From the NCBI GenBank assembly GCA_963422525.1, contig OY730226.1:1982881-2046880 (forward strand): a DNA stretch of 64,000 nucleotides, read 5' to 3'. Below the pieces are notes generated by a model, which was given only the letters and a program-made list of their open reading frames with translations, had not been told where the DNA came from and did not search any database. Source of the DNA: Dehalococcoidia bacterium (GTDB lineage Bacteria; Chloroflexota; Dehalococcoidia; Lucifugimonadales; JADFKI01). Numbering within the stretch: position 1 is the first letter of the stretch; every line of letters starts with the position of its first letter. This document shows positions 1-64,000 of this stretch, piece by piece. Both the position numbers and the translations under genes were made by a program.

Positions 1-1226
1 ACGGGCCCCTAGGCGTCGAGCTTAAGCGCAATATCAAGGATGCGTGGTGGCGCAAGTTCGTCTGGGAGCGCGACGACATGGTTGGGCTAGACTCGTCCAT
101 CCTAATGCACCCGGAAGTCTGGCGCGCAAGCGGACATGTGGACAGCTTCACCGATCCGCTAGTGGACTGCCGGGAGTGCCGCCGGCGCTGGCGCGAAGAT
201 CAACTCACCGAGCGCAAGTGCCCCGACTGCGGCGGTGAACTGACGGACGCGCGCAACTTCAACCTGATGTTCAAGACATTCATCGGTCCCGTCGAGGACG
301 ACGCCTCCGTCGCATTCCTCAGACCCGAAACCGCGCAGGGCATCTTTGTGAACTTTGAGAATGTGCTCAACTCATCGCGCAAGCGCCTCCCATTCGGCAT
401 CGCTCAAATCGGCAAGGCGTTCCGCAACGAAATTACTACCGGCGGCTTCATCTTTCGCACGCGCGAGTTCGAGATGATGGAAATAGAATACTTCGTGGAG
501 CCGGGCGCCGACGAACAAGCTCACGAACAGTGGATTCAAGACTGCCTAGCCTGGTACACCGACCTGGGTGTGAGCAAGGACAGGCTGCGCGTGCGTGCCC
601 ACGAAGCTGACGAGCTTTCCCACTACTCAAAGGCGACCTACGATGTGGAGTACCTGTTCCCGTGGGGATGGGGCGAGATACAGGGCATCGCGAATCGCAC
701 AGACTTCGACCTCAAGGCGCATTCGGAACGCAGCGGGCATGCGTTGACATATTTTGACCAGGCGGCGAACAAGCGATTTACGCCCTATGTCGTCGAGCCT
801 GCAGCCGGCGTCGACCGCGCCGCCATGACTTTCTTGGTGGACGCCTACACCGAAGAGGAAGTTCCGACCGCCGCAGGCGGCGTTCAGAAGCGAACGCTGC
901 TCAAGCTGCATCCGACGATTGCGCCCGTAAAGGTGGCAGTGCTGCCGCTAAGTCGCAATCCTACCCTCGCGCCGCTCGCTCGTGAAGTCTATGACAAGGT
1001 GCGTCAGAGCGGCGCGGTGGACGGCTTCATCCAGTACGACGACGCACAGAGTATCGGCAGACGCTACCGCCGGCAGGACGAAATCGGTACGCCGCTATGC
1101 GTTACTGTCGATTTCGATTCGCTGGACGACAGTGCGGTTACCATACGCGAGCGTGACACGATGGAACAGACGCGCGTTGCGATTGATGTTCTGGCATCCG
1201 AGTTGCGCACGCGCCTGCAGGCGTAG
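1..1226 (+). CDS. glyQS: glycine--tRNA ligase (single-chain class II), 5' end cut by window edge
   Basis: Frame 3 is open from nt 3 (GPLGVELKRNIKDAWWRKF..) into the 78..1226 ORF. It carries SGHVDSFTDPLVDC, a CxxC..CxxC knuckle, FRNEITTGGFIFRTREFEMMEIEYF and an anticodon-binding-like C-terminus. Confidence 0.9.
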   Translation, partial: GPLGVELKRNIKDAWWRKFVWERDDMVGLDSSILMHPEVWRASGHVDSFTDPLVDCRECRRRWREDQLTERKCPDCGGELTDARNFNLMFKTFIGPVEDDASVAFLRPETAQGIFVNFENVLNSSRKRLPFGIAQIGKAFRNEITTGGFIFRTREFEMMEIEYFVEPGADEQAHEQWIQDCLAWYTDLGVSKDRLRVRAHEADELSHYSKATYDVEYLFPWGWGEIQGIANRTDFDLKAHSERSGHALTYFDQAANKRFTPYVVEPAAGVDRAAMTFLVDAYTEEEVPTAAGGVQKRTLLKLHPTIAPVKVAVLPLSRNPTLAPLAREVYDKVRQSGAVDGFIQYDDAQSIGRRYRRQDEIGTPLCVTVDFDSLDDSAVTIRERDTMEQTRVAIDVLASELRTRLQA

Positions 1227-1345
1227 GCTAACGGCGCTTCGGCTGAAATTCCGAGATTGGCGAATGTCGGCGCGCCGCTCCCATTTTAGCCCTCCCTGCG
1301 GCTGGAAGGAAGAAAACGCCGAAGCATTCAAGGACTTGTGCACTG

Positions 1346-2575
1346 ATGCGTATTCTGCACTTTGCGGACCTTCACATAGGCGTCGAGAACTATGGCAGGA
1401 TAGATCCGAACACTGGGCTGTCCTCGAGGCTGGGAGACTTCCTGCAGACATACGACGAACTCGTAGATTATGCGATAGCCGGCGGCGTTGACCTAGCGCT
1501 CTTCTGTGGCGACGCATACAAGAGCCGCAATCCATCGCAGACGCACCAGCGCGAGTTCGCCAAGCGCATAGCTCGCCTATCGAACGCCGGCATCCCCACA
1601 TTCTTGCTCGTGGGAAATCACGATACGCCTAATATCATCGCCCAGGCAACGGCGCTCGAAATCTTCCCAACGCTGAATGTGTCGAATGTGTATATCGGCG
1701 ACAGGCTGCAAACCTACTTGGTCGAAACCGCAGACGGGCCCTTGCAGGTGGTCGCCGTGCCGTGGATAAAGCGCAGCGAGTTTCTGGCGAGCGCTGCCGC
1801 CCGCCGTATGACACACCGCGAGATTAACGAAGCGATCGAGCAGAGCCTCGCAAACGCCATTCGGCTGCAAGCGGAGAGCCTAGACCCCGGCGTCCCGGCG
1901 GTCCTGGCAGGCCATGTTACTATCAGCCAGTCCACACTCGCATCGGAGCAATCCATGATGCTCGGACACGACCATGTGCTTCTGAACAGCAGCGTCGCGC
2001 TTCCACAGTTCGACTATGTAGCGCTTGGACACATCCACCGTCACCAGGCGCTTAACCAGCAGCCGCTCGTCGTCTATGCAGGCAGCGTCCAACGCGTGGA
2101 TTTCGGCGAAGAGAAAGACGACAAGGGCTTCTGTATGGTTGAAATCGATAAATCTCAGCCACAGGGGCTGCGGCTCAACGGCTTCGAATTTGTCAAGAAC
2201 AGCGCGCGCAAGTTCGTTACGGTTGATGTGAAGATTGCGGCAGGGGACAAAGACCCCACTGCGACGGTAATCAAGGCGATTAAAGAGCATGACCTGGCAG
2301 GGGCGATTGTGAGGGTGCGGCTTACACTGCCTTCGGAATTGGAAGCCTTGTTACTGGAATCCAAAATACTGGAATCGCTCGAAGCCGCTCACTACGTCGC
2401 GTCAATATCCAAAGATGTACAGGACAGGTCGCGCACGCGCCTTCAGGATACGAACACACGGGGCATATCGCCCAAAGATGCGCTGCGGATGTACCTGGAC
2501 ACGCGCAAAGTGGCGAATGACCGCGCCGACCTGCTGATGGAATACGCCGAGGCGCTAATTGACGAGACCGGCTAA
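1346..2575 (+). CDS. sbcD: SbcD/Mre11-family metallophosphoesterase nuclease
   Basis: MRILHFADLHIG, GDAYK, VGNHD, GHV and GHIH calcineurin-like phosphoesterase motifs in canonical order. No sbcC partner is adjacent. Confidence 0.8.
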   Translation: MRILHFADLHIGVENYGRIDPNTGLSSRLGDFLQTYDELVDYAIAGGVDLALFCGDAYKSRNPSQTHQREFAKRIARLSNAGIPTFLLVGNHDTPNIIAQATALEIFPTLNVSNVYIGDRLQTYLVETADGPLQVVAVPWIKRSEFLASAAARRMTHREINEAIEQSLANAIRLQAESLDPGVPAVLAGHVTISQSTLASEQSMMLGHDHVLLNSSVALPQFDYVALGHIHRHQALNQQPLVVYAGSVQRVDFGEEKDDKGFCMVEIDKSQPQGLRLNGFEFVKNSARKFVTVDVKIAAGDKDPTATVIKAIKEHDLAGAIVRVRLTLPSELEALLLESKILESLEAAHYVASISKDVQDRSRTRLQDTNTRGISPKDALRMYLDTRKVANDRADLLMEYAEALIDETG

Positions 2576-2604
2576 CATCGATGGGCAGCATGGATGGATA
2601 AAGT

Positions 2605-3123
2605 ATGATGTTGCATAGCGGATTGGCGCTGATTGGCTTGTCATGTCTGATGCTTCTAATGGCTGCCGCGTGCGCCTCAGATGCACCGCCCAGCGATAAG
2701 GCGCCCGACTTCGAGCTGACCCTCTACGGCACAAACGACCGGGAAGCGGGAGACACTCTGCGTATGTCTGAGCTGAAAGGGCGTCCGGTAGTGCTAAACT
2801 TCTGGTTCCCTTCGTGTCCGCCCTGCGTCGCCGAGATGCCGGCTATTGAGGAAGTCTATCAGAGCCACAAGGAATACGGAGTCGAGTTCATCGGCGTGCA
2901 GCTTCTCGGCATAGACACGGCAGAAGACGGTCAGCGTTTCGTGAACGAAGTCGGCGTCAGTTACGCCCTCGGCGTCGACAAGGACGACATCATCAGGAAG
3001 TACAAGGTGAGCGGATTTCCCACGACGGTGTTCGTCGATAAGGAGCAGAACATCGTTCGCTGGTGGCAAGGTGTTCTCAACGAAGAGAAGCTGGAAGAAA
3101 TTCTCGCTGAAATCCTGAACTAG
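2605..3123 (+). CDS. TlpA/ResA-like thiol:disulfide oxidoreductase, probable lipoprotein
   Basis: Signal/lipobox-like N-terminus (LLMAAAC), thioredoxin fold with WFPSCPPC active site, and GFPTTVF cis-Pro region. Confidence 0.8.
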   Translation: MMLHSGLALIGLSCLMLLMAAACASDAPPSDKAPDFELTLYGTNDREAGDTLRMSELKGRPVVLNFWFPSCPPCVAEMPAIEEVYQSHKEYGVEFIGVQLLGIDTAEDGQRFVNEVGVSYALGVDKDDIIRKYKVSGFPTTVFVDKEQNIVRWWQGVLNEEKLEEILAEILN

Positions 3124-3175
3124 GCAGTATGACGATGCCAAGCAACCCGCCGTCTGCGAGCCTCAAGATTGACCG

Positions 3176-3673
3176 ATGAGCCTGACCGACATCTTTCTGC
3201 TCATCGTCAGGTGGTTGCATCTGGCATCGGCAGCCGTCTGGGTTGGAGGCAGCGTGTTCTACCTGATAGTGCTTCGACCTGTGCTGCGACGCTCTCCTCA
3301 GGCTTCTAAGCTCATCAGCGCCACCGCCGCAACCGAATTCCGCGCGCTCGTGGATACCTGCGCATATGTGCTCATCGCTACAGGCGTAATCCTGACACTG
3401 AACCGCCTGACGCCGGGCATTGTCGGCGCGCCCTACGTGATTGCGCTAGGCGTTAAAATTGCGCTATCGGCGTGGATGTTCACCCTTGCGTGGTCTCGGC
3501 GCAAACGCACATCGCTGATGGAAGCGTTCCGCACGCCACAAGAGCCCGCGACCAACCCCCTCAGCAAGGCGCTGCGAGCGCTGTCAGGCTACAACACCAT
3601 CGTCATCCTAGGGCTAATCGTGTTCCTATTGTCGGACCTGCTCAAGACGCTGTTCGAGCTCGCGCTGCGCTGA
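3176..3673 (+). CDS. integral membrane protein (4 predicted TM helices, CopD-like topology)
   Basis: 165-aa ORF with four hydrophobic helices. No catalytic motif recognised. Confidence 0.5.
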   Translation: MSLTDIFLLIVRWLHLASAAVWVGGSVFYLIVLRPVLRRSPQASKLISATAATEFRALVDTCAYVLIATGVILTLNRLTPGIVGAPYVIALGVKIALSAWMFTLAWSRRKRTSLMEAFRTPQEPATNPLSKALRALSGYNTIVILGLIVFLLSDLLKTLFELALR

Positions 3674-3723
3674 AAGCCGCCACCGCCTATGCTTATGCGT
3701 TACAATGACGCTTTACCTACTCA

Positions 3724-3921
3724 ATGGAGGGATTGGCAATGCGACGCAATCTGATGGACATACTTGTTTGTCCGATGTGCAGGGGCAAGTTACGCCTGAA
3801 GATCAGTGTGGAGCGCGACGGTGAGATTGTGGAGGGCAGCCTCACCTGCAAAGCATGCGATGAGACCTATCCCATAGAGGACACCATACCAAATATGCTG
3901 CCACCGTCCCTGCGCGATTAG
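3724..3921 (+). CDS. Trm112-family zinc-ribbon protein
   Basis: LVCPMCRGKL ... LTCKACDETYPIEDTIPNMLP is the typical Trm112/UPF0434 signature. Confidence 0.75.
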   Translation: MEGLAMRRNLMDILVCPMCRGKLRLKISVERDGEIVEGSLTCKACDETYPIEDTIPNMLPPSLRD

Positions 3922-3951
3922 CCATCGCTGCAGGGTCAATCGCCTGACGAC

Positions 3952-4473
3952 TCACCGCCAGCTTACCGCTGTAATGCCGTCCGAGTCGAACGGCAGCTCT
4001 TCGAGCATGTCGCTGACGGTCAAGCCGCTCACAGGATGGCGCAAGTGGGGCGCTATGTCCGCGAGGGGACGGAGTACGAACGAGCGAGCGCTTAACTGCG
4101 GATGTGGCAGCATAACGGGAGGCGTATGGATCACAAGTCGATTGTATAGCAGGATGTCCAGGTCCAATAGACGCGGCGCGTTCCGGAATGTGCGCCGTCT
4201 GCCGACTGCCGCCTCGATGCCAAGCAGCTCATCCATAAGCTGAAACGACGTCAGCCGCGTGCGCAGACGACAGGCGGCGTTGTAGAAGGGCGGCTGACTT
4301 CGAAAGCCTTGGGGCGCCGTCCTGTACAGCGATGACGCCTGCAAATCAACGCCAAATTGCCCAATCATATCCAGGGCGGAGCGTAAGTTCTGCACGGATT
4401 TGCCCAGGTTCGAGCCAAGCCCTATGTATGCCTCATTAAGCATTGTCGGCTCGCCAGCCGCGCACAACGGCAT
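3952..4473 (-). CDS. folK: 2-amino-4-hydroxy-6-hydroxymethyldihydropteridine diphosphokinase
   Basis: AYIGLGSNLG near the N-terminus and an LDLDILLY block. It lies immediately downstream of and overlaps folP. The true start may be Met11 at 4443. Confidence 0.85.
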   Translation of the reverse strand: MPLCAAGEPTMLNEAYIGLGSNLGKSVQNLRSALDMIGQFGVDLQASSLYRTAPQGFRSQPPFYNAACRLRTRLTSFQLMDELLGIEAAVGRRRTFRNAPRLLDLDILLYNRLVIHTPPVMLPHPQLSARSFVLRPLADIAPHLRHPVSGLTVSDMLEELPFDSDGITAVSWR

Positions 4474-5329
4474 CGCTCATCCTCGCCACCCGCGCCATCT
4501 CTTTCACATCATGCACGCGCACAATGTCGGCGCCGAACGCTACCGACAACGCCACGGTCGCCGCAGTGCCTTCCAGCCGCTCATCGACAGGCAGGTCGAG
4601 CACATAGCCGATCGTTGACTTGCGGGACATTCCTACCAAGATAGGCATGTCCAGCGCGTGAAACTCGCCCAGCCTTCGGAGTATCTCCAAGTTGTGCTCG
4701 GCGGTCTTGCCGAACCCCATTCCCGGGTCTAGGATAATATTCTCGCGCCTCACACCCGCGGTGATGGCTGCGTCCGTCATACCGCTCAACTCGCCGATGA
4801 TGTCGGGCACAAGGTCGCGGTATCCGGTATGTCCCCGGTTGTGCATCAGCGCCACCGGCACATCGAAGTCAGCCACTACCTGTGCCATCGCCGGGTCGCG
4901 CCGAAAACCCCACACATCGTTTATCATCGCGGCGCCGGCCTGAATCGCATCGCGCGCGACCGCAGCCTTGTAAGTGTCCACGCTGACGGGTATTTCCAGG
5001 ACGCGCGCGAGGGCTTCAATGACAGGAATCACCCGCTCCCGCTCCTCATCCGCCGATACTGGGCCGGCTCCCGCGTATATGGACGCCGGCCGCGTGGATT
5101 CGCCGCCGATGTCTATAATGTCCGCGCCCTCCGCCTGAAAGCGTATCGCCTGCTCAATGGCGCCATCAACATTGCCACCTAGCCCGTCGCCGGAGAACGA
5201 GTCAGGGGTTGCATTGATGACGCCCATGATATAGGTGCGCCGCCCCCAATGGAAGCGGCGCTTTCCTATTTTCGTGGGCATGGACAGAGTTCGGTTGTAG
5301 GGCTGCGTATCCTTCGGCTTGTCGATCAT
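4436..5329 (-). CDS. folP: dihydropteroate synthase
   Basis: IMGVINATPDSFSGDG, DIGGESTRP and GxSRKS motifs. Confidence 0.9.
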   Translation of the reverse strand: MIDKPKDTQPYNRTLSMPTKIGKRRFHWGRRTYIMGVINATPDSFSGDGLGGNVDGAIEQAIRFQAEGADIIDIGGESTRPASIYAGAGPVSADEERERVIPVIEALARVLEIPVSVDTYKAAVARDAIQAGAAMINDVWGFRRDPAMAQVVADFDVPVALMHNRGHTGYRDLVPDIIGELSGMTDAAITAGVRRENIILDPGMGFGKTAEHNLEILRRLGEFHALDMPILVGMSRKSTIGYVLDLPVDERLEGTAATVALSVAFGADIVRVHDVKEMARVARMSDAVVRGWRADNA

Positions 5330-5566
5330 CGATTTCTGATGTTAGAGGGTGTTACCCAATTTCCATTGACGCCGAGCGCTTATCGCCGCGGCGGTTGTTC
5401 TAAGTATATCACGCCCGCTGAGTATAACCTCGCGCAGTTAATCGCAGGGGCGCTATTCCCGAATTATCTTGTTACTTATAACGGTTTCTGTTACCGTTTG
5501 GCTAGGCGATAGCGGCATACATCACTCAATTTGAACTTCCCCAAGTCGTCTTTTGTGGAGGCAGGG

Positions 5567-7141
5567 ATGTCTCAGAGAATGGTTGTTCGCAAGAAGGTAG
5601 AAAACACGCTCAAGGACCTCCAAGAGAGGCGGGAGCGGGCGCGTCAGGGCGGTGGGCAGCGCCGCATCGAGGCGCAGCGACGTCGTGGCAAGCTCACGGC
5701 GCGCGAACGCATCGATATGCTCTTTGACGCCGGCAGCTTCCAAGAGATGGACGCCTTCGCACAGCATCGCGCGACCGAGTTCGGTCTTGCCGAGGAGCGA
5801 CCGCTTGGCGATGCTGTAGTCACCGGCTACGGCAAGGTGAACGGGCGGCTGACTTTCGTGTACTCCCAAGATTTCACCGTTCTCGGCGGCTCACTTTCCG
5901 AAGTGGTGGGCAAGAAGATATGCAAGGTGATGGACCTGGCTGCGAACGGCGGCGCGCCTGTGGTGGGCCTCATAGACTCCGGCGGCGCGCGGATTCAAGA
6001 AGGCGTGCTCAGCCTCGCCGGATATGCGGACATCTTCACGCGCAATGTACGATCGTCGGGTGTCATACCCCAGATTTCCGTCATTCTGGGGCCTGCCGCC
6101 GGAGGTGCGACATACTCCCCTGCCCTGACGGACTTCATCTTCATGGTCAAAGGCATCGGGCAGATGTACATCACGGGGCCGGATGTCATCAGAGCGGTTA
6201 CTGGCGAACAGGTTACGCACGAGGAGCTGGGCGGCGCTGAAAGTCACGCCTCGCGCAGCGGCGTAGCCCACTTTTCGCCGGAGTCCGAAGAGGATTGCTT
6301 CCAGCAGGTGCGGCGACTGCTCGCCTTCTTGCCCCAGAACAACATGGAAGACCCTCCCCGCCTCGACGCTTTCGACGACCCGATGCGTAAGACAGCCGAA
6401 CTGCTGGATGTCATTCCAAGTAGGACGAACGCGCCTTACGACATGCTGCGAGTTATTGCGAGCGTCGTGGATGACGGCGATTTCCTGCAGGTGCATGAGA
6501 GGTTTGCGCGCAACATAATCGTCGGGTTTGGACGAATGGACGGCAAGCCGATTGGCGTTGTGGCGCAACAACCTTCGCATCTGGCGGGCGCGCTGGATAT
6601 TGACGCATCAAGCAAGGCGGCTAGGTTCGTGCGCTTTTGCGACGCCTTCAACATACCTGTGCTCTCCTTCGTCGATGTACCAGGATTCATGCCGGGCACA
6701 AACCAAGAGTATGGCGGCATCATAAGACACGGAGCGAAGCTGATATACGCCTACGCAGAGGCGAGCGTGCCCAAGATAAGCGTGCTCACGCGCAAGGCGT
6801 ATGGCGGCGCGTACATCGTTATGAGCAGCAAGGGCTTGCTTGGAGATATTAACTACGCATGGCCGACCGCCGAGATAGCGGTGATGGGCGCCGAGGGCGC
6901 CGTCAACATAATCTATCGGAGTGAGATAGCCTCGGCTGAAGATCCGGAAGCGATGCGTTCGCAACTGGCGGGAGATTATCGCGACAAGCTGGTGAACCCG
7001 TATGTAGCCGCCGCGCACGGGCTGATTGATGATGTGATAGACCCGGCTGACACCAGAATCAAGGTCATAAGCGCGCTGGAGATGCTCACCAACAAACGGG
7101 AGACGCTGCCACAACGCAAGCACGGGAGCATACCACTCTGA
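5567..7141 (+). CDS. acyl-CoA carboxyltransferase, 12S/propionyl-CoA carboxylase beta-type subunit
   Basis: Full-length carboxyltransferase with two crotonase-like halves (GGSLSEVVGKKI, DSGGARIQEG, VLTRKAYGGAYIVM). A GGAGG SD lies 6 nt upstream of the ATG at 5567; the ORF-track start 5531 is an upstream alternative codon. Confidence 0.9.
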   Translation: MSQRMVVRKKVENTLKDLQERRERARQGGGQRRIEAQRRRGKLTARERIDMLFDAGSFQEMDAFAQHRATEFGLAEERPLGDAVVTGYGKVNGRLTFVYSQDFTVLGGSLSEVVGKKICKVMDLAANGGAPVVGLIDSGGARIQEGVLSLAGYADIFTRNVRSSGVIPQISVILGPAAGGATYSPALTDFIFMVKGIGQMYITGPDVIRAVTGEQVTHEELGGAESHASRSGVAHFSPESEEDCFQQVRRLLAFLPQNNMEDPPRLDAFDDPMRKTAELLDVIPSRTNAPYDMLRVIASVVDDGDFLQVHERFARNIIVGFGRMDGKPIGVVAQQPSHLAGALDIDASSKAARFVRFCDAFNIPVLSFVDVPGFMPGTNQEYGGIIRHGAKLIYAYAEASVPKISVLTRKAYGGAYIVMSSKGLLGDINYAWPTAEIAVMGAEGAVNIIYRSEIASAEDPEAMRSQLAGDYRDKLVNPYVAAAHGLIDDVIDPADTRIKVISALEMLTNKRETLPQRKHGSIPL

Positions 7142-7350
7142 TGGCGGCGGGCGAAGGCGTGTTCATAACGAAACGGATAGCCGCCGTGGTTGCCGCTGTA
7201 CATGCGTATCTCGATGCTGAAAGGCGCATCGAACGGAGCCGTTCCTCGGATGTGGGAGCGTGGCGCTCGTCGATATTGCCCGGCAGCAACGATGGCGTCG
7301 CTAGCCGCCGCTCCTGGACAGGCAGAGACGCGGCAATTAGCGCAAGATAG
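7141..7350 (+). CDS. small protein between the carboxyltransferase genes (possible accessory subunit)
   Basis: Its ATG overlaps the 12S stop (TGATG). The IAAVVAAVHAYL motif resembles small subunits or linkers of biotin-dependent decarboxylase/carboxylase complexes. It fits exactly between the two large genes. Confidence 0.35.
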   Translation: MAAGEGVFITKRIAAVVAAVHAYLDAERRIERSRSSDVGAWRSSILPGSNDGVASRRSWTGRDAAISAR

Positions 7351-7357
7351 GTCTATT

Positions 7358-9250
7358 ATGTCCATAAATCCGGTAAAGATAACCGACACGACGCTGAGAG
7401 ACGGCCATCAGAGCCTGATGGCAACCCGCCTGCGCCTTGAGGACATGGTGGACATCGCGCCTGCTATGGATGCGGTGGGCTTTGACGCGATGGAAGTATG
7501 GGGCGGCGCGACTTTCGACGCTGCAACGCGGTTCTTGGGTGAAGACCCATGGGAACGACTTCGCACCCTCAAGCGCCTCATACCGAATACGCCGCTGTCC
7601 ATGCTGCTGCGTGGACAATCGCTTGTGGGCTATCGCAATTACGCTGACGATGTAGTTGATGCATTTGTTGCGCGGTCGGCAGAGGTCGGCATCGACATCT
7701 TCAGGGTCTTCGACGCCCTGAACGATGAGCGCAATGTATTGAGGTCGTCGCAGGCGGTCAAGCGCGCAGGCAAGCATTTGCAGCTCGCGATATGCTATTC
7801 GGTAACGGAAGAGGGCAAGCTCGGCGGGCCATATTACAACTTGGATTACTATCTGTCCAAAGCGAAACTGTTCGAGGAGATGGGCGCGGATAGCATCTGC
7901 ATTAAGGACATGGGTGGTCTGCTTGCTCCTTACGACGCCTACGAACTGGTAACCGCCTTGAATGAGGCGGTGAACATTCCGCTCCAGCTGCACTGCCATT
8001 ACACGAGCGGAATGGCGGCGATGAGCGCGCTGAAAGCGATTGAAGCAGGCGTTGACGGCGTGGATACCTGTTGCGCGCCATTTGCGCTGCGGACAGCGCA
8101 GCCGGCAATCGAGCCTTTGCTGGTTACACTTCGCGGCAGCGACAGGGAGCTGCGTATCGACCTTGAGAAGATACTGGAAATTGGCGACTACTTTGAAGGC
8201 GTACTGCCCAAATATCAGCGCTACATGGAAAGCGCGCGCGTCTCGGTGATAGACGCTAGGGCGCTCGACCACCAGATACCCGGCGGAATGATGAGCAACC
8301 TCGTGTCGCAGCTGCGCGAGGCGGGCGCTATCGACAGGCTGACTGAAGTGCTGGAAGAGGTACCGCATACGCGCAGGGATTTGGGCTATCCGCCGCTGGT
8401 TACGCCGATGAGCCAGATGGCAGGCGCACAGGCGGTCAACAATGTCCTGTTCGGACGCTATGCAATGGTTACGGGCGCGGTCAAAGAGTATGTCGCCGGC
8501 AAGTTCGGCGCTCCGCCCGGTGAGATTTCGCCTGAACTCCGCAGCAAGGCGCTCGGAAGCGCTTCGGCTTCTGATGCGGATGCACCCGGCGCCTTGCCGC
8601 CGGAAATGGACGCAGCGCGCGATGCGGTCAAGCACATCACGACTGACATTGAGGATGCGCTGACATACGCCCTGTATCCGACGACGGGCATGAAGTTCCT
8701 GCGCATCAAGCACGGCTTGGACCCGATGCCGGATGACATGAAGCCGATTGAGATGGCGAAGAAACCAGACGACACGCCGACTTCGACGGACTCAGAGCCG
8801 CCTAAAAGGGCGCGCAGTCGCCAAGCGCGCAGTTTCAGCGTGTATGTAGGCGGAGAGCGGTTTGAGGTTGAGGTTGAGCCGAACGCTCCCCAAGACAGAA
8901 TGCGGGTTAGCTCCGCGGCGTCAATTTCACCGCCGCCGACCGAGTCCGCAGCCCCGCGGGCCTCATACGCACAGACCCAAGGGCAGCAGCCGACGGCAGG
9001 CACAGCGGCTGAGGCATCACCAGACGAAGCCCTCATTACTGCTCCTATACCAGGCGTCGTGCTGCGATATGAGGTGAAGGTTGGACAGAGAGTCGACGAG
9101 GGTGACTCCATCGTGGTGCTTGAGGCGATGAAAATGGAGAACACGCTACCATCCCCAGCAACCGGAACAGTCAAGGCGCTGGTCGCCGACATAGGCGCAA
9201 CAGTTGCCAAAGACGCGGCGCTCGCTATAATCTCGTTAGGTACAGACTAG
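7358..9250 (+). CDS. 5S-type carboxyltransferase (oxaloacetate decarboxylase alpha / PycB-like) fused to a C-terminal biotinyl carrier domain
   Basis: ITDTTLRDGHQS TIM-barrel start, a Pro/Ser/Thr/Ala-rich linker, then a biotinyl domain with the EAMKMEN biotinylation motif. The start is taken at MSINPVK (7358), not at the 7190 extension that overlaps the small ORF. Confidence 0.9.
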   Translation: MSINPVKITDTTLRDGHQSLMATRLRLEDMVDIAPAMDAVGFDAMEVWGGATFDAATRFLGEDPWERLRTLKRLIPNTPLSMLLRGQSLVGYRNYADDVVDAFVARSAEVGIDIFRVFDALNDERNVLRSSQAVKRAGKHLQLAICYSVTEEGKLGGPYYNLDYYLSKAKLFEEMGADSICIKDMGGLLAPYDAYELVTALNEAVNIPLQLHCHYTSGMAAMSALKAIEAGVDGVDTCCAPFALRTAQPAIEPLLVTLRGSDRELRIDLEKILEIGDYFEGVLPKYQRYMESARVSVIDARALDHQIPGGMMSNLVSQLREAGAIDRLTEVLEEVPHTRRDLGYPPLVTPMSQMAGAQAVNNVLFGRYAMVTGAVKEYVAGKFGAPPGEISPELRSKALGSASASDADAPGALPPEMDAARDAVKHITTDIEDALTYALYPTTGMKFLRIKHGLDPMPDDMKPIEMAKKPDDTPTSTDSEPPKRARSRQARSFSVYVGGERFEVEVEPNAPQDRMRVSSAASISPPPTESAAPRASYAQTQGQQPTAGTAAEASPDEALITAPIPGVVLRYEVKVGQRVDEGDSIVVLEAMKMENTLPSPATGTVKALVADIGATVAKDAALAIISLGTD

Positions 9251-9448
9251 GACAAATAGCATTATGCTAAACAGCAAAAAGGGCTGGGGCAGTTCAACCG
9301 TCTTGAAGCGCTGGGAGGCATTTGCGCCCTTATGAATCAACGATTCGGGTGGCTCGCATCGCCGAAATTGACTGACGCAATACTGTTTCGGAGTAGCGAG
9401 GCGAACCGCTCGCAATGACAGCGAATAGGATAGGGAAAGGAGTCCGGC

Positions 9449-10657
9449 GTGGATAAATCACAAGCAATCGAAGCCGCAAAGCAGCACTTCGGTACCGTTA
9501 TGCAAGAGCAGCTGGATCGTGTGGAACGACTGAAGCAGGAGGGAGACTGGGTTGACTATTCGAGTGTCAGTCCAGTGGTTATCGGCATGCTTGGCGGCGA
9601 CGGCATAGGACCGACCATCAGCGACGAAACCCAGAAGGTGTTGGAATATCTACTACGCGACGCGGTTGCGGATGGCAAAGTGGAGTTCAAGGTCATCGAC
9701 GGGCTGACCATCGAAAACCGAGCCGCCAAGTTGCAGTCTATACCGGACGACGTGCTAGAAGAAATCAAGCAGTGCCATGTAACCCTCAAAGGACCTACGC
9801 ATACGCCGGAGCAGGGCGACGGCTGGCCGAACATTGAGAGCGCGAATGTGTCTATGCGCAAGGCGCTAGACCTCTTCGCCAACGTGCGCCCCGTGCGCGT
9901 GCCAAGCCAAGGCATAGACTGGACATTCTTCCGCGAGAACACCGAGGATATGTACGCCGTCGGCAGCCAGGGGATAAATGTCTCCGACGATCTCGCCATA
10001 GACTTTCGCGTCATCACTAGTCAAGGCTCGGAGCGTATCATCGATGCCGCGTTCGCGCATGCGCAGCGCACCGGCAAAGAGCGCGTTACCATCGTTACCA
10101 AGGCAAACATCGTCAAGACCACAGACGGCAAGTTCCTCGACATTGCGCGCAAAGTCAGCGAGCGATACCCCGACATCGAGTGGGACGGCTGGTACATCGA
10201 CATTATGACCGCCGCGCTCATCAACCCGGCGCGGCAAAAAGATTTTCAAGTATTAGCGCTGCCGAACCTGTACGGAGATATATTGACGGACGAAGCGGCT
10301 CAAATTCAGGGCGGCGTCGGCACGGCGGGGAGCGCGAACATCGGTAAGCGCTACGGCATGTTCGAGGCGATACATGGCAGCGCGCCGCGTATGGTCGCCA
10401 CCGGCAGAGCGCAGTTCGCCGACCCTAGCTCGCTGGTGCGCGCAGGCGCGATGATGCTAGAGCACATCGGCTTCGAGGATATTGGCGGCAAACTGCACAA
10501 AGCATTGGACATCTGCGGTCAATACGAGCGCAAGATGGTGATGACAGGACGCGACACCGGCGTCACCAGCGCGGAGTTTGGCGAGTATATTATGCGGACG
10601 GTCGAAGACCCGAATGTGGAAGAGCGCTGGGACGAATATGTCAGCGCCGAACGTTAG
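9449..10657 (+). CDS. isocitrate dehydrogenase (isocitrate/isopropylmalate dehydrogenase family)
   Basis: GTG start preceded by GGAAAGGAG. GGDGIGPTI, NLYGDILTDEAAQIQGGVG and EAIHGSAPRM motifs. Sits next to mdh. Confidence 0.85.
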   Translation: MDKSQAIEAAKQHFGTVMQEQLDRVERLKQEGDWVDYSSVSPVVIGMLGGDGIGPTISDETQKVLEYLLRDAVADGKVEFKVIDGLTIENRAAKLQSIPDDVLEEIKQCHVTLKGPTHTPEQGDGWPNIESANVSMRKALDLFANVRPVRVPSQGIDWTFFRENTEDMYAVGSQGINVSDDLAIDFRVITSQGSERIIDAAFAHAQRTGKERVTIVTKANIVKTTDGKFLDIARKVSERYPDIEWDGWYIDIMTAALINPARQKDFQVLALPNLYGDILTDEAAQIQGGVGTAGSANIGKRYGMFEAIHGSAPRMVATGRAQFADPSSLVRAGAMMLEHIGFEDIGGKLHKALDICGQYERKMVMTGRDTGVTSAEFGEYIMRTVEDPNVEERWDEYVSAER

Positions 10658-10734
10658 CCCAATAGCGACCCGTCTCCCCTCACAGCGCTTAAATGGCAAT
10701 CTTACCCAATCTAATTTCAGGAGTTTGAACATCA

Positions 10735-11667
10735 ATGCGAAGCAAAGTAACGGTTGTTGGAGCGGGAAATGTGGGTGCGACCGCAGCGCAGCGCATTTTC
10801 GACAGGGGTTACGCCGATGTTACCCTGGTTGACATCGTAGAGGGACTTCCGCAGGGCAAGGCGCTTGACATCCAAGAATCGGGCCCCGTGCTAGGTTCGG
10901 ATGCCTCTATCATCGGCAGCAACGGCTATGACGAGACGGCGGGCTCGGACATCGTGGTCATCACTTCCGGTATCGCCCGCAGGCCCGGCATGAGCCGCGA
11001 CGACCTGCTGCTGACGAACATGAGAATCGTGAGCGGCGTTGTCGAAGAGGTGGTCAAGCATTCGCCGGACTGCATCATCCTGCCTGTGACGAATCCACTG
11101 GACGCCATGGCGCAGCGCGCGTATCAGGTCAGCGGCTTTCCGAAGAGCCGCGTAGTGGGGATGGCGGGCATTCTGGATACGGCGCGCTTTCGGACATTCC
11201 TCGCCGAAGAGCTAAGCGTATCCGTAAGCTCCATAGAAGCCTATGTACTTGGAGGGCATGGGGACACGATGGTTCCGGTCGTAGGCAGCACGACCGTTGG
11301 CGGCATACCGGTCGCCAACTTAATCGAAGCAGAACGCCTTGAAGAAATTGTGCAGCGCACAAGGGACGGCGGCGCTGAGATTATCAACCACCTGAAGACT
11401 GGCAGCGCCTACTATGCGCCATCGGCGTCCATCGTTCAGATGGTCGAGGCTATCCTATTCGACAAGAACGAAATCCTACCCTGCACCGCCCTGCTCGAAG
11501 GCGAATACGGCATTAACGACCTGTTCGTAGGCGTTCCCGTAAAGCTCGGCGGCAGCGGGATCGTGGAGGTAGTCGAGTTCGACCTGAACGACGATGAGTC
11601 GGCGGCGCTAAAGCGTTCCGCCGACGCTGTGCAGGAGCTCGTGGATGTGATGGCGTCCGCCGAGTAG
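10735..11667 (+). CDS. mdh: malate dehydrogenase (LDH-like MDH)
   Basis: [13 protein letters not shown] Rossmann motif, [16 protein letters not shown], and GGHGDTMVP catalytic His region. Confidence 0.95.
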
Positions 11668-11723
11668 CGACATCGGCATGCGCTCATCACATGCCGATGC
11701 ATTGGCGAACGGGTGAACTCTAT

Positions 11724-11900
11724 ATGGCGACTGAAGAGCAGATACGGATAGTGATGAACAGCCTGGCGGACTTGCCGCCTTGCCCGGAGTGCGGTGTGCG
11801 GGTGCGCTTCGGCGACCTTGAGTGCCCGCGCTGCGGAGCGGACATTTACGACGACCTAAAGGCATGGGCGGAGCGGCTGATTGATGAGGTGTGCCGGTAG
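11724..11900 (+). CDS. small zinc-ribbon protein
   Basis: CPECG..N12..CPRCG pair of CxxC knuckles. The start is uncertain (11691 or 11724). Confidence 0.4.
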   Translation: MATEEQIRIVMNSLADLPPCPECGVRVRFGDLECPRCGADIYDDLKAWAERLIDEVCR

Positions 11901-12010
11901 CGTCTGCTCATCTGTTGCTCAGCATACTACTGCTTCGTCAGAATGCGAGTGCTAGTGCTTTTATCTCTGTTGCTGATTGCGGCGAAGCCGTCGTGGATGG
12001 TATCCCGGGG

Positions 12011-13738
12011 CTATCGATATTCCAAAGTGAGCGTGAAGTCCCCGGCATTTTCCGGTTCGTATGTCGTCGCCTCGATGGTGTAGTCGCCGGCGGCAAGGGT
12101 ATTCGCTATGCGCGAGTTCCTGTCCAATCCACTGAAGTCGTCGTTCTCGTGCAGCGCTTCGCCGTCTTTGCCCGCGCCTTCCAACAGGCGGAGGTATGTG
12201 TCCTGTTCGGAAGTGAGAGTGATGACTACATCCGCTCCCGCATCCAGCGTGAAGATGTAGAAGCGCGCATAGCGAACTTCGCGGGCGCCGTTGTCCAGCG
12301 CCTTCTCGGACAGGCAGTCGCTACTCCAGCTGCCGTTGACGCTTCCACTATCTATCGTCTGCACGCAATCATCCGTGGGAGCCTCCGGTTCGGGGGTTGC
12401 CGTTAGCTGAGGTGTACTGGTGGGAATGGGCGGTTGAGTCGTCGGTGTTGGCGTTACCGTCGGAATTGGCGTCGGCGTGGGTGTCGCCTGTGGAATTGTT
12501 CTTTCTTCCAGAGTCGCTAGTCTGCCATCCAACACTGCTATAAGCCCTTGCAACGCTGCCACAAGTTCTTCCAGTAAGCTCAACCTGTTTAGGACTTCAT
12601 CATCGGCAGGCACGGGCGTTGGCGTAGCGGTTGGATGCGGCGCTGGCCTGATACTAGAACGTCCGCCCGGCCAGCCGTATGGGATTTCACCGGCTGCCAA
12701 GGCTGCTTTGATGCTTGCTTCCGCCTCAGCCGTTACCCATTCGCCCCATACATCGGGGTTGCTGTTCATCCACCAGATAGCAGTAGCCTCAGTATCAGCG
12801 TCAGGATTATCCGCGCCCCACCTAACGACTGCCTTGTATATGTCGACATTGAAGTCCCACTTTCGCAGCACATTGATAACATCAGGCGCTGCCGCCGGCA
12901 GGTCCGGATAGACCGCTATCAGGACGGTAGCGTCCTGATACGCGCAAGCCTTTGTGGTGAACCAGCACTGATCACTGTACGCAGGTTCCTCCAAGCGCAC
13001 CAAGTCAAGCTGAAGCGCCGGGTCGTTCGTGCCCCACTGATAGCCCAACCACGGCTCTTTGCGCTCGTATGCGCCGTACAGGTCGGCGTTCAATGCCGCA
13101 CCATCGCCAGGGTTGACAATCTCAACATGGTCGGAGAGGCCATAGCCCTCTACTTGCGCGGCATTCACCTCTTCACAAGCCCAGTCGATGACACAAGACA
13201 CGAGACGCGCCTTGTCCCCGGTTTCCGCCGTCTTGAACAGGTCTTTGTACTGCTGCTCTTTCAAGTCCTCAACACTGTCCAGTTCCGGGTACTGCTCTTG
13301 CAGATACTTGGGGATGACAAATGCCGACTGCCAGTCCTTTCCTAGGCTCTGTCCCAGGGATAGCACAGCGCCCTCGGCTCTGGCTTCATTCCACGCCTCG
13401 TTCTGGTTAGGCAGCCAGATCTCCATCAGCACATGCGTGTCGCCCCTGCGCAGCCCTTGGAACAACTGCAGCGTAGCGCCGAACTTCACATCTGTCGGAT
13501 AGCCGTAGCCCTTCTCCACTATGTACTGAGCGATGCGATTCTGAAGCAGTGCGCTCGACCAGTTCAAGTCACCGAAAATGATGGTCTGTTTAGTCGCCTG
13601 ATTGTCTTGAGACGCAGGTTCACCGACCTGATGATTGCTGGCTTGAACGCCAGCGCTCTGCAATCCCATTATTGCGGCGAATAGCAAGAAAATTACCGTT
13701 ACGAAGGACAGCAAGCCAATGGCTCGTCTTTGATTCAA
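12011..13738 (-). CDS. secreted/anchored glycine-betaine-type substrate-binding protein fused via Pro/Thr linkers to a C-terminal PPC-like beta-sandwich domain
   Basis: N-terminal hydrophobic anchor. OpuAC/ProX-like region (IIFGDLNWSSALLQNRIAQYIVEKGYGYP.., EIWLPNQ). Two TPTPTP-type linkers flank a short coiled segment. The C-terminal ~110 aa resemble a pre-peptidase C-terminal domain (DTYLRLL..DDFSG..DYTIEATTYE). Confidence 0.7.
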   Translation of the reverse strand: MNQRRAIGLLSFVTVIFLLFAAIMGLQSAGVQASNHQVGEPASQDNQATKQTIIFGDLNWSSALLQNRIAQYIVEKGYGYPTDVKFGATLQLFQGLRRGDTHVLMEIWLPNQNEAWNEARAEGAVLSLGQSLGKDWQSAFVIPKYLQEQYPELDSVEDLKEQQYKDLFKTAETGDKARLVSCVIDWACEEVNAAQVEGYGLSDHVEIVNPGDGAALNADLYGAYERKEPWLGYQWGTNDPALQLDLVRLEEPAYSDQCWFTTKACAYQDATVLIAVYPDLPAAAPDVINVLRKWDFNVDIYKAVVRWGADNPDADTEATAIWWMNSNPDVWGEWVTAEAEASIKAALAAGEIPYGWPGGRSSIRPAPHPTATPTPVPADDEVLNRLSLLEELVAALQGLIAVLDGRLATLEERTIPQATPTPTPIPTVTPTPTTQPPIPTSTPQLTATPEPEAPTDDCVQTIDSGSVNGSWSSDCLSEKALDNGAREVRYARFYIFTLDAGADVVITLTSEQDTYLRLLEGAGKDGEALHENDDFSGLDRNSRIANTLAAGDYTIEATTYEPENAGDFTLTLEYR

Positions 13739-13987
13739 CTTTTTACTCCAATGCTACGAGATGAGATCTTCATTTACAGACTTCAGCAAACTTAGGGTTT
13801 TGTGAGGATTAGACAATACTAGAGATTTTCTATCACCGGCGATCAATCGCCGTCAGGGAGCAGGGTATTTCACTGCTTCACTCAGTGTCACAAATTATGG
13901 TGTTCAATCGGTGTCTGTCAAAAGTGGTTCGACAGGTTCACTATAAACGGCATTGGTATGATTAAGCAAAAACCAAAAGCCCTCGAA

Positions 13988-14075
13988 TCAGGGCGAGACG
14001 CCGATGGTAAAGAGCATCTTGCGAGTTGAAACGATGCGCTTGTTGAAACCACAAGACAATGCCCATCATTGACCC
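13988..14075 (-). pseudogene. relic copy of the 3' end of the CCG-domain sdh subunit gene
   Basis: 13988-14049 aligns by eye to 14910-14971 at ~84% identity. It encodes FNKRIVSTRKMLFTIGVSP* versus the true C-terminus LNKHIISTRKMLSTIGVSP*. A 21-nt gap follows, then weaker similarity. Confidence 0.6.
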
Positions 14076-14242
14076 GCGCCGCGCGTAGGATAGCGTAATA
14101 GAACGCTAATCGCAATGATGAATGGAGACTATCTCGCTCCTTTTCTCAAGCGCCGTTGTACGATGCGCCGCGCCGGATTTGTACGCTTCCAGGCGCCAAA
14201 TCACTGCGCCCTAGCGTAAGTGTGGTATGCACTGTTCCTACT

Positions 14243-14534
14243 ATGAGAACCATCTCAAAGAAGCTACTTAGAGAGTTCTGGGAATGCCACTCTGACACGG
14301 CCGTTCCGCTCAACGATTGGCACAAAGCGGTGAAAAGGGAAGACTGGGCTTCTACGACTACACTGACAGCCAACCATCCTAACGCCCGCATTATCGGCAA
14401 CAGCAGGGCAGTGTTCGACATCAGGGGCAATCGATATAGGCTGGTGGCGCGAATCAACTATCAGTACAAGATAGTGTACATTCGCTTCATCGGCACACAC
14501 GGAATATGACCGCATAGACGCGGAGAGAGTTTAG
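14243..14534 (+). pseudogene. higB: HigB-family (RelE-fold) toxin with C-terminal frameshift
   Basis: MRTISKKLLREFWE..WHKAVKREDW..NRYRLVARINYQYKIVYIRFIGTH matches the HigB_toxin family. The ORF stops at 14509 (..GTHGI*). The canonical tail EYDRIDAERV* continues in another frame to TAG 14532-14534, 2 nt before the higA ATG. Confidence 0.75.
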
Positions 14535-14536
14535 AA

Positions 14537-14906
14537 ATGGTTGCCGTCAATCCCATCAGAACTGAGGAAGACTACGAAGCTGCGCTCGCCAGAGTGGATG
14601 ACATCTTCGAAGCGCAACCCAACACTCCTGAAGGCGATGAGCTTGATGTCCTCACTGACCTTATAGTGGCATATGAGGACAAGCATTATCCTACCGGTCC
14701 CCCTAGTCTAATCGGAGCGATAGAGTTCTGCATAGAGCAGCGCGGACTGACACAGGACGACCTGATACCTATGATTGGCAGCCGGCAGAAGATCGCGGAA
14801 GCGCTTGTCAGGCAAGCGCGACATCACTATGCCGATGGCTAGAGCGCTGCACAAGCGATTAGGAATCCCTGCCGAAGGGCTGCTGCAGGAGCCGCCCGCT
14901 CGCTAA
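14537..14906 (+). pseudogene. higA: HigA-family HTH antitoxin, frameshifted within the HTH domain
   Basis: The N-terminus (IRTEEDYEAALARVDDIFEA..) and LTQDDLIPMIGSRQKIAE match HigA. The annotated frame ends at 14842. The +1 frame from ~14808 reads SGKRDITMPMARALHKRLGIPAEGLLQEPPAR* (stop 14904-14906), which is the canonical HigA C-terminus. One extra base lies near 14807. Confidence 0.75.
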
Positions 14907-14909
14907 TCT

Positions 14910-15800
14910 TTACGGCGAGACGCCGATGGTGGACAGCATCTTGCGGGTTGAGATGATGTGCTTGTTGAGACGCATGGCGGCGGGCTCTATCCCTAGCGCC
15001 AAGCCTATCATCTGCGGCAGGTGCATAATCGGCAGGTCGATTGGCTGCTGCGCCTGCTTTGCCGCCTGCGGCTGGTAGCCGTCGAGGTTGAGGTGGCAGA
15101 GCGGGCATGGCGTGACCATGGCGTCCGCTCCCCTGCCCTTGGCGTCGAGAGTGTGATTGGAGACCATCTTCATGGAATTAGTTTGGTTGATAGTCAAGAT
15201 GGGGAAGCCGCAGCAGAGGGTCTTGCCCGGAAAGTCAACGACGGTTGCGCCGACGGCTTCGATGACCTGCTCCAGTGCGTCGGAGCGATCAGGATTTTCC
15301 GCAAAGCCGAGCGATGACGAGGGGCGCACCAGATAGCAGCCATAGAAGGGTGCCGCTTTGAAGCCGGTGAGAGGACGCACAACCATCGACTTGAGCTTGT
15401 CGATGCCTATGTCTTCTACGATAATCCAAAGCAGGTGCTTCGGGTCCGCCGTCCCCATATACTCCAAGCCCTCCTCCGCAAGGTCGGTGTTGACCTGCGA
15501 TAGATATTCGGCGTCGGATGTGAGGCGCTGATTTGCCTGTGACATCACCCCTTGGCATGTGCTGCAAATCGTCAGCAAGGGCAGGCCGGAGCGTTCGGCG
15601 AGCGCGAAGTTGCGCGCGTTCAGCGTATCGCCAAGCCGCTGGTTCTTCTCTTGCAGCACGCCCGCGCCTGTGCAGGATGCGCTCTGCATCGCCGCCGCAT
15701 CAAGATCGACGCCCAACTTGCGGCACACCTCTATCGTGGAGTTGTAAAGTTCGGGGGCGGCGCCCTGCGCCACACAGCCCGGATAAAAAGCGTATCTCAT
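14910..15800 (-). CDS. CCG-domain (HdrB-like) subunit of type E-like succinate dehydrogenase/fumarate reductase
   Basis: Two cysteine-rich CCG-type motifs (CSTCQGV.., CCGFP.., PCPLCHLNL). Its start overlaps the sdhB stop (ATGA). Confidence 0.8.
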   Translation of the reverse strand: MRYAFYPGCVAQGAAPELYNSTIEVCRKLGVDLDAAAMQSASCTGAGVLQEKNQRLGDTLNARNFALAERSGLPLLTICSTCQGVMSQANQRLTSDAEYLSQVNTDLAEEGLEYMGTADPKHLLWIIVEDIGIDKLKSMVVRPLTGFKAAPFYGCYLVRPSSSLGFAENPDRSDALEQVIEAVGATVVDFPGKTLCCGFPILTINQTNSMKMVSNHTLDAKGRGADAMVTPCPLCHLNLDGYQPQAAKQAQQPIDLPIMHLPQMIGLALGIEPAAMRLNKHIISTRKMLSTIGVSP

Positions 15801-16750
15801 TTTTTGCTTTCAACCTTCTCAAATATGCGTCGCACGTTCTCTGCGCCTGGGCGCTTCTTGTGGACAAGCGGGGGCACTTTGCCGACCTTGAATGAGCGCG
15901 CGGCGACTGGGATGAGCTTTATCATTTCCTTGATGTTCGTCTTGCCGTAGGTGTTGACGACAAGACTCGTCTCGTCCAGCCAGCCGCTGTGCTCTACCGA
16001 ATTGGCGAACGCTTCGGCATGGCGCGCGCCGTTCGTGTTGACGAAGCCGGCATCGATAGCCTTGTCACGCAAAGACATGATGCGCTCCATAGGCGCAACA
16101 CCCTTCGGGCATACCTCAACGCACTGCATGCAGCGCGTGCAGTCCCATATACCGCCGTACTCGTTAAGACTGCCCAGCCGCGCGGCATCGGCGTTATCGC
16201 GGGGGTCTGCGACGAAGCGGTAAGATTTTGCGAGCGCCGCAGGACCTACAAAGTTCTTGTCCACCTCGAGCGATGTGCAGTCCGACACGCACGCCCCGCA
16301 CATAATGCAGCTCATCACGCCTGCCAGATGCACCATATCTTCGTTGGGGGCGATATGCTCGGCTTCAGGTTCGGGTCCGCTATACTGCATCCAAGGTTCG
16401 ATCGCGCGAACCTTGTCCCAGTGAAGCGCCATGTCCGTTACCAGATCTTTAACGACGGGCATATTCCCCATGGGCTCGACTGTGATAGGCGCATCACCGC
16501 GCATCGCATCGATGACCTTCGTGTTGCAGGCTAGGCCTGCCTGTCCGTTAATCCGCATCCCACAAGAGCCACAGATTGCGCTGCGACATGAGCACCTGAG
16601 CGTCAGGCTGCCGTCCACCTCTTCGCGTATGCGTATCAGTCCGTCAAGCACGGTGGACGACTCGTCCATCTCAAGAGTGTACGACTGAAAATGCGGGGCT
16701 TTTCCACCCTCTTCAGGGTTGAACCGCTTGACGCTAAATGTTACTTCCAT
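15797..16750 (-). CDS. sdhB: succinate dehydrogenase/fumarate reductase iron-sulfur subunit
   Basis: 2Fe-2S (CSCRSAICGSCGMRING), 4Fe-4S (CIMCGACVSDC) and 3Fe-4S (CTRCMQCVEVCPKG) cluster motifs. Confidence 0.9.
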   Translation of the reverse strand: MEVTFSVKRFNPEEGGKAPHFQSYTLEMDESSTVLDGLIRIREEVDGSLTLRCSCRSAICGSCGMRINGQAGLACNTKVIDAMRGDAPITVEPMGNMPVVKDLVTDMALHWDKVRAIEPWMQYSGPEPEAEHIAPNEDMVHLAGVMSCIMCGACVSDCTSLEVDKNFVGPAALAKSYRFVADPRDNADAARLGSLNEYGGIWDCTRCMQCVEVCPKGVAPMERIMSLRDKAIDAGFVNTNGARHAEAFANSVEHSGWLDETSLVVNTYGKTNIKEMIKLIPVAARSFKVGKVPPLVHKKRPGAENVRRIFEKVESKK

Positions 16751-16850
16751 ATATTCGTCCTGTAGCTAGTGGGTCAGTATGTCGGTTAGTCTGTGGATGA
16801 GTTAGGAACATCTTATTGAATAATGACACCGCGCAATGCAACTATTTTAG

Positions 16851-16950
16851 ATTCCTCGCTTCGGTCGGAATGACAAATTGAAGAGCTCGGTCGGAACGAC
16901 AGGGCGAGGAGCTCGGTCAGAGTGACAAGGTGGCAGAGCTTGGAATGACA
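16851..16950. repeat. four imperfect tandem ~26-27 nt repeats in the sdhA-sdhB intergenic region
   Basis: Core GCTYGGTCRGARYGACA recurs starting at 16858, 16885, 16911 and 16938 (last copy shortened). The first copy is embedded in a hairpin-capable GATTCCTCGCTTCGGTCGGAATGAC element. Confidence 0.6.
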
Positions 16951-16961
16951 ATATGCATAAG

Positions 16962-18641
16962 TCAGTAGCTTCGTACTTGCGGCTGCCAGTCGGTTATGAC
17001 GACAGGCAGGTAATCCACCTGCGGCCCATCATCGGTGCGCTTCACCAGAATATGACGCAGCCAGTTTTCATCATCTCTGTCAGGCGCGTCGGTGCGGGTA
17101 TGCGCTCCCCTGCTCTCGTTGCGCTCAATCGCCGAGAGCGCAATCGCCTCCGCGCAGTCAGTCATGAAGCCGAGTTCGAGTGTGAACAACAAGTTGGTAT
17201 TGAAGGTTTTGCCCTTATCTGGCACCGCCACGTTGTTGTAGCGCTCGCGCAGGCTGCGCAGTTCCGCAAGCGCCGTCTCCATCCCGTTCTGTTCACGATA
17301 CACGGCGAGGTGTTTGTTCATCGTGTCACCCATCTCTCGGCGAATCTTGCCGAACATCTCACCGTCGCTGTCATTGTCTAGCAGACGCCGAATATGCAGG
17401 CGGTCGGGCTCCGACGCCGCATCCGTTACCCCTGAGTTATGCACCTTCGACGCCGCCATTTGCGCCGCATGCTCGCCGGAGCGTCTGCCGAACACCAGCG
17501 TATCGAGCAGCGAGTTCGCGCCCAGGCGGTTGCCTCCGTGCACGCTTACGCACGCTGCTTCGCCTGCCGCATATAGCCCCGCAATCTCAGTCTGCCCGTC
17601 CACATCAGTCTTGATGCCCCCCATCTGGTAGTGCATGCCGGGACGGATGGGGATAGGTTCGCGCAGCAGGTCCACATTCGCGAAGTCCCGCCCTATCTCG
17701 CGTATCTGGCTCAGACGCTCGTTGATGACGGCTTCCCCAAGATGGCGAACATCCAGCATCACACAGCCGTCTATACCCCTGCCCTCGTTGATTTCCGTCT
17801 GCTCGGCGCGTGATACCACATCACGCGAGGCGAGCTCCATCATGTTCGGGGCGTATCGTTCCATGAAACGCTCGCCATCGGCGTTCAGCAGATATGCCCC
17901 TTCGCCGCGCGCGCCCTCAGTGATGAGCACACCGCTCCCTTTCAGCGTCGTCGGGTGGTACTGCACCATCTCCATGTCCATCAGGGACGCCCCCGCCCTG
18001 TAGGCTGCAGACATGCCGTCTCCGGTGCATATCAGGGCGTTGGTGCTCGGCTCGAAGACGCGTCCAAGCCCGCCGGACGCTACGATGACAGCCTTGGAAC
18101 GCACGACATGAATTTCGCCGCTCCGAATCTCCATTATGACTGCGCCCGCGCACTCGCCATCCTCAACGATGAGCGACAGCAGAAACCACTCTTCATAGAT
18201 GCGGACACCAGCCTTCATCACCTGCTCATAGAGCACATGAAGAAGCGCTTGTCCCGTAAAGTCAGACACGAAGAAGGTGCGAGCCTGACGCTGCCCGCCG
18301 AATGCGCGCGTGCCAAGCCGTCCCTCATCATCCCGATTGAAGATGACGCCCATGTGTTCCATGTCGATAACTTCGGCGCCGGCCTCACGACACATAACTG
18401 CGATTGCGTCCTGATCTCCGAGATAGTCGCTCCCCTTAATAGTATCGTATGCGTGCTCCCGCCAGTCGTCGCCCCTATCCGTAAGGGCAGCGTTGATGCC
18501 CCCTTGCGCTGCGTTCGAGTGGCTGCGCACAGGATGCACTTTTGTTACGACAGCGACATTCGCGCCCGCCGCCACCGCCGCAAGAGCGGCACGCATGCCA
18601 GCCAAGCCCGCGCCGATTATAAGCACATCATGATCAAACAT
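16962..18641 (-). CDS. sdhA: succinate dehydrogenase/fumarate reductase flavoprotein subunit
   Basis: [19 protein letters not shown] motif, the covalent-FAD histidine context [13 protein letters not shown], and active-site HPT and RLGANSL blocks. Confidence 0.95.
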
Positions 18642-18882
18642 ACTTGATACCTCAAGTGAAATAATGTCCGCTAGAAGTTATCACATTGCGCCTGCTTTCA
18701 CAACATAAATGGACGATAAGGCAACACACTATACAAGATACAATATACGCATCCTACGCTGCGCACGCTCGACGAATCCGCTGCGAACCACAGCCCGCAT
18801 CCTCAACTGCCTAGATGGCCCCCCGCAGGTAGCGCAAAAATCTGGCAACAACGGCGTATTCGTAGTAACATGGTTGGCATGA

Positions 18883-18958
18883 GCCAACGTAGCTCAGTCG
18901 GTAGAGCAGCTGTTTCGTAAACAGCAGGTCGGTGGTTCGAGTCCACTCGTTGGCTCCA
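18883..18958 (+). tRNA. tRNA-Thr (anticodon CGU), CCA encoded
   Basis: Manual cloverleaf: acceptor GCCAACG/CGTTGGC, D arm GCTC-AGTCGGTA-GAGC, anticodon arm GCTGT-TTCGTAA-ACAGC, T arm GGTGG-TTCGAGT-CCACT, discriminator T, then CCA. Confidence 0.95.
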
Positions 18959-19057
18959 TCAGACGCACAGAAAGGGGAACCATAGAACGAAGCCCCAGAC
19001 TTAAAGAAAGGTGAGTCTCGTCCAGGAAGCGCTTGTGACAAGGCAACCGGAAGAGCC

Positions 19058-21106
19058 ATGGAAAAAACACTAGTCACCACCATCAAGGTCTTACTTGCCT
19101 TATCGCTTGCCATGCCTTTCGTCGTCATGGGTGGCTCATTGCCGGAGGCGTTGTACCCCTACATTCTAGGCAAGGCGTTGTATTTCCGTCTTGCCGTAGA
19201 AATCGCCTTTGCCGCTTGGCTCTTCCTCATCATCCGCTTTCCGGAGTACCGCCTCCCTAGTTCCTGGCTCCTACTCGCCATCGTCGCATATCTTGTTGTC
19301 GCACTTGCGGCATCCTTCGCCGGCGTCAGCATCTCGCGCAGCATATGGTCAAACTACGAGCGCATGCAGGGGTGGATCTCCCTCGCGCACTACACCGCTT
19401 TCGCTCTAATGCTCGCCTCCGTCTTGCGCACCTTCCGACATTGGCAGGGCGTCCTCAACATCAATCTCCTTGCCAGCTTCGGCGTGGGTTTGCTTAGCAT
19501 TTACAGCATTTCAACCGGGAGCGAATCGCGCATTAGCGTCACCTTTGGGAACCCGTCTTTTCTGGCGACCTACGTCCTAGTCAACGCTTTTATCGCCGCC
19601 GCTTTTCTTGCGCATTCACTTGTGGCGCCCCGTGAACAGCCGACGCGAAGGTCAAGGTCAAGATCCCGGGCGCGGCGCAACTCGCCTAATATACTTTCTC
19701 GAACGCTTATGCGCTCATTCTGGGTGGCGGTACTGTGTCTTAACCTGCTGGCGCTGAACTACACCGGAACCAGGGGAGCGACGGTAGGGCTTGTAGCCGG
19801 AATAGTCTGTGTCCTAGTCGGCTGCGTTGTATGGGGTGAGAGACGGTACTTGAGGCTAGCCTGCGCGTCGACGCTCATCGGCATTCTAGCGCTTGGAGCG
19901 GCGACCCTCTTGCTGATAGGCAGCCCGATACTGGACAGGTTAGGGCAGTTCAGCCCGACGTTGCAGCGCGCCATAGACATCACGCCGGAAACCTTCTCGT
20001 TACGAAGCAGGATAGACTCCGCCGAGATTGGCTTGGAAGCGTTCGGCGCCAAGCCTTTATTAGGCTGGGGACCAGAGAACTACTACGCCGCCTACGACAG
20101 ATACATCGACGGCAAGGCCGTCCTCAATCTTGAACGATTCGACCAAGCGCATAACCGCATCGTGGAGGAACTCGTTACAACCGGCGTCATCGGGCTCGCA
20201 ACGTACTTAGCGCTCTGGCTTTGCCTCGGATGGCTCTTCATCACCAAAACTCGAAGGCTTCCTCTCCATGGCCGTCTGTTCACGATAGTTATAGGCGGAG
20301 CATTTGTCGCATATTTCGTACAGAACCTATTCTTGTTCGATACTCCGACTGCCGCCGTGCAGATCTACCTGCTGATAGGATTCGCGATCTATCTGGGCAG
20401 CGTGCCCGCCGCATCCGCATTCGACGCCAAGTGGACGCCTCAGACCGCCATTCGTCCCCATGAGGGAGTCATCCGCCGCATCGAGACCGCAGTTACAGGA
20501 ACGACCATGTCCCAAGTAGCCGTCGCCGCCGTGATTGCCGTGCCTGCGCTCTGGTTATGCTATCTTCTGGTGGTCGCACCTTACATCGGTGCGACAAACA
20601 CATTCGCCGCACTCACCGGAGATCGAACGGCCGAAGAGCGATTCTCCGCCTACGATACGGCGGTATCCACTTCGCCGGGATACGCAAACGAAACCGTGCG
20701 CCTCTTCATTAACTTCGTCATCGACCACCGAGAAAGCCTGTCTTTCGACGAGCGAGCGACTGCCATCGAGATGACAAGACGCGATGTCGCAGCCGGACTA
20801 CAAAGAGAACCTTTGGAGTGGAGGTTCCATATGTCGATGGCGCAGCTCTACAACCGAGAATCGGGAAGATCCCCCGAACTCGTGCGCCTAGCGCGACAGC
20901 ATACCGACGCAGCGGCGGCGATTGCTCCCGGACGCATCGAGGTGCTGCAACTCAAGGTGCAACAACATATCTATGAAGGCAATGCGGAAGCGGCAGTCAA
21001 TCTGATAGACCACTACTTTGAGGAGTCTGAACATTTTCTTGAAAAGGACTCCACAGTCTATCGTCGCCTCGAGAAGATGCGCAAACTCATCGTCGAGGAA
21101 CAATAA
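19058..21106 (+). CDS. O-antigen ligase/polymerase (Wzy_C) family membrane protein with soluble helical-repeat C-terminal domain
   Basis: More than 10 TM helices. AHNRIVEELVTTGVIGL matches the Wzy_C signature (H-N..e.l.e.G..G). The C-terminal ~200 aa are helical/TPR-like. Confidence 0.7.
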   Translation: MEKTLVTTIKVLLALSLAMPFVVMGGSLPEALYPYILGKALYFRLAVEIAFAAWLFLIIRFPEYRLPSSWLLLAIVAYLVVALAASFAGVSISRSIWSNYERMQGWISLAHYTAFALMLASVLRTFRHWQGVLNINLLASFGVGLLSIYSISTGSESRISVTFGNPSFLATYVLVNAFIAAAFLAHSLVAPREQPTRRSRSRSRARRNSPNILSRTLMRSFWVAVLCLNLLALNYTGTRGATVGLVAGIVCVLVGCVVWGERRYLRLACASTLIGILALGAATLLLIGSPILDRLGQFSPTLQRAIDITPETFSLRSRIDSAEIGLEAFGAKPLLGWGPENYYAAYDRYIDGKAVLNLERFDQAHNRIVEELVTTGVIGLATYLALWLCLGWLFITKTRRLPLHGRLFTIVIGGAFVAYFVQNLFLFDTPTAAVQIYLLIGFAIYLGSVPAASAFDAKWTPQTAIRPHEGVIRRIETAVTGTTMSQVAVAAVIAVPALWLCYLLVVAPYIGATNTFAALTGDRTAEERFSAYDTAVSTSPGYANETVRLFINFVIDHRESLSFDERATAIEMTRRDVAAGLQREPLEWRFHMSMAQLYNRESGRSPELVRLARQHTDAAAAIAPGRIEVLQLKVQQHIYEGNAEAAVNLIDHYFEESEHFLEKDSTVYRRLEKMRKLIVEEQ

Positions 21107-21777
21107 TGCAACGACTAAAACGGATCAACGAAATGCCCGCATACAAACGCCCATACGACGTATCCCTCATCATAATCTGCGGCATCATCGGATTACCGTT
21201 CTGGCTGCCTCTTTGCCTGCTCGCCACCATTGCGATATGGCTGAACGACAGAGGTCCGATCCTCTACACGCAAGAAAGACTGAGCAAGGACGGGCAGCGC
21301 TTTCGCATCATAAAGTTCCGCACCATGGTTCAGGACGCCGAAAAGGAGACCGGACCGGTGTGGGCGGTACGGAACGACCCACGCATCACGCGCACAGGAA
21401 GGCTGCTGCGCCCCATACATCTTGATGAGCTGCCCCAGGTCATCAATGTCCTGCGCGGCGAGATGAGTTTGGTGGGTCCTCGACCGGAGCGCCCCGAACT
21501 GACGGAACGGTTCGAGAGGGATGTGCCCGGCTTCAAAGAGCGCCTGACCGTCCTGCCCGGCATAACGGGACTCGCCCATGTGCGTGGCAGCTACTGGACG
21601 CCGCCCCGCCAACAATTGCGCTACGACAATCTGTACATCAAGACGATGGGACCTGTGTTAGACACCAAAATCATCCTGATGGCAGTCGTCAGAGTGCTCA
21701 GCCGTTTTCTTCCCTCGAGCGAAGAGTCACCCACTCGCAGTAAAGCACGCAGTCGCCGCTCCGCATCTGCCGACTAA
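21106..21777 (+). CDS. undecaprenyl-phosphate sugar phosphotransferase (bacterial sugar transferase family)
   Basis: [43 protein letters not shown]. The start overlaps the previous stop. Confidence 0.9.
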
Positions 21778-21866
21778 CGCTGACGAAAGAACATCTCCGA
21801 AGTTAGCGATCAGAAATGCAAGCGGGCGCCGGCATCGGCACAGCCCGCTGCGCTACTTCCTGAGTT

Positions 21867-23861
21867 CTACTTTCTGATGGATGCCGTCATGCCCCACCGC
21901 AGACGGGGGTCTGTCCCGCTCATACGAATTTCGGCTGCGTATATTACGGCGCCCTTAATCTCTTCACCAAATCGGCTGATGCGTGAAACCGTGCCCGACA
22001 TCTCTAACTCAGGCAGCGCGTCGAAGCTCACCATTACATTGTCGCCCTCCGATAGATTCACGACGCTGAGTTCGTCCAAGTCAACAGTGCGCAACTCCCA
22101 TTCGGATGTGTCGGCAAGGCTCATCACGATCTGACGAGCGTTCACCTCTTCGCCCACATCGACGTTAAGCGCCGCAACGATACCGGCGAAGGGCGCACGC
22201 AGCTCCGAGTCTTCGAGCGCGATGCGCGCGGCATCCAGGCTAACATGCACCACCGCAATTTTGGCTTCGGCGGCGGCGATGCGCGCCGCTCTGCGCTCCT
22301 CATCCAGAGGGTCCCTGCCCGCTTCTAACTTCGCAACTTGCAGCTCTGCGTCTTCAAGCTGCTGCTTCGCGAGCGCGATCTCCCGGGCATCGGGCGAAAT
22401 AGCCGCAAGCGCAGCCTTGGCGGTTACGATGTTCGCCTCAGCCTGTGCGACTTCGATAGCATCAGGAGACGCCATCAAGGCTTCCAGCCCGGCATTAGCG
22501 GCGGCGATGTCGGACCGGATGCTGGCGGCGTCCATCTCCTGTTTGCCGTCCTGCAATATCTCCAGGGCGCGCTCGGCATCCTCAAGTTTCTGCTGCGCTT
22601 GCACGACGGCATTCTCTGCCACCGCCACAGCATTAGCGCTTTTGAGCTGCGTGGACTGCATAGCCTCTTGCGCGGCTGCGAGCGCGCTCCATGCGTCATT
22701 GTAGTCCCGATCTATGCAGTGGAAGCCTCGAGGCAGATTAACGCCTTCGCAGGTAGCGAACACACTGCTTGGGGTTGGGTGAAGGCTTAGCCAGCCGAAT
22801 ATTTTCAACTCATCCCAGCGCGTAGCGGGGTTATCTTCGAGCGTTTGGTTCGGAAAGGACTGGTTCTTGCGATCGAAGAGAGTTTCCAAATCGACGCCCC
22901 ATGCCTCAAAGAGTGTGTCAGGGTCTTGAAGCAACTCATCATCAGTCAGGTCGACGCCCATATACATCTTGTGCACCTGACGCCACTCGAACACAGCGTC
23001 ATCGTACACATCTACGGCATTCCTGTCGGCCTCCTCCGCCTTCAATTGAGCGACCTCGAGGAGCCTATTAGAGTTCTGCAACAAAGCGCCGGCGACTGCC
23101 ACAGCATCCTCAGCGTCGCCAATAAGCATATCCTTATTCTCTGCGTCTTCCAGCGCAATCTCAAGATTAAAGATTGCGAAGCGAATGTCGGCAATCTGCT
23201 TATCGCGCGTAACCTTACTGGCAATGCTTGCGGGCGTCTCCGCAATGTCGCGGGCGCTCGCAACTCCCAACAGAATTAGCAATTTCTCTTCGGATTGACG
23301 CACAAGGCGCTCGGCGTCAGCGACAGATTCGGCGTATTCTGCCTCTAGGACTGCGCCGTCCGCGCTCACGGATGCGCCGGGGAGGAGGTTTGCGCCGGAG
23401 AGGTGCAGGAAGCGCTCTTTCGCCGCTTGCGCTGCCAAGCGTGCCTGTTCAAGTTTGCCGGGGCGGGATTCGTCGTCCAGTTCGCGCTCTTTCTCTATCG
23501 CAAGATTGAGGGTATCAAGGTCTGCCTGGGCGCTTGCAAGCGCAGCCTCGGCCTTCTGAACCGCAATCGCCGCATCGGTATCGTCCAAGCGGACAAGCAG
23601 CTGCCCTTCCTCTACGGCGTCGTTCTCCCTGACCAGTACATTGCTGACGATACCCTGTCTTGGCATGCCCAAGTCGGCGCTCTGTATCGGTATGACGACC
23701 GCGTCGGCACGCACCACAGGCGCGACGCTCGCCGATACTGAGGGCACGCCGGCAGCGCCGTCGTCCCCATCATCGTCGCGTACCATGAAGTACACCACAG
23801 CCCCTATCACAATCGCGGCGACTATGACGACTCCAATAATTCCCGCAACCAGCTTATTCAA
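21867..23861 (-). CDS. HlyD/periplasmic-adaptor family protein with very long coiled coil
   Basis: N-terminal TM anchor, lipoyl-like halves (GIVSNVLVRENDAVEEGQLLVRLDD; ELRAPFAGIVAALNVDVGEEV) separated by ~430 aa of Ala/Glu/Leu-rich coiled coil, and a C-terminal beta-barrel. No cognate ABC/RND pump is adjacent. Confidence 0.65.
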   Translation of the reverse strand: MNKLVAGIIGVVIVAAIVIGAVVYFMVRDDDGDDGAAGVPSVSASVAPVVRADAVVIPIQSADLGMPRQGIVSNVLVRENDAVEEGQLLVRLDDTDAAIAVQKAEAALASAQADLDTLNLAIEKERELDDESRPGKLEQARLAAQAAKERFLHLSGANLLPGASVSADGAVLEAEYAESVADAERLVRQSEEKLLILLGVASARDIAETPASIASKVTRDKQIADIRFAIFNLEIALEDAENKDMLIGDAEDAVAVAGALLQNSNRLLEVAQLKAEEADRNAVDVYDDAVFEWRQVHKMYMGVDLTDDELLQDPDTLFEAWGVDLETLFDRKNQSFPNQTLEDNPATRWDELKIFGWLSLHPTPSSVFATCEGVNLPRGFHCIDRDYNDAWSALAAAQEAMQSTQLKSANAVAVAENAVVQAQQKLEDAERALEILQDGKQEMDAASIRSDIAAANAGLEALMASPDAIEVAQAEANIVTAKAALAAISPDAREIALAKQQLEDAELQVAKLEAGRDPLDEERRAARIAAAEAKIAVVHVSLDAARIALEDSELRAPFAGIVAALNVDVGEEVNARQIVMSLADTSEWELRTVDLDELSVVNLSEGDNVMVSFDALPELEMSGTVSRISRFGEEIKGAVIYAAEIRMSGTDPRLRWGMTASIRK

Positions 23862-24200
23862 TCGATTCTCCTTCCAATGCGCCGACGAAGAGCGCCTTCA
23901 GCGGCAGCCTACCCAAAAGGTGGATTCGGCAAAACTCGCATAAGCCATCTTCCCAAAGCGCAAGAGGCAGTTCCATTCGTCAATCTTACGACTGCAACAG
24001 CATTGAGGGCAAGCGAATATATGAACCCTGAACACTGAATTTCGGGACTGGGGATGAAGGGAGCTGCATGGATGAACAGAATTTATGGGATGGGGAAGGA
24101 TATTGTCATGCCCCGATAGTGGCAAGACAATTGCAGACGTCCTATAATTGCAACCAAGTATAGACGCAGACGACAGGCGGCGTTGACAAGAGGGAGCGAC

Positions 24201-24965
24201 ATGGCGGGTAAAATCGACTTCAACTGCGACATGGGCGAGAGTTTCGGGATGTACAAGATGGGCTTCGACGAGGAGGTCATCAAGCACATCACATCTGCCA
24301 ACATCGCTTGCGGGTTTCACGCCGGAGATCCAATGTGGATGCGCCACACGGTGAATTTGGCCGAACGGCACGGCGTAGCCATTGGAGCGCATCCGAGCTT
24401 TCCGGACCTGAACGGCTTTGGGCGGCGTAACATGGTCGTGTCGCCCGACGAAGCAAAGAACGATGTTACATATCAGGTCGGCGCGCTCCAAGCCTTCACC
24501 GCCGACAAGAAGATCCAGCATGTCAAGCCGCATGGCGCGATGTATAACATGGCAGTGAACGACGAGTCTTTGGCGCAAGCCATATGCGAGGCCATACTGG
24601 AACTGGACCCTCAGACGATCCTTGTTGCCCTTGCAGGTTCGCGCTGGATAGAAATTGCCGAAGATATGGGATTGAAGGTTGCGCGTGAAATTTTCGCCGA
24701 CCGCGCTCTAAATGCGGACGGCACGCTCGTCTCCCGATCGCAGCCCGGCTCCGTCATTCACGACACCGGCGAAGTCGTCGAGCGCAGCATACAGATGGTT
24801 ACTCAGGGCGTGGCAACAGCTATCAGCGGCGAACGCATAGAGGTGCAAGCCGATAGCCTCTGCCTGCACGGCGACACGCCCGGCGCAGTAGATATGGCGG
24901 CTGCGCTCAAGCGCGAACTCGAGAGCGCCGGCGTCGAAATCCTTTCTCTAAACAAGATGCTCTGA
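24201..24965 (+). CDS. pxpA: 5-oxoprolinase subunit A (LamB/YcsF family)
   Basis: IDFNCDMGESFG, ACGFHAGDP, KPHGAMYN. GGGAG SD upstream of the ATG at 24201. Confidence 0.9.
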   Translation: MAGKIDFNCDMGESFGMYKMGFDEEVIKHITSANIACGFHAGDPMWMRHTVNLAERHGVAIGAHPSFPDLNGFGRRNMVVSPDEAKNDVTYQVGALQAFTADKKIQHVKPHGAMYNMAVNDESLAQAICEAILELDPQTILVALAGSRWIEIAEDMGLKVAREIFADRALNADGTLVSRSQPGSVIHDTGEVVERSIQMVTQGVATAISGERIEVQADSLCLHGDTPGAVDMAAALKRELESAGVEILSLNKML

Positions 24966-25696
24966 TGTACGACATACCTCTCTTCTTGCCTGCCGGCGAC
25001 ACCGCGCTTGTCGTCGAATTTGGCGACGCCATCAGCCCGGAGGTGAACCGCAAGGTGCGCAGCCTGAGCGACGCACTCGAATTGCGCAGCGTCACCGGTG
25101 TGTTCGACTTTCTGCCCACTTATCGCTCCGTACTTGTCTATTACGACCCGCTCGAAATCACCGCAGCAGAATTGCAAGATGGCATTGAGGGACTCTTACA
25201 GGATGCTGACGAGATTAGTATCGCCAGCCGTCGAGTTGTGCATATCCCTACATTATATGGCGGCAAGATGGGAGTCGACATCGGTTTCGTGGCGCAGCAC
25301 GCCGGCATCGATGAGCAGGAAGTGGTCAGGATTCACAGCGGCACGGACTATCTGGTGTACATGATGGGCTTTAGCCCCGGATTTGCGTATCTTGGCGGGC
25401 TTGACGAGCGACTGGCGACGCCGCGCCTCGAATCGCCTCGCACTGAAATCCCCGCTGGCGCAGTAGGCATAGCCGAGAGCCAGACCGGAGTGTACCCGAT
25501 GGTCAGCCCCGGCGGGTGGCAGCTGATTGGCAGAACACCGCTCAAACTTTTCGACTCGCAACGCGAACCGCCTGTACTTCTCAACGCAGGCGACTATGTT
25601 CGCTTCACGCCAATTGAAGCGCAGGCGGATTACGACGCCATATTGCGGCAGGTCGAAGCCGGCGAATACCGAATAACGGAAGAGGCGTTGCCATAA
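24965..25696 (+). CDS. pxpB: 5-oxoprolinase subunit B (KipI/allophanate hydrolase subunit 1 family)
   Basis: AGDTALVVEFGD.., GFSPGFAYLGGLD, TGVYPMVSPGGWQLIGRTP. Translationally coupled to pxpA. Confidence 0.9.
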   Translation: MYDIPLFLPAGDTALVVEFGDAISPEVNRKVRSLSDALELRSVTGVFDFLPTYRSVLVYYDPLEITAAELQDGIEGLLQDADEISIASRRVVHIPTLYGGKMGVDIGFVAQHAGIDEQEVVRIHSGTDYLVYMMGFSPGFAYLGGLDERLATPRLESPRTEIPAGAVGIAESQTGVYPMVSPGGWQLIGRTPLKLFDSQREPPVLLNAGDYVRFTPIEAQADYDAILRQVEAGEYRITEEALP

Positions 25697-26844
25697 TGAC
25701 ACGCCCTGCCGAAAGCAAGCCGACCCTAGAAGTCGTTCAGTCCGGCATGCTGTCCACTATTCAGGACAGGGGGCGCTACGGCTATCAGCGATTCGGCATG
25801 CCCACAGCCGGAGCGGTGGACGCCTTCGCCTTGCGCGCCGCGAATGCCCTGCTTGGAAATGAGGTTGGCGCAGCAGGCATAGAAGCCACCGTGCTGGGAC
25901 CGCGCCTCAAAGCGCTTGCGAATACTCGCCTCGCAATTACCGGGGCGGATGTTGCCCTGCTGCTGGACGGCGAACCGTTCCCGATGTGGCGGGCAGTGAG
26001 TGTGAAAGAGGGCAGCACACTTGAGTTTGGTCAGCCGCGCGAGGGCATGCGCGCCTACCTCGCCGTCGCCGGCGGCATCGACGTCCCCCTAGTCATGGGC
26101 AGCCGCGCAACCTACATGAAGGCTGGCATCGGCGGCTTGGCGGGCAGACAACTGCGCGCCGGCGACATTATCAACGCCTTTGACGCGGGTGCGAATGGCG
26201 GAAACGCGCATCTCCGTTTCCCTGATGAGGCGATCCCCAAGTACGGCAGCGAGCAAGAGGTTCGCGTCGTGCTTGGACCGCAGCATGCAGCATTTACGCA
26301 GGCGGGCATAGACACCTTCCTGAACTCGACCTACAGCGTCTCCATATACTCCGACCGCATGGGATACCGGCTAGAGGGCGAGCCGATAGAGCACGCAGAC
26401 GGCCCCGATGTTATATCGGACGGCACGCCGCTGGGCGCAATCCAAGTTCCGGGCAATGGTCAACCCATCATCCTACTTGCGGACCGAGGCACGACCGGCG
26501 GATACACAAAAATTGCGACAGTCATCAGCACGGACATAAGCAGGGTGGCGCAGGCGATGCCGGGCCACAGATTCAGGTTCAGAGCGGTATCGGTGGAAGC
26601 GGCGCAAGAGGCGTATCGCAGCCAAGAGGCGCTCTTGAACCGCGTCAGGCGCTCGGCAAGCCCGGCTGCGCGAATTGCCGTTGTTATGGACAGCAAGGTA
26701 TTTGATATACTGGACGCCGGTGGGGAACCTATCGCACTGCCAAGCAAAGATAATGCGACAGCAGATATGCCCACGCTTAGGGGCAAGACGTCCATCGGCA
26801 ATGTGGCATTCGAGTTCGAAATCAACATTAGACGGCTGAATTAG
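25696..26844 (+). CDS. pxpC: 5-oxoprolinase subunit C (KipA/allophanate hydrolase subunit 2 family) with ~60-aa C-terminal extension
   Basis: TIQDRGRYGYQRFGMPTAGAVD, SDRMGYRLEG, GTTGGYTKIATV. Confidence 0.9.
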   Translation: MTRPAESKPTLEVVQSGMLSTIQDRGRYGYQRFGMPTAGAVDAFALRAANALLGNEVGAAGIEATVLGPRLKALANTRLAITGADVALLLDGEPFPMWRAVSVKEGSTLEFGQPREGMRAYLAVAGGIDVPLVMGSRATYMKAGIGGLAGRQLRAGDIINAFDAGANGGNAHLRFPDEAIPKYGSEQEVRVVLGPQHAAFTQAGIDTFLNSTYSVSIYSDRMGYRLEGEPIEHADGPDVISDGTPLGAIQVPGNGQPIILLADRGTTGGYTKIATVISTDISRVAQAMPGHRFRFRAVSVEAAQEAYRSQEALLNRVRRSASPAARIAVVMDSKVFDILDAGGEPIALPSKDNATADMPTLRGKTSIGNVAFEFEINIRRLN

Positions 26845-26858
26845 GCGAGGAGCGGCAG

Positions 26859-27908
26859 ATGTCCAAGAGAATAGGCATATTCGGAGCAGGCGCGGCAGGC
26901 AGCTACATCGGCGCATTCCTGACACGCGAAGGGTACGATATAACGCTGATTGACATGTGGGGCGAGCATGTGGACAGGATGAACGACGGCGGGTTGCGAG
27001 CGTCCGGCAGCCAGGAGGACTTCACCATTCCGGTCAACGCGGTTCATCTGGCGGACGCATGGCAACTCGATAAACCGTTCGACATCATCTTCCTTGCCAT
27101 GAAGTCATACGATACGGAATGGTCAAGTCACTTCATCAAGCGCCTGCTTGCCGCGGACGGCGTCGTGGTGAACAGCCAGAACTGCATGAATGACCGGCTC
27201 ACTGCGTCCATCGTAGGCTACGAACGGCAGGTAGGTTGCGTCATGTCCAGCATCACCGTGGCGCTGTGGGAGCCGGCGCATGTTACGCGGGGCGGTACGC
27301 CGGGACGCGACCGGGGCCACGATGTGTTTCGCGTCGGCGAACTGCACGGCAGAATCACGCCGCGCGTGGAAGAGATTGCGGAGATGCTAAGCTGCATAGA
27401 CGGCTCGCGCGCCACTTCCAATATCTGGGGAGAACGCTGGTCAAAACTGACCACGAACTCCATCGGGAATCCTGTGGGCGCTATGACCGGGCTGGGGTCG
27501 CAAAGCTACGCCGAGAACCCGCGCGCGCGGCTGATACAGATTCAGATTGCCAAGGAATCGGCGCAGGTTGGGCTTGCGCTGAACTACGATATTGAGAAAA
27601 TCAGTGGGGTCGCGGCAGAGACCTGGGCAAAGGCTGACCAAGGCGACATATACGAAGAGATGGACGGCATATTGCAGCCAAAGCCGGGCGCCTCGGACTG
27701 GAAGTCGTCTATGGCGCAGGATGTGGCGAAGGGGCGGCGCACTGAGGCAACGTTCATGAACGGCTACATAGTCGCGCGAGGGCGCGATGCAGGCGTGCAC
27801 ACCCCGGTCAACGCCGCCATCGTTGCGGTGATGCAGGGCATTGACAGTGGCGAGATAACGCCGGACCCCGCAAATGTGGAGCGCGTGCTGGGCATAGCCG
27901 GGTTGTAG
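26859..27908 (+). CDS. 2-dehydropantoate 2-reductase family oxidoreductase
   Basis: IGIFGAGAAGSYIGAFL Rossmann motif and an ApbA/PanE-like C-terminal helical domain. Confidence 0.75.
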   Translation: MSKRIGIFGAGAAGSYIGAFLTREGYDITLIDMWGEHVDRMNDGGLRASGSQEDFTIPVNAVHLADAWQLDKPFDIIFLAMKSYDTEWSSHFIKRLLAADGVVVNSQNCMNDRLTASIVGYERQVGCVMSSITVALWEPAHVTRGGTPGRDRGHDVFRVGELHGRITPRVEEIAEMLSCIDGSRATSNIWGERWSKLTTNSIGNPVGAMTGLGSQSYAENPRARLIQIQIAKESAQVGLALNYDIEKISGVAAETWAKADQGDIYEEMDGILQPKPGASDWKSSMAQDVAKGRRTEATFMNGYIVARGRDAGVHTPVNAAIVAVMQGIDSGEITPDPANVERVLGIAGL

Positions 27909-28098
27909 GGTGTGGCATACATGAGCAAGCGCAATATCCTGTCCTTATCCTTACCCTACAGCGTTCTCCTATTTGGGCGGTCTAGCTCTTCACACTCAGG
28001 CTCCTTCGACACGCTCAGGGTGAGATTCTAGCCATCCTCCATTAATGGAGAACGAGGGATATATTTCCGCTTTAGCGCAAATAACGCGCTTCTGATAC

Positions 28099-28713
28099 AT
28101 GATTGAACTACTACACAACTTAGCTGCTTTGCTCGGGGAGTTCGCTGAAAACGAATGGGAATGGGTAATCGTAGTTCTATTCGCCGTCAGCTTCACAGAG
28201 TCGATAATCTCACCCTTTCCTCCCGATCCCATACTAGTAGCGGCAGCGATATTCAACCCCGATATGACGCTGATTTTCGCATCCGTCGTAACCGTTGCAT
28301 CGGTGGCGGGCGCGCTGATGGGCCATTGGATTGGCAAGCGTTTCGGCAGACCCATCCTCCGCAAGTTCGTATCGGCGAAGAATGTAGAACGAGTTGAAGA
28401 ACTGTTCCGAAATTACGGAGCATGGGCTATCGTGTTCGCCGCGGTTACGCCCGTGCCGTACAAAGTCTTCGCTATAACCGCGGGCGCGATAGACATGGAC
28501 AGAAAGCCGTTCATACTGGCTTCGCTGGTCGGCAGAGGCGCGCGAATGTTTATCTGGGCGGGGCTGGTAATTGTCTTCGGAAAAGACGCGCTGGCGTTGC
28601 TGGAAACCAGAGGACTGATTTTAGGCGTTGGGTTCGGCGTAGCGGTCATCGCGGCATTCGCCCTATATCTGCTGATTGCCCACTTGCGCCGCCGCGCCGC
28701 CAAATCTACATAG
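28099..28713 (+). CDS. YqaA/DedA-type (SNARE-associated) membrane protein
   Basis: FTESIISPFPPDPILV motif, GHWIGKRFGRP, and multiple TM helices. Confidence 0.75.
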   Translation: MIELLHNLAALLGEFAENEWEWVIVVLFAVSFTESIISPFPPDPILVAAAIFNPDMTLIFASVVTVASVAGALMGHWIGKRFGRPILRKFVSAKNVERVEELFRNYGAWAIVFAAVTPVPYKVFAITAGAIDMDRKPFILASLVGRGARMFIWAGLVIVFGKDALALLETRGLILGVGFGVAVIAAFALYLLIAHLRRRAAKST

Positions 28714-28785
28714 CGGACGGGACGGGGCTGACATGGATAGACAGGACGGGCAGGATTGTAAGTTTTCGGTTAGAAGCCAAGGGCT

Positions 28786-30390
28786 TTAATCGGGCTCGCG
28801 CGCCTGCCTATACTGCAGCGCCTCAGCGAGATGCGACACCCCGATGGCATCCCCACCCGACAGGTCTGCGATTGTGCGCGATACCTTCAGGATGCGATGA
28901 AACCCCCTCGCCGACAGGTTCATGCGGTTCATAGCCGTCTGCATCAGCCTCTTAGCGTCATCGTCCATCTGGCAGAAGTTCCAGACCTCGTTCGGTCCCA
29001 TCTCGGAGTTGTTCACCAGTCGGCTACCATTGAAGCGCCGCCGTTGGCTGCCAATCGCCACCTCCACGCGCTGCCGCACCTGCTGCGAGCATTCGGCGTC
29101 GTTCGGCCGCGTCAGTTTCTCATACTCCACTCGAGGCACCTCTACGAACAGGTCGATACGATCAAGCAGCGGGCCGCTGATCCGCTGACTGTAACGCGAA
29201 ATCTCACTAGGTCTGCACACGCATTGCTTCGCCAGGTCGTTACGGTAGCCGCATGGACACGGGTTACGCGCCGCGACCAGCATGAAGTTAGCAGGGTAGC
29301 TAATGCTTCCCTGCGCGCGGCTGATGGTTACGACACCGTCCTCGATCGGCTGTCGCAGCACTTCAAGCACACTGCGCCCGAACTCAGGCAGTTCGTCCAG
29401 GAACAGCACACCGCGATGGCTGAGCGTCACCTCACCCGGTCGCGGGATCCTGCCGCCGCCGACCAATCCCGCATTGGATATTGTGTAATGCGGCGCGCGG
29501 AACGGGCGCTCATCTATAAACGGCGACGACGCCGACAGCAGCCCACTCACGCTGTAAATCTTCGTAACATCTATGGCTTCTTCGTAAGTCATAGTCGGCA
29601 TGATGGTCGGAATGGCGCGCGCAAGCAACGTCTTGCCGCTGCCGGGCGGGCCGGTCATCAGTATATTGTGGCCTCCCGCCGCAGCGACCTCAAGCGCTCG
29701 CTTGGCGTGCTCCTGACCACGCACGTCGGCTAAATCAACATCCCTGCCGACGCGAACGCTTTCGTTCCGCCATTGCGCGCGACCGTTCGAGCCTGAAACA
29801 TCCTCCGCCACCGGCTCAATTCGGCCATCCTCCCGCAAATGCCGCACCAGATGACCAAGCGTCTCGACAGGGAATACGCGAATGTCCTCAACGAGCGCTG
29901 CTTCGCCCGCGTCGCATGCCGGCACGAACACCGAATCGAAGCCTTCATCGCGCGCTACGGCGACCATAGAAAGTATGCCGTTAGTATGCCGCAGCGTGCC
30001 GTCGAGCGACAATTCTCCGAGGTACATCGCGGACGATGGCGCGGCAGGCAGTTGCCCCGAGCTAATCAGCAACGCCAGCGCAATCGGCAGGTCGTAGGCG
30101 GGTCCCGCCTTCGGCAGGTCCGCCGGCGCCATATTCGCCGTAATGCGCCGCATCGGAAACTCACACCCTGAATTGCGTATCGCAGCGCGCACGCGCTCCC
30201 TTGCCTCCTGCACCGCAGCGTCCGGCAAACCCACAATCGTGAACCTAGGCAGCCCCGGTGAGATGTCAACCTCGACCTGAACGACAAACCCTTCCAGACC
30301 AACCACAGCGCAAGTGAAAGATTTCGCGAGCAAACGATAACCTCCGATTCGAATGAGCCTATACTTATCACCAATGGGGCTAGGCGTCAA
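28786..30390 (-). CDS. comM: YifB/ComM-family Mg-chelatase-like AAA+ ATPase
   Basis: N-terminal Lon-protease-like domain, Walker A MTGPPGSGKTLLA, Walker B VLFLDELPEF, and a C-terminal ChlI-like region. Confidence 0.9.
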   Translation of the reverse strand: MTPSPIGDKYRLIRIGGYRLLAKSFTCAVVGLEGFVVQVEVDISPGLPRFTIVGLPDAAVQEARERVRAAIRNSGCEFPMRRITANMAPADLPKAGPAYDLPIALALLISSGQLPAAPSSAMYLGELSLDGTLRHTNGILSMVAVARDEGFDSVFVPACDAGEAALVEDIRVFPVETLGHLVRHLREDGRIEPVAEDVSGSNGRAQWRNESVRVGRDVDLADVRGQEHAKRALEVAAAGGHNILMTGPPGSGKTLLARAIPTIMPTMTYEEAIDVTKIYSVSGLLSASSPFIDERPFRAPHYTISNAGLVGGGRIPRPGEVTLSHRGVLFLDELPEFGRSVLEVLRQPIEDGVVTISRAQGSISYPANFMLVAARNPCPCGYRNDLAKQCVCRPSEISRYSQRISGPLLDRIDLFVEVPRVEYEKLTRPNDAECSQQVRQRVEVAIGSQRRRFNGSRLVNNSEMGPNEVWNFCQMDDDAKRLMQTAMNRMNLSARGFHRILKVSRTIADLSGGDAIGVSHLAEALQYRQAREPD

Positions 30391-30495
30391 ATGGGAGGGC
30401 TTAACTTATCAGTCGGTCGGCGGAAAATGAGTGTTCTTAAAGCGGGCATTCTTATGGATGCCCACTTTGTGTTTTCCTACATGACGGCAATTGCG

Positions 30496-33039
30496 CTAGG
30501 CATTATACACGCCATCCAAGTTCGCTAACACGCCTGAAAACTCATCCTCGCTGAACACAAGCTTAAAAGTGCCTTTCGCAGGACCTTCTCTAACCGTCAT
30601 ATTTCCGTAATTGTTGTAAGCGTTTTGAAGAGTTTCCAGCACGCGTTCCTTGTAATCGGTGTCAGGGCTGTCGCGCAGATGCGCGCCTTTCGTCTCGAAC
30701 ACCAGCACATGCGGCTTTCCGTCGGTTTCGCCGCCCATAGCGACGAAGTCCGGCCAGATGCGATCTCGCTTCCAGCCGCGCAGATAGTAATCACCCTGCT
30801 GCCGCACGGCGACTCGATGCCACCAACGCAGCGCTTTATGCTCGTCGAGGTAACGCGCGAAACTGCGCTCAAGATTGGAGTCGAACTGCTGAGTGTACAC
30901 AGGCTCGAACAGGCTAAGCTGTAGCGCCGACGTCCCGCCTTTTCCCGTCATCAACCCAGCATCTACAGGCGCAGGTATGTCGTAGCGCTCCACCATGCGG
31001 AAGTTAGGTTTGCCGTCTTCCAATTTTAAGTCAAAGCGGATTTCGCCCCGGCTAAGTTTGCCGCGAAATGCCCGTTCAGCCTGCTTTTCCAGCGCATCGG
31101 TTACATAGTCGCGCAACGCAAACGCCAGATATGAACGCTTGTCGTAGATCTCATCATCAGCGTCGCCGCCGGCGCGCAGTTTTTCAACCAACTTCTGCGC
31201 GATGCGCGCCGCCTGCCACGGGTTCGGCACAACATCGGACAAACGGCGCGCAAACCATGTTATCTGCACCGTCTTGTCAATATACAACTCGCGGTCGGCG
31301 TGAAACATCGGCAGAGCGTCTCCCACATCAACCGTCGCCGACTGCCACTTGGCACCGTCCCCAAAGCTGTTTTGCAGATCTGAAACCTCAATAGCGCTCC
31401 AGTCTATGCTCGGCAGGATGTGACTCTGGTAATCCAACTCGCGCCATCCGCCATTATCCTCGTGCATCACCTTCGGCAAAAATATATCCGCGTTCTTGAA
31501 CCGCTCACGCCGCTTTACGGTAACTCGCTGAAAATCATCCGCATTGCTGGTTACCGCGTCGCCCAATCCGTCCAACCCTTCCTGCTCCAACCCCAATTTG
31601 ACATGCTCGACGGCGACGCCCACCTGTGTGTTGTGGCAATACACATAGCACTGGTCAAGGGGCTCTCGTCTTGTGCGCTGGGCGTGCGGCTGACGCATCA
31701 CGCGTCCCACAAGCTGCGTTATGGCGGTTTTCGCACGCGTGTTGTCCAGCATCACCAGCAAGTACGCGAATGGGCAGTCCCATCCCTCTTTCAGCGCGTC
31801 CTTAGTGATTATCCAGCGCACCGGCGAAAACTCCGACAGCAAGTCCAGTCCTGCGATTTCGTCCGTCTGAGACGATTTGACCTTCACGGCTTCAGCGGCA
31901 ACGCCCAAGTTCTGGATCAAGTAGTCACGCGCATCCTCGGAGTGAATGCGGTCTCCGTCGCGCTGATTCTTGCCGGTGCGTTCCACGCGCACTACGGCGA
32001 TAGGGCGAATGTACCTTCCTTCGCTCTGTTGCAACGACTGCGCCTCATCGTTAAGCCGTTCAAGCTCATCGTGCGCCTGCTGCAGCGTGTAATGCCAATC
32101 GGCGTTAGTGAAGGATGTCACCTGCACCGGCAGTTTTATCATCTCCTCCTGTTTCAATTCTACGCCGCTGATGTCCACCAGCAGGTTGCTAATTCCCCGA
32201 TTGGGCGTAGCGCTCAATTCAATGACGAGACGAGGATCGATACGATTGACGGAGCGCGCGAACTCTCTTTGCGTCTTATCGGATTTTCCATAAGCCTTGT
32301 GCGCCTCGTCGAGAATGACTACGGGACGCAGCATTTTGAACACATTGAATAGGCTGTGCTTTACAGGTCCGCCCTGTGAAGATCGATCCAGATCCGGATA
32401 ATCCTTTAGAAGGCTGCCATCCCCAAGCAAGTCATCGCTATCCGGGAACAGCGTGGGATAGCGCCCCGAATCTCGGAACATTCGCAGAAACTCTCTGCCC
32501 TTCTGACGATTGGCGGCCGGCAACATCAGCAGCATCACGCACATATAGTTAGCAGTGTCCGCCAGCGTGAACGGCTCGTCCTTTTCCAGAAGTTTCACTC
32601 GACCGCCGCTGCCGCGCTCCAGCATCTGCCGATAGGGATGTTCTCGATTCCAGAGGGCGGCTTTGGTCTGCTCGTATATGGCGCGACTCGGAGTTATCCA
32701 CAGCGTAAGCCCCGTCGGACGGTTCAGTCGTTCCAGCGTCGCAGCGGCGAGCAGTGTCTTGCCTCCGCCGGTCGGCACTTTAAGGCATGCATGCGGAATA
32801 GGACGACCGGCTTCATCGGTGCGGCTCACATATTCGCCGGCGCTCTCCGCAACGCCGCCGGAATCCGCCAATCGTTTCCATGCGCTTTTGGGATAGTTAC
32901 GCACATCATCCGGGACGTCCAGGCCGGCGGCTTGCAAGGCTGTTACGGCGGTTTTCGCTTGCAGCCGCGCCGTCTCCAGCGCGTCGCGCCAGCGCGTGAA
33001 AGATTCCAAGGCAGCGAGCTGATACTCTTTCAGTTCCAT
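30496..33039 (-). CDS. res: type III-like restriction enzyme Res subunit (SF2 DEAH helicase with C-terminal PD-(D/E)xK nuclease)
   Basis: Helicase motifs VPTGGGKT (I), VILDEAHKA (II), ELSATP (III) and QLVGRVMRQP (VI). The C-terminus carries WPDFVAM...VLVFETKG, a PD...ExK nuclease motif. Confidence 0.85.
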   Translation of the reverse strand: MELKEYQLAALESFTRWRDALETARLQAKTAVTALQAAGLDVPDDVRNYPKSAWKRLADSGGVAESAGEYVSRTDEAGRPIPHACLKVPTGGGKTLLAAATLERLNRPTGLTLWITPSRAIYEQTKAALWNREHPYRQMLERGSGGRVKLLEKDEPFTLADTANYMCVMLLMLPAANRQKGREFLRMFRDSGRYPTLFPDSDDLLGDGSLLKDYPDLDRSSQGGPVKHSLFNVFKMLRPVVILDEAHKAYGKSDKTQREFARSVNRIDPRLVIELSATPNRGISNLLVDISGVELKQEEMIKLPVQVTSFTNADWHYTLQQAHDELERLNDEAQSLQQSEGRYIRPIAVVRVERTGKNQRDGDRIHSEDARDYLIQNLGVAAEAVKVKSSQTDEIAGLDLLSEFSPVRWIITKDALKEGWDCPFAYLLVMLDNTRAKTAITQLVGRVMRQPHAQRTRREPLDQCYVYCHNTQVGVAVEHVKLGLEQEGLDGLGDAVTSNADDFQRVTVKRRERFKNADIFLPKVMHEDNGGWRELDYQSHILPSIDWSAIEVSDLQNSFGDGAKWQSATVDVGDALPMFHADRELYIDKTVQITWFARRLSDVVPNPWQAARIAQKLVEKLRAGGDADDEIYDKRSYLAFALRDYVTDALEKQAERAFRGKLSRGEIRFDLKLEDGKPNFRMVERYDIPAPVDAGLMTGKGGTSALQLSLFEPVYTQQFDSNLERSFARYLDEHKALRWWHRVAVRQQGDYYLRGWKRDRIWPDFVAMGGETDGKPHVLVFETKGAHLRDSPDTDYKERVLETLQNAYNNYGNMTVREGPAKGTFKLVFSEDEFSGVLANLDGVYNA

Positions 33040-33051
33040 CGTCTATCACTC

Positions 33052-33276
33052 TTACTCTTCGGGCTTCCGCTGCGGTTCGGCAAGCGAAATACCCATCTCG
33101 CGGGCGCGCCGCTCCAAACGTTCTTCACGCTCAGCAATCTCCTGATACGCCCGCGCGTAACCTTGTTTGACCCCCGCTTCGATACCCCTTTCGATACCTT
33201 CTTCAATCCCTTCTTCGCGCGCCTCCAACCACAACTTTCTGCGCCATTTACGCCTTTGATCAAGCGCCCAAAACAT
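33052..33276 (-). CDS. truncated duplicate of the C-terminal coiled-coil half of the 148-aa protein
   Basis: 74 aa, nearly identical to residues ~71-148 of the 33383..33829 product but lacking the TM region and one GIEx unit. Probably a by-product of the duplication. Confidence 0.35.
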   Translation of the reverse strand: MFWALDQRRKWRRKLWLEAREEGIEEGIERGIEAGVKQGYARAYQEIAEREERLERRAREMGISLAEPQRKPEE

Positions 33277-33280
33277 AAGC

Positions 33281-33370
33281 CTAACTCCTCTTCACCTGCA
33301 CCTTATCCAGCGCATTGCGCCAGCGCATGAAAGATTCCAAGGCAGCTATCTGATACTCTTTCAGTTCCAT
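33281..33370 (-). pseudogene. orphan duplicated res 5' fragment
   Basis: Encodes MELKEYQIAALESFMRWRNALDKVQVKRS*. The first ~21 codons match the res N-terminus MELKEYQLAALESFTRWRDAL. Confidence 0.6.
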
Positions 33371-33382
33371 CGTCTATCGCTC

Positions 33383-33829
33383 TTACTCCTCCCGCTTCCG
33401 CTGCGGTTCGGCAAGCGAAATGCCCATCTCGCGGGCGCGCCGCTCCAAACGTTCTTCACGCTCAGCAATCTCCTGATACGCCTGCGCGTAACCTTGTTTG
33501 ACCCCCGCTTCGATACCCTTTTCGATACCCCTTTCGATACCCTCTTCAATCCCCTCTTCGCGCGCCTCCAACCACAACTTTCTGCGCCATTTACGCCTTT
33601 GATCAAGCGCCCAAAACATAAGCCTAACTCCTCCCTCAGTCAGCACGGCGATCATCCCGTACAACGCTACCCCCAAGTCCACCAGCGTCGCCGCAGTCCG
33701 CAAACTTGCTTGCGTCTGCCATACTCCCTGCTCCGACCAGTATGTCAACAGGGCCGTCACCGCGAACACTCCGAAAGGGACGAACATCGCATGACGGCGA
33801 ATCCAACGCGTCTCATCTGAACCGTCCAT
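33383..33829 (-). CDS. small membrane protein with charged coiled-coil tail containing GIEx tetrapeptide repeats
   Basis: Two hydrophobic helices, then KWRRKLWLEAREEGIEEGIERGIEKGIEAGVKQGY..EREERLERRAREMG. Its stop lies 12 nt upstream of the duplicated res start. Confidence 0.5.
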   Translation of the reverse strand: MDGSDETRWIRRHAMFVPFGVFAVTALLTYWSEQGVWQTQASLRTAATLVDLGVALYGMIAVLTEGGVRLMFWALDQRRKWRRKLWLEAREEGIEEGIERGIEKGIEAGVKQGYAQAYQEIAEREERLERRAREMGISLAEPQRKREE

Positions 33830-33923
33830 AGTCCAACCAGTATAACATCATCACAATACCTACACTTCATCACATGCGCGCCGACACATCAACAAGATCC
33901 GCTTCTCGCTCCTTAACCCCCCG

Positions 33924-33995
33924 TCAGATGCATCTCATACGGAAGCTGGCAGAAGGCTACTCCCATTGCAGTGAGCTCGCACTGACCGATACTTC
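33924..33995 (-). pseudogene. relic copy of the mod 3' end
   Basis: 33928-33995 aligns to mod 34497-34566 with 8 mismatches and a 2-nt gap (~86% identity). It encodes ..IGQCELTAMGVAFCQLPYEMH.. versus the Mod C-terminus YIGQRELTAMGITFCQLPYEMHR*. It abuts the hicA stop. Confidence 0.7.
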
Positions 33996-34215
33996 AAAGA
34001 GCAACGCAAAACTCACTAACCGTGAGCCCCGCAGCACGAATAAGGCTTCGTAGAGTACCCTTAGCGATTGTCCGAGAATTTGGCACAGAAAGAGTGGCGT
34101 GTTCACCTGATTTAGTTAGGATTATATGACTGCCTCGTTGCCGCGCGACATTCCAGCCGAAGCGTTGAAAATTGCGCGCCGTTTGCGCTCCGCTGAGCGT
34201 AAGCAGTTGCGGCAT
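33994..34215 (-). CDS. hicA: HicA-family mRNA interferase toxin
   Basis: The 73-aa sequence LSGAQTARNFQRFGWNVARQRGSHIILTK..TLSVPNSRTIAKGTLRSLIRAAGL is the YcfA/HicA signature. The ATG overlaps the hicB TAA (TAATG). Confidence 0.85.
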   Translation of the reverse strand: MPQLLTLSGAQTARNFQRFGWNVARQRGSHIILTKSGEHATLSVPNSRTIAKGTLRSLIRAAGLTVSEFCVAL

Positions 34216-34421
34216 TACACCATCACTTCCAGCTGGCGCGTCTCAATAGTAAGCGGCATACCTTGCTCTGCTCTCACCTCAATGCAATCAACTATCGCCT
34301 GCCGTATGTTCTCCAAAGCTTCATCTTTGGTTATGCCTTGGCTAACGCAACCGGGGATAGACGGGCATTCAACAATCCAAACGCCATCCTCGTCCCTGTC
34401 TAATGTTACGGTTAGTTTCAT
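34215..34421 (-). CDS. hicB: HicB-family antitoxin
   Basis: MKLTVTLDRDEDGVWIVECPSIPGCVSQGITKDEALENIRQAI matches the HicB N-terminal RNase H-like fold. A GGAGG SD lies 6 nt upstream of the ATG at 34421. Confidence 0.85.
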   Translation of the reverse strand: MKLTVTLDRDEDGVWIVECPSIPGCVSQGITKDEALENIRQAIVDCIEVRAEQGMPLTIETRQLEVMV

Positions 34422-34490
34422 TGAGCGCCTCCCTGAGCGCGGTGTACGCATTTATCTGTGGCAAGATAATAGCACAACCCATTGCTACTC

Positions 34491-36409
34491 TCACCTATGC
34501 ATCTCATACGGAAGCTGGCAGAATGTTATCCCCATCGCCGTAAGCTCGCGCTGACCGATGTACTTCCCCGGCGCAAACACGACCGCCTGCCTGCCATTCC
34601 CGCGACCGGCGCTAATGCGCCTTGCTCGCTCCGCGTTCAGCATCGCCTCATTGCCGCCCAGCCAGCCGACATCAGCCTCATACAGCAGGTAATAGTCCGT
34701 GGTTTCACTCCTATAAAACAGCCCGTCCTCGTTCTGCGGCGACAGCGAGGCTTCGCCGGCTGACACCCCCGACGCCGTGTGCAGCAGGTACGCCGCCAGC
34801 GCAGAGTACGATGGCAGCGCATCCCCCGTCAGCATCGACTCAACATCTATCGGCTCGCCCAGTTCGCAGTAGGTAAACGACCCGCCAAGCCCTTCTTGCA
34901 GCGACTTGTCACGCGCGTTGGGAACGCCATTGATGACCCGCTGCACGCGTTCGGCGGTAATGGTGTCTGCGTAGTCCTCGCACTCTACGAGTATGAACTT
35001 GCGGCTGCCGCCATCCTCTTTGTTGAGCGCAAGCACGGCGTGCGCTGTTGTGCCGCTGCCCGCGAACGAGTCGAGGATGATGTCGCTCTTATCCGACCCT
35101 ATCCGCAAAATCTGCTGAACCAAAGTATGCGGCTTCGGGTTCTGGAAAGGGCTGTCACTATCATCGAATATCTGCAAGACGATCCTGCGTGCATTCGTGG
35201 TGCTTCCAACCGCATCGTTTCCCCAAATGGTTATTGGAACTACGCCTTGCTGCACATCTTGCAAGTATCGTTTTAGCTGCGGTCTGCCGTCTCCATTTTT
35301 GCCGAAATAGATGCGCTTGTCCGCAAGCCAAGCAGCCATCGTTTCTCGATTAGTAATCCAGCATCTCCCCAGAGGTGGATTATGCACTTCACCTGTATTG
35401 GGATTTGTGAGCGGATAGTCGTAATCCGAGGTGTAGGATTTTACGCTTAAATTATCTGTCGCCCATAATCCTCGCCCATCGTGGTCGTCATGCCGATATG
35501 CTTTATTATGGGCGTCCGTGCGAGGCAACAAGTTGCGCCGCCAACCGACAGCGTCATCCTTTGTTTGTATTCGACGCTTGGCGTAGCACAGAACGAAGTC
35601 GTGGTTATCAGAGAAGTACTTGGCGTCATTCTGCGGGCTGTTCTTCTTCTGCCAGATGATGTTCGTTACAAAATTATCAGCCCCAAAAATCTCATCCATC
35701 ATCATGCGCAGGTGATGCTGCTCGTTGTCGTCTATGGATATGAATATAGCGCCATCGTCCGACAGCAGCTCCCGCAGCAGATGCAGCCTCGGCCACATCA
35801 TGCACAGCCACTTGTCGTGCCGTTCCAAATCCTCCCCGTCAACCGGCCTGTTCTCCGCAAGCCACTGCCGCATCAGCGGGCTGTTCACGCGGTCGTTATA
35901 GACCCACCCTTCTTTGCCGGTGTTGTACGGCGGGTCTATGTAGATGCACTTGACGCGCCCGGCGTAGCGCGGCAGCAGCGCCTTGAGCGCGTGCAGGTTG
36001 TCGCCGTGGATTATTAGGTTGTCGTCAGTCAAGCCTTCAGATAAAATATCATGACCGACCGACCGACCGACCGACCGACCGACCGACCGACCGACCGACC
36101 GACCGACCGACCGACCGACCGACCGACCGACCGACCGACCGACCGACCGACCGACCGACCGACCGACCGACCGACCGACCGACCGACCGACCGACCGACC
36201 GACCGACCGACCGACCGACCGACCGACCGACCGACCGACCGACCGACCGACCGACCGACCGACCTCATCGCCTTTGAAAGAACATTTGCACTATCAGGCG
36301 GCCGAGAACCAAGAACCGACCTCTCCGCGTCCGGCTCCAACGGGCGGTATGGCACACTCAAATGGTGCGCGTAAATGTGCTGTTTCCCCTTAAAGTCCAG
36401 CGTAGGCAT
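34491..36409 (-). CDS. mod: type III-like beta-class DNA methyltransferase Mod, split into two reading frames by an internal tetranucleotide repeat tract
   Basis: The N-terminal piece (36409..36029, GAGGAG SD) encodes MPTLDFKGKQHIYAHHLSVPYRPLEPD.., a Mod-type LxWxGK N-terminus, followed by (RSVG)n. The catalytic piece (36032..34491, TTG) encodes NLIIHGDNLHALKALLPRYAGRVKCIYIDPPYNTG (motif IV) followed by DSFAGSGTTAHAV (motif I). The frames differ by one 4-nt unit. Confidence 0.85.
36053..36264. repeat. perfect simple sequence repeat (GACC)53, which is (GGTC)53 on the coding strand
   Basis: 212 nt of uninterrupted 4-nt periodicity, counted from the sequence and confirmed by the 17.5 TDRP units of the + strand shadow ORF. 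Flanked by TCAT on both sides. Confidence 0.98.
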
Positions 36410-36593
36410 ACTTCGCTCCTCTAATCCTCAGCAGTCTGATAACGCTCTATCTTGACCGCCGCCCACCAAAATCGAAAGCGAACCTGCGGTTTCCGGTTCA
36501 TTTCTGCGTGTCCGAATGCCCATAGCAGCCGGCGTGTGAACTCTGTAGAACTATTCGACGATCATTGCCGGCTCCGCGCGGATAAGATGTGTT

Positions 36594-37364
36594 CTAGCCG
36601 ATGACGGCGACAGGCTTGAAGCGGTCGAACTCAGGCGGCAGCAACGGCAAAATTTGCTCCGGCGACATGCCGTACACATCGTAGTTCATGTAGAGCTGAT
36701 CCAGCACATCTATGAGGCGCACAACACCGCCGGACGGACGCTGATTGCCGCCGCCGCCCGCAACACCCTGCTTCAACTTGCGTGTCCGGGGGTCAGCGTA
36801 AAGCAGATGCGCCAACTGGATAACGCCCTTCGAGCGAAATGCTTCCGGTTTGCCCACCAGCCTGTCGGTGAAATGCGTGAGAGAGTTCACAGGTTCGTCC
36901 AGCATATACCAAGCGCTGCGTTGATGATGAAAATATATCTCGTAGGAAAGCATCAGCCTATGGGCAAAGCGCCGTTTCTCACCGCGTCCTTCCGCGCTAG
37001 GATCTGTAACAAAAGGCACATCGCTGCTACCCAAGCGCGGGTTGCCGTCCGCATCCTTGCGCGCCACCGTATCGAAGTAGAACATCCCCAGCCACGACCA
37101 CAGCCGATAGTTTTCGATGACCCGCGACGCAGGCAGCGGGCTGAGACGCTCCATCAAGTACAACGCAGCTTCGCGGCGTGTATCGAAACGCTGCCGCTCT
37201 ACATACACAGCCGGCTCCACCCATTCGGCGTGCAGAGAGTTCGTCAGCAACGAGTCCGGGAACGGGCTATATTTGCCCTCGCGCAACGACGCTAAGTAAT
37301 CCTTGGCGACGCGAATGCCCACATCTGTCAGTTCCCGAACCCTATAAGATTGTTGAGTAGTCAT
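36594..37364 (-). CDS. uncharacterised protein, tandem paralog A (256 aa)
   Basis: Shares its N-terminal ~110 aa (..LSPLPASRVIENYRLWSWLGMFYFDTVARKDADGNPRLG) and C-terminal ~45 aa (..RLIDVL.QL.MNYDVYGMSPEQILPLLPPEFDRFKP) with paralogs B and C. The central region is divergent. Confidence 0.8.
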   Translation of the reverse strand: MTTQQSYRVRELTDVGIRVAKDYLASLREGKYSPFPDSLLTNSLHAEWVEPAVYVERQRFDTRREAALYLMERLSPLPASRVIENYRLWSWLGMFYFDTVARKDADGNPRLGSSDVPFVTDPSAEGRGEKRRFAHRLMLSYEIYFHHQRSAWYMLDEPVNSLTHFTDRLVGKPEAFRSKGVIQLAHLLYADPRTRKLKQGVAGGGGNQRPSGGVVRLIDVLDQLYMNYDVYGMSPEQILPLLPPEFDRFKPVAVIG

Positions 37365-37401
37365 TGCTGTGCCTCGCGCCGGTTTTTGGATTGTCCCCGC
37401 A

Positions 37402-38190
37402 CTAAGAATACCCTACTGCTGAAGCGGGCTTGAAGCGGTCGAACTCAGGCGGCAACAGCGGCAAGATCTGCTCCGGCGACATGCCGTACACATCGTAGTT
37501 CATGTTGAGCTGACCAAGCACATCAATGAGACGCGGCAGACTCCCCGGCGGCGCCGTTACCCTGTCATCACCGTAGCTGCCCGCTTTCAGACGATTCCCT
37601 TGACTATCCGCGTACAAAATATGCGCCAGTCCCACAATTCCCGCAGAGCGAAAGAGCTCAGGCGCGCTCGCGAGCCGAAGAGTGAATGTGCTCAGGGAAT
37701 TGACAGGCTCTTCGAGCATAAACCAAGCGCCCTCACTATGCCTTGTATAGATTTCGTAAGCCAGCATCAGCCTATGTGCGTATCGCCGCGTTTCTCCCCG
37801 TCCGGCTTGCGCCCCCGGGTTCGGGTCTATCACATAGGCTATGTCGGGATCTCTTCCCAAGCGTGGATTGCCGTCCGCATCCTTGCGCGCCACCGTATCG
37901 AAGTAGAACATCCCCAGCCACGACCACAGCCGATAGTTTTCGATGACCCGCGACGCTGGCAGCGGGCTAAGACACTCCGTCAGATACAACGCGGCGTCGC
38001 GGCGCGCGCTGAACTGCTGCTGCGTCACATACACCGCCGGCTCCACTTCCGTGGCGTACAGCGGGTTCGTCAGCAGCGAGTCCGGGAACGGGCTATATTT
38101 GCCCTCGCGCAACGACGCTAAGTAATCCTTGGCGTCGCGAATGCCCATATCGGTCAGTTCCCGAACCCTATAAGATTGTCGAGTAGTCAT
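37402..38190 (-). CDS. uncharacterised protein, tandem paralog B (262 aa)
   Basis: Same family as A and C. The 37-nt intergenic spacer is conserved with the B-C spacer. Confidence 0.8.
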   Translation of the reverse strand: MTTRQSYRVRELTDMGIRDAKDYLASLREGKYSPFPDSLLTNPLYATEVEPAVYVTQQQFSARRDAALYLTECLSPLPASRVIENYRLWSWLGMFYFDTVARKDADGNPRLGRDPDIAYVIDPNPGAQAGRGETRRYAHRLMLAYEIYTRHSEGAWFMLEEPVNSLSTFTLRLASAPELFRSAGIVGLAHILYADSQGNRLKAGSYGDDRVTAPPGSLPRLIDVLGQLNMNYDVYGMSPEQILPLLPPEFDRFKPASAVGYS

Positions 38191-38227
38191 CGCTACGCCT
38201 CACGCCAGTTTTTGGATTGTCCCCGCA

Positions 38228-39016
38228 CTAAGAATACCCTACTGCTGAAGCGGGCTTGAAGCGGTCGAACTCAGACGGCAGCAGCGGCAAAATCTGCTCC
38301 GGCGACATGCCGTACACATCGTAGTTCATGTAGAGCTGACCAAGCACATCAATTAGACGAGGCAAACTCCCTGTCGGAGCCGTTACATCGTTGGTCCAAC
38401 CCCACCCAGATCTCATGCCACCCGTCTTTCTATCGATATACAGCAGGTGAGCCAACTCCACAATTCCTCTTGCACGGAAAATCTCCGGAGCGCTTGTAAG
38501 ACGCATCGTGAACCTTCCTAATGAATTAACAGGCTCATTCAGCATGTACCAGGCATTTTCAGCGTGGTGGGTATAGATTTCGTAAGCCAGCATCAGCCTA
38601 TGTGCAAATCGTCTAGTCTCTCCCCATTTAGCCTGTGAGTTGGCTGCAGGGTCTGCCACATACGCAACATCTGGATCTCTGCCCAAGCGCGGGTTGCCGT
38701 CCGCATCCTTGCGCGCCACCGTATCGAAGTAGAACATCCCCAGCCACGACCACAGCCGATAGTTTTCGATGACTCGCGACGCAGGCAGCGGGCTAAGACA
38801 CTCCGTCAGATACAACGCAGCGTCTCGACGGACGCTGAACTGCTGCTGCGTCACATACACCGCCGGCTCCACTTCCGTGGCGTACAGCGGGTTCGTCAGC
38901 AGCGCGTCCGGGAACGGGATAGACTTGCCCTCGCGCAACGACGCTAAGTAATCCTTGGCGTCGCGAATGCCCATATCGGTTAATTCGCGGAGGCGCAAAC
39001 TTTGGTGCGTCGTCAT
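38228..39016 (-). CDS. uncharacterised protein, tandem paralog C (262 aa)
   Basis: Same family as A and B. Its ATG lies 4 nt after the stop of the 254-aa gene, with GGGGAGG upstream. Confidence 0.8.
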   Translation of the reverse strand: MTTHQSLRLRELTDMGIRDAKDYLASLREGKSIPFPDALLTNPLYATEVEPAVYVTQQQFSVRRDAALYLTECLSPLPASRVIENYRLWSWLGMFYFDTVARKDADGNPRLGRDPDVAYVADPAANSQAKWGETRRFAHRLMLAYEIYTHHAENAWYMLNEPVNSLGRFTMRLTSAPEIFRARGIVELAHLLYIDRKTGGMRSGWGWTNDVTAPTGSLPRLIDVLGQLYMNYDVYGMSPEQILPLLPSEFDRFKPASAVGYS

Positions 39017-39020
39017 CCCG

Positions 39021-39785
39021 CTACCTCCCCACCGCCGCCAAATAGCGGTCGCTTGGATGAAACCGCTCGTTGCTGAATGTGCTCACCGCCCCGTCAATCC
39101 ATTCTTTCATATCCGTCTTCGTCTGCTCATCGTTAAGCGACAAGACCGGCATCTCCGCGTCATAGAAATCCCTAACGAAGCCGATCCAGTGCGCCCAGTC
39201 GCCCTCACCGTCCGACGGATCGAATTCGTCGATTATCAGCGCCTGCGTCAGAATAAGCCGCAGCGTCTCAGGAATCACAAGCGCGCGGAAAGCGCCATCC
39301 TCGCGCACGACTGCGCTGATCCCGGGGATGTTCTTGTTCACTTGCATTATCGGTGTGTCATTGCCGCCTCCAAAATCTACCCGCCAAACCTCTTTGTCCA
39401 AATCCTTTTCTTCCAAGTGCAGCAAAGACTTCGTTCCGTCCGCGCCGGCGTATGAAGGCTTTATATTGTCTGCAAGAGCGAGTATGCGCCGCGATCCGTC
39501 GGGGTCTAGCGCCATTATGCGAAACTTCGGAGCCTTAGGCATACTGGTCAGATAGCAATCCGTCGGCGGCATAGGACTTCCCGCCGTACCCCAATCGAAC
39601 CTGCGCGATGAGCGTTCGCGCTTCGCTTCTATCACAATCGGCGCATCAGGCGGCAGATCCAAACGACTGAGATCCACCTTTGCGATAAACTGCGGGTCCT
39701 CATCTTCGTCGGCATCCTGGATCTCTACGCTAACCATACTCTCTTCTATGCGTTTGCGCTGAGTGTAGTTAAACCTGCGTATCAT
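39021..39785 (-). CDS. uncharacterised 254-aa protein, translationally coupled to the GHKL ATPase gene
   Basis: Long ORF overlapping the upstream gene by 17 nt. Acidic N-terminus. No motif recognised. Confidence 0.7.
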   Translation of the reverse strand: MIRRFNYTQRKRIEESMVSVEIQDADEDEDPQFIAKVDLSRLDLPPDAPIVIEAKRERSSRRFDWGTAGSPMPPTDCYLTSMPKAPKFRIMALDPDGSRRILALADNIKPSYAGADGTKSLLHLEEKDLDKEVWRVDFGGGNDTPIMQVNKNIPGISAVVREDGAFRALVIPETLRLILTQALIIDEFDPSDGEGDWAHWIGFVRDFYDAEMPVLSLNDEQTKTDMKEWIDGAVSTFSNERFHPSDRYLAAVGR

Positions 39786-41883
39786 TGTCCGCGCCCCCTA
39801 GTTCCATATCTCCTGAAAGTTCGTCTAACTTCACATACACATCGCGGTTGGAGTCAAAGCCCTGCACACTGAGATCGAAGTCGCGTGGGTCTGATATGTA
39901 CAACCGCATCTCATTGTCCTGCATCTTTGCGTCGAATGTCGCCGCGGTATCTTTGACTGCGCTTGGCGCCGCTTCAGACGGCGGCGCGAAAATGCCGCGC
40001 AGCAGCTTGCCGAATGTCGCCTTTTCCGCAGTTCCGATCTCGGCATTCGCCATCATGACTTCACAGCCCTTGTGCGTGATATTGAGATCTCGCAGTCGAA
40101 AGTCGTTCGGCGTGTAGCTCTTAATTGGGTTGCCGCGCGGCGTCTGATAGGCAACCTGCAACAGAGCGTACTCCGGAGGGTTCTCGCTGTCAGTCGGGAT
40201 TCTTATGCGAAAACCCGTGCCGGAATGTGTGTTGCTTATCTCAAATTTCATAGGATTGCTGTTGATGTCCACCTCTTGTCTGCCGGCAGTGGCGGCAGTT
40301 CCCGTTCTCTGCCCTCTTGAAGCAACCCGACTATTCGGCTCTACATAGAAAAATATGTCCGCGAATGCGTCCTTTTGTATGCTTTCGGTTGGAGTTCGTA
40401 GCGCCTGCAACAGCTTGCGCGTCGCATTCCGAACCGCGGTTATACGCCGCGGCGCCGCTACCCATCGGTCCGTAACTCTATGAACACTCGTCCTCCAACT
40501 CGTATGCGCCGGCGGTTCGGAGTCCCGCAGCATAGCGGCTAGGGGTTCCCTCTCATGCACCGTCAACAGCGTCCTAGCGCTTGTTTGCCCAATAAAGTTC
40601 ATCTCGGATATGGACAACGTGCCGCGCACATAGTAGTCATGCCCTTCCCTCAGCGCATCGTCTTTCTGAATGTACAAGTTGAACTTAGTCTCTTCGCGCG
40701 CTCCATTCTTCCTTTGAACATCCGTGGTTACGCGAAACGGCAACAGCTCATGCGCGTTATACCTACGGCGCAGCCTTTTAATGCCAGCGTAGCCTTCGTC
40801 GTTCATCCGCTCGATGTCCGCAACAAGTATATCTATGTAGTCGCCGTCTGAAAGCGCCATCTTCTGGCGGCACATCTCAAATAGATGCTGATAGCCCTCA
40901 ACGCTGCGTTCGCCGCTGTCTTCTAGGTCGGCTCGCTCAAGAACGGAATCGATAGTATCGGCGGTAATTTCTATCGGCGGCGAGCCGTCGCCCTCGTCAA
41001 GCATTACCTCCAGACTGCGATTAATGATGGCATAAAAGTAGTTGTGGATGATGGCGGCGAGTATTTTGGGCGTTTCCAGCCTCTCGTCTTCGTCGTCTAT
41101 ACGCGGAAACGGGATGATGATAGACAAGCCCGACTCGTCCTTATCGCGCCGCCATAGCCCGAAATCCGTTATGCACTCATCTATAAAAGCCTTTTGCTCG
41201 GAGACAAAGCTGTCCAGCGGCAAAGCGAACTCTTCGTCATCGAAAATGCCGAAGTAGCCATATGGCGCATGCCGCCGCCTGTTGACATCGTGCTTCTTCA
41301 GCACCGACTGCCCCATAAGCAGCGCCGCGTTATCAGAGCGCCGTCGCGTTACCGCGATATATGAGCTGATGCGAGACGCGTCCGGGAACACCCACTTGCC
41401 AAGTCCCCATGAGCCGTTCTCGCTGTCGCCCTTGCCGGAGCGCCCTACATTGCGAAAGAACCAGTAAAAGTGGTTGTTGCTAGCGGATTCCGTTTCAGAG
41501 TCGTCATACTGCTCAAATTTGCCTTCAAGCCCAACAGTGCCAGCGTCTTCTATAACTATGAACGGCAGCCCGCTCTGACTCAGATTGGCATCATCAGCGA
41601 AAAGCGCATGGACATCCATATCGCTTTGCGTTCTGAGATGCCGCGCAAGCCCTTTGATATACTTATTAGCGTAGTAAGCAGGCAGCGGTTTGTGTATGCC
41701 GCGAAGTGAGAATCGCACCCTCACGGGCGTGTTGGCGTCACAGCGAGCGTCCAACGAGTTCTGGATAGCCTCCCGCACAAGACGAGTGTTTATAGGCTCT
41801 TCATCAAAAAACTCACGCTCTATCGGCTCTTGGTTAATTTCGGCTTTACCCATCCTACGAAATCGCCATTGCGCATTTTCCAT
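39769..41883 (-). CDS. GHKL (Bergerat-fold, histidine kinase/Hsp90/MutL-like) ATPase domain protein, 704 aa
   Basis: N box LVREAIQNSLDAR, G1 box VIEDAGTVGL, G2 box GSWGLGKWVF, all within the first ~170 aa. The remaining ~500 aa have no recognised motif. Confidence 0.75.
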   Translation of the reverse strand: MENAQWRFRRMGKAEINQEPIEREFFDEEPINTRLVREAIQNSLDARCDANTPVRVRFSLRGIHKPLPAYYANKYIKGLARHLRTQSDMDVHALFADDANLSQSGLPFIVIEDAGTVGLEGKFEQYDDSETESASNNHFYWFFRNVGRSGKGDSENGSWGLGKWVFPDASRISSYIAVTRRRSDNAALLMGQSVLKKHDVNRRRHAPYGYFGIFDDEEFALPLDSFVSEQKAFIDECITDFGLWRRDKDESGLSIIIPFPRIDDEDERLETPKILAAIIHNYFYAIINRSLEVMLDEGDGSPPIEITADTIDSVLERADLEDSGERSVEGYQHLFEMCRQKMALSDGDYIDILVADIERMNDEGYAGIKRLRRRYNAHELLPFRVTTDVQRKNGAREETKFNLYIQKDDALREGHDYYVRGTLSISEMNFIGQTSARTLLTVHEREPLAAMLRDSEPPAHTSWRTSVHRVTDRWVAAPRRITAVRNATRKLLQALRTPTESIQKDAFADIFFYVEPNSRVASRGQRTGTAATAGRQEVDINSNPMKFEISNTHSGTGFRIRIPTDSENPPEYALLQVAYQTPRGNPIKSYTPNDFRLRDLNITHKGCEVMMANAEIGTAEKATFGKLLRGIFAPPSEAAPSAVKDTAATFDAKMQDNEMRLYISDPRDFDLSVQGFDSNRDVYVKLDELSGDMELGGADNDTQV

Positions 41884-42288
41884 TTGAAGCCTCTGCTATT
41901 CACATTCTTAATATCGCCCACTAACAGAGCGGCATTCACAAAACGCCACTCATATCTCCATCGCCAATGCTATATCCACAGGGACTGCATCGCAAGCCCG
42001 TCGCCCGCCGCTTAAGTCTGATTGCTTAAGGCTAATCACCAGCCGCTGTTACCTTTACGCCATCTGGCCACTCCCGCACGCTGACTATCAGATGCAGCAT
42101 CCGCCCTATGTGCGTCGCGCCCTGTACTGGCAGCAGCGGGATACGCGGAATATGGAATTGCCTCGCCGTCGGGCGACCAGGCGTGCCAAGCGCAGCGCTG
42201 TCTGCGCGGCGACACTACCAAGCGCCGCATACCCACGCTTCGCGCTCGTTACAATCTCTCTAGTCAACGCTGACTAACGCAATGCGGT

Positions 42289-43155
42289 TCATAGCGCCAA
42301 CTCTGTCCTTCGTCCCCTGTATCCAAGCCGCTCGATGATGTCCAGGTCGTAGGGCAGGTCGATGTCGAAGCGGTGCGTCGGCGCAAGTTTATCCGTCTGA
42401 ATCGGCAGCCGCGCCGCCAGCCTATTGTACGCAATCTCCGCCAGCGCCGGCAGTGAAGCCACATCCTCGGCATTGTATCTGACCAGCGTATCGCGGGCGC
42501 GCTCATCGCCTCGCTGCCACAGCCGCCACAACAGCACGGCGTCATAGCCGCTAAGCGCGCTCAGATCGGACGGACGCGCAACATCCGCCTGTCGCTCGAT
42601 AGCCTTCAGACCGCCCGAGAAGCCGGCGCGCCTCAGCGGAAAGCGCAAGTCTATATGCGCCACCGCTCCGAAGATGCTGCCGAAGTGGTGTTCGATGTAC
42701 GGCAGGTCGAATGCCGCGCCGTTGAAGGTTACGATAAGGTCGTACTGCTCCAGCGCCTCACGGAAATCTGCGAGGTTCTCGTCATACAGATATGCGGTAT
42801 AGCCATCGGCGTCCAGCACGCCTATGAGCGTAATGATGCCGCGCTCCGGGGATAGACCCGTAGTTTCGATGTCCAGGAAGGCGGCGCGCGCTCGAAAGTC
42901 GGGATACAGCCGCCAGCGCTCCCTCGCCGGCAACGCCCCGTCGAAGTATGCAGCGTTGCCACATTCATATCTTTCACGTGAATGCCGCACCAGCGCTTGC
43001 AAATCCTCCGCCCTGCGGCAAATGCGTGGCGGCAGATCCGAAGCCATCAGAAAGTCATCCCAGTCGGATATGCCCGCATCCCAGATCTCGCCTTCGGTTA
43101 CCTTGCCAATCCTTGGCAGATGAATGAAAGACTGTTTCAGCAAAGGGAAACTCAC
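42289..43155 (-). CDS. RNase H-like / DnaQ-like exonuclease domain protein (YprB-type)
   Basis: An AAFLDIETTGL ExoI-type motif followed by LIVTFNGAAFDLPYIEHHF in the central region. Confidence 0.7.
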   Translation of the reverse strand: MSFPLLKQSFIHLPRIGKVTEGEIWDAGISDWDDFLMASDLPPRICRRAEDLQALVRHSRERYECGNAAYFDGALPARERWRLYPDFRARAAFLDIETTGLSPERGIITLIGVLDADGYTAYLYDENLADFREALEQYDLIVTFNGAAFDLPYIEHHFGSIFGAVAHIDLRFPLRRAGFSGGLKAIERQADVARPSDLSALSGYDAVLLWRLWQRGDERARDTLVRYNAEDVASLPALAEIAYNRLAARLPIQTDKLAPTHRFDIDLPYDLDIIERLGYRGRRTELAL

Positions 43156-43227
43156 ATGTGAATAGACAGGATGGAAAGGGTGTTCAGTTGGAAGGAGTAG
43201 GAAAGAGCGCGAGACATTAGCCTTGGG

Positions 43228-44559
43228 TCAGCCCGCCAGAGCATGGGAGTAGCGGGCAACACCACCTTTGTATATGAGCCGCATCGTCATAAACTGCCAG
43301 CTCAACACCACCACAATAACGAAGGCAATGCCAGCGCCAATCAACAGCAGCGGCGCGCCAATGTAGTCGGCAAGCGCGCCGTTGAAAAGGTTAGCGGATG
43401 CCATCATCCCGCCTATATGCACAGAATATATGCCCGACACGCGCCCGCGAACGCTGTCGGGGACGATTGTCTGAATCATCGTGTGAGTCAATGTCATAAA
43501 GGCTGCCTGGCTCATGCCCATCAACACAGCGCACAGCAGCGCAACTATGAGGTTGGGGGACAGCCCAAGCGCAATTGGGGCAAGTCCGCTCACTATGCCG
43601 GCGATGAAGAACAGAAGACCTTTTGTAATATCACTGCTGACGCCCGCCAAAGCTAACAGCGAGACCAGCGCGCCGCCGCCGACGCACATCATCAGCAGAC
43701 TGAAGCCCGCGCCGGATTCGTTCAGCAAATCCGCAAACGAAAACAAGAGCCCGGAGTCTGCCCCAGCCGTATCCAGCAATCCTGTGGACATCACGGGCAG
43801 CAGCGCCTCGAAGGACATCGTAAGCCCGCAGTGAAATATCGCCATAATCACTATGGCTAACAGAATGGGCGTCCTGTACACATAGACGGCGCCCGCGGCG
43901 AAGTTTCGGAAAAAGTTCTGCCTGGCGTCGATTTCGCCGGTGGACGAAGTGCGAAGCCGCATGGTCTGGATGAAGCTGACGGCGTAGAAGCCGGCGCACA
44001 AGAATATCGCTCCGGCCGCGCCGGTCGTTGCCATTAGAGGTATGATAGCCATAGGCCCAAGCAGGCGTGAGCCGTGCATAGTCGCTTGATTGAGAGCGAT
44101 TGCATTCAGCAGGTGCATGCGCGGCACCAAGTTGGGTATGAGCGACTGTCCGGCAGGCATCTGCGCCGCCCGCGCGGACCCATTCACGAACGAGAGAACT
44201 ATCAGATGCCATATCTCAGCGTTTCCGCTCAACATCAGAAAGCCAAGAACAACATTGTGCGCCATGTTCACAGCGAACATGGTCCTCAGCACATTTCGCC
44301 GGTCGAAGCGGTCGCAGAGATAACCCGTGAATGGCGACACCAGCACTCTGGGTATCATAGCAGCGAATGTAACCACGCCGACCCATAGCGACGAGTCCGA
44401 AAACTCATATACTATCCAGCCGCGCGCTACGATGAGCGCCCATGCCGCAGCGCCCGCGAAGAAACTAGCCGTCCATAATGTCTGATAATCGCCGTATGCT
44501 AGGGCAGCCAAAAAGCGGCCGCCCACAGCACGACCCTGAGTGGGTTCTGTTGCCATCAA
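43228..44559 (-). CDS. MFS transporter
   Basis: 12-14 TM helices and a GYLCDRFDRRNVL loop 2-3 motif. Confidence 0.85.
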   Translation of the reverse strand: MMATEPTQGRAVGGRFLAALAYGDYQTLWTASFFAGAAAWALIVARGWIVYEFSDSSLWVGVVTFAAMIPRVLVSPFTGYLCDRFDRRNVLRTMFAVNMAHNVVLGFLMLSGNAEIWHLIVLSFVNGSARAAQMPAGQSLIPNLVPRMHLLNAIALNQATMHGSRLLGPMAIIPLMATTGAAGAIFLCAGFYAVSFIQTMRLRTSSTGEIDARQNFFRNFAAGAVYVYRTPILLAIVIMAIFHCGLTMSFEALLPVMSTGLLDTAGADSGLLFSFADLLNESGAGFSLLMMCVGGGALVSLLALAGVSSDITKGLLFFIAGIVSGLAPIALGLSPNLIVALLCAVLMGMSQAAFMTLTHTMIQTIVPDSVRGRVSGIYSVHIGGMMASANLFNGALADYIGAPLLLIGAGIAFVIVVVLSWQFMTMRLIYKGGVARYSHALAG

Positions 44560-44677
44560 TTTTCCTCGATAGCATTTCGTTTTAGGTGAGTCTGTTGAAC
44601 CATCCTGTCCTTCAATAAGCCCAGAACGAACAGGTCACTACCTCCAGCCACCTGAAAGGAAATTACTATCACGAGTG

Positions 44678-45796
44678 TTAGCGCACCTCGACGCAGACGG
44701 GCCTAACGCCGTTGATGATGTAGCCCAGACTGTTCCAGCGCGTTTCAAGGGGTTGGATATTGCCATCCTCGTCTGTTGCCTTTGCCACCAACGTGTAATG
44801 TCCCGTCGATTTGGGCGACCATGTGAAGTTCCACTGCTGCCAAGAGTAACGATACCGGGGTCCCACAAGGTCTGCGTCGCGCCAGGTTTCACCGCCATCG
44901 TCGCTGACTTCTACCCTAGCAATGTGTGCGAAACCGGACCAAGCCATGCCGTTCACAACATAAGACTGCATTGGCAGACTGGCATTCGACTGCGGCCAGC
45001 TTATCAGCGACTTGACATGCATCGTAGAGATGGGGGTCGTCTCACCGTCGTCGTCTTCGATGATGTAGCGATCTTTCTGGAAGAACCCCTCGAAGCACTC
45101 CTGCAGCACGCTTATCTTGCGCAGCCACTTCACTGACGCCATGCCATACCAGCCGGGCACGATAAGGCGCAACGGGTAGCCATGCTCACGCGACAGAGGT
45201 TCGCCGTTCATCTCGTAGGCAAGCAGCGTGTCGGGGTGCATTGCGACATCAATCGGAAGACTTCTAAGATACGGCTGCGACTCCGCTTCGGGGGTCGGCT
45301 GACCAACATCGAAGCCTTCAAAGAGCGCTTCGACAGCGCCGTCTCTGATGCCCGAGCGTTCAAGCAATTCTCGGAGGGGGACGCCCGCCCAGATAGCAGT
45401 GCTAACAGCGCCGTTCTGGAAGGGGTTGCCGGGCACCTGGGGCTCCAGGTCGCTACGGTTGTTGCCGGCGCACTCAAGGGTGATGGGTAGTGTCTGTATG
45501 GGAAGGCTGCGAAAGTCTTTAAGCGACAAAGATAAGGTGTTTTCGACATGCCCGTCTAACGCGAGTTCCCATTCTGAATCGGACTCCCATTGAGGAATCG
45601 AATAGTGATTGCGAATGTAGAAAAGGGGATTGGGGGTAAGCCAGCTTTGCAATGTGGCTTGCGGGGTTTCACCGATGATCGGCTCATCCTCGATTGTTAC
45701 GAGACCCGTTCTTTGGGGCTGAGCGCACGCGGGATCGCTTATATCCATGGCGAACTCAGCCTTGCTACACTTGCATGTATTCATCATCGCCTCCAA
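44678..45796 (-). CDS. sulfite oxidase-like molybdopterin oxidoreductase
   Basis: FYIRNHYSIP, LECAGNNRS, LLAYEMNGEPLSREHGYPLRLIVPGWYGMASVKWL, plus a C-terminal Ig-like dimerisation domain. Confidence 0.85.
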   Translation of the reverse strand: MEAMMNTCKCSKAEFAMDISDPACAQPQRTGLVTIEDEPIIGETPQATLQSWLTPNPLFYIRNHYSIPQWESDSEWELALDGHVENTLSLSLKDFRSLPIQTLPITLECAGNNRSDLEPQVPGNPFQNGAVSTAIWAGVPLRELLERSGIRDGAVEALFEGFDVGQPTPEAESQPYLRSLPIDVAMHPDTLLAYEMNGEPLSREHGYPLRLIVPGWYGMASVKWLRKISVLQECFEGFFQKDRYIIEDDDGETTPISTMHVKSLISWPQSNASLPMQSYVVNGMAWSGFAHIARVEVSDDGGETWRDADLVGPRYRYSWQQWNFTWSPKSTGHYTLVAKATDEDGNIQPLETRWNSLGYIINGVRPVCVEVR

Positions 45797-46008
45797 TAAT
45801 AATTATCACAAGATGCGGCATAAGCCATTTCAACTACTCTACATTATTGCAATTAGTTGCACAAGTGGAATTTCGAAATTAACATCGATGGACAGGACGG
45901 AATGGTTCGACAGCGTAACCGCGTTGCGAATGACATTGGATCTGTCTGGCGTTATACTACGGACTAAGTTCCGTCCACGCCATAATCGGAAGAAGAGGAG
46001 ATATGTAG

Positions 46009-46959
46009 ATGCCCGCACAGATACCGAGTGAAGAAGAGGTTCTGAGCTACTTTGACAAGTTGTCCAATTGGGGACGCTGGGGCGATGACGATGAGCACGG
46101 TACGCTGAACTTGCTATCCAACGAGAAGACGCTGCAAGCGGTATCGCTGGTGCGGGAAGGCGCAACGGTGTCATGCTCGCGGACGGTTGCTTGGACGCCG
46201 GAGGCTGACCATATGTCCACACCGCTGCATTTCATGCTGGAGAGCGGCGAGGGCTGGGCAAGCGGCGACAAGGTTACGAATCGCCCAAGTCAGGCTGCGA
46301 CCGACTTCTTCGGAATGGCATTTCACGGCTATCACATTACGCATATGGATAGCCTCGCCCACTTCTTCTGGCAGGGCAAGATGTACAATGGGCGTCCGCC
46401 GCATCTCGTATCGACAGGTATGGGCGCGACGGTGGAATCGATCGAGCTCGCCAAGGATGGCATCGCAACGCGCGGCGTGCTTGTGGATGTACCGATGATA
46501 CGCGGCGTTGACTGGGTGGAACGCGGCGAAGGCGTGATGCCTGAGGACATCCTCGCTGCCGAAGAGCGATGCGGCTTCCGCATCGAAGAGGGCGATGTAC
46601 TGTTGGTGCGTACCGGCAATCTGCATCGCCGCAATATGGAAGGGCCGGTCAATCCTCGAGAGGCAGGTTCGCCCGCTTGTCAGGCGGCGTGTCTGCCTTT
46701 GTTCCATGAGCGCGGCATCGCCGTGCTGGGCAGCGACACCGGCAACGATGTTATGCCGACCCAGTATTCCAGCATGTCAAATCCTATCCATCAGGTCGGC
46801 ATCGTCGCTATGGGCCTGTGGATTCTGGATAATCCGAATCTGGAGGAGCTGGCAGCGGCGTGCAAAGAGCGCAATAGGTGGGAGTTCATGCTCACCATCA
46901 ACCCGCTGCGGCTGTTCAACACCACCGGGTCGCCTGTAAACCCCATTGCCATCTTCTAG
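46009..46959 (+). CDS. cyclase-family protein (kynurenine formamidase-like)
   Basis: FHGYHITHMDSLAHF resembles the HxGTHxDxPxH cyclase motif. Typical length. Confidence 0.75.
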   Translation: MPAQIPSEEEVLSYFDKLSNWGRWGDDDEHGTLNLLSNEKTLQAVSLVREGATVSCSRTVAWTPEADHMSTPLHFMLESGEGWASGDKVTNRPSQAATDFFGMAFHGYHITHMDSLAHFFWQGKMYNGRPPHLVSTGMGATVESIELAKDGIATRGVLVDVPMIRGVDWVERGEGVMPEDILAAEERCGFRIEEGDVLLVRTGNLHRRNMEGPVNPREAGSPACQAACLPLFHERGIAVLGSDTGNDVMPTQYSSMSNPIHQVGIVAMGLWILDNPNLEELAAACKERNRWEFMLTINPLRLFNTTGSPVNPIAIF

Positions 46960-47026
46960 CGAGGGACAGCGCTAACAGCATAGAAACTATGCGGGTAAGA
47001 CAAGGCTATGCGGAATGAAGGAAGCG

Positions 47027-47848
47027 TCATCTCATCGCGGCGTCCAAGCGGCTCAAGAAGGCAGCGACTTCCGGTACCCCGTTGAGGCTGTAATCGGCGT
47101 TGTCCAGCACGGATGCGGGTGTGCCGTTCTGAATGACCGCAATGGCAAGCCCACCGACCAGACCCTCTGCCCTGTGCCGTCGGAGAGTGCGGAGGGCGTC
47201 GGCGTCGGTAGTATCGTCCCCTAGGGCCAGCACACTCTTCAGATTCCAGTCTCGAATCAACCTGCTTAGTGCGTACCCTTTGTTCACTTCGCTCTTAGCC
47301 CGAATCTCCAGAATTTTGTTCCCCCGAAAGATCTCCATATCCGCTACTCCGGGGACGGCTTCCAGCGCGGTTTCGATGCGTTGAAGCGCCGCATCTTCGT
47401 CGTCCGCCATGCGATAGTGGATTGAGACGCTGAAGCCCTTGTTCTCCCACACAAGGCCAGGAACATCCGCAAGTTTCCGAAGCCTGTCAAGTATTTCCTG
47501 TATGCCCTCAAAACGTTCGATGGCTTCCGGCGCAGTGTCAAGTGAGCCGCCATCGATGTACTCCGCACCGTGATTGCCGACGAAGACAATTCCGTCCATG
47601 CACACACGCCGCCGAACGTCCGCTGCTGCCCTACCTGACACAACCGCTGTCAGCTTGAGCTTTCGGGATAGGCTGCGTAAGGGGGCCACTACGGCGGGGA
47701 ATACTACCGCATCGTCAAGCATCGGGACGAACTCTGATATGGTGCCATCGAAGTCGAGCGCCAACCCCAATGCGTCTTGGGAAACACTTTCAAGCGCCGC
47801 ATCCAGGTTGTCCAGCAAGTTGGGGGGATAGCTATCAGTGAGGCTCAC
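47027..47848 (-). CDS. otsB: trehalose-phosphatase (HAD-IIB)
   Basis: LALDFDGTISEF (DxDGT), VVSGRAAADV, and LGDDTTDADA motifs. Confidence 0.8.
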   Translation of the reverse strand: MSLTDSYPPNLLDNLDAALESVSQDALGLALDFDGTISEFVPMLDDAVVFPAVVAPLRSLSRKLKLTAVVSGRAAADVRRRVCMDGIVFVGNHGAEYIDGGSLDTAPEAIERFEGIQEILDRLRKLADVPGLVWENKGFSVSIHYRMADDEDAALQRIETALEAVPGVADMEIFRGNKILEIRAKSEVNKGYALSRLIRDWNLKSVLALGDDTTDADALRTLRRHRAEGLVGGLAIAVIQNGTPASVLDNADYSLNGVPEVAAFLSRLDAAMR

Positions 47849-48848
47849 TACGACACGGCTCCTCTACATCGACGCTTAGCAGAATTCTGACGGCGCGCGA
47901 CACCAGCGACGACGCAAGTCGCACCTTGTAGCCGTTGTCGGTGAGCGGCGTCGCTCCTTCGACTGCAAGGCGTCCTATGCGCTCGGCGTCTATGTCGCTT
48001 ATTGTCTTGCTGAGCATGGCGCTTTCTGCATTACGAGCGCGGTGGGGCACGGGCGCAACGCCACCAAGCGCTATGCGCGCGCTGCCAATCGTATCATCGG
48101 CGACCTCGACTGCCAGCGCCACGCTCACCAGCGCAAAGTCCATCGCCTGCCTTTCTTTAGCTTTCAGATATACACTACGAAGGTTTGCTGTAGCAGGTGG
48201 AATAACAACCGCAGTCAAGATTTCGCCAGGGCGCAGCACGTTCTCCGAGGTTACATCTACCTCCGGCGCAGCGAAAAAGTCCTGCATCGGCAGCAGGCGC
48301 GCGCCACCCGCAGACTCGGTCGCCACCTGCGCATCCAAAGCCATCAGCGCAACGGCGGTATCGGATGGGTGTACTGCGGGGCAGACTTCGCCGCCTATGA
48401 TTGCGTGGAACTTGTTTGCGCCGTCGTGGGCAAAACAGCGCGCGCCGCCCTTCTTGCGGCAATCGAACAGCGGGCTGCGGTAGTACCAACAGCGCGGACG
48501 TTGACACAGGTTGCCGCCAAGCGTTCCAGTATTGCGGATCTGCGGCGTGGCAACTGACTCAGCCGCCTCCGCAAGCGCCGCATACCGCGTTCGAATCTGA
48601 GAGTTCTCCGCAATTTCGGCGATTGTAGTCATTGCCCCGATGCGCGCTACATCGCCACCGAGCGAAACTCCCATAAGCCCGGTAATAGATTGCAGGCTTA
48701 CCAACTTTGCAGGCTGGGCTATGCCCTGCTTGATTTCCCCAAACAAGTCGGTGCCGCCCGCGACAATTTTCGCGGTTACTTCATTTGCCGTCAGCAATTC
48801 ACCGGCTTCGGCAACGCTGTGAGCAGGTACAAATTCGAATGTGTTCAT
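47835..48848 (-). CDS. xanthine dehydrogenase-family FAD-binding (medium) subunit
   Basis: FEFVPAHSVAEAGELL..KIVAGGTDL and TLGGNLCQ motifs of CoxM/CutM-type subunits. Confidence 0.85.
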   Translation of the reverse strand: MNTFEFVPAHSVAEAGELLTANEVTAKIVAGGTDLFGEIKQGIAQPAKLVSLQSITGLMGVSLGGDVARIGAMTTIAEIAENSQIRTRYAALAEAAESVATPQIRNTGTLGGNLCQRPRCWYYRSPLFDCRKKGGARCFAHDGANKFHAIIGGEVCPAVHPSDTAVALMALDAQVATESAGGARLLPMQDFFAAPEVDVTSENVLRPGEILTAVVIPPATANLRSVYLKAKERQAMDFALVSVALAVEVADDTIGSARIALGGVAPVPHRARNAESAMLSKTISDIDAERIGRLAVEGATPLTDNGYKVRLASSLVSRAVRILLSVDVEEPCRSEPH

Positions 48849-48854
48849 GGAAGT

Positions 48855-51119
48855 TTAAACTTCGCTCTGCGCGCCTAAAGCATTGAGGATTTTGTCTGGC
48901 GTCGCAGGTAGGTCGGTGATGCGCACACCCACGGCATCGTAAATAGCGTTGATGACTGCGGGCGCCACGCCGATGCTGGGTGGCTCGCCAAGCGCCTTTG
49001 CTCCGAATGGGCCTATCGGGTCCACGACATCAGCGAATATCGTCTGAATAGGCGGATACTCCTGAATCGTCGGGCTTTTGTGTTCCAGGAAACTGGCATT
49101 GAGAGTAATCCCGCTGTGCCTGTCGGTCAGCATCTCTTCCGAAAGCGTGAATCCGAGCATCTGCGACACGCCTCCCTCGACCTGATTCACTGCGAGTTGT
49201 GGGTTCAGAATGCGGCCGGAATCGTGCGCCGCAACATACTTCAACACGCGAACGTTGCCCGTCTCAGTGTTCACTTCCACCTGTGCAAAATGTGCGCCGA
49301 ATGAGTTCACTATGTGATCTTTGCTGCCTGGTGTAACTGACGCTTCGACTTCAAGGGGATGTTCCGTAACGGAGGCTGCGATGTCGGCAAGCGAGAGGTG
49401 TGCCACACCGTCATCCGAAGTGACGCGCCCATCCACAATATCGAGTGCGTTCACATCTTCATCTAGGCGCGTGGCAGCGATACGCAGGATCTTCGCCTTC
49501 AGTTCGGTCGCCGCCTGCCGAGCGGCTGAGCCGGTGGAGAACGTCGCGGTGGAGCCGGCGGTGATGGGCGCTTCGGGCGTCCGGCGCGTGTCGCCAAAGG
49601 TTACGCGTACATCGTCATACGATATGTCCATTGTTTCGGCGACAATCTGTGAGATGACGGTTGCGCTGCCCTCGCCGACATCCATAAGCCCAGCGATGAG
49701 CTGCACGCTGCCGTCATAGTTCAGCCTTAGATTTGCCGACGACCTGCCGCCAGGCCCGCCGCGATAGATGAACATGCCCATGCCGCTCCCTATCTTCCGG
49801 TGCGATGGGGACCGCGGTTGTATGCCGTGCCTATCCTTCCAGCCGAACGCCTTCGCGCCCGATTCCAGGCACTCGCGCAGACCGTTCGACGAGAACGGAA
49901 TACCCCCTTCAACAGGCTGTGTGTCGATAATCTCAGTGGTGGGTGTTACTCTTTCGCCTGGCTGACCATCGATGCCAACATGGTTTCGCAGCCGGAAGTC
50001 CAGGGGATCTATGCCGAGTTCATCGGCGATATGATTCATCGTAACCTCAAGGGCGAAATGACCTTGTGGCGCCCCCAGCGCACGATATGAACCCGCAGAC
50101 GGCTGGTTCGTATAGACAAGGTAGCCGTCATAGCGGACATTGGCGCAGTGGTAAAGATAAAGCGCGCCCTGCCCTGCCCGCCTGACCACGCCCGGACCCG
50201 ATGACAGATATGCGCCTGTGTCCATGAGCGTGACAGCGTGAATGGCGGTGATTGCGCCGTCGCTAGTTACTCCAACCTTTACAGTGGTCTCGGTTGAATG
50301 GCGCTTTCTGCCGGCTACAAATTCTTCCTCTCGCGTGGCCTCAATCTTCACAGGCTTCCCTGCCCTTTGAGCGAGCACGGCGGCTATGGCTGACAAGCGG
50401 GTCTCGTCCTTGCTGCCATAGCCGGCGCCCATAGTTGCGCCGATGACATGAACGGCATCACGCTCGATCCCCAATGCCAGCGCAAGATTGAGTCGATCCG
50501 CATGGACGCCCCGCGAAGATTTCCAGACAGTTAGGCAGTCGCCTTCCCACATCGCTACAGCCGCCCTTGGCTCTAGAGCGGCGGCAGAGTGCGACGGCGT
50601 GGTGAACGACATGCTGAAAATACGGTCGGCTTGCGCAAAACCTTCATCGACGTTGCCGCGCGACAAGGACAGCGGCTTGCCGCCCACCAAGTTCCCGTCG
50701 GGATGCACGCGAGGCGCGTCCTGCTCGATGGCTTGGCGCGCAGTCGTAACGAATGGCAACGACTCGTAACTGATTTCAAGCAAGCCGGCGGCATATTCAG
50801 CCAAGTCTTCGTCATCGGCGGCGACGGCGGCGACCTCATCACCGACATAGCGCACCGTGCTGTCGAGGATAGGCAGATCGGGCGCCACCTTGCCATCAGG
50901 CACATCGAACGGCGTCAGAATCGCATGCACTCCCGGCAGATTTTTGAGCGCCGAGGTGTCTATCGTGGTTATGCGAGCATGTGGGTGCGGGCTGCGCACA
51001 ATCTTGCCGTGAAGCATACCCGGCAAGCGGATGTCGCTGACGTACTTAGCCTCGCCGGTCAGCTTTTCCGGCAAGTCGCGCCGAGCAACGGAGCCGCCGA
51101 TCACCGCATTCGGCTTCAA
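48855..51119 (-). CDS. xanthine dehydrogenase-family molybdopterin-binding (large) subunit
   Basis: Aldehyde oxidase/xanthine dehydrogenase a/b hammerhead and Moco-binding domains (RRDLPEKLTGEAKYVSD, GGYGSK-like MGAGYGSKD). The likely start is TTG 51119 overlapping the small-subunit stop (TTGA). The ORF-track start 51281 would overlap the 2Fe-2S gene by 166 nt. Confidence 0.85.
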   Translation of the reverse strand: MKPNAVIGGSVARRDLPEKLTGEAKYVSDIRLPGMLHGKIVRSPHPHARITTIDTSALKNLPGVHAILTPFDVPDGKVAPDLPILDSTVRYVGDEVAAVAADDEDLAEYAAGLLEISYESLPFVTTARQAIEQDAPRVHPDGNLVGGKPLSLSRGNVDEGFAQADRIFSMSFTTPSHSAAALEPRAAVAMWEGDCLTVWKSSRGVHADRLNLALALGIERDAVHVIGATMGAGYGSKDETRLSAIAAVLAQRAGKPVKIEATREEEFVAGRKRHSTETTVKVGVTSDGAITAIHAVTLMDTGAYLSSGPGVVRRAGQGALYLYHCANVRYDGYLVYTNQPSAGSYRALGAPQGHFALEVTMNHIADELGIDPLDFRLRNHVGIDGQPGERVTPTTEIIDTQPVEGGIPFSSNGLRECLESGAKAFGWKDRHGIQPRSPSHRKIGSGMGMFIYRGGPGGRSSANLRLNYDGSVQLIAGLMDVGEGSATVISQIVAETMDISYDDVRVTFGDTRRTPEAPITAGSTATFSTGSAARQAATELKAKILRIAATRLDEDVNALDIVDGRVTSDDGVAHLSLADIAASVTEHPLEVEASVTPGSKDHIVNSFGAHFAQVEVNTETGNVRVLKYVAAHDSGRILNPQLAVNQVEGGVSQMLGFTLSEEMLTDRHSGITLNASFLEHKSPTIQEYPPIQTIFADVVDPIGPFGAKALGEPPSIGVAPAVINAIYDAVGVRITDLPATPDKILNALGAQSEV

Positions 51120-51586
51120 TTGCGCGCCGCCTGCTTCACGGATTCGATGATGCGGCCGTAGGCATTGCACCGACACAGATTGCCTGAGAGAGCGCGGCGA
51201 ATTTGCTTTTCGGTAGGATTCGGCGCTGCGTCCAGCAGAGCTTTGGCGCTCAGCACGAATCCAGGCGTGCAGTAGCCACATTGTCCCCCGTCGTTGTCCA
51301 AGAACGCCTGCTGAATCGAATGCAGATTGTCACTATCGCCAAGCGCCTCTATCGTGGTAACGCCGCGGTCGCCAACCTGCAGAACGAGCATCTGACAGGC
51401 GTACACGGGGTCGCCGTCCATCAGCACGGTGCATGCGCCACACTCACCTCTGTCGCAGCCGCGCTTGGCGCCGGTGAGGCTGAGCGTTTCGCGCAGGACA
51501 TGCAGAAGTGTCCAGTGGTGACGCACTTGGATGTTGTGAACTCTGCCGTTCACTTTCAGTTCAATTTGGGCGGTGAATGTTGTCAA
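51116..51586 (-). CDS. (2Fe-2S)-binding small subunit of the molybdenum hydroxylase
   Basis: GCDRGECGACTV and CGYCTPG cluster motifs. Confidence 0.9.
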   Translation of the reverse strand: MTTFTAQIELKVNGRVHNIQVRHHWTLLHVLRETLSLTGAKRGCDRGECGACTVLMDGDPVYACQMLVLQVGDRGVTTIEALGDSDNLHSIQQAFLDNDGGQCGYCTPGFVLSAKALLDAAPNPTEKQIRRALSGNLCRCNAYGRIIESVKQAARN

Positions 51587-51594
51587 GAGATGTC

Positions 51595-52344
51595 CTACTG
51601 AGCAGTGATACCACCATCGATTACAAGCTCTGCGCCGGTCATGTAGGATGCATCGTCGGAGGCGAGGAACAGCGCGCCATAAGCGACATCTTCGACTGTG
51701 CCTATCCTGCCCAGCGGAACGCGCGCTTCTGACTCAGCCAAGCCTTCCGGTGTGCGAATGTTGTCGGCAATCATATCGGTGTCGACGGGACCCGGGTGGA
51801 TGGAGTTGGCTCGGATGCCGTCGGGGGCGAGCTGTATCGCCGTATTTTTTGTGAACAGCCGGACACCGCCCTTGGATGCCGTGTAAGCGCCGCCTCTTGG
51901 ACTACCCACCAGCCCTGCGGTTGACGATATGTTGATGATCGAGCCACTCCCTGCCTCTCGCATTGCGGCAATCGAGTGTTTGGTGCCCAGGAACACACCT
52001 TTCAGGTTGATGTCGATGATGCTGTCCCACTCCTCTTCCGAAGCATGCTCAATGGGGACGCGGCTGTATATTGCAGCATTGTTGACTAGGATATCGAGTT
52101 TGCCGAATGTATCAACCGCTTTGGCGACTGCCGATTGCCAATCGGAGGCGCTGGTTACATCCAAGTTCACAAAGAGCGCCCTGCCGCCCGATTCGTTAAT
52201 CTCTGCCTCGACCTGGCTGCCCTCGTCCTGAAGAATGTCGCCGATGACGACCGCAGCGCCCTCCTTAGCGAAGAGTTTTGCCTCCGTCGCGCCCTGTCCA
52301 CGCGCGCCGCCGCTTATCAAAGCCACCTTGCCTTCAAGTCTCAT
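51595..52344 (-). CDS. SDR-family oxidoreductase
   Basis: GKVALISGGARGQGA cofactor motif, NNAAI, and the YTASKGG catalytic Tyr-x3-Lys. Confidence 0.85.
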   Translation of the reverse strand: MRLEGKVALISGGARGQGATEAKLFAKEGAAVVIGDILQDEGSQVEAEINESGGRALFVNLDVTSASDWQSAVAKAVDTFGKLDILVNNAAIYSRVPIEHASEEEWDSIIDINLKGVFLGTKHSIAAMREAGSGSIINISSTAGLVGSPRGGAYTASKGGVRLFTKNTAIQLAPDGIRANSIHPGPVDTDMIADNIRTPEGLAESEARVPLGRIGTVEDVAYGALFLASDDASYMTGAELVIDGGITAQ

Positions 52345-52565
52345 GTCCTGTCCCCTCTCTCACGCTGCCCGCATCCGGTAGCCGAATGCGCCTAGTTTGA
52401 TCTCTAATTCGTCCCTTGACTGGCTTCCACAAGCATCCGAGGTTAACGCATTGTCAGAACCACGCATCAAACGAGATTTTACCACTAATGCAAAGGCAAC
52501 ACAAAACCGCCAAACATCAAGGGTATGTACTTTTGGGCTGCTGCCATTTTCAGTACAAATTGGGG

Positions 52566-52595
52566 TTGACAAGAACGCTCGTACTGTTCTAATAT
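52566..52595 (+). promoter_or_regulatory. sigma70-like promoter candidate
   Basis: TTGACA (52566-52571), an 18-nt spacer, then TAATAT (52590-52595). It is followed by a GAGGGAG SD and the ATG at 52628. Confidence 0.4.
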
Positions 52596-52627
52596 GTTCT
52601 AAACATTGAAGAGGGAGAAACGAAGCG

Positions 52628-52894
52628 ATGCGTTCAGAAGCAACTCACACAGTCAACCACCAAATTCGCATGCCGGGCATGCCTCTGCGCCGCATGCTTC
52701 CAAAGGTTGCGACATGCTGCAGTGTCTATGTGGGCCAGCAAGTCGTGTATATGGGCAATGTTAACGGCGGCCCCAGATTTGGCAGCAGGGGCGTGGTTAC
52801 GGAAGCCTTTCAACACAAAGCAGTGGTGGACATGGGTACATCGGGCGTATGGAACATCCCTTATCACTTTCTTACCCTACCACAGGCGGCATAA
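52628..52894 (+). CDS. hypothetical small protein upstream of ftsZ
   Basis: An 88-aa ORF with a consensus-like promoter and SD. No recognisable motif. Confidence 0.35.
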   Translation: MRSEATHTVNHQIRMPGMPLRRMLPKVATCCSVYVGQQVVYMGNVNGGPRFGSRGVVTEAFQHKAVVDMGTSGVWNIPYHFLTLPQAA

Positions 52895-52953
52895 TGCGCG
52901 CCCACAAAGACGCGAGAACACACATCGACAATTGAGGAGACGGAGACAACGCA

Positions 52954-54090
52954 ATGCTAGAACACATCATATCCGGTATCGCATTTGGCAGGAAGAAAAA
53001 CATTCACTCTTTCCTGGCCGTTCCATCGTCGAAAGTCAGCGTGAAGGTCGTAGGAGTGGGAGGCGCTGGAGGAAACGCCGTATCCCGGATGGTTCGGGGC
53101 GGCCTCGCACAAGTTGAGGCGTTCGCCCTGAACACGGACTTGCAGGCGCTCTCGGGATTAAAATACGTGCCCTCATACGCTATCGGACCGCAGACCGTGA
53201 ACGGCATGGGTTCCGGTGGTCGCCCGGAAGTGGGGCGGCGCGCCATAAAGGAGAGCCAGAAACATGTCGCAGAACTTCTCGACGGTGCGGATATGGTGTT
53301 CATCACAGCGGGTATGGGCGGTGGCACCGGGACGGGCGCTTCGTCAGTCGTCGCCGATATTGCAAGAAAGAAGGGCGCGCTGACCGTCGGCGTCGTTACG
53401 CTGCCGTTCTCGTTCGAGGGTTCGCAGCGGCGCGCTGTCGCCGAGCAAGGGTTGCGCAGCCTGAAGCAGAAGGTGGACACGCTTATAGTCGTGGAGAACG
53501 ATAGACTGTTACCCTCGCTGAAGGGCAAGATGTCGCTGGAACGCGCATTTGAAGCCGCCGACGGTATATTGCAGCAGGGCGTCAAAGGAATATCCGACAT
53601 CATCACGGTGCCCGGAATGATAAATGTGGACTTCGCGGATGTGCGCTCGGTAATGAGCGGCGCGGGCGCGGCATTCATGGCATGCGGCGAGGGCGAAGGT
53701 AAATGGGCGGCGATAGAAGCGGCGCGCGGCGCGCTCGCCAATCCCTTATTCAACGCCCCAATAGAAGGGGCGACCGGCATCCTGTTCAATATCACCGGCG
53801 GTAGGAGTTTGACTCTTGGACAGGTGCATGAAGTCGCTGAGATTATCCGCAAGGCGGCAAATTCAGACGCGAATGTAATCTTTGGAGTAGTGCAGGATCG
53901 GCAACTGAAGAAGCGCGTCAGCATCACGCTTGTTGGCACGGGCGTTGGCAGCCAACGCCAAGACTTGCCCAAAGATGAGAGCGACAGCAAGGTTTCGCTG
54001 TCGGACGCAGATCTGACCAATCTTTTGGGCAATCAAGGTCGCAACGGTCACTCACACTCAGCATTGGAGCTCACAAGCAAGCTATTGTAG
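52954..54090 (+). CDS. ftsZ: cell division protein FtsZ
   Basis: VVGVGGAGGNAV, the tubulin signature GMGGGTGTGA, and NVDFADV. Confidence 0.95.
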   Translation: MLEHIISGIAFGRKKNIHSFLAVPSSKVSVKVVGVGGAGGNAVSRMVRGGLAQVEAFALNTDLQALSGLKYVPSYAIGPQTVNGMGSGGRPEVGRRAIKESQKHVAELLDGADMVFITAGMGGGTGTGASSVVADIARKKGALTVGVVTLPFSFEGSQRRAVAEQGLRSLKQKVDTLIVVENDRLLPSLKGKMSLERAFEAADGILQQGVKGISDIITVPGMINVDFADVRSVMSGAGAAFMACGEGEGKWAAIEAARGALANPLFNAPIEGATGILFNITGGRSLTLGQVHEVAEIIRKAANSDANVIFGVVQDRQLKKRVSITLVGTGVGSQRQDLPKDESDSKVSLSDADLTNLLGNQGRNGHSHSALELTSKLL

Positions 54091-54173
54091 CGCTGCTAAT
54101 GCCACCAAATTGAGGAGTTGTGGCGCTGACGCGGCGATTCCACAGGTTGACTACAAACGGAATAAATGCGCCG

Positions 54174-54629
54174 CTATGACATAGTGGATTTGAAGGTTTG
54201 AATGCCGCCTATCAGCGCAGACACGGACAGCAGAGCGCACTTGATACGCACCGGATAGTCGCGCACACCGGCTAGGCTGGACAGGTCGCCTTCTTTCTTG
54301 AGCAGTCGCTCGGCTTCGACGTCGCCACGCATCATCTGGCGGAACAGCAATACAAGAGATTCAATCTCATCCAGCGCCTTACCATGTATCGCCTCTGTGA
54401 GCATCGAGCCTGCCGCCATGTTGATGGAGCAACCCACGCTTTGCAAACCTACGCAGTCAACACGGTAGTTTGCGTCAAGACCGAGCTGCAAGTGGATTTC
54501 GTCGCCGCAAAAGGGGTTGATGGCGTCGCCGACTATGTCAGAGTCGATAAGACGGTCTTGGTTTCTGGGATTGCGGCAATGGTCTAGGATTGCATCGCGG
54601 TACAGGTCATTAAGCCTATTTAGCTCCAT
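54174..54629 (-). CDS. sufU: SUF-type NifU/IscU-like Fe-S scaffold (copy 1)
   Basis: NPFCGD, GCSI and RIKCALL conserved Cys positions. Overlaps the sufS stop. Confidence 0.85.
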   Translation of the reverse strand: MELNRLNDLYRDAILDHCRNPRNQDRLIDSDIVGDAINPFCGDEIHLQLGLDANYRVDCVGLQSVGCSINMAAGSMLTEAIHGKALDEIESLVLLFRQMMRGDVEAERLLKKEGDLSSLAGVRDYPVRIKCALLSVSALIGGIQTFKSTMS

Positions 54630-55857
54630 TGCCGAAGTACCTCAGCGCCTCCTTTAGGGCATCAACGAGCATATCAATCTCTTCTTCGGTATTGTAAAGA
54701 TACATACTCGCCCTTGCCGTTGCGGGCACGCCCAGACTCTGCACCATAGGCATAGCGCAGTGATGGCCTGTGCGAATGGCGATGCCTCGCCTGTCCAGCA
54801 CGGTGCCCAGGTCGTGAGGGTGGACATCCGGATGGTGAAACGACACGATGCCGCCACGATTCTCAGCGTCCTTGGGCCCGTAAACATCAAGATCCTCTTC
54901 CAGCTCTTTGAAGGTATTTAGCGCGTATTTCGTCAGACTGACCTCATGCTCGCGGACTTTATCCATGCCAATCGCTTGTAGGTAATCTACGGCGGCGCCC
55001 AGCGCAATCGCGTCGGCGATATTGGGAGTGCCGGCCTCGAAGCGCATCGGCAGGTCGTTCCATGAAGCGTCCTCATATGACACCGCCAACACCATCTCCC
55101 CACCCGTCAGAAACGGGCTCATGCTTTCGAGAGTCTCGCGTTTCACATATAGACCACCAATGCCCGTAGGTCCCAGCATCTTGTGGCCCGAGAACGCAAG
55201 AAAGTCGCAGTCTATATCCTGCACGTCCACCGGCATGTGCGGAACGCTCTGCGCCCCATCGATGAGCACGGCTGCCCCGACGGCACGAGCCTTCTCCGCA
55301 AGCTGCTTGACCGGATTGATTGTGCCAATGGCATTGGATTCGTGGGCGATCGCCAGCAGCTTCGTTCGAGCGCCAATGATGGTGTCCACCGCTCCCATAT
55401 CGAGCGTGTGGTCGGCGGCAAGCGGCAGGATGCGCAGCGACGCGGACTTCCTGCGGGCAATCTGCTGCCAAGGCACTAGGTTGCTGTGGTGCTCCATAGC
55501 GGTAACGACAATCTCGTCGCCGGCTTTGATATTATCCTCTGCCCAGCTGTTGGCGACGAGGTTGATGCCCTCGGTAGTGTTGCGGGTCCAGATTAGGCAG
55601 TCTGAACTCTCCGCACCGATGAAGTCGGCGACCTTTTGGCGCGCCTCTTCATACCGCTCCGTTGACTCCATGCTGAGAGCATGCACACCACGATGGACGT
55701 TGGCGTTATAACCCTCATAGTAGTCCACGAGCGCTTGAATAACCTGGCGCGGCTTCTGCGAAGTAGCCGCCGAATCCAGCCACACCAAGGGCCTGTCGTC
55801 ATAGACGGTCTTGGCGAGGACGGGAAAGTCCTGCCGAATCTTACTCACATCCAGCAT
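54616..55857 (-). CDS. sufS: cysteine desulfurase (group II)
   Basis: ANVHRG, the FSGHKMLGPTGIG PLP-lysine region, and RTGHHCA active-site Cys. Confidence 0.95.
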   Translation of the reverse strand: MLDVSKIRQDFPVLAKTVYDDRPLVWLDSAATSQKPRQVIQALVDYYEGYNANVHRGVHALSMESTERYEEARQKVADFIGAESSDCLIWTRNTTEGINLVANSWAEDNIKAGDEIVVTAMEHHSNLVPWQQIARRKSASLRILPLAADHTLDMGAVDTIIGARTKLLAIAHESNAIGTINPVKQLAEKARAVGAAVLIDGAQSVPHMPVDVQDIDCDFLAFSGHKMLGPTGIGGLYVKRETLESMSPFLTGGEMVLAVSYEDASWNDLPMRFEAGTPNIADAIALGAAVDYLQAIGMDKVREHEVSLTKYALNTFKELEEDLDVYGPKDAENRGGIVSFHHPDVHPHDLGTVLDRRGIAIRTGHHCAMPMVQSLGVPATARASMYLYNTEEEIDMLVDALKEALRYFGNGAK

Positions 55858-55890
55858 GATGTTACCTACTACAATCTCTTGTTTGTACGG

Positions 55891-56196
55891 TTATATTTCA
55901 ATTTCGATGTCTTCACCTTCGACGCGCACCTTGAAAGTGTCAACCGGAACGACGGCGGGCAACTCGGTAGCAGCGCCGTCTCGAACATCGAAGCGCGCGC
56001 CGTGGCGGGGGCATTCAATCTCACATCCTTCCAACGCGGCTTGATCGAAGGAAGAGCCGTCGTGGGTGCACACATCTTCAATGGCATATAATTGCCCATC
56101 GAAATTGCACACGGCTACTGCCCTGTTGCCCACCTCAAACACCTTCGTGCTTCCCGGCGGCACTTCGCTTACGCTTGCGACCTTCTGGAATGCCAT
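55891..56196 (-). CDS. Rieske [2Fe-2S] ferredoxin-like protein
   Basis: CTHDG...CPRHGARF Rieske motif pair in a 101-aa protein. Confidence 0.85.
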   Translation of the reverse strand: MAFQKVASVSEVPPGSTKVFEVGNRAVAVCNFDGQLYAIEDVCTHDGSSFDQAALEGCEIECPRHGARFDVRDGAATELPAVVPVDTFKVRVEGEDIEIEI

Positions 56197-56246
56197 AACT
56201 ACTCTCCCTTGTTTGGCTCTTGTTTGATTCGCTCGATTTAGACCGG

Positions 56247-56711
56247 CTAGACTGCGGTTTTCAAAGTGATGGGCAGAGCGGCTCCCTTATCCTGCTCGGG
56301 ACGAATAGGCGTGCTCTTCACCAAGTCTTCTATCGTTATGGAGTCAAGGATATTGAACACAGCTTCGGCAACCGTTCGCCAGACTTCGCGCTGAGCGCAA
56401 GCCGGCGAGTGGATGCAGATGGTGTTGTCAGCTAGACAGGCGACAGGCGCCTCCGTGCCGCCAAGACAGGTCATAACTTTGCTCAGCCTGATTTCCGAAG
56501 GATGCATGGCAAGCAGATGACCGCCCTGGGGACCACGCTGGCTGCGAGTGAAGCCGCTCTTGCTCAGTGCATGCAGCACCTGCGCCAGATACTGTTCCGG
56601 TATCACGGTGCGCCTTGCAATTTCGCCGGCGCGTACAGGCGCATCCGAACCGTTCAGCGCCAGGTCAACCAGCGCCCGGACACCGTAGTCCACTTTCATT
56701 GGAATACACAT
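56247..56711 (-). CDS. Rrf2-family transcriptional regulator
   Basis: MKVDYGVRALVDLA.., HTH (IPEQYLAQVLHALSKSGF) and three C-terminal Cys residues. The start at 56711 is preceded by AAGGGAGAG. The ORF-track start 56786 would overlap the upstream gene. Confidence 0.85.
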   Translation of the reverse strand: MCIPMKVDYGVRALVDLALNGSDAPVRAGEIARRTVIPEQYLAQVLHALSKSGFTRSQRGPQGGHLLAMHPSEIRLSKVMTCLGGTEAPVACLADNTICIHSPACAQREVWRTVAEAVFNILDSITIEDLVKSTPIRPEQDKGAALPITLKTAV

Positions 56712-56748
56712 GGGCCACTCTCCCTTAGCCATGTTGTTACCGGCATGG

Positions 56749-57195
56749 CTATTCGGTTGAGACCGTCCTTTCCTGAGTATCGCCAAGAGCGGAGTTTAGC
56801 GCGTGCCAAGATAGCGCGGCGCACTTTATGCGCGCAGGGTAGCGCGACACCCCTTGAAGCAGCTCCGCATCGCCGAGTGCATCAGCATCGAAATCCTCTT
56901 GCTTAATCATGCTGTGGAACTCTTTGAACACCTTTTCGGCGTCCTCTACCGAAAGCCCCTTGACGCTCTCAGTCATTATAGAGGCGGATGCTTTGGATAT
57001 TGCGCATCCGACCGCCTGAAAGCCAACATCCGCAATCATTTCGTCTTCCACTGCCAAATATAGCGTAATCTGGTCTCCGCAGAGAGGGTTGAACCCTTCC
57101 GCCAGCCTGTTGGCATCTTCCGGTTTGCGGAAGTTGCGCGGGCGGCGGTTGTGATCCATTATCACTTCTTGATATAGGTCGTGCAAGTCGTACAT
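56749..57195 (-). CDS. sufU: SUF-type NifU/IscU-like Fe-S scaffold (copy 2)
   Basis: NPLCGD, GCAIS and RIKCAAL conserved Cys positions. Confidence 0.85.
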   Translation of the reverse strand: MYDLHDLYQEVIMDHNRRPRNFRKPEDANRLAEGFNPLCGDQITLYLAVEDEMIADVGFQAVGCAISKASASIMTESVKGLSVEDAEKVFKEFHSMIKQEDFDADALGDAELLQGVSRYPARIKCAALSWHALNSALGDTQERTVSTE

Positions 57196-57201
57196 ATCAG
57201 C

Positions 57202-58530
57202 CTAGAACTCGAACTTGTAGCTTGGGAGCGAATCGAGGAACAGGTCCCCGAGGCGCCTTTTGAGGTAATCATCCTCGACGGTCTCTATAATTTCACTGGC
57301 GAATCCGTAGATGAGCAGGCGGCTCGCCGTCTCCAAATCTATACCGCGGCTGCGCATGTAGAATACCGTGTCCAAGTCTATGTTCCCCGCCGTAGCGCCG
57401 TGCCCGCACTTCACATCGTCCGCATAGATGAATAGTGAGGGCTTGCTGTCCACCTCAGCGTCGGGCGAAAGCACCAGATTCTTGTCTTCCTGGTGTGAGT
57501 CGGTCTTGATTGCGCCCGGCTGCACATAGACCGTGCCGCCGAATACGGCGCGTGATCTGCCATCGAGGATACCTTTGTAGTACAAACGGCTGGTGGAGTG
57601 AGGCTTCTTGTGGTTGATGTTGATGTAGTTGTCCATGTGCTGACTGCCGGAAGTGAAGTACAACCCCTTAAGATCGCAGGATGCGTTTTCGCCGTCAATG
57701 CCGGTGTAGAAGTCGAACCTGCCAAGTCCTACTTGACGCTCGAAGACTTTGGAATTGTATGCGCTGTTATCCGCCTGATGCACGCGCGCCACGCCGATAT
57801 GGTAGGCGTCTTCGCTTTCCATAAGCAGCCGGCAGTGGTTCAGCGTCGCCCCCGTCTCAACCGCCATCTCCGTAATTGCGTTTGTGAGATAGGCGCCGCC
57901 GGAGACACCAACATAAGATTCTATGACGGTTGCGTGGCTGTTACAGCCAGATACTACCAGTGTGCGCGGATGCGAGACCGTTCGCTCACTGCCGGACGAG
58001 AGGAATAGCAGGTGGATAGGCCTCTCGACATTTGCATTGTCGGCAATCCGCACGAATGCGCCATCGCTGACAAAAGCTGTGTTCAACGCAATGAAGCCGT
58101 CCTCATCAGGGTCGGCATATAGGGACAAGCGTTCCTCCACATCGCTATTGCCCGACGCGATAGCTTGCGCCAGACTCGTCACTAAGACGCTATCGTCGTC
58201 AAACGGCATGGTTGAGAGGGCGTCCGAGTACATGCCATCGATGAAGACTAGCTGATGCCATCCGACTTGCCAAGGCGCGAATTGGGTTACATCGGCAGCG
58301 GTGAACGAGGGCGTCACCACCGCCGCCCGATTGAATCCAGCATTGGCGATAGGTGCGATATTGGTGTACTTGTAAGGCTCGTTGCCGCGTCGCGCCGTCG
58401 GCAGCCCGTTCGCGAGAAAGCGCTGCCAAGCGGCTGCGCGAACGTCGCGCAACCATTCTGGTTGCGCAGCACCGTCTAGAGAATGAAAATCAGAAGCGTA
58501 TTGTTCGTATCGTGTCAGTGTTTGTGTCAT
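57202..58530 (-). CDS. sufD: Fe-S cluster assembly protein SufD
   Basis: Beta-helix core with the conserved C-terminal block LFIYADDVKCGHGATAGNID..FYMRSRGI. Confidence 0.9.
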   Translation of the reverse strand: MTQTLTRYEQYASDFHSLDGAAQPEWLRDVRAAAWQRFLANGLPTARRGNEPYKYTNIAPIANAGFNRAAVVTPSFTAADVTQFAPWQVGWHQLVFIDGMYSDALSTMPFDDDSVLVTSLAQAIASGNSDVEERLSLYADPDEDGFIALNTAFVSDGAFVRIADNANVERPIHLLFLSSGSERTVSHPRTLVVSGCNSHATVIESYVGVSGGAYLTNAITEMAVETGATLNHCRLLMESEDAYHIGVARVHQADNSAYNSKVFERQVGLGRFDFYTGIDGENASCDLKGLYFTSGSQHMDNYININHKKPHSTSRLYYKGILDGRSRAVFGGTVYVQPGAIKTDSHQEDKNLVLSPDAEVDSKPSLFIYADDVKCGHGATAGNIDLDTVFYMRSRGIDLETASRLLIYGFASEIIETVEDDYLKRRLGDLFLDSLPSYKFEF

Positions 58531-58838
58531 ATGAGTTTGGCAGCTCGTTGGTGTTTCAGTTGGTCAGTCCTTCTTTGATGTGTGTGAGCGATAAGCCCAA
58601 AGCGCAGCGCAATTATGTAGCTCATCCGATTAGATTGCAGATCCATACGGATGCCAGAACTGCGGCGCCAATCCCAAGAACTCAGTAAAGCAGGCGCGCT
58701 TTTGCCGCTTCGAAGCGGTCAAGTCGCGCATTCATGTCATCAAAGCGCTTGTTCATCTGAACTTGCTCGCCCTTAATCCTTCCTAGTCTGCCGCACACTT
58801 GACGATAAGCGATAGCGCTTGCCTAATTAATCCCCGCT

Positions 58839-59621
58839 TCACGTAACTGCTTCTTCTCGCAGCCACTCGTAGCCTCTTTCTTCCAATTCAAGAGCAAGTT
58901 CGCGGCTTCCGGATTGGGCGATTCTACCGTCTAGGAGGACATGCACATAGTCAGGTGTGATGTAGTTCAGGATGCGCTGGTAGTGAGTTACCATCACGAT
59001 GGAGCGTTCATCCGACCTAAACTGGTTGACGCCGTTGGATACGATGCGCAGGGCGTCGATGTCCAATCCGGAGTCGGTTTCGTCTAGCAACGCCAGCGTT
59101 GGCTCCAGCAGCGCAAGCTGGAGGATTTCGTTCCGCTTCTTCTCGCCGCCGGAGAAGCCTTCATTCACAGAACGCCGCACCAAGTCGCCGTCAATTTCCA
59201 CAGTTTGCATCTTCTCTTCAAGCATGCGGTCGAACTCGCGGACGCGCAACTCATTCAAGCCTCGATGCTGCCGAATAGCCTCCACTGCGGTCTTCAAGAA
59301 CTGCCAAGAACGCACGCCGGGCAGCTCAACGGGGTACTGGAATGCCAGAAACACACCTTCGCGGGCGCGCGTTTCCGGGTCCATCCGGAGCAGGTCTTGT
59401 CCTTTATAGAGCGCCTCGCCGCCGGTGATAGTGTACTCGGGACGGCCTGCCAACACATTGGCTAGCGTGCTCTTGCCGGAGCCGTTCGGCCCCATAATCG
59501 CGTGAACCTCGCCTAGGTTGACGGTGAGGCTAATGCCCTTCAGAATCTGCGTCTCGTCAATGGAAACATGCAGATTCCGAACTTCCAGAAGCGGTGTATC
59601 GTTGCCGTTTGTCTGTATCAT
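58839..59621 (-). CDS. sufC: Fe-S cluster assembly ATPase SufC
   Basis: Walker A GPNGSGKST, ABC signature FSGGEKKR, and Walker B LALLDETDSGLD. Confidence 0.95.
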   Translation of the reverse strand: MIQTNGNDTPLLEVRNLHVSIDETQILKGISLTVNLGEVHAIMGPNGSGKSTLANVLAGRPEYTITGGEALYKGQDLLRMDPETRAREGVFLAFQYPVELPGVRSWQFLKTAVEAIRQHRGLNELRVREFDRMLEEKMQTVEIDGDLVRRSVNEGFSGGEKKRNEILQLALLEPTLALLDETDSGLDIDALRIVSNGVNQFRSDERSIVMVTHYQRILNYITPDYVHVLLDGRIAQSGSRELALELEERGYEWLREEAVT

Positions 59622-59623
59622 TC

Positions 59624-61084
59624 CTAGCCTACCGTGCCCTCCAGATTTACCCTAAGGAGTTGGGACGCCTCAGCCGCAAACTCGAAGGGGAGTTCCTTGA
59701 ATATGCCACGGCAGAAGCCGTTGATAATCATATAATTCGCCTCTTCCAGCCCGATGCCGCGCTGCTGGAGGTAGAAGAGTTGGCTGTCGTCCACCTTGGA
59801 AGTAGTGGCTTCATGCCCCATCTGCGCGGTGGGATTGCGCACCTCGATATAGGGCACCGTATGCGCGCCGCACTGGTCTCCGATGAGCAGTGAATCGCAC
59901 TGCGTAAAGTTTCGCGCATTCCGAGCAGACGGCATAATCTTCACCTGCCCTCTGTAAGTATTCTGCGCCTTGCCCGCGGATATGCCCTTTGCGATGATGG
60001 TGCTCTTAGTGTTTTTGCCGATGTGGATCATCTTTGTGCCGGTGTCCGCCTGCTGGTAGTTATTTACTAGCGCAACTGAGTAGAATTCGCCAACGGAATT
60101 GTCGCCAAGCAACAACACACTTGGGTACTTCCATGTGATGGCAGAGCCTGTCTCCACCTGAGTCCATGAAATCTTGGAGTTTCTGCCGCGCGCCGCGCCG
60201 CGTTTCGTAACGAAGTTATAGACGCCGCCGTTGCCGTCCTTGTCGCCCGGATACCAGTTCTGCAGCGTCGAGTACTTTATCTCCGCGTCATCGAGCGCAA
60301 CAAGCTCGACGACGGCGGCATGTAGCTGATGTGTCTTCCGCATCGGCGCGGTGCATCCCTCAAGGTAGCTGACATAGCTTCCCTTGTCGGCGATGATGAG
60401 CGTCCGCTCGAACTGGCCCGTGTCCAGCTCATTAATGCGGAAGTAGGTCATAAGCTCGATAGGACAGCGCACTCCCGGCGGCACATACACGAAAGAGCCG
60501 TCGCTGAACACAGCCGAGTTGAGCGCGGCATAGAAGTTATCGGTATAGGGCACGACTGAGCCGAGATACTTCTTGACTATCTCCGGGTGCGTCTTGACGG
60601 CCTCGCTGACCGAGCAGAAAATCACGCCTGCGTCTTCCAGCATCTTGCGGTATGTGGTAGCAACGGATGCGCTATCCAGCACAGCGTCGATGGCGACCCC
60701 TGTGAGCCGCTTCTGCTCCTCCAGTGGGATGCCGAGCTTGTTGAAGGCTTCGCGTATGTCAGGATCGACCTCATCCAAACTCTTAGGCGCATCCGCCTGC
60801 GACTTCGGAGCGGCGTAGTAGATAATATCTTGAAAGTCGATAGGCGGATACTCGATATTCGCCCACTTCGGCTCTTCGTTGTTGAGCGTAAGCCAGTGGC
60901 GATACGCCTTAAGCCGCCACTCCAGCATCCACTCCGGTTCGCCCTTTTTGGCGGATATGAGCCTAACGATGTCCTCGCTGAGTCCCCTGGGGGCGATGTC
61001 AGACTCGATGTCGAACTCGAACCCCCACTTATACCCCTGATCCTCCACGCCAGTCTCGCGCGAGATGACCCTTTGTGTGGTCAT
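59624..61084 (-). CDS. sufB: Fe-S cluster assembly protein SufB
   Basis: Highly conserved SufB blocks ([33 protein letters not shown]). The start at MTTQRV (61084) is preceded by GAAAGG. Confidence 0.95.
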
Positions 61085-61112
61085 AGATGCTACCTTTCGA
61101 TTTACTACGACT

Positions 61113-61135
61113 TTGTTGATTAAATTAGTCAACAA
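61113..61135. promoter_or_regulatory. inverted repeat (candidate operator) overlapping a putative sufB promoter
   Basis: TTGTTGA-N9-TCAACAA is a perfect 7-nt inverted repeat 30-50 nt upstream of the sufB start. On the minus strand, TTGACT lies within it. An Rrf2 regulator is encoded in the operon. Confidence 0.3.
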
Positions 61136-61510
61136 TTGCACTTGTCAATATAGCAACTCCTGCATTAAGGGTCAATAGTTTGTTATCGGGAAGGTAGATT
61201 TCCGAATCAGGTGGTTGAATAGAGATTCCACCCTCCCCCATCCTAGCCTTCCCCTATCAAGATCAAGGGGGAAGAGACTTTACCACCCAAAAAGGAACGC
61301 TATCTTATCGGGAAGAGCGCCGCACATCTCGCTCCGTTTCACATATACTGATGCGTCCTTTCCATGATTGCTGCGCTCTTAATAGAACCCTTACATCAGA
61401 TTAACCCAATACAGCGCCTTGTTAATCTGCGCTTTAAGTCGATCCCATAAACTACCACACTGACATTCAGACCGAAAGTAAATCAAGAAAAGGAGTAGTT
61501 GGAGTAGTTT

Positions 61511-61744
61511 ATGGGCATGAATTCAAGAGTATCGTTACTGTCAGTGGCAGCACATTCACGATATGTCCACACCGCCGGCGATCTCGTCAGTTTCGCGCCC
61601 GTTGCGAGCATTGGCATCGAGAACGGCGTCGCCGAGATAGTTGCCGCAACTCCCGACGGTACGACACCGGTCTATACCGACTCTGACAACGAAAGCATCG
61701 GGTTGGTGGACAGCCTCAATCTGATGCAAATACGAAAAAGTTGA
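61511..61744 (+). CDS. hypothetical small protein
   Basis: A 77-aa ORF preceded by AAGGAG. No motif recognised. Confidence 0.3.
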   Translation: MGMNSRVSLLSVAAHSRYVHTAGDLVSFAPVASIGIENGVAEIVAATPDGTTPVYTDSDNESIGLVDSLNLMQIRKS

Positions 61745-61928
61745 AGAACTAGCGCTGACTGAGAACGGCGCTGTCTGGATAAGCTTGGACAACGCCGGCG
61801 GCGAGATTAAGAGAAGGCTCATCAGCACGGGATCCTTACGCAATCCTTTGCAATAGGGACCGGGACGACGCATTCGGATGAACATAAGAACGCTACTCGG
61901 TTGGTGATTGTAGCCGAGCAGCGTTGCT

Positions 61929-62840
61929 CTAAGCAGGGGAGCGCAACAGTCCTCGCATAAACTCTAGCGCCTCCTCGCTCGCAACGCTCACCGCCACATC
62001 TACGTTGCCTTCGCCATCGCAGTCAGCGGTAATCTCCCCCACACGTTCACCTTCCGTCGCAACATTTAGCGTCGCCGCCCGCACCCGTATCAGCTCAGGC
62101 ATCAGCGCCGCCATTATAGTTACCGGGTCATGCAGACTAAACCGCCGTTCAGCCTGCCCTAGATCAAACCAATTTTCCAGTATCCGCGCAGCCAGTCTCT
62201 CCCCGGGGGTATCACCTGTGAGCCAAGTTTCATCGCCACGCGCAATCGAAGTCTGACGCGATATGTTTAGCCCAAGCAGTGTAACCGGCGCCCCGGAGCC
62301 AAACACCACATTCGCCGCGTGTGGGTCGTCATATATGTTGAACTCCGCGTATGGCGTAACATTCCCTGGGCCTCCGCCGGTACCGCCCATAACATAAACT
62401 CGCCGCAGGGAGTCCTTCAGCCGAGGTTCTCGCATCAATGCTCGCGCCACATTCGTAAGCGGCCCCAGCGCGAACAGAACCAGTTCGCCCGGCATTCGCA
62501 GCGCAGTCTCGATGATGAAGTCCACCGCACTGCCATCCGCAGGACGAACCTCAGTATCCGGAAGACGCACCGTCAAGCCGTCTGCGCCATGTACTTCGTA
62601 GGCATGCTGGAACTCGCCCACTAACGGCTCCGATGAACCCTGATAGACAGGAATATCTGACCGTCCCATGTATTCCAACAGCCGCAGGGCATTGGCGGTT
62701 GTATGCTCCAATGTTGCGTTACCCTCGACTGTCGTCAGCGCCAGTATATCCAGCGCAGGGGTGTTCAGAGCCATTATCAGCGCCAACACATCGTCTGCGC
62801 CCGGATCAGTGTCAATTATACACTTCATAGTCTTACTCAC
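61929..62840 (-). CDS. nucleoside hydrolase (IUNH family)
   Basis: The N-terminal IIDTDPGADDVLALIMAL aspartate cluster is diagnostic of inosine-uridine nucleoside hydrolases. Confidence 0.9.
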   Translation of the reverse strand: MSKTMKCIIDTDPGADDVLALIMALNTPALDILALTTVEGNATLEHTTANALRLLEYMGRSDIPVYQGSSEPLVGEFQHAYEVHGADGLTVRLPDTEVRPADGSAVDFIIETALRMPGELVLFALGPLTNVARALMREPRLKDSLRRVYVMGGTGGGPGNVTPYAEFNIYDDPHAANVVFGSGAPVTLLGLNISRQTSIARGDETWLTGDTPGERLAARILENWFDLGQAERRFSLHDPVTIMAALMPELIRVRAATLNVATEGERVGEITADCDGEGNVDVAVSVASEEALEFMRGLLRSPA

Positions 62841-62865
62841 AACAATGTACAGGATGGACGGGATT

Positions 62866-63750
62866 TTAGTTTCTGGTAGATGCCCGGCGCAACGCAGTCA
62901 ACGCGCTGCTCAGTCCGAGCCGCGCCAGAAGTAGGAACTTTTCGCTTGCGCTAAGCCCAATGCGCCGTTCGAACACATTGAAGCCGGACTGCTCAATTCG
63001 GTTGAGGATGCGTCTGTAGGTGGTGTGCATCAGCCTCGGGCATGCGTCCGCGTCGGAGTCAATAAGAGAGAACAGTGGCTCGCTGCTCTTGAAGTATGTC
63101 TGCGCGCGCGCTGTCTGATACGCCATCAGCGTCCTAAAAGAATCGGTGAGCGCGCCGCTCATAAGCTCTGCTTCAGTGCAGCCGAAGCATACCATCTCGT
63201 CCTTCGGAATGTAGATGCGGTCACGCTCCGCATCCTCCTTCACATCGCGCAAGATATTGGTAAGTTGCATTGCGATGCCCATGTCTATGGCATATTTCTC
63301 AGCGCTGGCGTCGGTATATCCAAAGATTTTGATGCAAACCAAGCCCACGACCGAAGCCACCTTGTAGCAGTATTCACGTAGCTCATCGAAACTCGCGAAT
63401 CTACTCTTCGTTATGTCCATCTCGACACCCTGCAGTATCTGCTCAAAGTAAGCATAAGGTATCTGATACGCGTCGGCGGCATGGTGGAGCGCATCGAAGA
63501 TGGGAGCCCCATGAGACGACGGATGCCAGGCGAGCAGGCTTCGTCGCACTTGCGCAAACTCGCGGAGCTTGCCGTCGGCGGAAAGGTCGCCGTCAGCGAT
63601 GTCGTCGCAGATGCGGCAGTAGGCATACACCGCATATATCGCATTGCGCTTGGCAGCCGGGAGCGTGCGGAAGGCGTAGTAGAAGTTACGGGCGTTATCT
63701 TTGGCGATGCGCTGGCAGTAGTTGTACGCCAGTTTCGGTTCGGTTGCCAC
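62866..63750 (-). CDS. phytoene/squalene synthase family protein
   Basis: NFYYAFRTLP, YAYCRICDDIADG (first Asp-rich motif) and NILRDVKEDAERDRIY (second). A GTG start at 63750 has GGAGG 5 nt upstream. The 63903 ATG extension is Cys/Ser-rich and overlaps the upstream gene. Confidence 0.85.
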   Translation of the reverse strand: MATEPKLAYNYCQRIAKDNARNFYYAFRTLPAAKRNAIYAVYAYCRICDDIADGDLSADGKLREFAQVRRSLLAWHPSSHGAPIFDALHHAADAYQIPYAYFEQILQGVEMDITKSRFASFDELREYCYKVASVVGLVCIKIFGYTDASAEKYAIDMGIAMQLTNILRDVKEDAERDRIYIPKDEMVCFGCTEAELMSGALTDSFRTLMAYQTARAQTYFKSSEPLFSLIDSDADACPRLMHTTYRRILNRIEQSGFNVFERRIGLSASEKFLLLARLGLSSALTALRRASTRN

Positions 63751-63817
63751 CGGAACCTCCCGAAGGCGGCTAACTGGATAGGCAATTTCTTGACTTATCG
63801 GCGAGCGGCACGGCGGG

Positions 63818-64000
63818 CTAGTGCTCTCGGAACAGCAAGAATTCGATGAGGTCTTCAAACTCCGTTCTTGCACGCTTTTGCAGTTCGACGGCAGCAAGCG
63901 CATTCATGGCGAATTCGCCATGTTCGACGGCGAGAGCGTGAGCGTAGTCGCGGGTATTCAGGCTGTCCATAATCTGCAGCGCATCGGCGACGTCGGTATC
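63818..64000 (-). CDS. C-terminal fragment of a probable polyprenyl diphosphate synthase (gene continues beyond window)
   Basis: Open frame from the window edge to TAG 63820-63818 encodes ..ALQIMDSLNTRDYAHALAVEHGEFAMNALAAVELQKRARTEFEDLIEFLLFREH*, a pattern typical of polyprenyl synthetase C-termini. It sits next to the phytoene synthase-like gene. Confidence 0.5.
   Translation of the reverse strand, partial: DTDVADALQIMDSLNTRDYAHALAVEHGEFAMNALAAVELQKRARTEFEDLIEFLLFREH

Follow-up and report, generated by a model that had tools for sequence, protein, structure and literature searches.

The window, a 64-kb stretch of DNA from an uncultured Dehalococcoidia bacterium, carries downstream of its succinate dehydrogenase/fumarate reductase (sdh) operon a second, decaying copy of the 3' end of the sdhC-like gene, and a higBA toxin-antitoxin pair lies between this copy and the functional gene end (Table 1). 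The explanation that is favoured here, with moderate confidence, is that DNA from a closely related Dehalococcoidia recombined into a hotspot downstream of the sdh operon and displaced the 3' end of an sdhC allele, which remains as the second copy.

Table 1. Features of the sdhC locus and of the hicBA comparison locus, in window coordinates
Feature	Position	Strand	Basis or remark
Small zinc-ribbon ORF, conserved distal border of the hotspot	11691..11900	+	Converges on sdhC in empty-site relatives
OpuAC substrate-binding protein with C-terminal PPC domain, 575 aa	12011..13738	-	Pfam
Promoter-like site TTGACA-16-CATAAT (11/12), upstream of the OpuAC gene	13894..13921	-	
Terminator-like hairpin, GCCCTGATTCGAGGGC then TTTTGGTTTT	13969..13998	-	Begins within the relic's last codons
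Relic of the sdhC 3' end, 19 codons + TGA, repeat copy 2, decaying	13988..14049	-	Alignments, L081 comparison
higB upstream spacer, far edge of the bracketed segment	14050..14242	+	Comparison of relatives
higB toxin gene	14243..14535	+	Pfam HigB_toxin PF09907, E 6e-24, residues 21-86; 2-nt deletion near 14497
higA antitoxin gene	14537..14906	+	Frameshift, +1 nt near 14800 vs intact 122-aa L081 orthologue
Functional sdhC 3' end, last 19-20 codons + TAA, repeat copy 1	14910..14971	-	100% identical in L081
sdhC-like CCG-domain subunit gene, succinate dehydrogenase/fumarate reductase operon	14910..15800	-	Pfam CCG, E 5e-26
sdhB	15797-16750		Pfam Fer2_3/Fer4
sdhA	16962-18641		Pfam FAD_binding_2 + Succ_DH_flav_C
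Relic of the methyltransferase gene end	33928-33990	-	
hicA	33994-34215	-	
hicB	34215-34451	-	
Functional 3' end of the N6_N4 methyltransferase gene	34497-34559	-	

The Repeated Gene End

The sdhC-like protein has thousands of homologues of 296 aa, and its functional C-terminus is canonical when set against 120 homologues. An earlier note, made from the letters alone, had reported that the last ~62 nt of the gene recur upstream at ~84% identity. This repeat is genuine. Over 13988-14049 and 14910-14971, 52 of 62 positions are identical, and a 58-nt core (13992-14049 and 14914-14971) matches at 50 positions (86%, E 1e-14). When the sdhC 3' region was compared by blastn with the rest of the window, the upstream copy was the sole match (E 1.3e-14, the runners-up having E ~0.5). 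Its local alignment scored 76, whereas 500 shuffles averaged 18.4 and did not exceed 28. The copies are spaced by 922 nt, share identical runs of 14-17 nt, and have a stop codon at the equal position (TAA and TGA). The translations given for them in the earlier note, LNKHIISTRKMLSTIGVSP and FNKRIVSTRKMLFTIGVSP, each running to the stop, are correct. A weaker similarity said to resume after a 21-nt gap and to reach ~14075 was not recovered, as both gapped and ungapped alignments show none 5' of ~14049-14053.

Of the sdhC ends compared, the functional one in the window itself is the best match to the upstream copy (50/58), and those of the other 80 species reach no more than 43/58. The notion that it might be part of a longer conserved element is refuted by the relics of different genomes, which do not cluster and each look like an ordinary sdhC end. 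Judged by its sequence, then, the upstream copy is a relic of the 3' end of the sdhC-like gene, and the terminator-like hairpin that accompanies it is presumably the old end of the sdh operon.

Two other accounts of the copy were considered and rejected. After a tandem duplication followed by deletion, homology would not be expected to end as it does, exactly at the stop codon, with post-relic sequence unrelated to higA. A functional RNA was set aside as well, since the relic evolves faster than its flanks and an Rfam search of 11000-19500 yielded only tRNA-Thr.

The window derives from a metagenome-assembled genome (MAG), and strain mixtures with differing hotspot contents exist; a chimeric join of two strain haplotypes could thus have produced a false partial duplication. 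However, a sister genome from a different sample, L081, is 96.7% identical over 11 kb and has the same layout, relic included, with an intact higBA. Because L081 was assembled independently, the relic is not an assembly artefact of the window; its copy of the locus is 3.3% diverged overall and has five private differences in the relic. Likewise, the relics of two other genomes, L083 and L084, are identical across a TARA scaffold and a Logan assembly. A chimeric assembly is accordingly regarded as extremely improbable.

The comparison with L081 also bears on the present state of the relic, which is decaying neutrally. Four of the five differences in 58 nt are non-synonymous and one is synonymous; the flanks are ~95% identical, and the functional copy is 100% identical.

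The higBA Pair Between the Copies

As the earlier note had stated, the segment between the copies contains only higB, higA, and 193 nt upstream of higB, both genes being convergent with the sdh gene. The order, read from the sequence, is higB then higA, toxin first. In the window, the higB ORF stops at 14509 with the residues IGTHGI, and the original end, EYDRIDAERV, lies out of frame up to 14535. The higA gene is reduced to a 101-aa ORF (14537-14842), its remainder being found in the frame of 14775-14906. Intact copies of the pair are present in L081, L001, and L083. The L081 HigA matches the E. coli/Shigella HigA structures 5IFG/5YCL (E 6e-8) and the L081 HigB matches solved HigB structures (E 7e-4), while a Pfam search of the window higA fragments and an NCBIfam search of the intact L081 HigA gave no match. 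By comparison with L081, both reading frames in the window are broken and its higBA is a pseudogene pair, and annotators should be warned of this. The truncated 101-aa HigA product is identical to a protein on record, but that record probably comes from the same assembly, so the frameshifts may also be sequencing errors. The spacer upstream of higB has a homologue in L081 and in no other relative.

A Variable Hotspot Downstream of sdhC

Empty sites at the sdh locus, which the earlier note had proposed to look for, were found in seven related species (L002, L003, L004, L006, L007, L009, and L013). Here the zinc-ribbon ORF lies ~6-14 nt past the sdhC stop codon, and in L006 the two stop codons overlap. 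Relative to these sites, the window has ~3.0 kb of extra DNA (11901-14909), which extends beyond the 0.9-kb bracket and comprises higA, higB, the relic, the terminator and promoter, and the OpuAC-PPC gene. Among the relatives compared, none is missing only the 0.9-kb higBA segment. The relic is real and the pair is indeed bracketed by a gene end and its relic copy, but the picture of a 0.9-kb higBA cassette that dropped into this genome is not supported, because higBA resides at the sdhC end in many relatives. The neighbour of the pair is the sdhC stop codon in L001, L005, L010, L083, and L084, and a relic of the sdhC end in L082 and L085. The divergence of higBA tracks that of core genes, which makes the pair a long-term resident of a variable hotspot.

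The OpuAC gene is not at this site in any of 80 species representatives, and a 95% orthologue was found only in L081. As the empty-site relatives also lack this gene, the DNA on either side of the relic could be the newcomer. The arrangement expected of a parent, sdhC-terminator-OpuAC, is absent from the 80 species representatives; a metagenome pattern scan for the 27-nt sequence immediately downstream of the relic gave 0 hits; and two OpuAC-PPC homologues (L086 and L087) lie in contexts unrelated to sdh. A segment-by-segment comparison of identity gave no clear signal of a recombination breakpoint within sdhC.

A second copy of the sdhC end was found in none of the 80 species-representative loci, where scores were at background. 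Relics turned up only in loci recovered via HigA.

Independent Relics at the Same Gene End

Three other genomes have independent relics of the sdhC end at the same site, 35-84 nt long and with differing boundaries. In L083/L084 a 35-nt relic brackets higBA. In L082 a 746-aa gene is followed by a relic of ~60-77 nt and then by higA. In L085 there are three copies of the sdhC end, S1, S2 (84 nt), and S3 (81 nt). With the window included, the relic boundaries lie at -35, -58/-62, ~-60 to -77, -81, and -84; each of the six joints lies in the final 35-84 nt of sdhC, and three are at ~-77 to -84. Except for S2 of L085, each relic is closest to the functional end of its own genome. The higB-side edge of the bracket also varies: it is 193 nt upstream of higB in the window, 27 nt upstream in L083, and inside higB in L116, an unrelated contig with a bracket around a distant higBA homologue. 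The S1-S2 bracket of L085 contains no more than an 87-nt piece of higA. Such variable joints favour illegitimate ends over a discrete element. A before/after pair is provided by L010 and L085, which belong to the same species (97-98% identical): L085 has an 878-nt insert, consisting of the foreign sdhC end S2 and a second higB/higA pair, and on either side of the insert stands a 168-nt repeat of which L010 has one copy. Invariably, higA adjoins an sdhC end. In L010, L083, and L085 the hotspot also contains methyltransferase genes, located outside the bracket.

An integrase acting at an attB site that overlaps the sdhC 3' end could explain why insertions recur at one gene end. The integrase would since have been lost or would be encoded elsewhere, and higBA would be remnant cargo that arrived with a replacement gene end. 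A displaced old end, an end restored by incoming DNA, and copies that share identical runs of 14-17 nt would suit this explanation. However, Pfam searches of the called genes of L081-L085 matched no integrase or transposase family, and the ORFs of the window that were scanned or inspected include none. Furthermore, the 5' boundary of the relic, expected to be a fixed core, ranges from -35 to -84; the opposite end of the insert varies in position, lying inside a gene in two cases; and the cargo can be as small as 87 nt. Site-specific integration is consequently judged very unlikely. An integron gene cassette likewise finds no support: no integrase was found, and the bounding repeats are homologous to their own genome's sdhC rather than to each other.

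The repeat-flanked layout is the exact product of a single crossover, and another explanation is the RecA-dependent Campbell integration of a hypothetical small circle carrying an sdhC 3' fragment and the TA cassette, which would be looped out, transferred, and integrated by one crossover within 35-170 nt of homology, the gene-end fragment serving as a portable homology arm. The constant attachment of higA to an sdhC end is in keeping with this, allelic differences between the copies would suit a circle from another genome, and brackets recur around TA cassettes, that of L116 included. Nevertheless, the first formation of each circle would still require an illegitimate joint, the far edges vary as described above, one bracket contains a higA fragment only, and 35-60 nt of homology at ~90% identity is a poor substrate for RecA. 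Campbell integration is given a low probability.

The earlier note had also described an equal architecture at the hicBA locus of the window, and this was confirmed: a 63-nt repeat, 87% identical, joins the functional end of a methyltransferase gene with its relic on the far side of the pair. Exact-protein look-ups for the window SdhC, HicB, HicA, and P0267 returned no record. Beyond the sdhC site, tight bracketing repeats were seen around distant higBA pairs at 3-4 of 45 loci, compared with 14 loose and ~1 tight among 345 control positions. This enrichment is only suggestive, since many contigs are short and the repeat of one locus (L097) is a terminator-like hairpin and may be coincidental. 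The link between brackets and TA addiction involves a handful of cases; the L082 bracket is without TA genes, and that of L085 S1-S2 has a gene fragment only.

Two Alleles or One Duplicated Target

With the functional end as outgroup, the ancestral relic was reconstructed as FNKHIVSTRKMLSTIGVSP plus stop. It differs from the functional end by four synonymous codon changes (one stop to another included), one I>V replacement, and the boundary codon. For the window alone this synonymous bias (4/6) is not significant. The L085 copies S1 and S3, however, have three differences, all synonymous, and the repeat pair at the hicBA locus has seven differing codons, four of which are synonymous. Taken over all three loci together, 11 of the 16 codons that differ are synonymous, where ~25% would be expected (binomial P = 3e-4). 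The predominance of synonymous changes among the older differences suggests that the relic began as a functional allele of a related genome. The lineage-specific codons TCA ACC CGC AAG are also common to the relic and the functional end, and consequently the donor would have to be very close or some gene conversion would be needed.

These results bear on the possibility of a true insertion with long target duplication, in which the last ~60 nt of a single resident sdhC would have been duplicated, for example by the repair of widely staggered breaks, so that the copies were at first identical and the relic diverged in place. The relic is indeed nearest to the window's own functional end, the L010/L085 pair with its 168-nt repeat resembles the classic case, and the structure has the published traits of such insertions (a repeat of >30 bp, an insert of <20 kb, no mobility genes, and a single copy where the insert is absent; PMC2853133). 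Yet decay in place would not predict that the differences between the functional end and the ancestral relic are mostly synonymous, with the stop codon kept, and the changes that demonstrably arose in place are in fact non-synonymous in four of five cases. In addition, the L085 insert opens with the foreign end S2, whose length is close to that of the sdhC part of the repeat, and successive displacements of alleles fit this better. The pattern of differences argues against a start of both copies as one duplicated sequence and for two alleles of related genomes, and target duplication as a whole is considered unlikely.

A Model for the Displaced End

In the favoured model of allele displacement, one end of the incoming DNA would have undergone homologous recombination with the conserved flank, most likely in the sdh operon, and the other end would have been joined illegitimately to the resident sdhC at a point in its final ~60 nt. 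The product would be a complete gene with the 3' end of one allele, followed by the downstream DNA of that allele and then by the last 19 codons of the other, these still with the stop codon, terminator, and downstream gene that belong to them. Neither a recombinase nor a fixed core or fixed cassette end would take part. By analogy with L082 and L085, the sdhC-adjacent segment (functional end, higA, higB, and 193 nt) is slightly the likelier newcomer, with the relic, terminator, and OpuAC gene as the resident part. The event is older than the split between the window and L081 and was followed by neutral decay of the relic and, in the window, by the hig frameshifts.

The clustering of the joints near the gene end is attributed to survival bias, as long repeats are unstable; a preferred site or mechanism is also possible. 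It may be speculated that an active addiction module penalises loop-out deletion between the repeats and thereby allows a repeat-flanked insert to persist, and this could explain the brackets seen around TA cassettes.

A broader, and rather doubtful, idea is that TA and RM addiction modules may spread among related genomes as integrase-free units that carry the 3' end of a neighbouring gene as a portable homology arm, looping out, transferring, and returning to the same gene end through host recombination, while toxicity would protect the insert from deletion. Spread of this kind would explain the brackets at the two TA loci of the window, at the sdhC site elsewhere, and in L116, and, if true, would be a distinct form of mobility that depends on host recombination.

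How toxin-antitoxin cassettes move without a mobility gene is a long-standing loose end. At the sdhC locus, an uncultured lineage, marine or symbiotic, provides a natural series for its study, with empty sites, the L010/L085 pair before and after an insertion, L081, and independent relics. Taken together, this series points to recombination between related genomes that would leave scars of alleles, not to a dedicated element. Short 3'-end relics could also be used as datable markers of hotspot turnover in MAGs.

Comparison With Known Systems

The window pair shares with E. coli-type HigBA the HigB_toxin domain, the upstream position of the toxin gene, and an antitoxin whose C-terminal helix-turn-helix aligns to solved HigA; it differs in that both genes are frameshifted.

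Among RM systems, the insertion of a gene unit with long target duplication was reportedly described by Nobusato et al. in 2000. As in such cases, a small addiction-type module lies here between long direct repeats (tens to hundreds of bp), the flank is single-copy in relatives without the insert, and there is no transposase or integrase; some of the published repeats also overlap gene 3' ends. The repeat and insert sizes (58-62 nt with 922-nt spacing in the window; 168 nt with an 878-nt insert in L085) fall within the limits of >30 bp and <20 kb set for RM insertions, which likewise occur without mobility genes (Furuta, Abe & Kobayashi 2010, PMC2853133). In contrast, the cargo in the window is a type II toxin-antitoxin pair instead of R and M genes, the insert resides in an uncultured Dehalococcoidia, one gene end has been hit repeatedly with different cargo, and the copies look like diverged alleles rather than a single duplicated target. 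TA cassettes are added to the long-target-duplication pattern of RM systems, and the synonymous-bias test, if upheld, would help to decide the nature of that pattern.

A second comparison is with the displacement of C-terminal/3' ends, which Jackson et al. are said to have described in 2009 for Rhs-type loci. Here, as in Rhs/CDI/T6SS displacement, homology is anchored in the conserved 5' part of a gene, next to which lie the newest 3' end and the genes downstream of that end; older ends lie distally as orphans, and events are sequential and need no integrase. An ordered series behind the anchor gene is found in L085 (S1, S2, S3), and in L082 and L085 higA, the former neighbour, is still joined to the old end. 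A sequential-displacement model based on homology-facilitated illegitimate recombination (HFIR) has been proposed for T6SS effector-immunity arrays and Rhs (Kirchberger et al. 2017, PMC5361080). In the sdhC case, by contrast, it is not a different toxin domain that has been displaced but the end of an equivalent allele, that of a housekeeping gene of respiration, and only 35-84 nt are kept, leaving a relic without a coding role.

Finally, integrase-mediated insertion at a gene 3' end with a substitute end is known for e14 and phage 21 in E. coli icd and for tRNA-targeting islands, and the hallmark of these gene-end integrative elements is a 3' end restored by incoming DNA with the old end displaced. 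The sdhC site has such a substitute 3' end, shows no recombinase gene among the Pfam hits and no fixed core, and resembles icd-type insertion in that the gene stays intact through a near-identical incoming 3' end while the old end becomes a short pseudogene on the far side. Unlike icd-type insertion, it shows no integrase and no fixed crossover, and its inserts are as small as 0.09-0.9 kb and have ragged distal ends.

The displaced sdhC end and its decay

The 3' end of the sdhC-like gene recurs as a displaced copy, here called the relic, on the far side of higA and higB (see table of features). The direct repeat described in the earlier note is borne out by formal alignment: 13988-14049 and 14910-14971 are identical at 52 of 62 positions, and an ungapped alignment of 13992-14049 with 14914-14971 gives 50/58. 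When 221 nt spanning the gene end (14880-15100) were used as the query, the relic was the sole significant second match in the window (E 1.3e-14; runner-up matches, E about 0.5), and the local score of the repeat was 76 vs a maximum of 28 among 500 shuffles. However, the weaker similarity said to continue to ~14075 was not recovered, as alignment found no similarity between the copies upstream (5') of about 14049-14053. On the minus strand, the relic translates as FNKRIVSTRKMLFTIGVSP, followed by TGA. Between the copies lie higB, higA, and an upstream region of higB, as had been reported; this region measures 193 nt.

Features of the window that bear on the sdhC and hicBA loci
Feature	Position	Strand	Remarks
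sdhC-like gene	14910-15800	minus	296-aa CCG-domain protein; third gene of sdhA-sdhB-sdhC-like operon
Functional sdhC end (copy 1)	14910-14971	minus	last 19-20 codons and TAA
higA	14537-14906		between copies
higB	14243-14509		between copies; Pfam HigB_toxin
Relic (copy 2)	13988-14049	minus	displaced copy of sdhC end
Terminator-like hairpin	13994-13979		starts within last codons of relic; T-run after
Promoter-like site, strong	13921-13894
OpuAC-PPC gene			575 aa; within extra DNA
Extra DNA	11901-14909		higA, higB, relic, hairpin, promoter-like site, OpuAC-PPC gene
Zinc-ribbon ORF	11691-11900		distal border of hotspot
tRNA-Thr(CGT) gene	18883-18958		just upstream of sdh operon
hicBA pair	33994-34451		locus 33928-34559; downstream of methyltransferase gene, before res-like gene
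Methyltransferase gene (N6_N4)	34491-36032
(GGTC)53 tract, perfect	36053-36264	minus	upstream of methyltransferase gene
res/helicase-like gene	30496-33039	minus	847 aa
Tandem duplication, about 331 nt	32962-33290; 33293-33633		90-94% identity
ORF	33383-33829		148 aa
Three tandem paralogous genes	36594-39016		256-262 aa; 814-826-nt period; 86-88% inter-copy identity

The OpuAC protein has one homologue at 95%, on L081 (ENA ERZ21742353 contig_14), a sister genome that is 96.7% identical to the window across 11 kb and shares with it the gene order sdhABC, higA, higB, relic, OpuAC, mdh, icd. Because the same structure is present in this independent assembly, an assembly artefact is ruled out. Between the two genomes, the functional sdhC end shows no difference, the relics differ at 5 of 58 positions, with 4 of the changes non-synonymous, and the flanks are about 95% identical. 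Thus, the relic is unconstrained and decaying.

Both hig genes are intact in L081 (higA, 122 aa; higB, 126 aa), and their products can be aligned with solved structures, HigA with those from E. coli/Shigella and HigB with those of HigB. Compared with L081, the window sequence has gained 1 nt in higA (about 14800) and lost 2 nt in higB (14497), so both window genes would be pseudogenes unless these indels are sequencing errors. Neither position lies within a long homopolymer. A recorded protein, P0267, has exactly the sequence of the truncated 101-aa window HigA and probably comes from the source assembly. At the canonical higB ATG, L081 has AGG, and its called gene starts further upstream.

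A variable hotspot downstream of sdhC

Homologues of the SdhC-like protein, also of 296 aa, number in the thousands; the nearest of them (88-95% identity) belong to Dehalococcoidia MAGs. The empty sites that the earlier note had suggested looking for are present in seven of the closest species (L002, L003, L004, L006, L007, L009, L013). In these, a small convergent zinc-ribbon ORF, homologous to window 11724-11894, lies about 6-14 nt past the sdhC stop and is followed by mdh and icd; in L006, the two stop codons overlap. The window contains about 3.0 kb of extra DNA relative to the seven genomes. Other relatives have other contents at the same site: higBA and a RelB-like antitoxin gene in L001; higA, remnants of higA and higB, and a 475-aa methyltransferase gene in L010; and a 756-aa secreted peptidase-like gene with a RelB-like antitoxin gene in L012. 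Since the contents differ at this one place, the site downstream of sdhC is a variable hotspot.

A gene for a 341-aa molybdopterin-oxidoreductase-domain membrane protein occupies the interval from the zinc-ribbon ORF to mdh in all relatives (for example, L001 8451-9476 and L010 9415-10440); the window (11668-11690) and L081 are without it. The zinc-ribbon ORF is 91% identical between the window and L081 and the flanking mdh and sdh genes 97-99%, which points to relaxed constraint or to one more small patch of recombination. No repeat of the tRNA-Thr(CGT) gene was seen in its vicinity.

Recurrence in other genomes

On other contigs, the nearest HigA homologues (79-86% identity) are without exception encoded in this hotspot, and several of these loci bear relics of their own sdhC end. 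In L083 and L084, the order is sdhC, higA, higB, a 35-nt relic, and a methyltransferase gene, a bracket like that of the window. In L082, a 746-aa cadherin/RCC1-like gene comes after sdhC, and beyond it lies a relic of about 60-77 nt and then higA; the old sdhC end remains joined to its old neighbour, higA. L085 has three copies. The functional, sdhC-proximal end (S1) is followed by an 87-nt piece from the 3' end of higA (H1), then by an 84-nt relic (S2) that looks like the ends found in more distant species, a second, different higB/higA pair (TIGR02607 antitoxin), an 81-nt relic 96% identical to S1 (S3), and lastly the full higA. L010, which at 97-98% identity is of the same species as L085, has a single copy of a 168-nt segment that is duplicated in L085 (5286-5453 / 6332-6499) and has its own diverged 100-nt duplication inside higA (7089-7188 / 7274-7373). 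These differing partial duplications at the sdhC/higA junction show ongoing turnover within a species.

The window relic best matches the window's own functional end (50/58; at most 43/58 in the other 80 species). More generally, relics of different genomes do not cluster with one another; each resembles an ordinary sdhC end, and the nearest match of every relic except S2 is the functional end of its own genome. Consequently, the events are independent, and the idea that the relic is a separate conserved element is rejected. The original reading of the upstream copy as a relic of a host gene end was correct.

The implied picture of a toxin-antitoxin cassette inserting on its own holds only in part. 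The genes sdhB, sdhC, higA, mdh, and icd show similar identity to each relative, and the relatives rank alike across these genes (L081, then L010/L085, then the rest). Because higA divergence parallels that of the core genes, higBA is an old resident of the hotspot rather than a recent arrival from afar.

Probable origin from two alleles rather than one copied sequence

An ancestral relic, reconstructed from the window and L081 relics with the functional end as outgroup, reads FNKHIVSTRKMLSTIGVSP and a stop. Six codons set it apart from the functional end. Four of these are synonymous (TAA/TGA counted); the remaining two are I>V, a variation also present in real orthologues, and the boundary codon. 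All three changes within the near-identical copy pair of L085 are synonymous, as are 4 of the 7 differing codons at the hicBA locus. Pooled over the three loci, 11/16 differing codons are synonymous vs about 25% expected if random (P = 3e-4). Changes that demonstrably arose in place since the window/L081 split number 1 synonymous to 4 non-synonymous. Given this contrast, we infer that the copies were once working ends of two alleles from different, closely related genomes, which were united by recombination rather than generated by in-place copying of one sequence, with the window alone providing too few changes to be decisive. In the sdhC tail, a His codon that does not vary otherwise shows CAC>CGC in three independent relics (window 14030-14034, the L082 relic, and L085 6248-6331), and the L081 relic retains CAC; recurrent mutation or conversion may be responsible.

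Formation of the scar

Among the genes called in L081-L085, no Pfam match falls in an integrase or transposase family. In a site-specific system, the start of sdhC homology would mark a fixed crossover core. Across the relics, this start varies from -35 to -84. The far edge of the bracket varies as well. It precedes higB by 193 nt in the window and by 27 nt in L083 and falls within higB in the unrelated contig L116, and the S1-S2 bracket of L085 holds solely the higA fragment. Such ragged ends at both edges argue against a discrete element with defined termini. Rather, they fit homologous recombination at one end and, at the other, an illegitimate joint within the last few dozen bases of the resident gene, whose end would survive as a short direct repeat. 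Survival bias is our explanation for why joints are confined to the last 35-84 nt, since joints past the stop codon would leave no relic and long repeats would be lost quickly by recombination; the alternative is a preferred joint region around -77 to -84. In the window lineage, analogy with L082 and L085 makes it more likely that the sdhC-side segment (functional end, higA, higB, and 193 nt) was imported and that relic-terminator-OpuAC was already resident. An sdhC-terminator-OpuAC arrangement, the predicted parent, was looked for and not found.

Association with toxin-antitoxin genes

The hicBA pair, as the earlier note held, has the same architecture, being bracketed by the methyltransferase gene end and a 63-nt relic whose frame runs into a different tail. 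This repeat ends 6 nt short of the methyltransferase stop, and the relic frame goes on for 5 codons. Among 45 distant higA loci from unrelated metagenomes, 3 or 4 have tight bracketing repeats, which are rare at control positions; in the clearest case, L116, the gene convergent with higA recurs as a 52-nt relic of its 3' end, which directly adjoins a higB truncated at its 5' end. From these few cases, it may be speculated that loop-out deletion between the repeats carries a cost while an addiction module is active, so that scars would persist preferentially around such modules. If so, the window frameshifts would mean that this protection has now lapsed.

Nearby, the (GGTC)53 tract is preceded by an ATG (36269) and followed by the TTG at which the methyltransferase gene starts. 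The frame read from this ATG passes through the repeats and finishes out of register with that of the methyltransferase; thus, gain or loss of one GGTC unit could turn expression on or off, much as happens with phase-variable type III mod genes. The 331-nt duplication, which holds the first ~78 nt of the res/helicase-like gene and the 3' part of the 148-aa ORF, is another partial-gene duplication adjoining the hicBA locus.

Relation to known systems

Taken together, the locus is a recombination scar at a hotspot that comes closest to two phenomena already described, and it does not represent a new kind of element. What makes it valuable is the unusual completeness of the comparative series, together with the allele-signature test. 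The same recombination logic has been put forward to explain the orphan 3' ends of Rhs, CDI, and T6SS loci, where the likeness is a homologous anchor plus an illegitimate joint that leaves an orphan end (PMC5361080). The joint proposed here would also yield the same product as the "insertion with long target duplication" described by Kobayashi's group for restriction-modification units (PMC2853133).

What the first reader, a model, noticed from the sequence alone, without database searches (positions are those of the whole stretch)
13988..34566. Recurrent pattern across two loci: recombinase-less toxin-antitoxin minicassettes that duplicate ~60-70 nt of a target gene's 3' end
Two unrelated TA pairs (higBA at 14.2 kb, hicBA at 34.2 kb) share one footprint: intact gene 3' end, TA pair, diverged direct repeat of that 3' end. 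Repeat length (62-70 nt) and divergence (~84-86%) are similar at both sites. Seeing the footprint twice in 64 kb suggests a common insertion route. Candidates include trans-acting site-specific recombination targeting gene ends, or recombination-driven capture in which the incoming DNA carries an allelic gene end. It looks less like coincidence. I am not aware of a described mobile-element class consisting only of a TA pair with surrogate gene ends, but this needs a genome-wide check.
Basis: inference. Interest (0 to 1): 0.65.

Follow-up and report, generated by a model that had tools for sequence, protein, structure and literature searches.

The report
Recombination scars beside two toxin-antitoxin pairs
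Two toxin-antitoxin gene pairs in this Dehalococcoidia genome are each followed by a decayed 62-70-base copy of the neighbouring gene's end, but comparison with related genomes indicates these copies are scars of sloppy recombination at two highly variable genome slots, not the ends of a new kind of mobile element.

Summary
13988-14049 repeats 14910-14971 (86%, E 4e-12). 33928-33995 repeats 34497-34566 (86%, E 8e-15). Each pair brackets a TA pair, and no recombinase domain occurs anywhere in the 64 kb.

The "TA-only mobile cassette" reading fails the comparative tests.
- Site 1: higBA occupies the same slot in five related genomes, and none has the duplicate. The duplicate is specific to the window's lineage, younger than the TA, and adjoins a lineage-specific 575-aa gene. 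The window's higB and higA are both frameshifted.
- Site 2: an empty-site relative (L165) and two filled relatives (L164, L166) show a real 0.57-kb insertion with a 63-70-nt duplication.
- However, hicBA between mod and res is probably a native layout of related type III R-M loci, so the only clearly novel junction is hicA|pseudo-end.
- No shared boundary motif exists. None of the other TA loci examined (five higBA, seven hicBA/HicB) and none of 0.89 Mb of related DNA shows the footprint.

In relatives, higBA moves between species by homologous recombination, carrying about 250-380 nt of the flanking gene's end.

Best explanation: recombination between alternative alleles of hypervariable slots, with one illegitimate junction. 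This resembles homology-facilitated illegitimate recombination or "insertion with long target duplication". It is a new example of a known kind.

The parts
14910..15800 (-). Site 1 host gene: intact CCG-domain (sdh/frd- or HdrB-type) subunit, last gene of an sdhA-sdhB-CCG operon
   Evidence: Pfam CCG E 5e-26. Relatives are 88-95% identical at protein level. Upstream genes are Fer2_3 and FAD_binding_2.
14910..14971 (-). Copy A: live 3' end of the CCG gene (…LNKHIISTRKMLSTIGVSP*)
   Evidence: It clusters with relatives' gene ends (46-56 of 63 nt identical).
14537..14906 (+). higA-like antitoxin gene, split by a 1-nt insertion near 14805 (ORFs 14537-14842 and 14775-14906)
   Evidence: Alignment with L001, L170 and L171, where the gene is one 123-aa ORF. 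No Pfam hit; the partner role is inferred from position and homology.
14243..14509 (+). higB toxin gene, truncated to 88 aa by a 2-nt deletion near 14501 (homologs are 97 aa)
   Evidence: PF09907 E 6e-24. Homolog lengths; alignment.
13988..14049 (-). Copy B: pseudo 3' end of the CCG gene including a stop codon (…FNKRIVSTRKMLFTIGVSP*), found only in the window's lineage
   Evidence: Absent from all 80 related loci. It carries replacements at residues invariant in 14 relatives (H>R, S>F, L>F).
12011..13738 (-). Lineage-specific 575-aa gene (OpuAC substrate-binding domain plus a sub-threshold PPC match) lying downstream of copy B in the same orientation
   Evidence: Pfam OpuAC E 8e-39, PPC E 2.8e-4 (below the curated cut-off). 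No counterpart at this position in any relative.
11724..11900 (+). Small Zn-ribbon gene: the conserved far border of the site-1 slot. In 7 relatives it ends 5-17 nt from the CCG stop.
34491..36032 (-). Site 2 host gene: type III R-M methyltransferase (mod) body
   Evidence: PF01555 E 5.5e-39. 100% match to P0001.
34497..34566 (-). Copy A2: live 3' end of mod (…IGQRELTAMGITFCQLPYEMH, then R*)
   Evidence: 63/63 identical to the uninterrupted mod end of L165.
34215..34421 (-). hicB antitoxin (68 aa), intact
   Evidence: PF15919 E 1.5e-8. P0121 is 100% identical; the family is typically 68 aa.
33994..34215 (-). hicA toxin (73 aa), intact. Its stop codon overlaps the first 2 nt of copy B2.
   Evidence: PF07927 E 4.8e-14. 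Intact in L164 and L166. Junction read.
33913..33995 (-). Copy B2 plus its tail: displaced mod 3' end (…IGQCELTAMGVAFCQLPYEMHLTGG*). It sits at the ancestral position, continuous with the downstream flank as in L165.
   Evidence: Codon-position differences from A2 are 3/0/5. Half of it is deleted in L166.
33383..33829 (-). 148-aa gene of unknown function lying between mod and res in this lineage (also in L164 and L165)
32967..33633 (-). Tandem duplication (2 units of ~336 nt, 92% identical) of the C-terminal half of the 148-aa gene plus the first 73 nt of res. Copy number is 1 in L166, 2 in the window and L164, and 3 in L165.
30496..33039 (-). Type III restriction subunit (res), intact. Normally 12-30 nt downstream of mod, here 1.45 kb away.
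   Evidence: PF04851 E 1e-11. Spacing measured in 80 related loci.

Best explanation
Both footprints are scars of recombination at two hypervariable genome slots. They are not the termini of a TA-only mobile element.

The slots are (1) the 5-17-nt gap between the convergent CCG gene and a Zn-ribbon gene, and (2) the 12-30-nt gap between mod and res of a type III R-M system. In different genomes each slot holds different addiction or defence genes.

Shown: these occupants are exchanged among related genomes by homologous recombination in the flanking genes, so an incoming tract carries the neighbour's 3' end with it.

Inferred: in the window's lineage, one such exchange at each slot was resolved homologously on one side only. 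The other side was joined illegitimately, 62-70 nt upstream of the resident gene's stop codon. This is like homology-facilitated illegitimate recombination. The result is an intact gene end, then the TA pair, then a displaced stub of the other allele's gene end, which has since decayed.

At site 1 the event combined a higBA-bearing allele with an allele carrying the 575-aa gene. At site 2 it combined a mod-hicBA-type R-M allele with a mod-148aa-res-type allele.
For: Slots with alternative occupants:
- Site 1 is empty in 7 relatives. Others hold higBA (L001, L170-172), decayed higA plus a DNA methylase (L010), another HigA-like gene (L011), or an RHH-like gene plus a 756-aa gene (L012).
- At site 2, 12-30 nt separate mod and res in about 85% of 80 loci. 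About ten loci have inserts with varied cargo.

Transfer by homologous recombination, including the gene end:
- L001 vs L171 is 98.8% identical in higBA but 86.8% in the CCG gene. The 98-100% tract starts ~250-380 nt inside the CCG 3' end.

Site 1, duplication uncoupled from the TA:
- None of 80 loci has a pseudo-end, including the TA-bearing ones.
- B is closest to the window's own A (86% vs ~78% to the others), and the distances are additive.
- The DNA beyond B is lineage-specific.

Site 2:
- L165 is an empty site in which B2's flank is continuous with mod.
- L168/L169 show mod stub, hicBA, res stubs in that order, and L088 has a HicB-domain gene between mod and res, so mod-hicBA is a native layout.
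- B2 differs from A2 only at codon positions 1 and 3 (3/0/5). Its third-position mismatch to L165 (5/21) matches the locus-wide orthologous level, while A2 shows 0/21.
- Synonymous mismatch to L165 drops from 30% to 8.5% at ~34847, suggesting an exchanged tract that ends at A2.
- mod recognition domains differ among the window, L164 and L165, showing frequent allelic recombination.

Ongoing decay of the scars: L166 has lost half of B2. B2's tail has a 1-nt deletion relative to L165.

Precedent: displaced 3' ends attributed to homology-facilitated illegitimate recombination in T6SS and Rhs loci (PMC5361080).
Against: - No genome was found in which a B-type or B2-type sequence is the live gene end, so the donor and recipient alleles are inferred, not observed.
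- The codon-position argument rests on 8-10 substitutions. P is about 0.04 for site 2 alone and not significant when both sites are pooled.
- The change-point p of 1e-4 is uncorrected for about 150 candidate positions.
- At site 1, B carries radical replacements. These fit neutral decay of an in-situ duplicate equally well.
- Similar stub lengths (62 and 70 nt) at two sites, and a site-2 junction placed exactly at hicA's stop codon, are coincidences under this model.
- The similarity between the window's post-A2 codons and the L168 mod tail is only 8-9 of 13 nt, and the spacer as a whole is not significantly similar.
Confidence: 0.55

Rival explanations
1. [quoted passage not shown] This duplicated 62-70 nt of the resident sequence. 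Both copies were identical at first. The copy no longer needed for the gene then drifted.
For: - Site 2 meets the published operational criteria: direct repeats longer than 30 bp, a related genome with a single copy at the empty site, and no mobility genes (criteria from PMC2853133).
- A2 is identical to the empty-site sequence, so every difference lies on B2's branch.
- B2's 86% falls between the coding (~90%) and intergenic (~70%) identity to L165, as expected for a sequence released from selection part-way.
- B's distances are additive on the window's own branch.
- An ordinary tandem duplication lies right beside site 2.
Against: - B2 has no second-codon-position changes, and its replacements are conservative (I>V, T>A).
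- A2 has 0/21 synonymous differences from L165 against 19% in the adjoining codons (P about 0.01). That fits better if A2 was exchanged and B2 is the older ortholog.
- At site 1 the duplication is not tied to the TA's arrival.
- The mechanism of long target duplication is itself unknown.
Confidence: 0.27
2. One reading: a class of mobile element consisting only of a TA pair plus a surrogate gene end, inserted at gene 3' ends by a site-specific recombinase encoded elsewhere in the genome.
For: - Two TA pairs in 64 kb show the same architecture with similar repeat length and divergence.
- No recombinase is needed locally.
- A trans-acting enzyme elsewhere in the genome cannot be excluded with the data held.
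Against: - higBA occupies the same slot in five other genomes without repeats.
- 84-88% identical hicBA pairs in two other contexts (L168/L169; L174-L177) have no repeats, and no flanking motif is shared.
- The two sites share no boundary sequence or inverted repeat.
- The left boundary at site 2 is probably a native mod-hicB junction.
- 14% divergence between the repeats, with the differences spread over 36 nt, is not what a recombinase core site gives.
- No further case turned up in 0.89 Mb of related DNA.
Confidence: 0.04
3. Remnants of larger integrative islands that targeted gene 3' ends. The integrase and most cargo were later deleted, and the TA pair survived because it is addictive.
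For: - TA pairs do outlive their neighbours here. In L168/L169, hicBA survives between stubs of a deleted mod and res.
- Deletions are eroding the site-2 region in L166.
Against: - No relative shows a larger island or an integrase at either slot.
- The empty site L165 differs from the filled sites by only 0.57 kb.
- At site 1 the TA predates the repeat.
Confidence: 0.05
4. Metagenome assembly artefact that joins strain variants at the gene end.
For: The site-1 structure is seen in only one assembly.
Against: - The site-2 structure recurs in three independent assemblies that differ by 3-7%.
- Copies that are 86% identical are too diverged to cause a false overlap join.
- Flanking genes are intact and syntenic with relatives.
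Confidence: 0.02

Closest known systems
Insertion with long target duplication (Nobusato et al. 2000; Furuta, Abe & Kobayashi 2010, PMC2853133)
   Same: A small addiction-type gene unit with no transposase or integrase, flanked by direct repeats longer than 30 bp. The repeats correspond to a single copy in a related genome with an empty site. Some published repeats overlap a gene's 3' end, as in the H. influenzae cases. Site 2 fits on all of these points.
   Different: The published cases carry R-M genes, and their repeats are mostly 90-100% identical. Here the cargo is a TA pair embedded inside an R-M operon, and the repeats are 86% identical. At site 1 the repeat is not coupled to the TA's insertion.
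Displacement of gene 3' ends by homology-facilitated illegitimate recombination (Rhs C-terminal displacement; T6SS effector-immunity arrays, Kirchberger et al. 2017, PMC5361080; de Vries & Wackernagel 2002)
   Same: An incoming allele recombines homologously in the conserved upstream part of a gene and illegitimately at its other end. The gene stays intact with new downstream cargo, and the old 3' end is pushed downstream as an orphan stub.
   Different: Those systems displace long, variable toxin-encoding 3' regions together with immunity genes. Here the stubs are only 62-83 nt and have no function. Natural competence in these Dehalococcoidia is unknown.
Minimal mobile elements of Neisseria (Saunders & Snyder 2002; Snyder et al. 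2007; definition quoted in PMC3082526)
   Same: [quoted passage not shown] Both slots behave this way.
   Different: Minimal mobile elements leave no duplicated gene ends. The footprint here would be an imprecise variant of that exchange.
Chromosomal TA 'genomic islets' such as ccdO157 (Van Melderen & Saavedra De Bast 2009, PMC2654758)
   Same: A TA pair forming an islet on its own between conserved chromosomal genes, with patchy distribution among relatives.
   Different: No flanking gene-end duplication is described for those islets in the text read here.

Membership tests
Insertion with long target duplication (Furuta et al. 2010 criteria) | Insert flanked by direct repeats longer than 30 bp | tested here: met
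   62 nt at site 1 and 63-70 nt at site 2, about 86% identical.
Insertion with long target duplication (Furuta et al. 2010 criteria) | A related genome lacks the insert and has one copy of the repeated sequence at that place | tested here: met
   Site 2: L165 has a single mod end continuous with B2's flank. Site 1: empty sites exist (L002 and others), but TA-bearing relatives also have a single copy, so the duplication is not linked to the TA insert.
Insertion with long target duplication (Furuta et al. 2010 criteria) | No other mobility genes in or beside the insert | tested here: met
   No integrase or transposase Pfam domain in about 50 proteins of the window.
Insertion with long target duplication (Furuta et al. 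2010 criteria) | Inserted sequence contains both R and M genes | tested here: not met
   The cargo is hicBA or higBA, not R-M genes.
Homology-facilitated illegitimate recombination / 3'-end displacement | Intact gene, then new cargo, then a displaced homologous 3' stub in the same orientation | tested here: met
   Both sites.
Homology-facilitated illegitimate recombination / 3'-end displacement | Evidence of a homologous crossover on the anchor side (mosaic divergence within the anchor gene) | tested here: inconclusive
   Site 2: synonymous mismatch to L165 falls from 30% to 8.5% at ~34847, p 1e-4 uncorrected. Site 1 was not testable because no donor or recipient alleles were found. A clear tract is seen in relatives L001/L171.
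Homology-facilitated illegitimate recombination / 3'-end displacement | The stub derives from a different allele than the live end | tested here: inconclusive
   Codon-position pattern is 3/0/5 at site 2 and 2/3/5 at site 1. A2 shows 0/21 and B2 5/21 third-position mismatches to L165. No natural allele with a B-type live end was found.
Integrative element using a tyrosine/serine recombinase at a gene 3' end | Recombinase gene within the element | tested here: not met
   None in the window. None beside the same TA pairs in relatives.
Integrative element using a tyrosine/serine recombinase at a gene 3' end | Conserved att core shared by independent insertions of the same element | tested here: not met
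   No shared boundary sequence between the two sites or among the three hicBA contexts. Other occurrences lack repeats.
Integrative element using a tyrosine/serine recombinase at a gene 3' end | A trans-acting recombinase encoded elsewhere in the genome | not testable with these tools
   Only 64 kb of the 2.7-Mb source contig is held.
Minimal mobile element (Neisseria definition) | Two conserved genes with different whole-gene cassettes between them in different genomes | tested here: met
   Site 1. Site 2.
Minimal mobile element (Neisseria definition) | Incorporation by homologous recombination in the flanks | tested here: met
   The L001/L171 high-identity tract spans the CCG 3' end, higBA and the upstream flank. 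This is shown for relatives and inferred for the window.
Integron gene cassette | attC-type imperfect inverted repeat at the cassette end; integron integrase | tested here: not met
   No inverted repeat at either boundary. No integrase in the window.
Type II TA systems HigBA and HicAB | Adjacent toxin and antitoxin genes with the family domains | tested here: met
   PF09907 for HigB; PF07927 and PF15919 for HicA and HicB. The HigA partner is assigned by homology to 123-aa neighbours of HigB in L170/L171. higBA is frameshifted in the window.

The most novel reading that the evidence does not exclude
Addiction-filtered allele replacement. When a slot occupied by a TA pair is overwritten by an incoming allele that lacks the pair, ordinary double-crossover recombinants lose the antitoxin and are killed or arrested. 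Only rare additive recombinants survive. These keep the TA and join the incoming DNA illegitimately beyond it. Displaced gene-end stubs would therefore be specifically enriched next to TA pairs. This would be the TA counterpart of the resistance of chromosomal R-M complexes to replacement (Handa et al. 2001; title seen). It would explain why both short diverged repeats in this window bracket TA pairs.
Probability: 0.12. Interest if true: 0.6.

Novelty: new member of a known kind. Interest (0 to 1): 0.3.

Why it matters
If the main reading is right, nothing fundamentally new is present. The locus is still a clean natural example, in an uncultured SAR202-type Dehalococcoidia lineage, of how addiction and defence genes are shuffled between genomes without dedicated mobility enzymes. 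The shuffling uses homologous recombination in flanking genes, and occasional one-sided illegitimate joins leave gene-end stubs. Such stubs could serve as markers for past allele replacement in MAG collections. The open question worth testing is whether the stubs are enriched next to TA or R-M modules, because these modules punish their own replacement.

Tried and rejected
- Exact-sequence look-ups of the CCG protein, the mod protein and the Zn-ribbon protein found nothing. Sister-strain evidence for site 1 could therefore not be obtained.
- I searched for a pseudo gene end downstream of the CCG gene in all 80 related loci. None was found.
- About ten other inserts between mod and res were examined as possible further cases (L087, L088, L094, L117/119, L140, L154/155). 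Cargo varies (VapBC-like pair, HTH/ImmA-like pair, DUF1016-like, RAYT with REPs, ClpP-like), and none has a duplicated mod end.
- The self-repeat scan of 0.89 Mb of relatives turned up L048 and L065, where a 944-aa gene is flanked by 130-143-nt repeats at the site-1 slot. These repeats are a multi-copy intergenic element, also present twice in L055, so they are not gene-end duplications.
- My first reading of 11724-11894 as a remnant of a large gene was wrong. It is an intact Zn-ribbon gene, and the window instead lacks the adjacent Oxidored_molyb gene.
- The proposed homology between the window's post-A2 spacer and L168's mod tail and spacer is not significant overall (z = -0.1). Only the first 13 nt resemble each other, so it is kept as suggestive only.
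- A sharp divergence step exactly at the repeat (window vs L165) was not seen in raw identity. A step appears only at synonymous sites, about 350 nt upstream.
- Integron, tRNA-targeting and IS explanations were rejected. The only tRNA is at 18883, there are no inverted repeats at the boundaries, and there is no transposase.

Full report
**What is in the sequence**

The window is from a SAR202-type Dehalococcoidia genome. The site-1 gene has relatives 88-95% identical at protein level in many Dehalococcoidia MAGs, and the window's own mod, HicB and HigB proteins are on record on a 2.7-Mb contig.

Both reported repeat pairs exist.
- 13992-14049 vs 14914-14971 is 86% over 58 nt (E 3.9e-12).
- 33928-33995 vs 34497-34566 is 86% over 70 nt (E 7.6e-15).

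At site 1 the live copy is the 3' end of an intact CCG-domain gene (14910-15800, minus strand), the last gene of an sdhA-sdhB-CCG operon. Reading down the minus strand from that gene:
- higA (14537-14906) and higB (14243-14509), both on the plus strand;
- 193 nt of spacer;
- the pseudo-copy B (14049 to 13988), which is in frame and keeps a stop codon;
- 250 nt further on, a 575-aa OpuAC/PPC gene.

At site 2 the live copy A2 is the 3' end of a type III mod gene (34491-36032). It is followed by:
- hicB (34215-34421) and hicA (33994-34215);
- the pseudo-copy B2 (33995 to 33928), with a short tail ending in a stop;
- a 148-aa gene;
- a 336-nt tandem duplication;
- res (30496-33039).

None of about 50 proteins across the window has an integrase, transposase or other recombinase domain.

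**Site 1: the TA pair is older than the duplication**

In seven close relatives, the CCG stop codon is followed within 5-17 nt by the end of a convergent Zn-ribbon gene (window 11724-11900). The window thus carries about 3 kb of extra DNA here, not just a TA pair.

The same slot holds different occupants in other relatives:
- higBA in L001, L170, L171 and L172;
- a decayed higA plus an orphan DNA methylase in L010;
- at least the 3' part of higA in L005, whose contig ends there;
- a different HigA-like gene in L011;
- an RHH-like gene plus a 756-aa gene in L012.

None of the 80 related loci has a second copy of the CCG 3' end, and neither do L170-L172.

Copy B is closest to the window's own copy A (86%) and about 78% identical to every relative. 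Its distances are additive on the window's branch, so it arose after the split from the nearest relative, L010. By contrast, higBA has diverged from L001 and L171 as much as the flanking genes have (77% vs 81-83%).

The DNA from higB's start codon to the Zn-ribbon gene has no counterpart in any relative except B itself.

In the window, higB has a 2-nt deletion and higA a 1-nt insertion relative to three relatives, and HigB homologs are 97 aa against 88 aa here. The pair appears to be decaying.

**How this TA pair travels**

TA-bearing lineages form two separate clades on a tree of the flanking genes. L001 and L171 are 98.8% identical in higBA but only 86.8% identical in the CCG gene. The 98-100% tract begins about 250-380 nt inside the CCG 3' end, runs through higA and higB, and ends about 400 nt beyond, inside flanks that are 76-92% identical.

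This is direct evidence that higBA is passed between species by homologous recombination in the flanking DNA, taking the neighbour's gene end with it. It leaves no duplication when both crossovers are homologous.

**Site 2: a real insertion, but only one novel junction**

In about 85% of 80 related type III loci, res starts 12-30 nt after mod. The window has 1.45 kb between them.

Three relatives define the states.
- L164 (97% identical) has the same structure.
- L166 (93-96% identical) has it too, with a later deletion that removed half of B2 and part of the 148-aa gene.
- L165 has an uninterrupted mod whose last 63 nt are identical to A2. It then continues into B2's tail and downstream flank.

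So 0.57 kb containing hicBA is inserted relative to L165, with a 63-70-nt duplication.

However, the nearest hicBA in another Dehalococcoidia genome (L168/L169, HicB 88% identical) lies between two sets of stubs. On one side is a stub of a mod 3' end (…MGITFCQIPYEIHRSG*, E 2e-5). On the other are the first seven codons of res fused to a res C-terminal stub (E 3e-10). L088 also has a HicB-domain gene between mod and res.

A mod-hicBA-res layout therefore exists independently. The A2-to-hicB boundary is probably an ordinary gene junction, which leaves hicA|B2 as the only clearly novel junction. There, hicA's stop codon overlaps the first two bases of B2.

**Allelic stub or in-situ duplicate?**

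Locus-wide, window vs L165 identity at third codon positions is 81-85%.

| Comparison | Result |
|---|---|
| A2 vs L165, third-position mismatches | 0 of 21 |
| B2 vs L165, third-position mismatches | 5 of 21 |
| B2 vs A2, differences by codon position | 3/0/5 |
| B vs A (site 1), differences by codon position | 2/3/5 |

B2's replacements are conservative apart from one recent window-specific R>C change.

Synonymous mismatch between the window's mod and L165 falls from 30% to 8.5% at about 34847 (p 1e-4 before correction). The mod recognition domain differs among the window, L164 and L165, so allelic recombination in mod is frequent.

These points favour B2 as the older resident mod end. On that reading, A2 belongs to a tract exchanged together with hicBA. 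The numbers are small, though, and an in-situ duplication followed by drift is not excluded.

At site 1 the pattern includes changes at residues invariant in 14 relatives. This shows decay but does not discriminate between the two models.

**Tests of the mobile-cassette idea**

- The two sites share no boundary sequence and have no inverted repeats at their boundaries.
- Three contexts of closely related hicBA share nothing outside the ORFs: inside the R-M locus, in the decayed R-M locus, and 11 nt after a TPP-enzyme gene in L174-L177. Only the window's lineage has repeats.
- About ten other inserts between mod and res have no duplicated mod end.
- A self-repeat scan of 0.89 Mb of related DNA found no other gene-end duplication. 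The one look-alike (L048/L065) is a multi-copy intergenic repeat.
- The window contains no other TA pair.

The rest of the source genome could not be scanned.

**Mechanism proposed**

Shown:
- both slots are hypervariable;
- their occupants are exchanged by homologous recombination that includes the flanking gene end;
- site 2 has an empty-site relative;
- the stubs are decaying.

Inferred: at each slot, one exchange between structurally different alleles was homologous on one side and illegitimate on the other. The illegitimate join fell 62-70 nt upstream of the resident stop codon, so a stub of one allele's gene end was retained beyond the TA pair.

This is the logic of homology-facilitated illegitimate recombination, which has been invoked for displaced 3' ends in T6SS and Rhs loci (PMC5361080). 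The outcome also satisfies most operational criteria of "insertion with long target duplication", described for R-M systems without mobility genes (PMC2853133). The slots themselves behave like Neisseria minimal mobile elements (definition in PMC3082526).

I put about 0.55 on the allelic-stub version, 0.27 on in-situ long target duplication, and 0.04 on a TA-only element moved by a trans-acting recombinase. The remainder goes to a decayed island or an assembly artefact. The latter is unlikely for site 2, which recurs in three assemblies.

**Why both scars sit next to TA pairs**

The simplest answer is that TA pairs are typical occupants of such slots. A more interesting possibility is that an active TA pair penalises its own replacement, so only additive recombinants that keep it survive. 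This has a title-level precedent for R-M complexes (Handa et al. 2001, cited), but it is speculation here (probability about 0.12).

**Verdict**

The recombination-with-allelic-gene-end route is plausible, and it is demonstrated in relatives. A new class of TA minicassette is not supported. This is a new example of known kinds of recombination scar, of modest interest.

Noticed in passing
window 36053-36264 (within ORF 36029-36409, minus strand): A tetranucleotide tract (GGTC on the coding strand, 53 copies) lies inside the 5' part of the type III mod gene, between a conserved mod N-terminus (MPTLDFKGK…) and the body. Copy number is 53, 44, 28 and 48 in the window, L164, L165 and L166. In the window and L165 the N-terminus is out of frame with the body. 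This looks like a phase-variable mod gene, currently OFF.
   Followed up: partly
window ~35085-35670: The central (target-recognition) part of mod does not align between the window and L164 (otherwise 97% identical) or L165. It does align with L166. This suggests recognition-domain swapping among close relatives.
   Followed up: partly
window 32967-33633: A 336-nt tandem duplication (92% identical) covers the C-terminal half of the 148-aa gene plus the first 73 nt of res. It leaves a pseudo res 5' end. Copy number is 1 in L166, 2 in the window and L164, and 3 in L165, where res itself is missing.
   Followed up: partly
window 36594-39016 (and 39021-41883): Three tandem paralogous genes of 256-262 aa (75-80% nt identity) lie just upstream of the R-M locus, followed by 254-aa and 704-aa genes. 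None has a Pfam hit. The paralog array aligns differently in L166, suggesting copy-number variation.
   Followed up: no
window 33383-33829: A 148-aa gene of unknown function, with a hydrophobic N-terminal half and a glutamate-rich EEGIE-type repeat, sits between mod and res in the window, L164 and L165. The repeat number differs in L165.
   Followed up: no
window 11667-11724: The window lacks a ~1.1-kb Oxidored_molyb gene that lies between the Ldh-like gene and the Zn-ribbon gene in all 13 close relatives and in L170. A different Oxidored_molyb/Mo-co_dimer gene is at 44678-45796.
   Followed up: partly
L168 3860-4680, L169: A decayed type III R-M locus in another Dehalococcoidia genome. Only a mod 3' stub and res stubs remain, while the hicBA pair between them is intact. 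The TA pair appears to have outlived the R-M system that housed it.
   Followed up: yes
L088 6721-9605: Between mod and res of a distant type III system lie a VapBC-like pair and a 637-aa protein whose N-terminal domain is 72% identical to the window's HicB.
   Followed up: no
L048 6039-9359, L065 6084-9288, L055 6733-7248: At the same slot downstream of the CCG gene in more distant relatives, a 944-aa gene with no Pfam hit is flanked by 130-143-nt copies of a multi-copy intergenic repeat containing a TTGACA-type motif.
   Followed up: partly
L001 ~5650-6950 vs L171: A 98-100% identical tract (CCG 3' end, higBA and 400 nt beyond) lies inside flanks that are 76-92% identical. This looks like a recent inter-species recombination event carrying a TA pair.
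   Followed up: yes

Follow-up and report, generated by a model that had tools for sequence, protein, structure and literature searches.

How did a hicBA toxin-antitoxin pair come to sit inside a Type III restriction-modification operon, with the 3′ end of mod on one side of it and an orphan, diverged version of that same gene end on the other? The question is raised by a locus from a Dehalococcoidia bacterium (GCA_963422525.1, contig OY730226.1, positions 1,982,881-2,046,880, forward strand; the whole 64,000-nt stretch that was analysed is hereafter “the window”), the source being a metagenome-type assembly and the chromosomal context of the locus being ComM-res ... PDC-M33A.

The operon, the toxin-antitoxin pair and the repeated mod end

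The features needed for the argument are the following (positions within the window):

30496..33039, minus strand: res, Type III restriction subunit, 847 aa (PF04851 E 1e-11; PADLOC REase_III E 3e-188)
32962..33633, minus strand: tandem duplication, two units (32962-33292 and 33293-33633), copies 90-94% identical
33383..33829, minus strand: small gene, 148 aa, two hydrophobic segments and a charged repeat tail (open reading frame; no solid Pfam match)
33830..33927, minus strand: the relic's own tail and the spacer before the small gene, i.e., the sequence originally downstream of the old mod end
33928..33995, minus strand: relic of the mod 3′ end, 22-24 codons, frame intact, no gene body attached
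33990..33995, minus strand: junction, 6-nt GAAGTA common to the end of hicA (..CTTTGAAGTA) and to mod (..GGGAAGTACA)
33994..34215, minus strand: hicA, predicted toxin, 73 aa, GSH motif (PF07927 E 4.8e-14; alignment with homologues)
34215..34421, minus strand: hicB, predicted antitoxin, 68-aa form (PF15919 E 1.5e-8; open reading frame extendable to 34451)
34466..34494, minus strand: candidate hicBA promoter, -35 GTGAGA over the mod stop, 17-nt spacer, extended -10 TG-TATTAT (a consensus match only, the regional count of such matches equalling the shuffle expectation)
34491..36032, minus strand: mod body, Type III methyltransferase, 513 aa from a TTG start (PF01555 E 5.5e-39; PADLOC MTase_III E 1e-167)
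34497..34566, minus strand: live repeat copy, 23 sense codons at the end of mod, followed by just the final Arg codon and the TGA stop
36029..36409, minus strand: mod N-terminal 32 conserved codons, then (GGTC)53 (36053-36264), out of frame with the body

With Mod and Res encoded on one strand, and with the mod body covering positions 38-540 of the 542 in the PADLOC MTase_III profile, the locus is classed, by sequence, as a Type III restriction-modification system. Its mod would also count as phasevarion-type, as the gene holds an in-ORF simple repeat whose copy number varies between strains, with 53 GGTC units in the window, 44 in L163 (a second, independent assembly from another sample, which has the same layout and is 97.3% identical over 8.6 kb) and 28 in L162 (a homologous locus). 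The full-length mod reading frame is not intact, the N-terminal 32 codons and the body differing in frame across (GGTC)53, and the same out-of-frame relation is seen in all three assemblies.

An earlier note on this DNA, made from the letters alone, had suggested that the insertion of hicBA splits the restriction-modification operon, and the relatives agree with this, mod and res being no more than 48 nt apart in 52 of the 68. The gap between them was probably taken up before hicBA by the small gene, a separate occupant with a tandem duplication of its own: each unit consists of the 3′ two-thirds of the small gene and the first 26 codons of res, and the duplication includes a res 5′ relic (33296-33370; res-head profile E 6e-11) and a truncated copy of the small gene (33052-33276).

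Domain content (52.6 bits for HicA against PF07927 and 35.2 bits for HicB against PF15919, the cutoff being 27 in both cases) and adjacency point to a HicAB type II toxin-antitoxin pair, arranged as one operon in which 1 nt is shared by the hicB stop and the hicA start. Neither reading frame is interrupted in the window or in L163, and the 68-aa version of hicB is also the called form in L163-L176. Between the two mod ends there is nothing besides hicB, hicA and a 39-69 nt promoter-like spacer, so that the earlier reading of this interval as hicB-hicA only is upheld by PF15919 and PF07927.

That the tail of mod recurs with 8 mismatches and a 2-nt gap had likewise been noticed, and formal alignment confirmed it: blastn of 34497-34566 against the whole window returned 33928-33995 over 70 columns with exactly those differences (E 1.1e-17), the second-best match in the window having an E of 0.22, while the top score in 30 shuffles of the window was 13 as opposed to the 39 observed. 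A repeat search of the window paired 33928-33990 with 34497-34559 (63 nt, 87% identity), and a profile of 80 Mod C-termini matched the relic with an E of 1e-10; read on the minus strand, the relic gives SIGQCELTAMGVAFCQLPYEMHLTGG* and mod gives KYIGQRELTAMGITFCQLPYEMHR*. Chance similarity, or a chimera assembled from two strains, can be regarded as refuted, as it has the metagenome-type source assembly and nothing more in its favour, and has against it the E of 1e-17 within the window and the independent assembly from another sample with the same structure (L163, relic at 2300-2367); since the layout is shared with L163, the bracket is not an assembly artefact.

The relic directly abuts the hicA stop, as had been claimed, and even overlaps it, GAAGTA at 33995-33990 holding the GA of the TGA stop. 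Read in frame, it stays open past the TCA at 33924-33926, which does not terminate it, up to a TAA of its own (33915-33913), and its tail, 33927-33913, reads CTG ACG GGG GGT TAA, i.e., LTGG*. The two copies, therefore, end in different natural mod tails, HR* in the live one and HLTGG* in the relic, which is a non-coding scar. Replacements between them are conservative, the relic has retained both a reading frame and a stop, and the differences fall at third codon positions in 6 of 9 cases in the window and 5 of 7 in L163 (p ~0.045, a signal of 7-9 sites). The 36 nt nearest hicA contain all 8 differences, the stop-proximal 27 nt being identical (p ~0.008); this block encodes FCQLPYEMH, the most conserved Mod motif, and its identity may reflect constraint on that motif. 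Because of the different natural tails and the third-position differences, the copies appear to come from the ends of two mod alleles that had diverged, not from a fresh duplication.

Related loci with and without hicBA

The search for an empty site in related genomes, which the earlier note had proposed, succeeded in part: a single-copy homologue was found (L162), whereas no orthologous empty site was, L162 lying in a different chromosomal context. In L162, one mod end runs directly into a relic-type tail, the spacer and the small gene, with no hicBA. Window 33830-33927 aligns with the stretch of L162 that immediately follows the mod His codon (CTGGCGGGGGGTGTAAGG...), L162 9492-10562 matches window 33990-32962 at 84% (blastn), and the small-gene homologue stands directly 3′ of mod (9673-10143), three small-gene/res-head tandem units being carried there. 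The single repeat copy, joined to the relic's flank at this non-orthologous chromosomal position, is identical to the live copy of the window at 63 of 63 positions, which makes L162 a hybrid of a live-type repeat and a relic-type flank. The comparison with L162 supports the relic being a genuine mod 3′ end, formerly next to the small gene, and the suggestion that an old mod end was left behind as a relic thus held. A tandem duplication of the mod end together with hicBA, followed by the loss of one hicBA, was considered and rejected, as the relic runs into the native flank seen in L162.

The next closest Mod after that of L162 is just 75% identical (P0002) and, belonging to an orphan mod, was set aside as uninformative. 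Exact look-ups of the window HicA and Mod returned no context, and a metagenome scan with the HicA alignment yielded 80 loci, 79 of them without mod or res nearby.

There are also loci in which hicBA lies between mod and res without any relic, namely L165 (mod-hicBA-(IS)-res) and, with hicB only, L041 (mod-hicB-res), and L164 consists of a mod 3′ fragment, hicBA and a res 5′ fragment, again without a relic. The window sequence following the His codon (AGGTGAGAGTAGC) resembles the natural HRAG* tail of L041 (AGGGCCGGGTAGC). These relatives support the view that hicBA belongs together with the spacer and the live mod end, a unit also met elsewhere as mod-hicBA-res. Of the earlier idea that the cassette had “supplied or duplicated” the mod end, the first half, a surrogate end being supplied and the old end becoming the relic, is the better fit, given the two natural tails.

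The same bracket recurs at other hicBA loci. Direct repeats flank the pair at 14 of the 63 loci of this hicBA subfamily versus 3 of the 280 control intervals (p 6e-9), and the tight geometry of a gene end plus its relic was seen at 10 of the 63 versus none of the 280 (p 2e-8). The bracketed host genes are unrelated and number at least seven (ileS, an sdhB-like gene, a TPP enzyme gene, mgsA, an enoyl-CoA hydratase-like gene and an aminotransferase gene among them), with repeats from 42 to ~420 nt long. Mirror-image cases exist as well, with res 5′ relics upstream of hicB (L074, L082), as do res 5′/mod 3′ fusion scars (L045, L082, L064). A specific recombination site at res codon 25 was discarded as a candidate, the breakpoints clustering at codons 22-33 without being identical. 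Judging from these genomes, the bracket seems to mark a route by which addictive genes repeatedly settle in genomes although they bring no mobility enzyme.

The TPP enzyme case closely parallels that of the window: the live end is PFT*, the relics are PFEV* (L175/L176), both tail types also occur in hicBA-free genomes (L179-L181), and the relic type varies with the downstream island, HicA being 100% identical across those genomes. The notion that the cassette itself supplies the tail and stop of the live copy (in three cases a single sense codon precedes the stop) was rejected on this account, PFT* ending the hicBA-free TPP gene of L181, and HR.. tails are, moreover, frequent where mod has no hicBA beside it. 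For the TPP relics, the tests by codon position were ambiguous, since GC-biased mutation could mimic constraint there.

It is at this point that an alternative has to be weighed, namely that the bracket began as two identical copies, of which the downstream one later decayed; this we consider unlikely. Its target-cassette-target-native flank geometry matches a described class of restriction-modification gene insertions (PMC2853133), L162 provides a single-copy empty-site homologue, and the TPP divergences (18-20% from relic to live end, 20% from relic to relic) are compatible with zero initial divergence. However, the live copy continues as the natural tail HR.., not as random cassette DNA, and the relic as another natural tail; the third-position bias and the clustering of differences in 36 of 63 nt are unlike uniform neutral decay; and no gene-end bracket above 96% identity was seen among the surveyed hicBA loci.

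Possible origins of the bracket

The explanation we lean towards is that the window locus arose when host functions recombined two natural forms of a single Type III locus. Form A would be mod-spacer-hicB-hicA-spacer-res, with hicBA directly after the mod stop, and form B would be mod-small membrane-protein gene-res. From the former would stem the left part (mod ending in ..EMHR*, the promoter spacer, hicB and hicA) and from the latter the right part (the last 22-24 codons of a mod ending in ..EMHLTGG*, its stop, the spacer, the small gene and res), the two having presumably been joined exactly at the hicA stop via the 6-nt microhomology GAAGTA. If two natural forms recombined in this way, the repeat copies would be the 3′ ends of diverged mod alleles and would not have been copied at insertion. 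One side may have been settled by homologous pairing in the conserved mod or res and the other by an illegitimate join at the microhomology, with host functions performing both and no element-encoded recombinase being involved; the occasion might have been the uptake of foreign DNA, an exchange between paralogous loci, or a deletion between adjacent loci. A complete hicBA would be kept as recombinants losing the pair would be killed by HicA, given its presumed toxicity, and this would account for the tight fit of the joint to the hicA stop, while the 27-nt perfect match could allow a RecA-mediated loss of hicBA leading to an L162-like arrangement. As to the direction, which, like the order of events, the killing role of HicA and the enzymology, is something we infer, the small-gene block could equally be the newcomer, one that failed to replace hicBA.

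Several observations strain this recombinant explanation, among them the absence of an orthologous empty site from the loci found, a codon-position signal of 7-9 sites, and TPP divergences that a duplication with identical copies would also fit. The clustering of the differences counts against a plain illegitimate fusion, which does not predict it, and a homologous crossover or conversion inside the repeat fits it better. In addition, as the copy in L162 is the live one and not the relic, an extra recombination event is needed.

The clustering and the L162 copy are addressed by a Campbell-type integration, which we rate as distinctly improbable: a small, non-replicating hicBA circle with a captured mod 3′ end would have entered by RecA recombination in the 27-nt block. 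The live copy would then be resident on the left and cassette-derived on the right, the hicA-proximal 36 nt of the relic would come from the circle, and the reverse reaction would regenerate the empty site, excision joining ..GAGATGCAT to CTGACGGGGGGT with a live-type left half. Such an integration alone predicts, together, the identical stop-proximal block, the clustering of differences in the other 36 nt and the L162 hybrid, and L164 shows hicBA travelling with short pieces of both neighbours. Against this, a prior event is needed to create the joint of hicA stop and mod end, no circle and no second insertion with the same hicA/mod joint was found, and, the block being made of the FCQLPYEMH codons, its identity may be a matter of constraint. 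A length of 27 nt is, besides, at the lower limit for RecA-dependent exchange.

Still less probable, to the point of being a very long shot, is a miniature site-specific integrative element served by a recombinase in trans, with the 27-nt block as its att core (likened to a cis-mobilisable element or an integron cassette). An identical core with diverged arms and the resemblance to islands that rebuild the 3′ ends of their targets would suit it, and L084, the only relative so placed, is flanked by integron attC-like repeats. Yet the absence of a recombinase gene, already remarked upon in the earlier note, holds, together with that of a transposase, for 25-46 kb; there are no inverted repeats at 33990-34500 (as would be expected of an IS, transposon or MITE) and no attC-like structure in the window; and the conserved cassette-end motifs that had been thought worth seeking are lacking among the independent hicBA copies. 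With neither recombinase, attC or inverted-repeat ends nor shared end motifs, no sign of the discrete integrative cassette once envisaged was seen, and at least seven unrelated targets with repeats of such different lengths are beyond one site-specific enzyme.

Comparison with known systems

The closest known phenomenon is the “insertion with long target duplication” of restriction-modification genes (Nobusato et al. 2000, Gene 259:99; Furuta, Abe and Kobayashi 2010, PMC2853133). There, direct repeats of more than 30 bp are copies of the target, often lying across a gene's stop or start, mobile elements of other kinds are absent, the empty site has one copy, and one reported target is a Type III M gene; the inserts are restriction-modification systems, the repeats are near-identical (44/46, 47/47), and DNA breakage by the restriction enzyme was suspected by the authors (PMC2853133). 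The window locus is similar in having repeats above 30 bp (63-70 nt), a small addiction-type unit and no integrase or transposase, but differs in that its copies, at 87% identity, fall short of near-identity, show two natural tails and a third-position bias, and enclose hicB and hicA, with no R/M genes and no DNA-cleaving activity. With a bracket frequency far above that of the controls, and at unrelated genes, the hicBA loci would extend this insertion mode to a non-cutting unit, which would weaken the idea of restriction cleavage driving such insertions.

Homology-facilitated and double illegitimate recombination in natural transformation are said to have been treated by de Vries and Wackernagel in 2002 and by Hülter and Wackernagel in 2008. 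SPDIR and illegitimate recombination have been described experimentally in Acinetobacter and Streptococcus, usually with a loss of recipient DNA, and the favoured recombinant would be similar to them in having a homologous anchor on one side, a 3-10 nt microhomology on the other, and host enzymes only. We know of no description, however, of a retained arm fragment beside a toxin-antitoxin pair as a signature.

It is conceivable, and suggested here tentatively, that gene-end relics abutting toxin-antitoxin pairs are a general signature of addiction modules entering or holding sites without a mobility enzyme. The pair might carry a short piece of a neighbouring gene and owe its insertion to two joints, one homologous and one at a microhomology; alternatively, allelic DNA that comes in and cannot replace the pair might join beside it, the unused homology arm becoming the relic. 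If so, the 25-year-old puzzle of long target duplication would be a property of addictive gene units generally, not of restriction enzymes, and an orphan gene end touching a toxin-antitoxin pair might serve for mapping past recombination or failed replacement at defence hot spots; the present locus is a concrete example, with an empty-site homologue, of such a pair nested in a Type III operon without a mobility gene.

Toxin-antitoxin “islets” (Mol Biol Evol 2026, PMC13617665) are compact chromosomal insertions of toxin-antitoxin genes only, without mobile-element genes, thought to propagate through homologous recombination in the adjoining core genes and to be kept by addiction; no gene-end relics bracketing the pair are reported there, unlike in the window, and short palindromes are mentioned in a few cases. 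Islands and prophages that integrate into 3′ ends resemble the window locus in the live gene end lying by the insert and the orphan end on the far side, but they depend on an integrase and show defined ends and a fixed att core, all of which the locus lacks. Finally, the tvr and cod/ivr loci of Streptococcus pneumoniae, as described in PMC6265443 and PMC11709252, hold toxin-antitoxin genes inside phase-variable Type I restriction loci and are, thus, alike in embedding such a pair in a variable restriction-modification locus; those loci rely on a dedicated recombinase and inverted repeats shuffling hsdS, whereas the window locus is Type III, without a recombinase, and owes its variation to a tetranucleotide tract and to TRD replacement.

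The mod-end repeat and the layout of its locus

All genes of the locus are on the minus strand of the window, with the hicB antitoxin and hicA toxin genes between the Type III restriction-modification genes mod and res, and no integrase or transposase was found in the annotation of the locus and its flanks.

Features of the mod-res locus (window coordinates)
36409-36029, minus: short ORF, conserved Mod N-terminus, holding (GGTC)53
36264-36053, minus: perfect (GGTC)53 tract inside that ORF
36032-34491, minus: mod body, Type III Mod by Pfam and PADLOC
39-69 nt, minus: mod-hicB spacer, holding a promoter-like site
34421-34215, minus: hicB, confirmed by Pfam/PADLOC annotation
34215-33994, minus: hicA, confirmed by Pfam/PADLOC annotation
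33995-33928, minus: mod 3' relic, own tail and stop reaching 33913
83 nt, minus: spacer between relic and small gene
33829-33383, minus: small gene, 148 aa
33633-32962, minus: tandem duplication, 331/343 bp, including a res 5' relic and a truncated small-gene copy
33039-30496, minus: res, Type III Res by Pfam and PADLOC
28786-30390: ComM-like gene, on the flank with housekeeping genes

The earlier note's claim that the mod 3' end recurs directly against the hicA stop was borne out by formal alignment (E 1e-17 within the window, far above shuffled sequence), in which the live copy (the last 70 nt of mod) and the relic match over 63 nt ungapped at 87% or, alternatively, over 70 columns that include 8 mismatches and one gap of 2 nt. 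The relic begins on the hicA stop codon and its frame is open (IGQCELTAMGVAFCQLPYEMHLTGG*). Since L163, a related locus from another sample that is 97.3% identical to the window over 8.6 kb, has hicBA, relic, small gene and res just as in the window, an assembly artefact can be excluded as the source of the repeat layout. The relic ORF shares its frame with the hicA TGA, and a terminator-like hairpin within the hicA 3' end (33994-34033), whose T-run ends on the stop, could uncouple transcription of the small gene and res from that of mod and hicBA.

The tandem unit (32962-33633), made of the 3' part of the small gene and the first 26 codons of res, is present twice in the window and three times in the related locus L162 (9869-10880), which lacks the res body entirely; L064 (7879-9567) shows a comparable duplication that involves another small gene, and several independent loci have res 5' relics whose ends fall near codons 22-33. 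Further upstream, the (GGTC)53 tract sits between the conserved first 32 mod codons and the mod body, the two being out of frame and the TGA of the upstream ORF overlapping the TTG start of the body (36029-36409); two related assemblies have 44 and 28 copies (L163 84-259; L162 7867-7978) in the same frame relation, and other lineages have (AC)13 or (AATCAGG)9 at this spot (L003 5948-5973; L042 5936-5998). These look like phase-variable mod genes in sponge-associated bacteria. Because the central target-recognition parts (window 35085-35670, L163 643-1210, L162 8366-8966) are unrelated between mod flanks that are 92-97% identical, replacement of such alleles by recombination within the conserved mod ends is indicated.

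On the other flank (36594-39016 and 39021-41883) a PDC-M33A-like gene, a defence candidate, is accompanied by three tandem paralogues of 256-262 aa, unannotated and without a Pfam or PADLOC match; these adjoin a 254-aa gene and a 704-aa gene matching PDC-M33A, a candidate defence family (E 4e-24). A 66-nt relic of a DUF1800 gene 3' end (HIGRMLHLIVSVREW...; ~42056-42120, minus strand) marks the upstream edge of this defence island; an intact DUF1800 gene is found just upstream of the mod locus in L162 and L165, and the island, whole or in part, may have been copied from a DUF1800-adjoining site like these.

Origin of the two mod ends

The mod of L162, whose conserved parts are 92-96% identical to those of the window mod, has a single 3' end (63/63 identical to the window live copy) that continues after the His codon as CTGGCGGGGGGTGTAAGG (LAGGVRREK*), followed by a spacer and a small-gene homologue, and this downstream stretch matches the downstream flank of the relic (84% over about 1 kb); hicBA is absent from the L162 locus. 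As this single end runs into relic-type flank, the relic is, on sequence grounds, truly a mod end, still in its native surroundings, which upholds its earlier description as an end of mod and not of another gene. What the window has in addition is hicBA and one repeat copy, 569 bp in all. The proposed search for an empty site thus yielded a homologous single-copy site, not an orthologous one, because the chromosomal context of L162 differs (it adjoins the DUF1800 gene).

The live copy and the relic, moreover, seem to derive from two mod alleles that had diverged, each copy being the end of one. Beyond the block that they share, the live copy reads AGG TGA GAG TAG, resembling the natural HRAG* tail of L041 (HR.. 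tails being common in the mod family), and the relic tail, LTGG*, is of the L162 type. With the less mutated L163 relic, 5/7 differences fall on third codon positions and there are two replacements (I/V and T/A), the R-to-C change in the relic being window-specific, which shows that constraint on it was relaxed only recently; at the joint, GAAGTA is common to hicA (..CTTTGAAGTA) and mod (..GGGAAGTACA). Since tail types, third-position bias, the R-to-C change and GAAGTA point to two alleles, we somewhat favour an origin of the locus by recombination between a mod-hicBA-res and a mod-small gene-res arrangement, which would have proceeded through one homologous and one microhomology joint, the intact toxin-antitoxin pair being kept through selection. 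Of the earlier alternatives, that the cassette supplied or duplicated a surrogate mod end, supply is accordingly the better half and duplication the weaker.

Such a recombinant does not explain well why all 8 differences lie within the hicA-proximal 36 nt, with the 27 nt next to the stop identical (p about 0.008). A Campbell-type insertion, with a homologous crossover inside the repeat, predicts this clustering, the identical block and the make-up of L162, but the Mod motif encoded by the block is the most conserved one, and constraint may also have caused the identity. The Campbell-type route we hold to be quite improbable.

Brackets, scars and cargo at related loci

When the 400 nt before hicB were compared with the 400 nt after hicA at every hicBA locus fetched, a direct repeat was found to bracket hicBA in 14 of 63 testable loci versus 3/280 random intervals of matching length (p 6e-9), and with tight geometry in 10/63 versus 0/280 (p 2e-8); with orthologous loci collapsed, the figures are 8/61 versus 0/280.

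Repeats bracketing hicBA
ileS 3' end: 34 codons
sdhB-like gene 3' end: 16 codons
TPP enzyme 3' end: about 66 codons
aminotransferase 3' end
mgsA; enoyl-CoA hydratase-like gene: convergent neighbours
Other cases: integron attC-like (L084); hairpin repeats (L087)

The bracket relics retain frame and stop, and in every case the cassette extends, in rough figures, from 30-104 nt ahead of hicB to 0-37 nt past hicA; the conserved cassette-end motifs that had been suggested as a check did not emerge, none being common to the bracketed cases.

The comparison took in 80 related loci, nearly all of them in sponge-associated metagenome-assembled genomes; the gap between mod and res is at most 48 nt for 52 of 68 loci and contains cargo in 16: various kinds of HicAB pair, a PIN-domain gene and an addiction-module antitoxin, a lipase-like gene, and small signal or transmembrane coiled-coil proteins. 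Genes of the window hicBA subfamily lie directly 3' of mod in L165 (mod-hicBA-res, res codon 3 being interrupted by an IS), L011 and, as hicB alone, L041. In L164 (4660-5460) hicBA stands between a 66-nt mod 3' fragment and a ~130-nt res 5' fragment, the mod and res bodies being absent and the unrelated neighbours being transporter-associated small ORFs and a PSCyt gene. This is either all that remains of a restriction locus that has decayed or a 0.8-kb piece moved there from elsewhere. L074 and L082 carry mirror-image scars, with a relic of some 25 codons from the res 5' end just upstream of hicB; res 5'/mod 3' fusion scars occur in L045, L082 and L064, and a 44-codon mod relic 3' of hicA in L011. 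That last locus (2001-7545) has two tandem mod genes with identical N- and C-terminal parts and different central domains, separated by hicBA, the relic of a third mod, an unknown gene, a PIN gene and a res 5' relic; tandem mod genes number four in L038 and two in L005.

The TPP enzyme locus offers a second case, its TPP-hicBA-relic order being common to four genomes about 94% identical (HicA 100%), with live ends 95% alike but relics no more than 78-80%. The tail of the relic, PFT* or PFEV*, covaries with the defence island that follows it (DUF3644, ParA or GmrSD), and hicBA-free genomes have other islands directly 3' of TPP, tails PFQV*, PFEG* or PFT*, and no second TPP-end copy. Given these tails and this covariation, both tail types are, going by the sequences, natural alleles, and the relic belongs to the variable downstream block. 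For the window, a duplication of the target, with copies identical at birth that later diverged, seems rather unlikely to us; the divergence figures of the TPP locus can still fit such a duplication, and the TPP case is therefore not decisive between alleles and duplication. The region downstream of TPP is a variable defence hot spot (L174-L176 4460-6700; L179-L181), where otherwise collinear genomes carry DUF3644, ParA-like, GmrSD, helicase, N6_N4 methyltransferase or AbiJ-like genes.

Comparison with known systems

The window locus does not qualify as an integrative element, an integron cassette or a transposon. The finding is real and more than a one-off, and what it amounts to is a scar left by recombination, with no new self-mobile element. 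Islets consisting of a TA pair and lacking mobility genes are the subject of a 2026 study, in which spread by homologous recombination at flanking genes is proposed and gene-end relics are not reported (PMC13617665). The nearest known class is the "insertion with long target duplication" of restriction-modification genes, in which long variable direct repeats of the target often run across a stop or start codon, and a mobile element is absent; its authors proposed that the restriction enzyme may contribute by breaking DNA (PMC2853133); a full-text literature search found no paper applying this idea to toxin-antitoxin genes. Unlike that class, the window insert is a toxin-antitoxin pair, with no nuclease acting on DNA, and its repeats are diverged and two-tailed.
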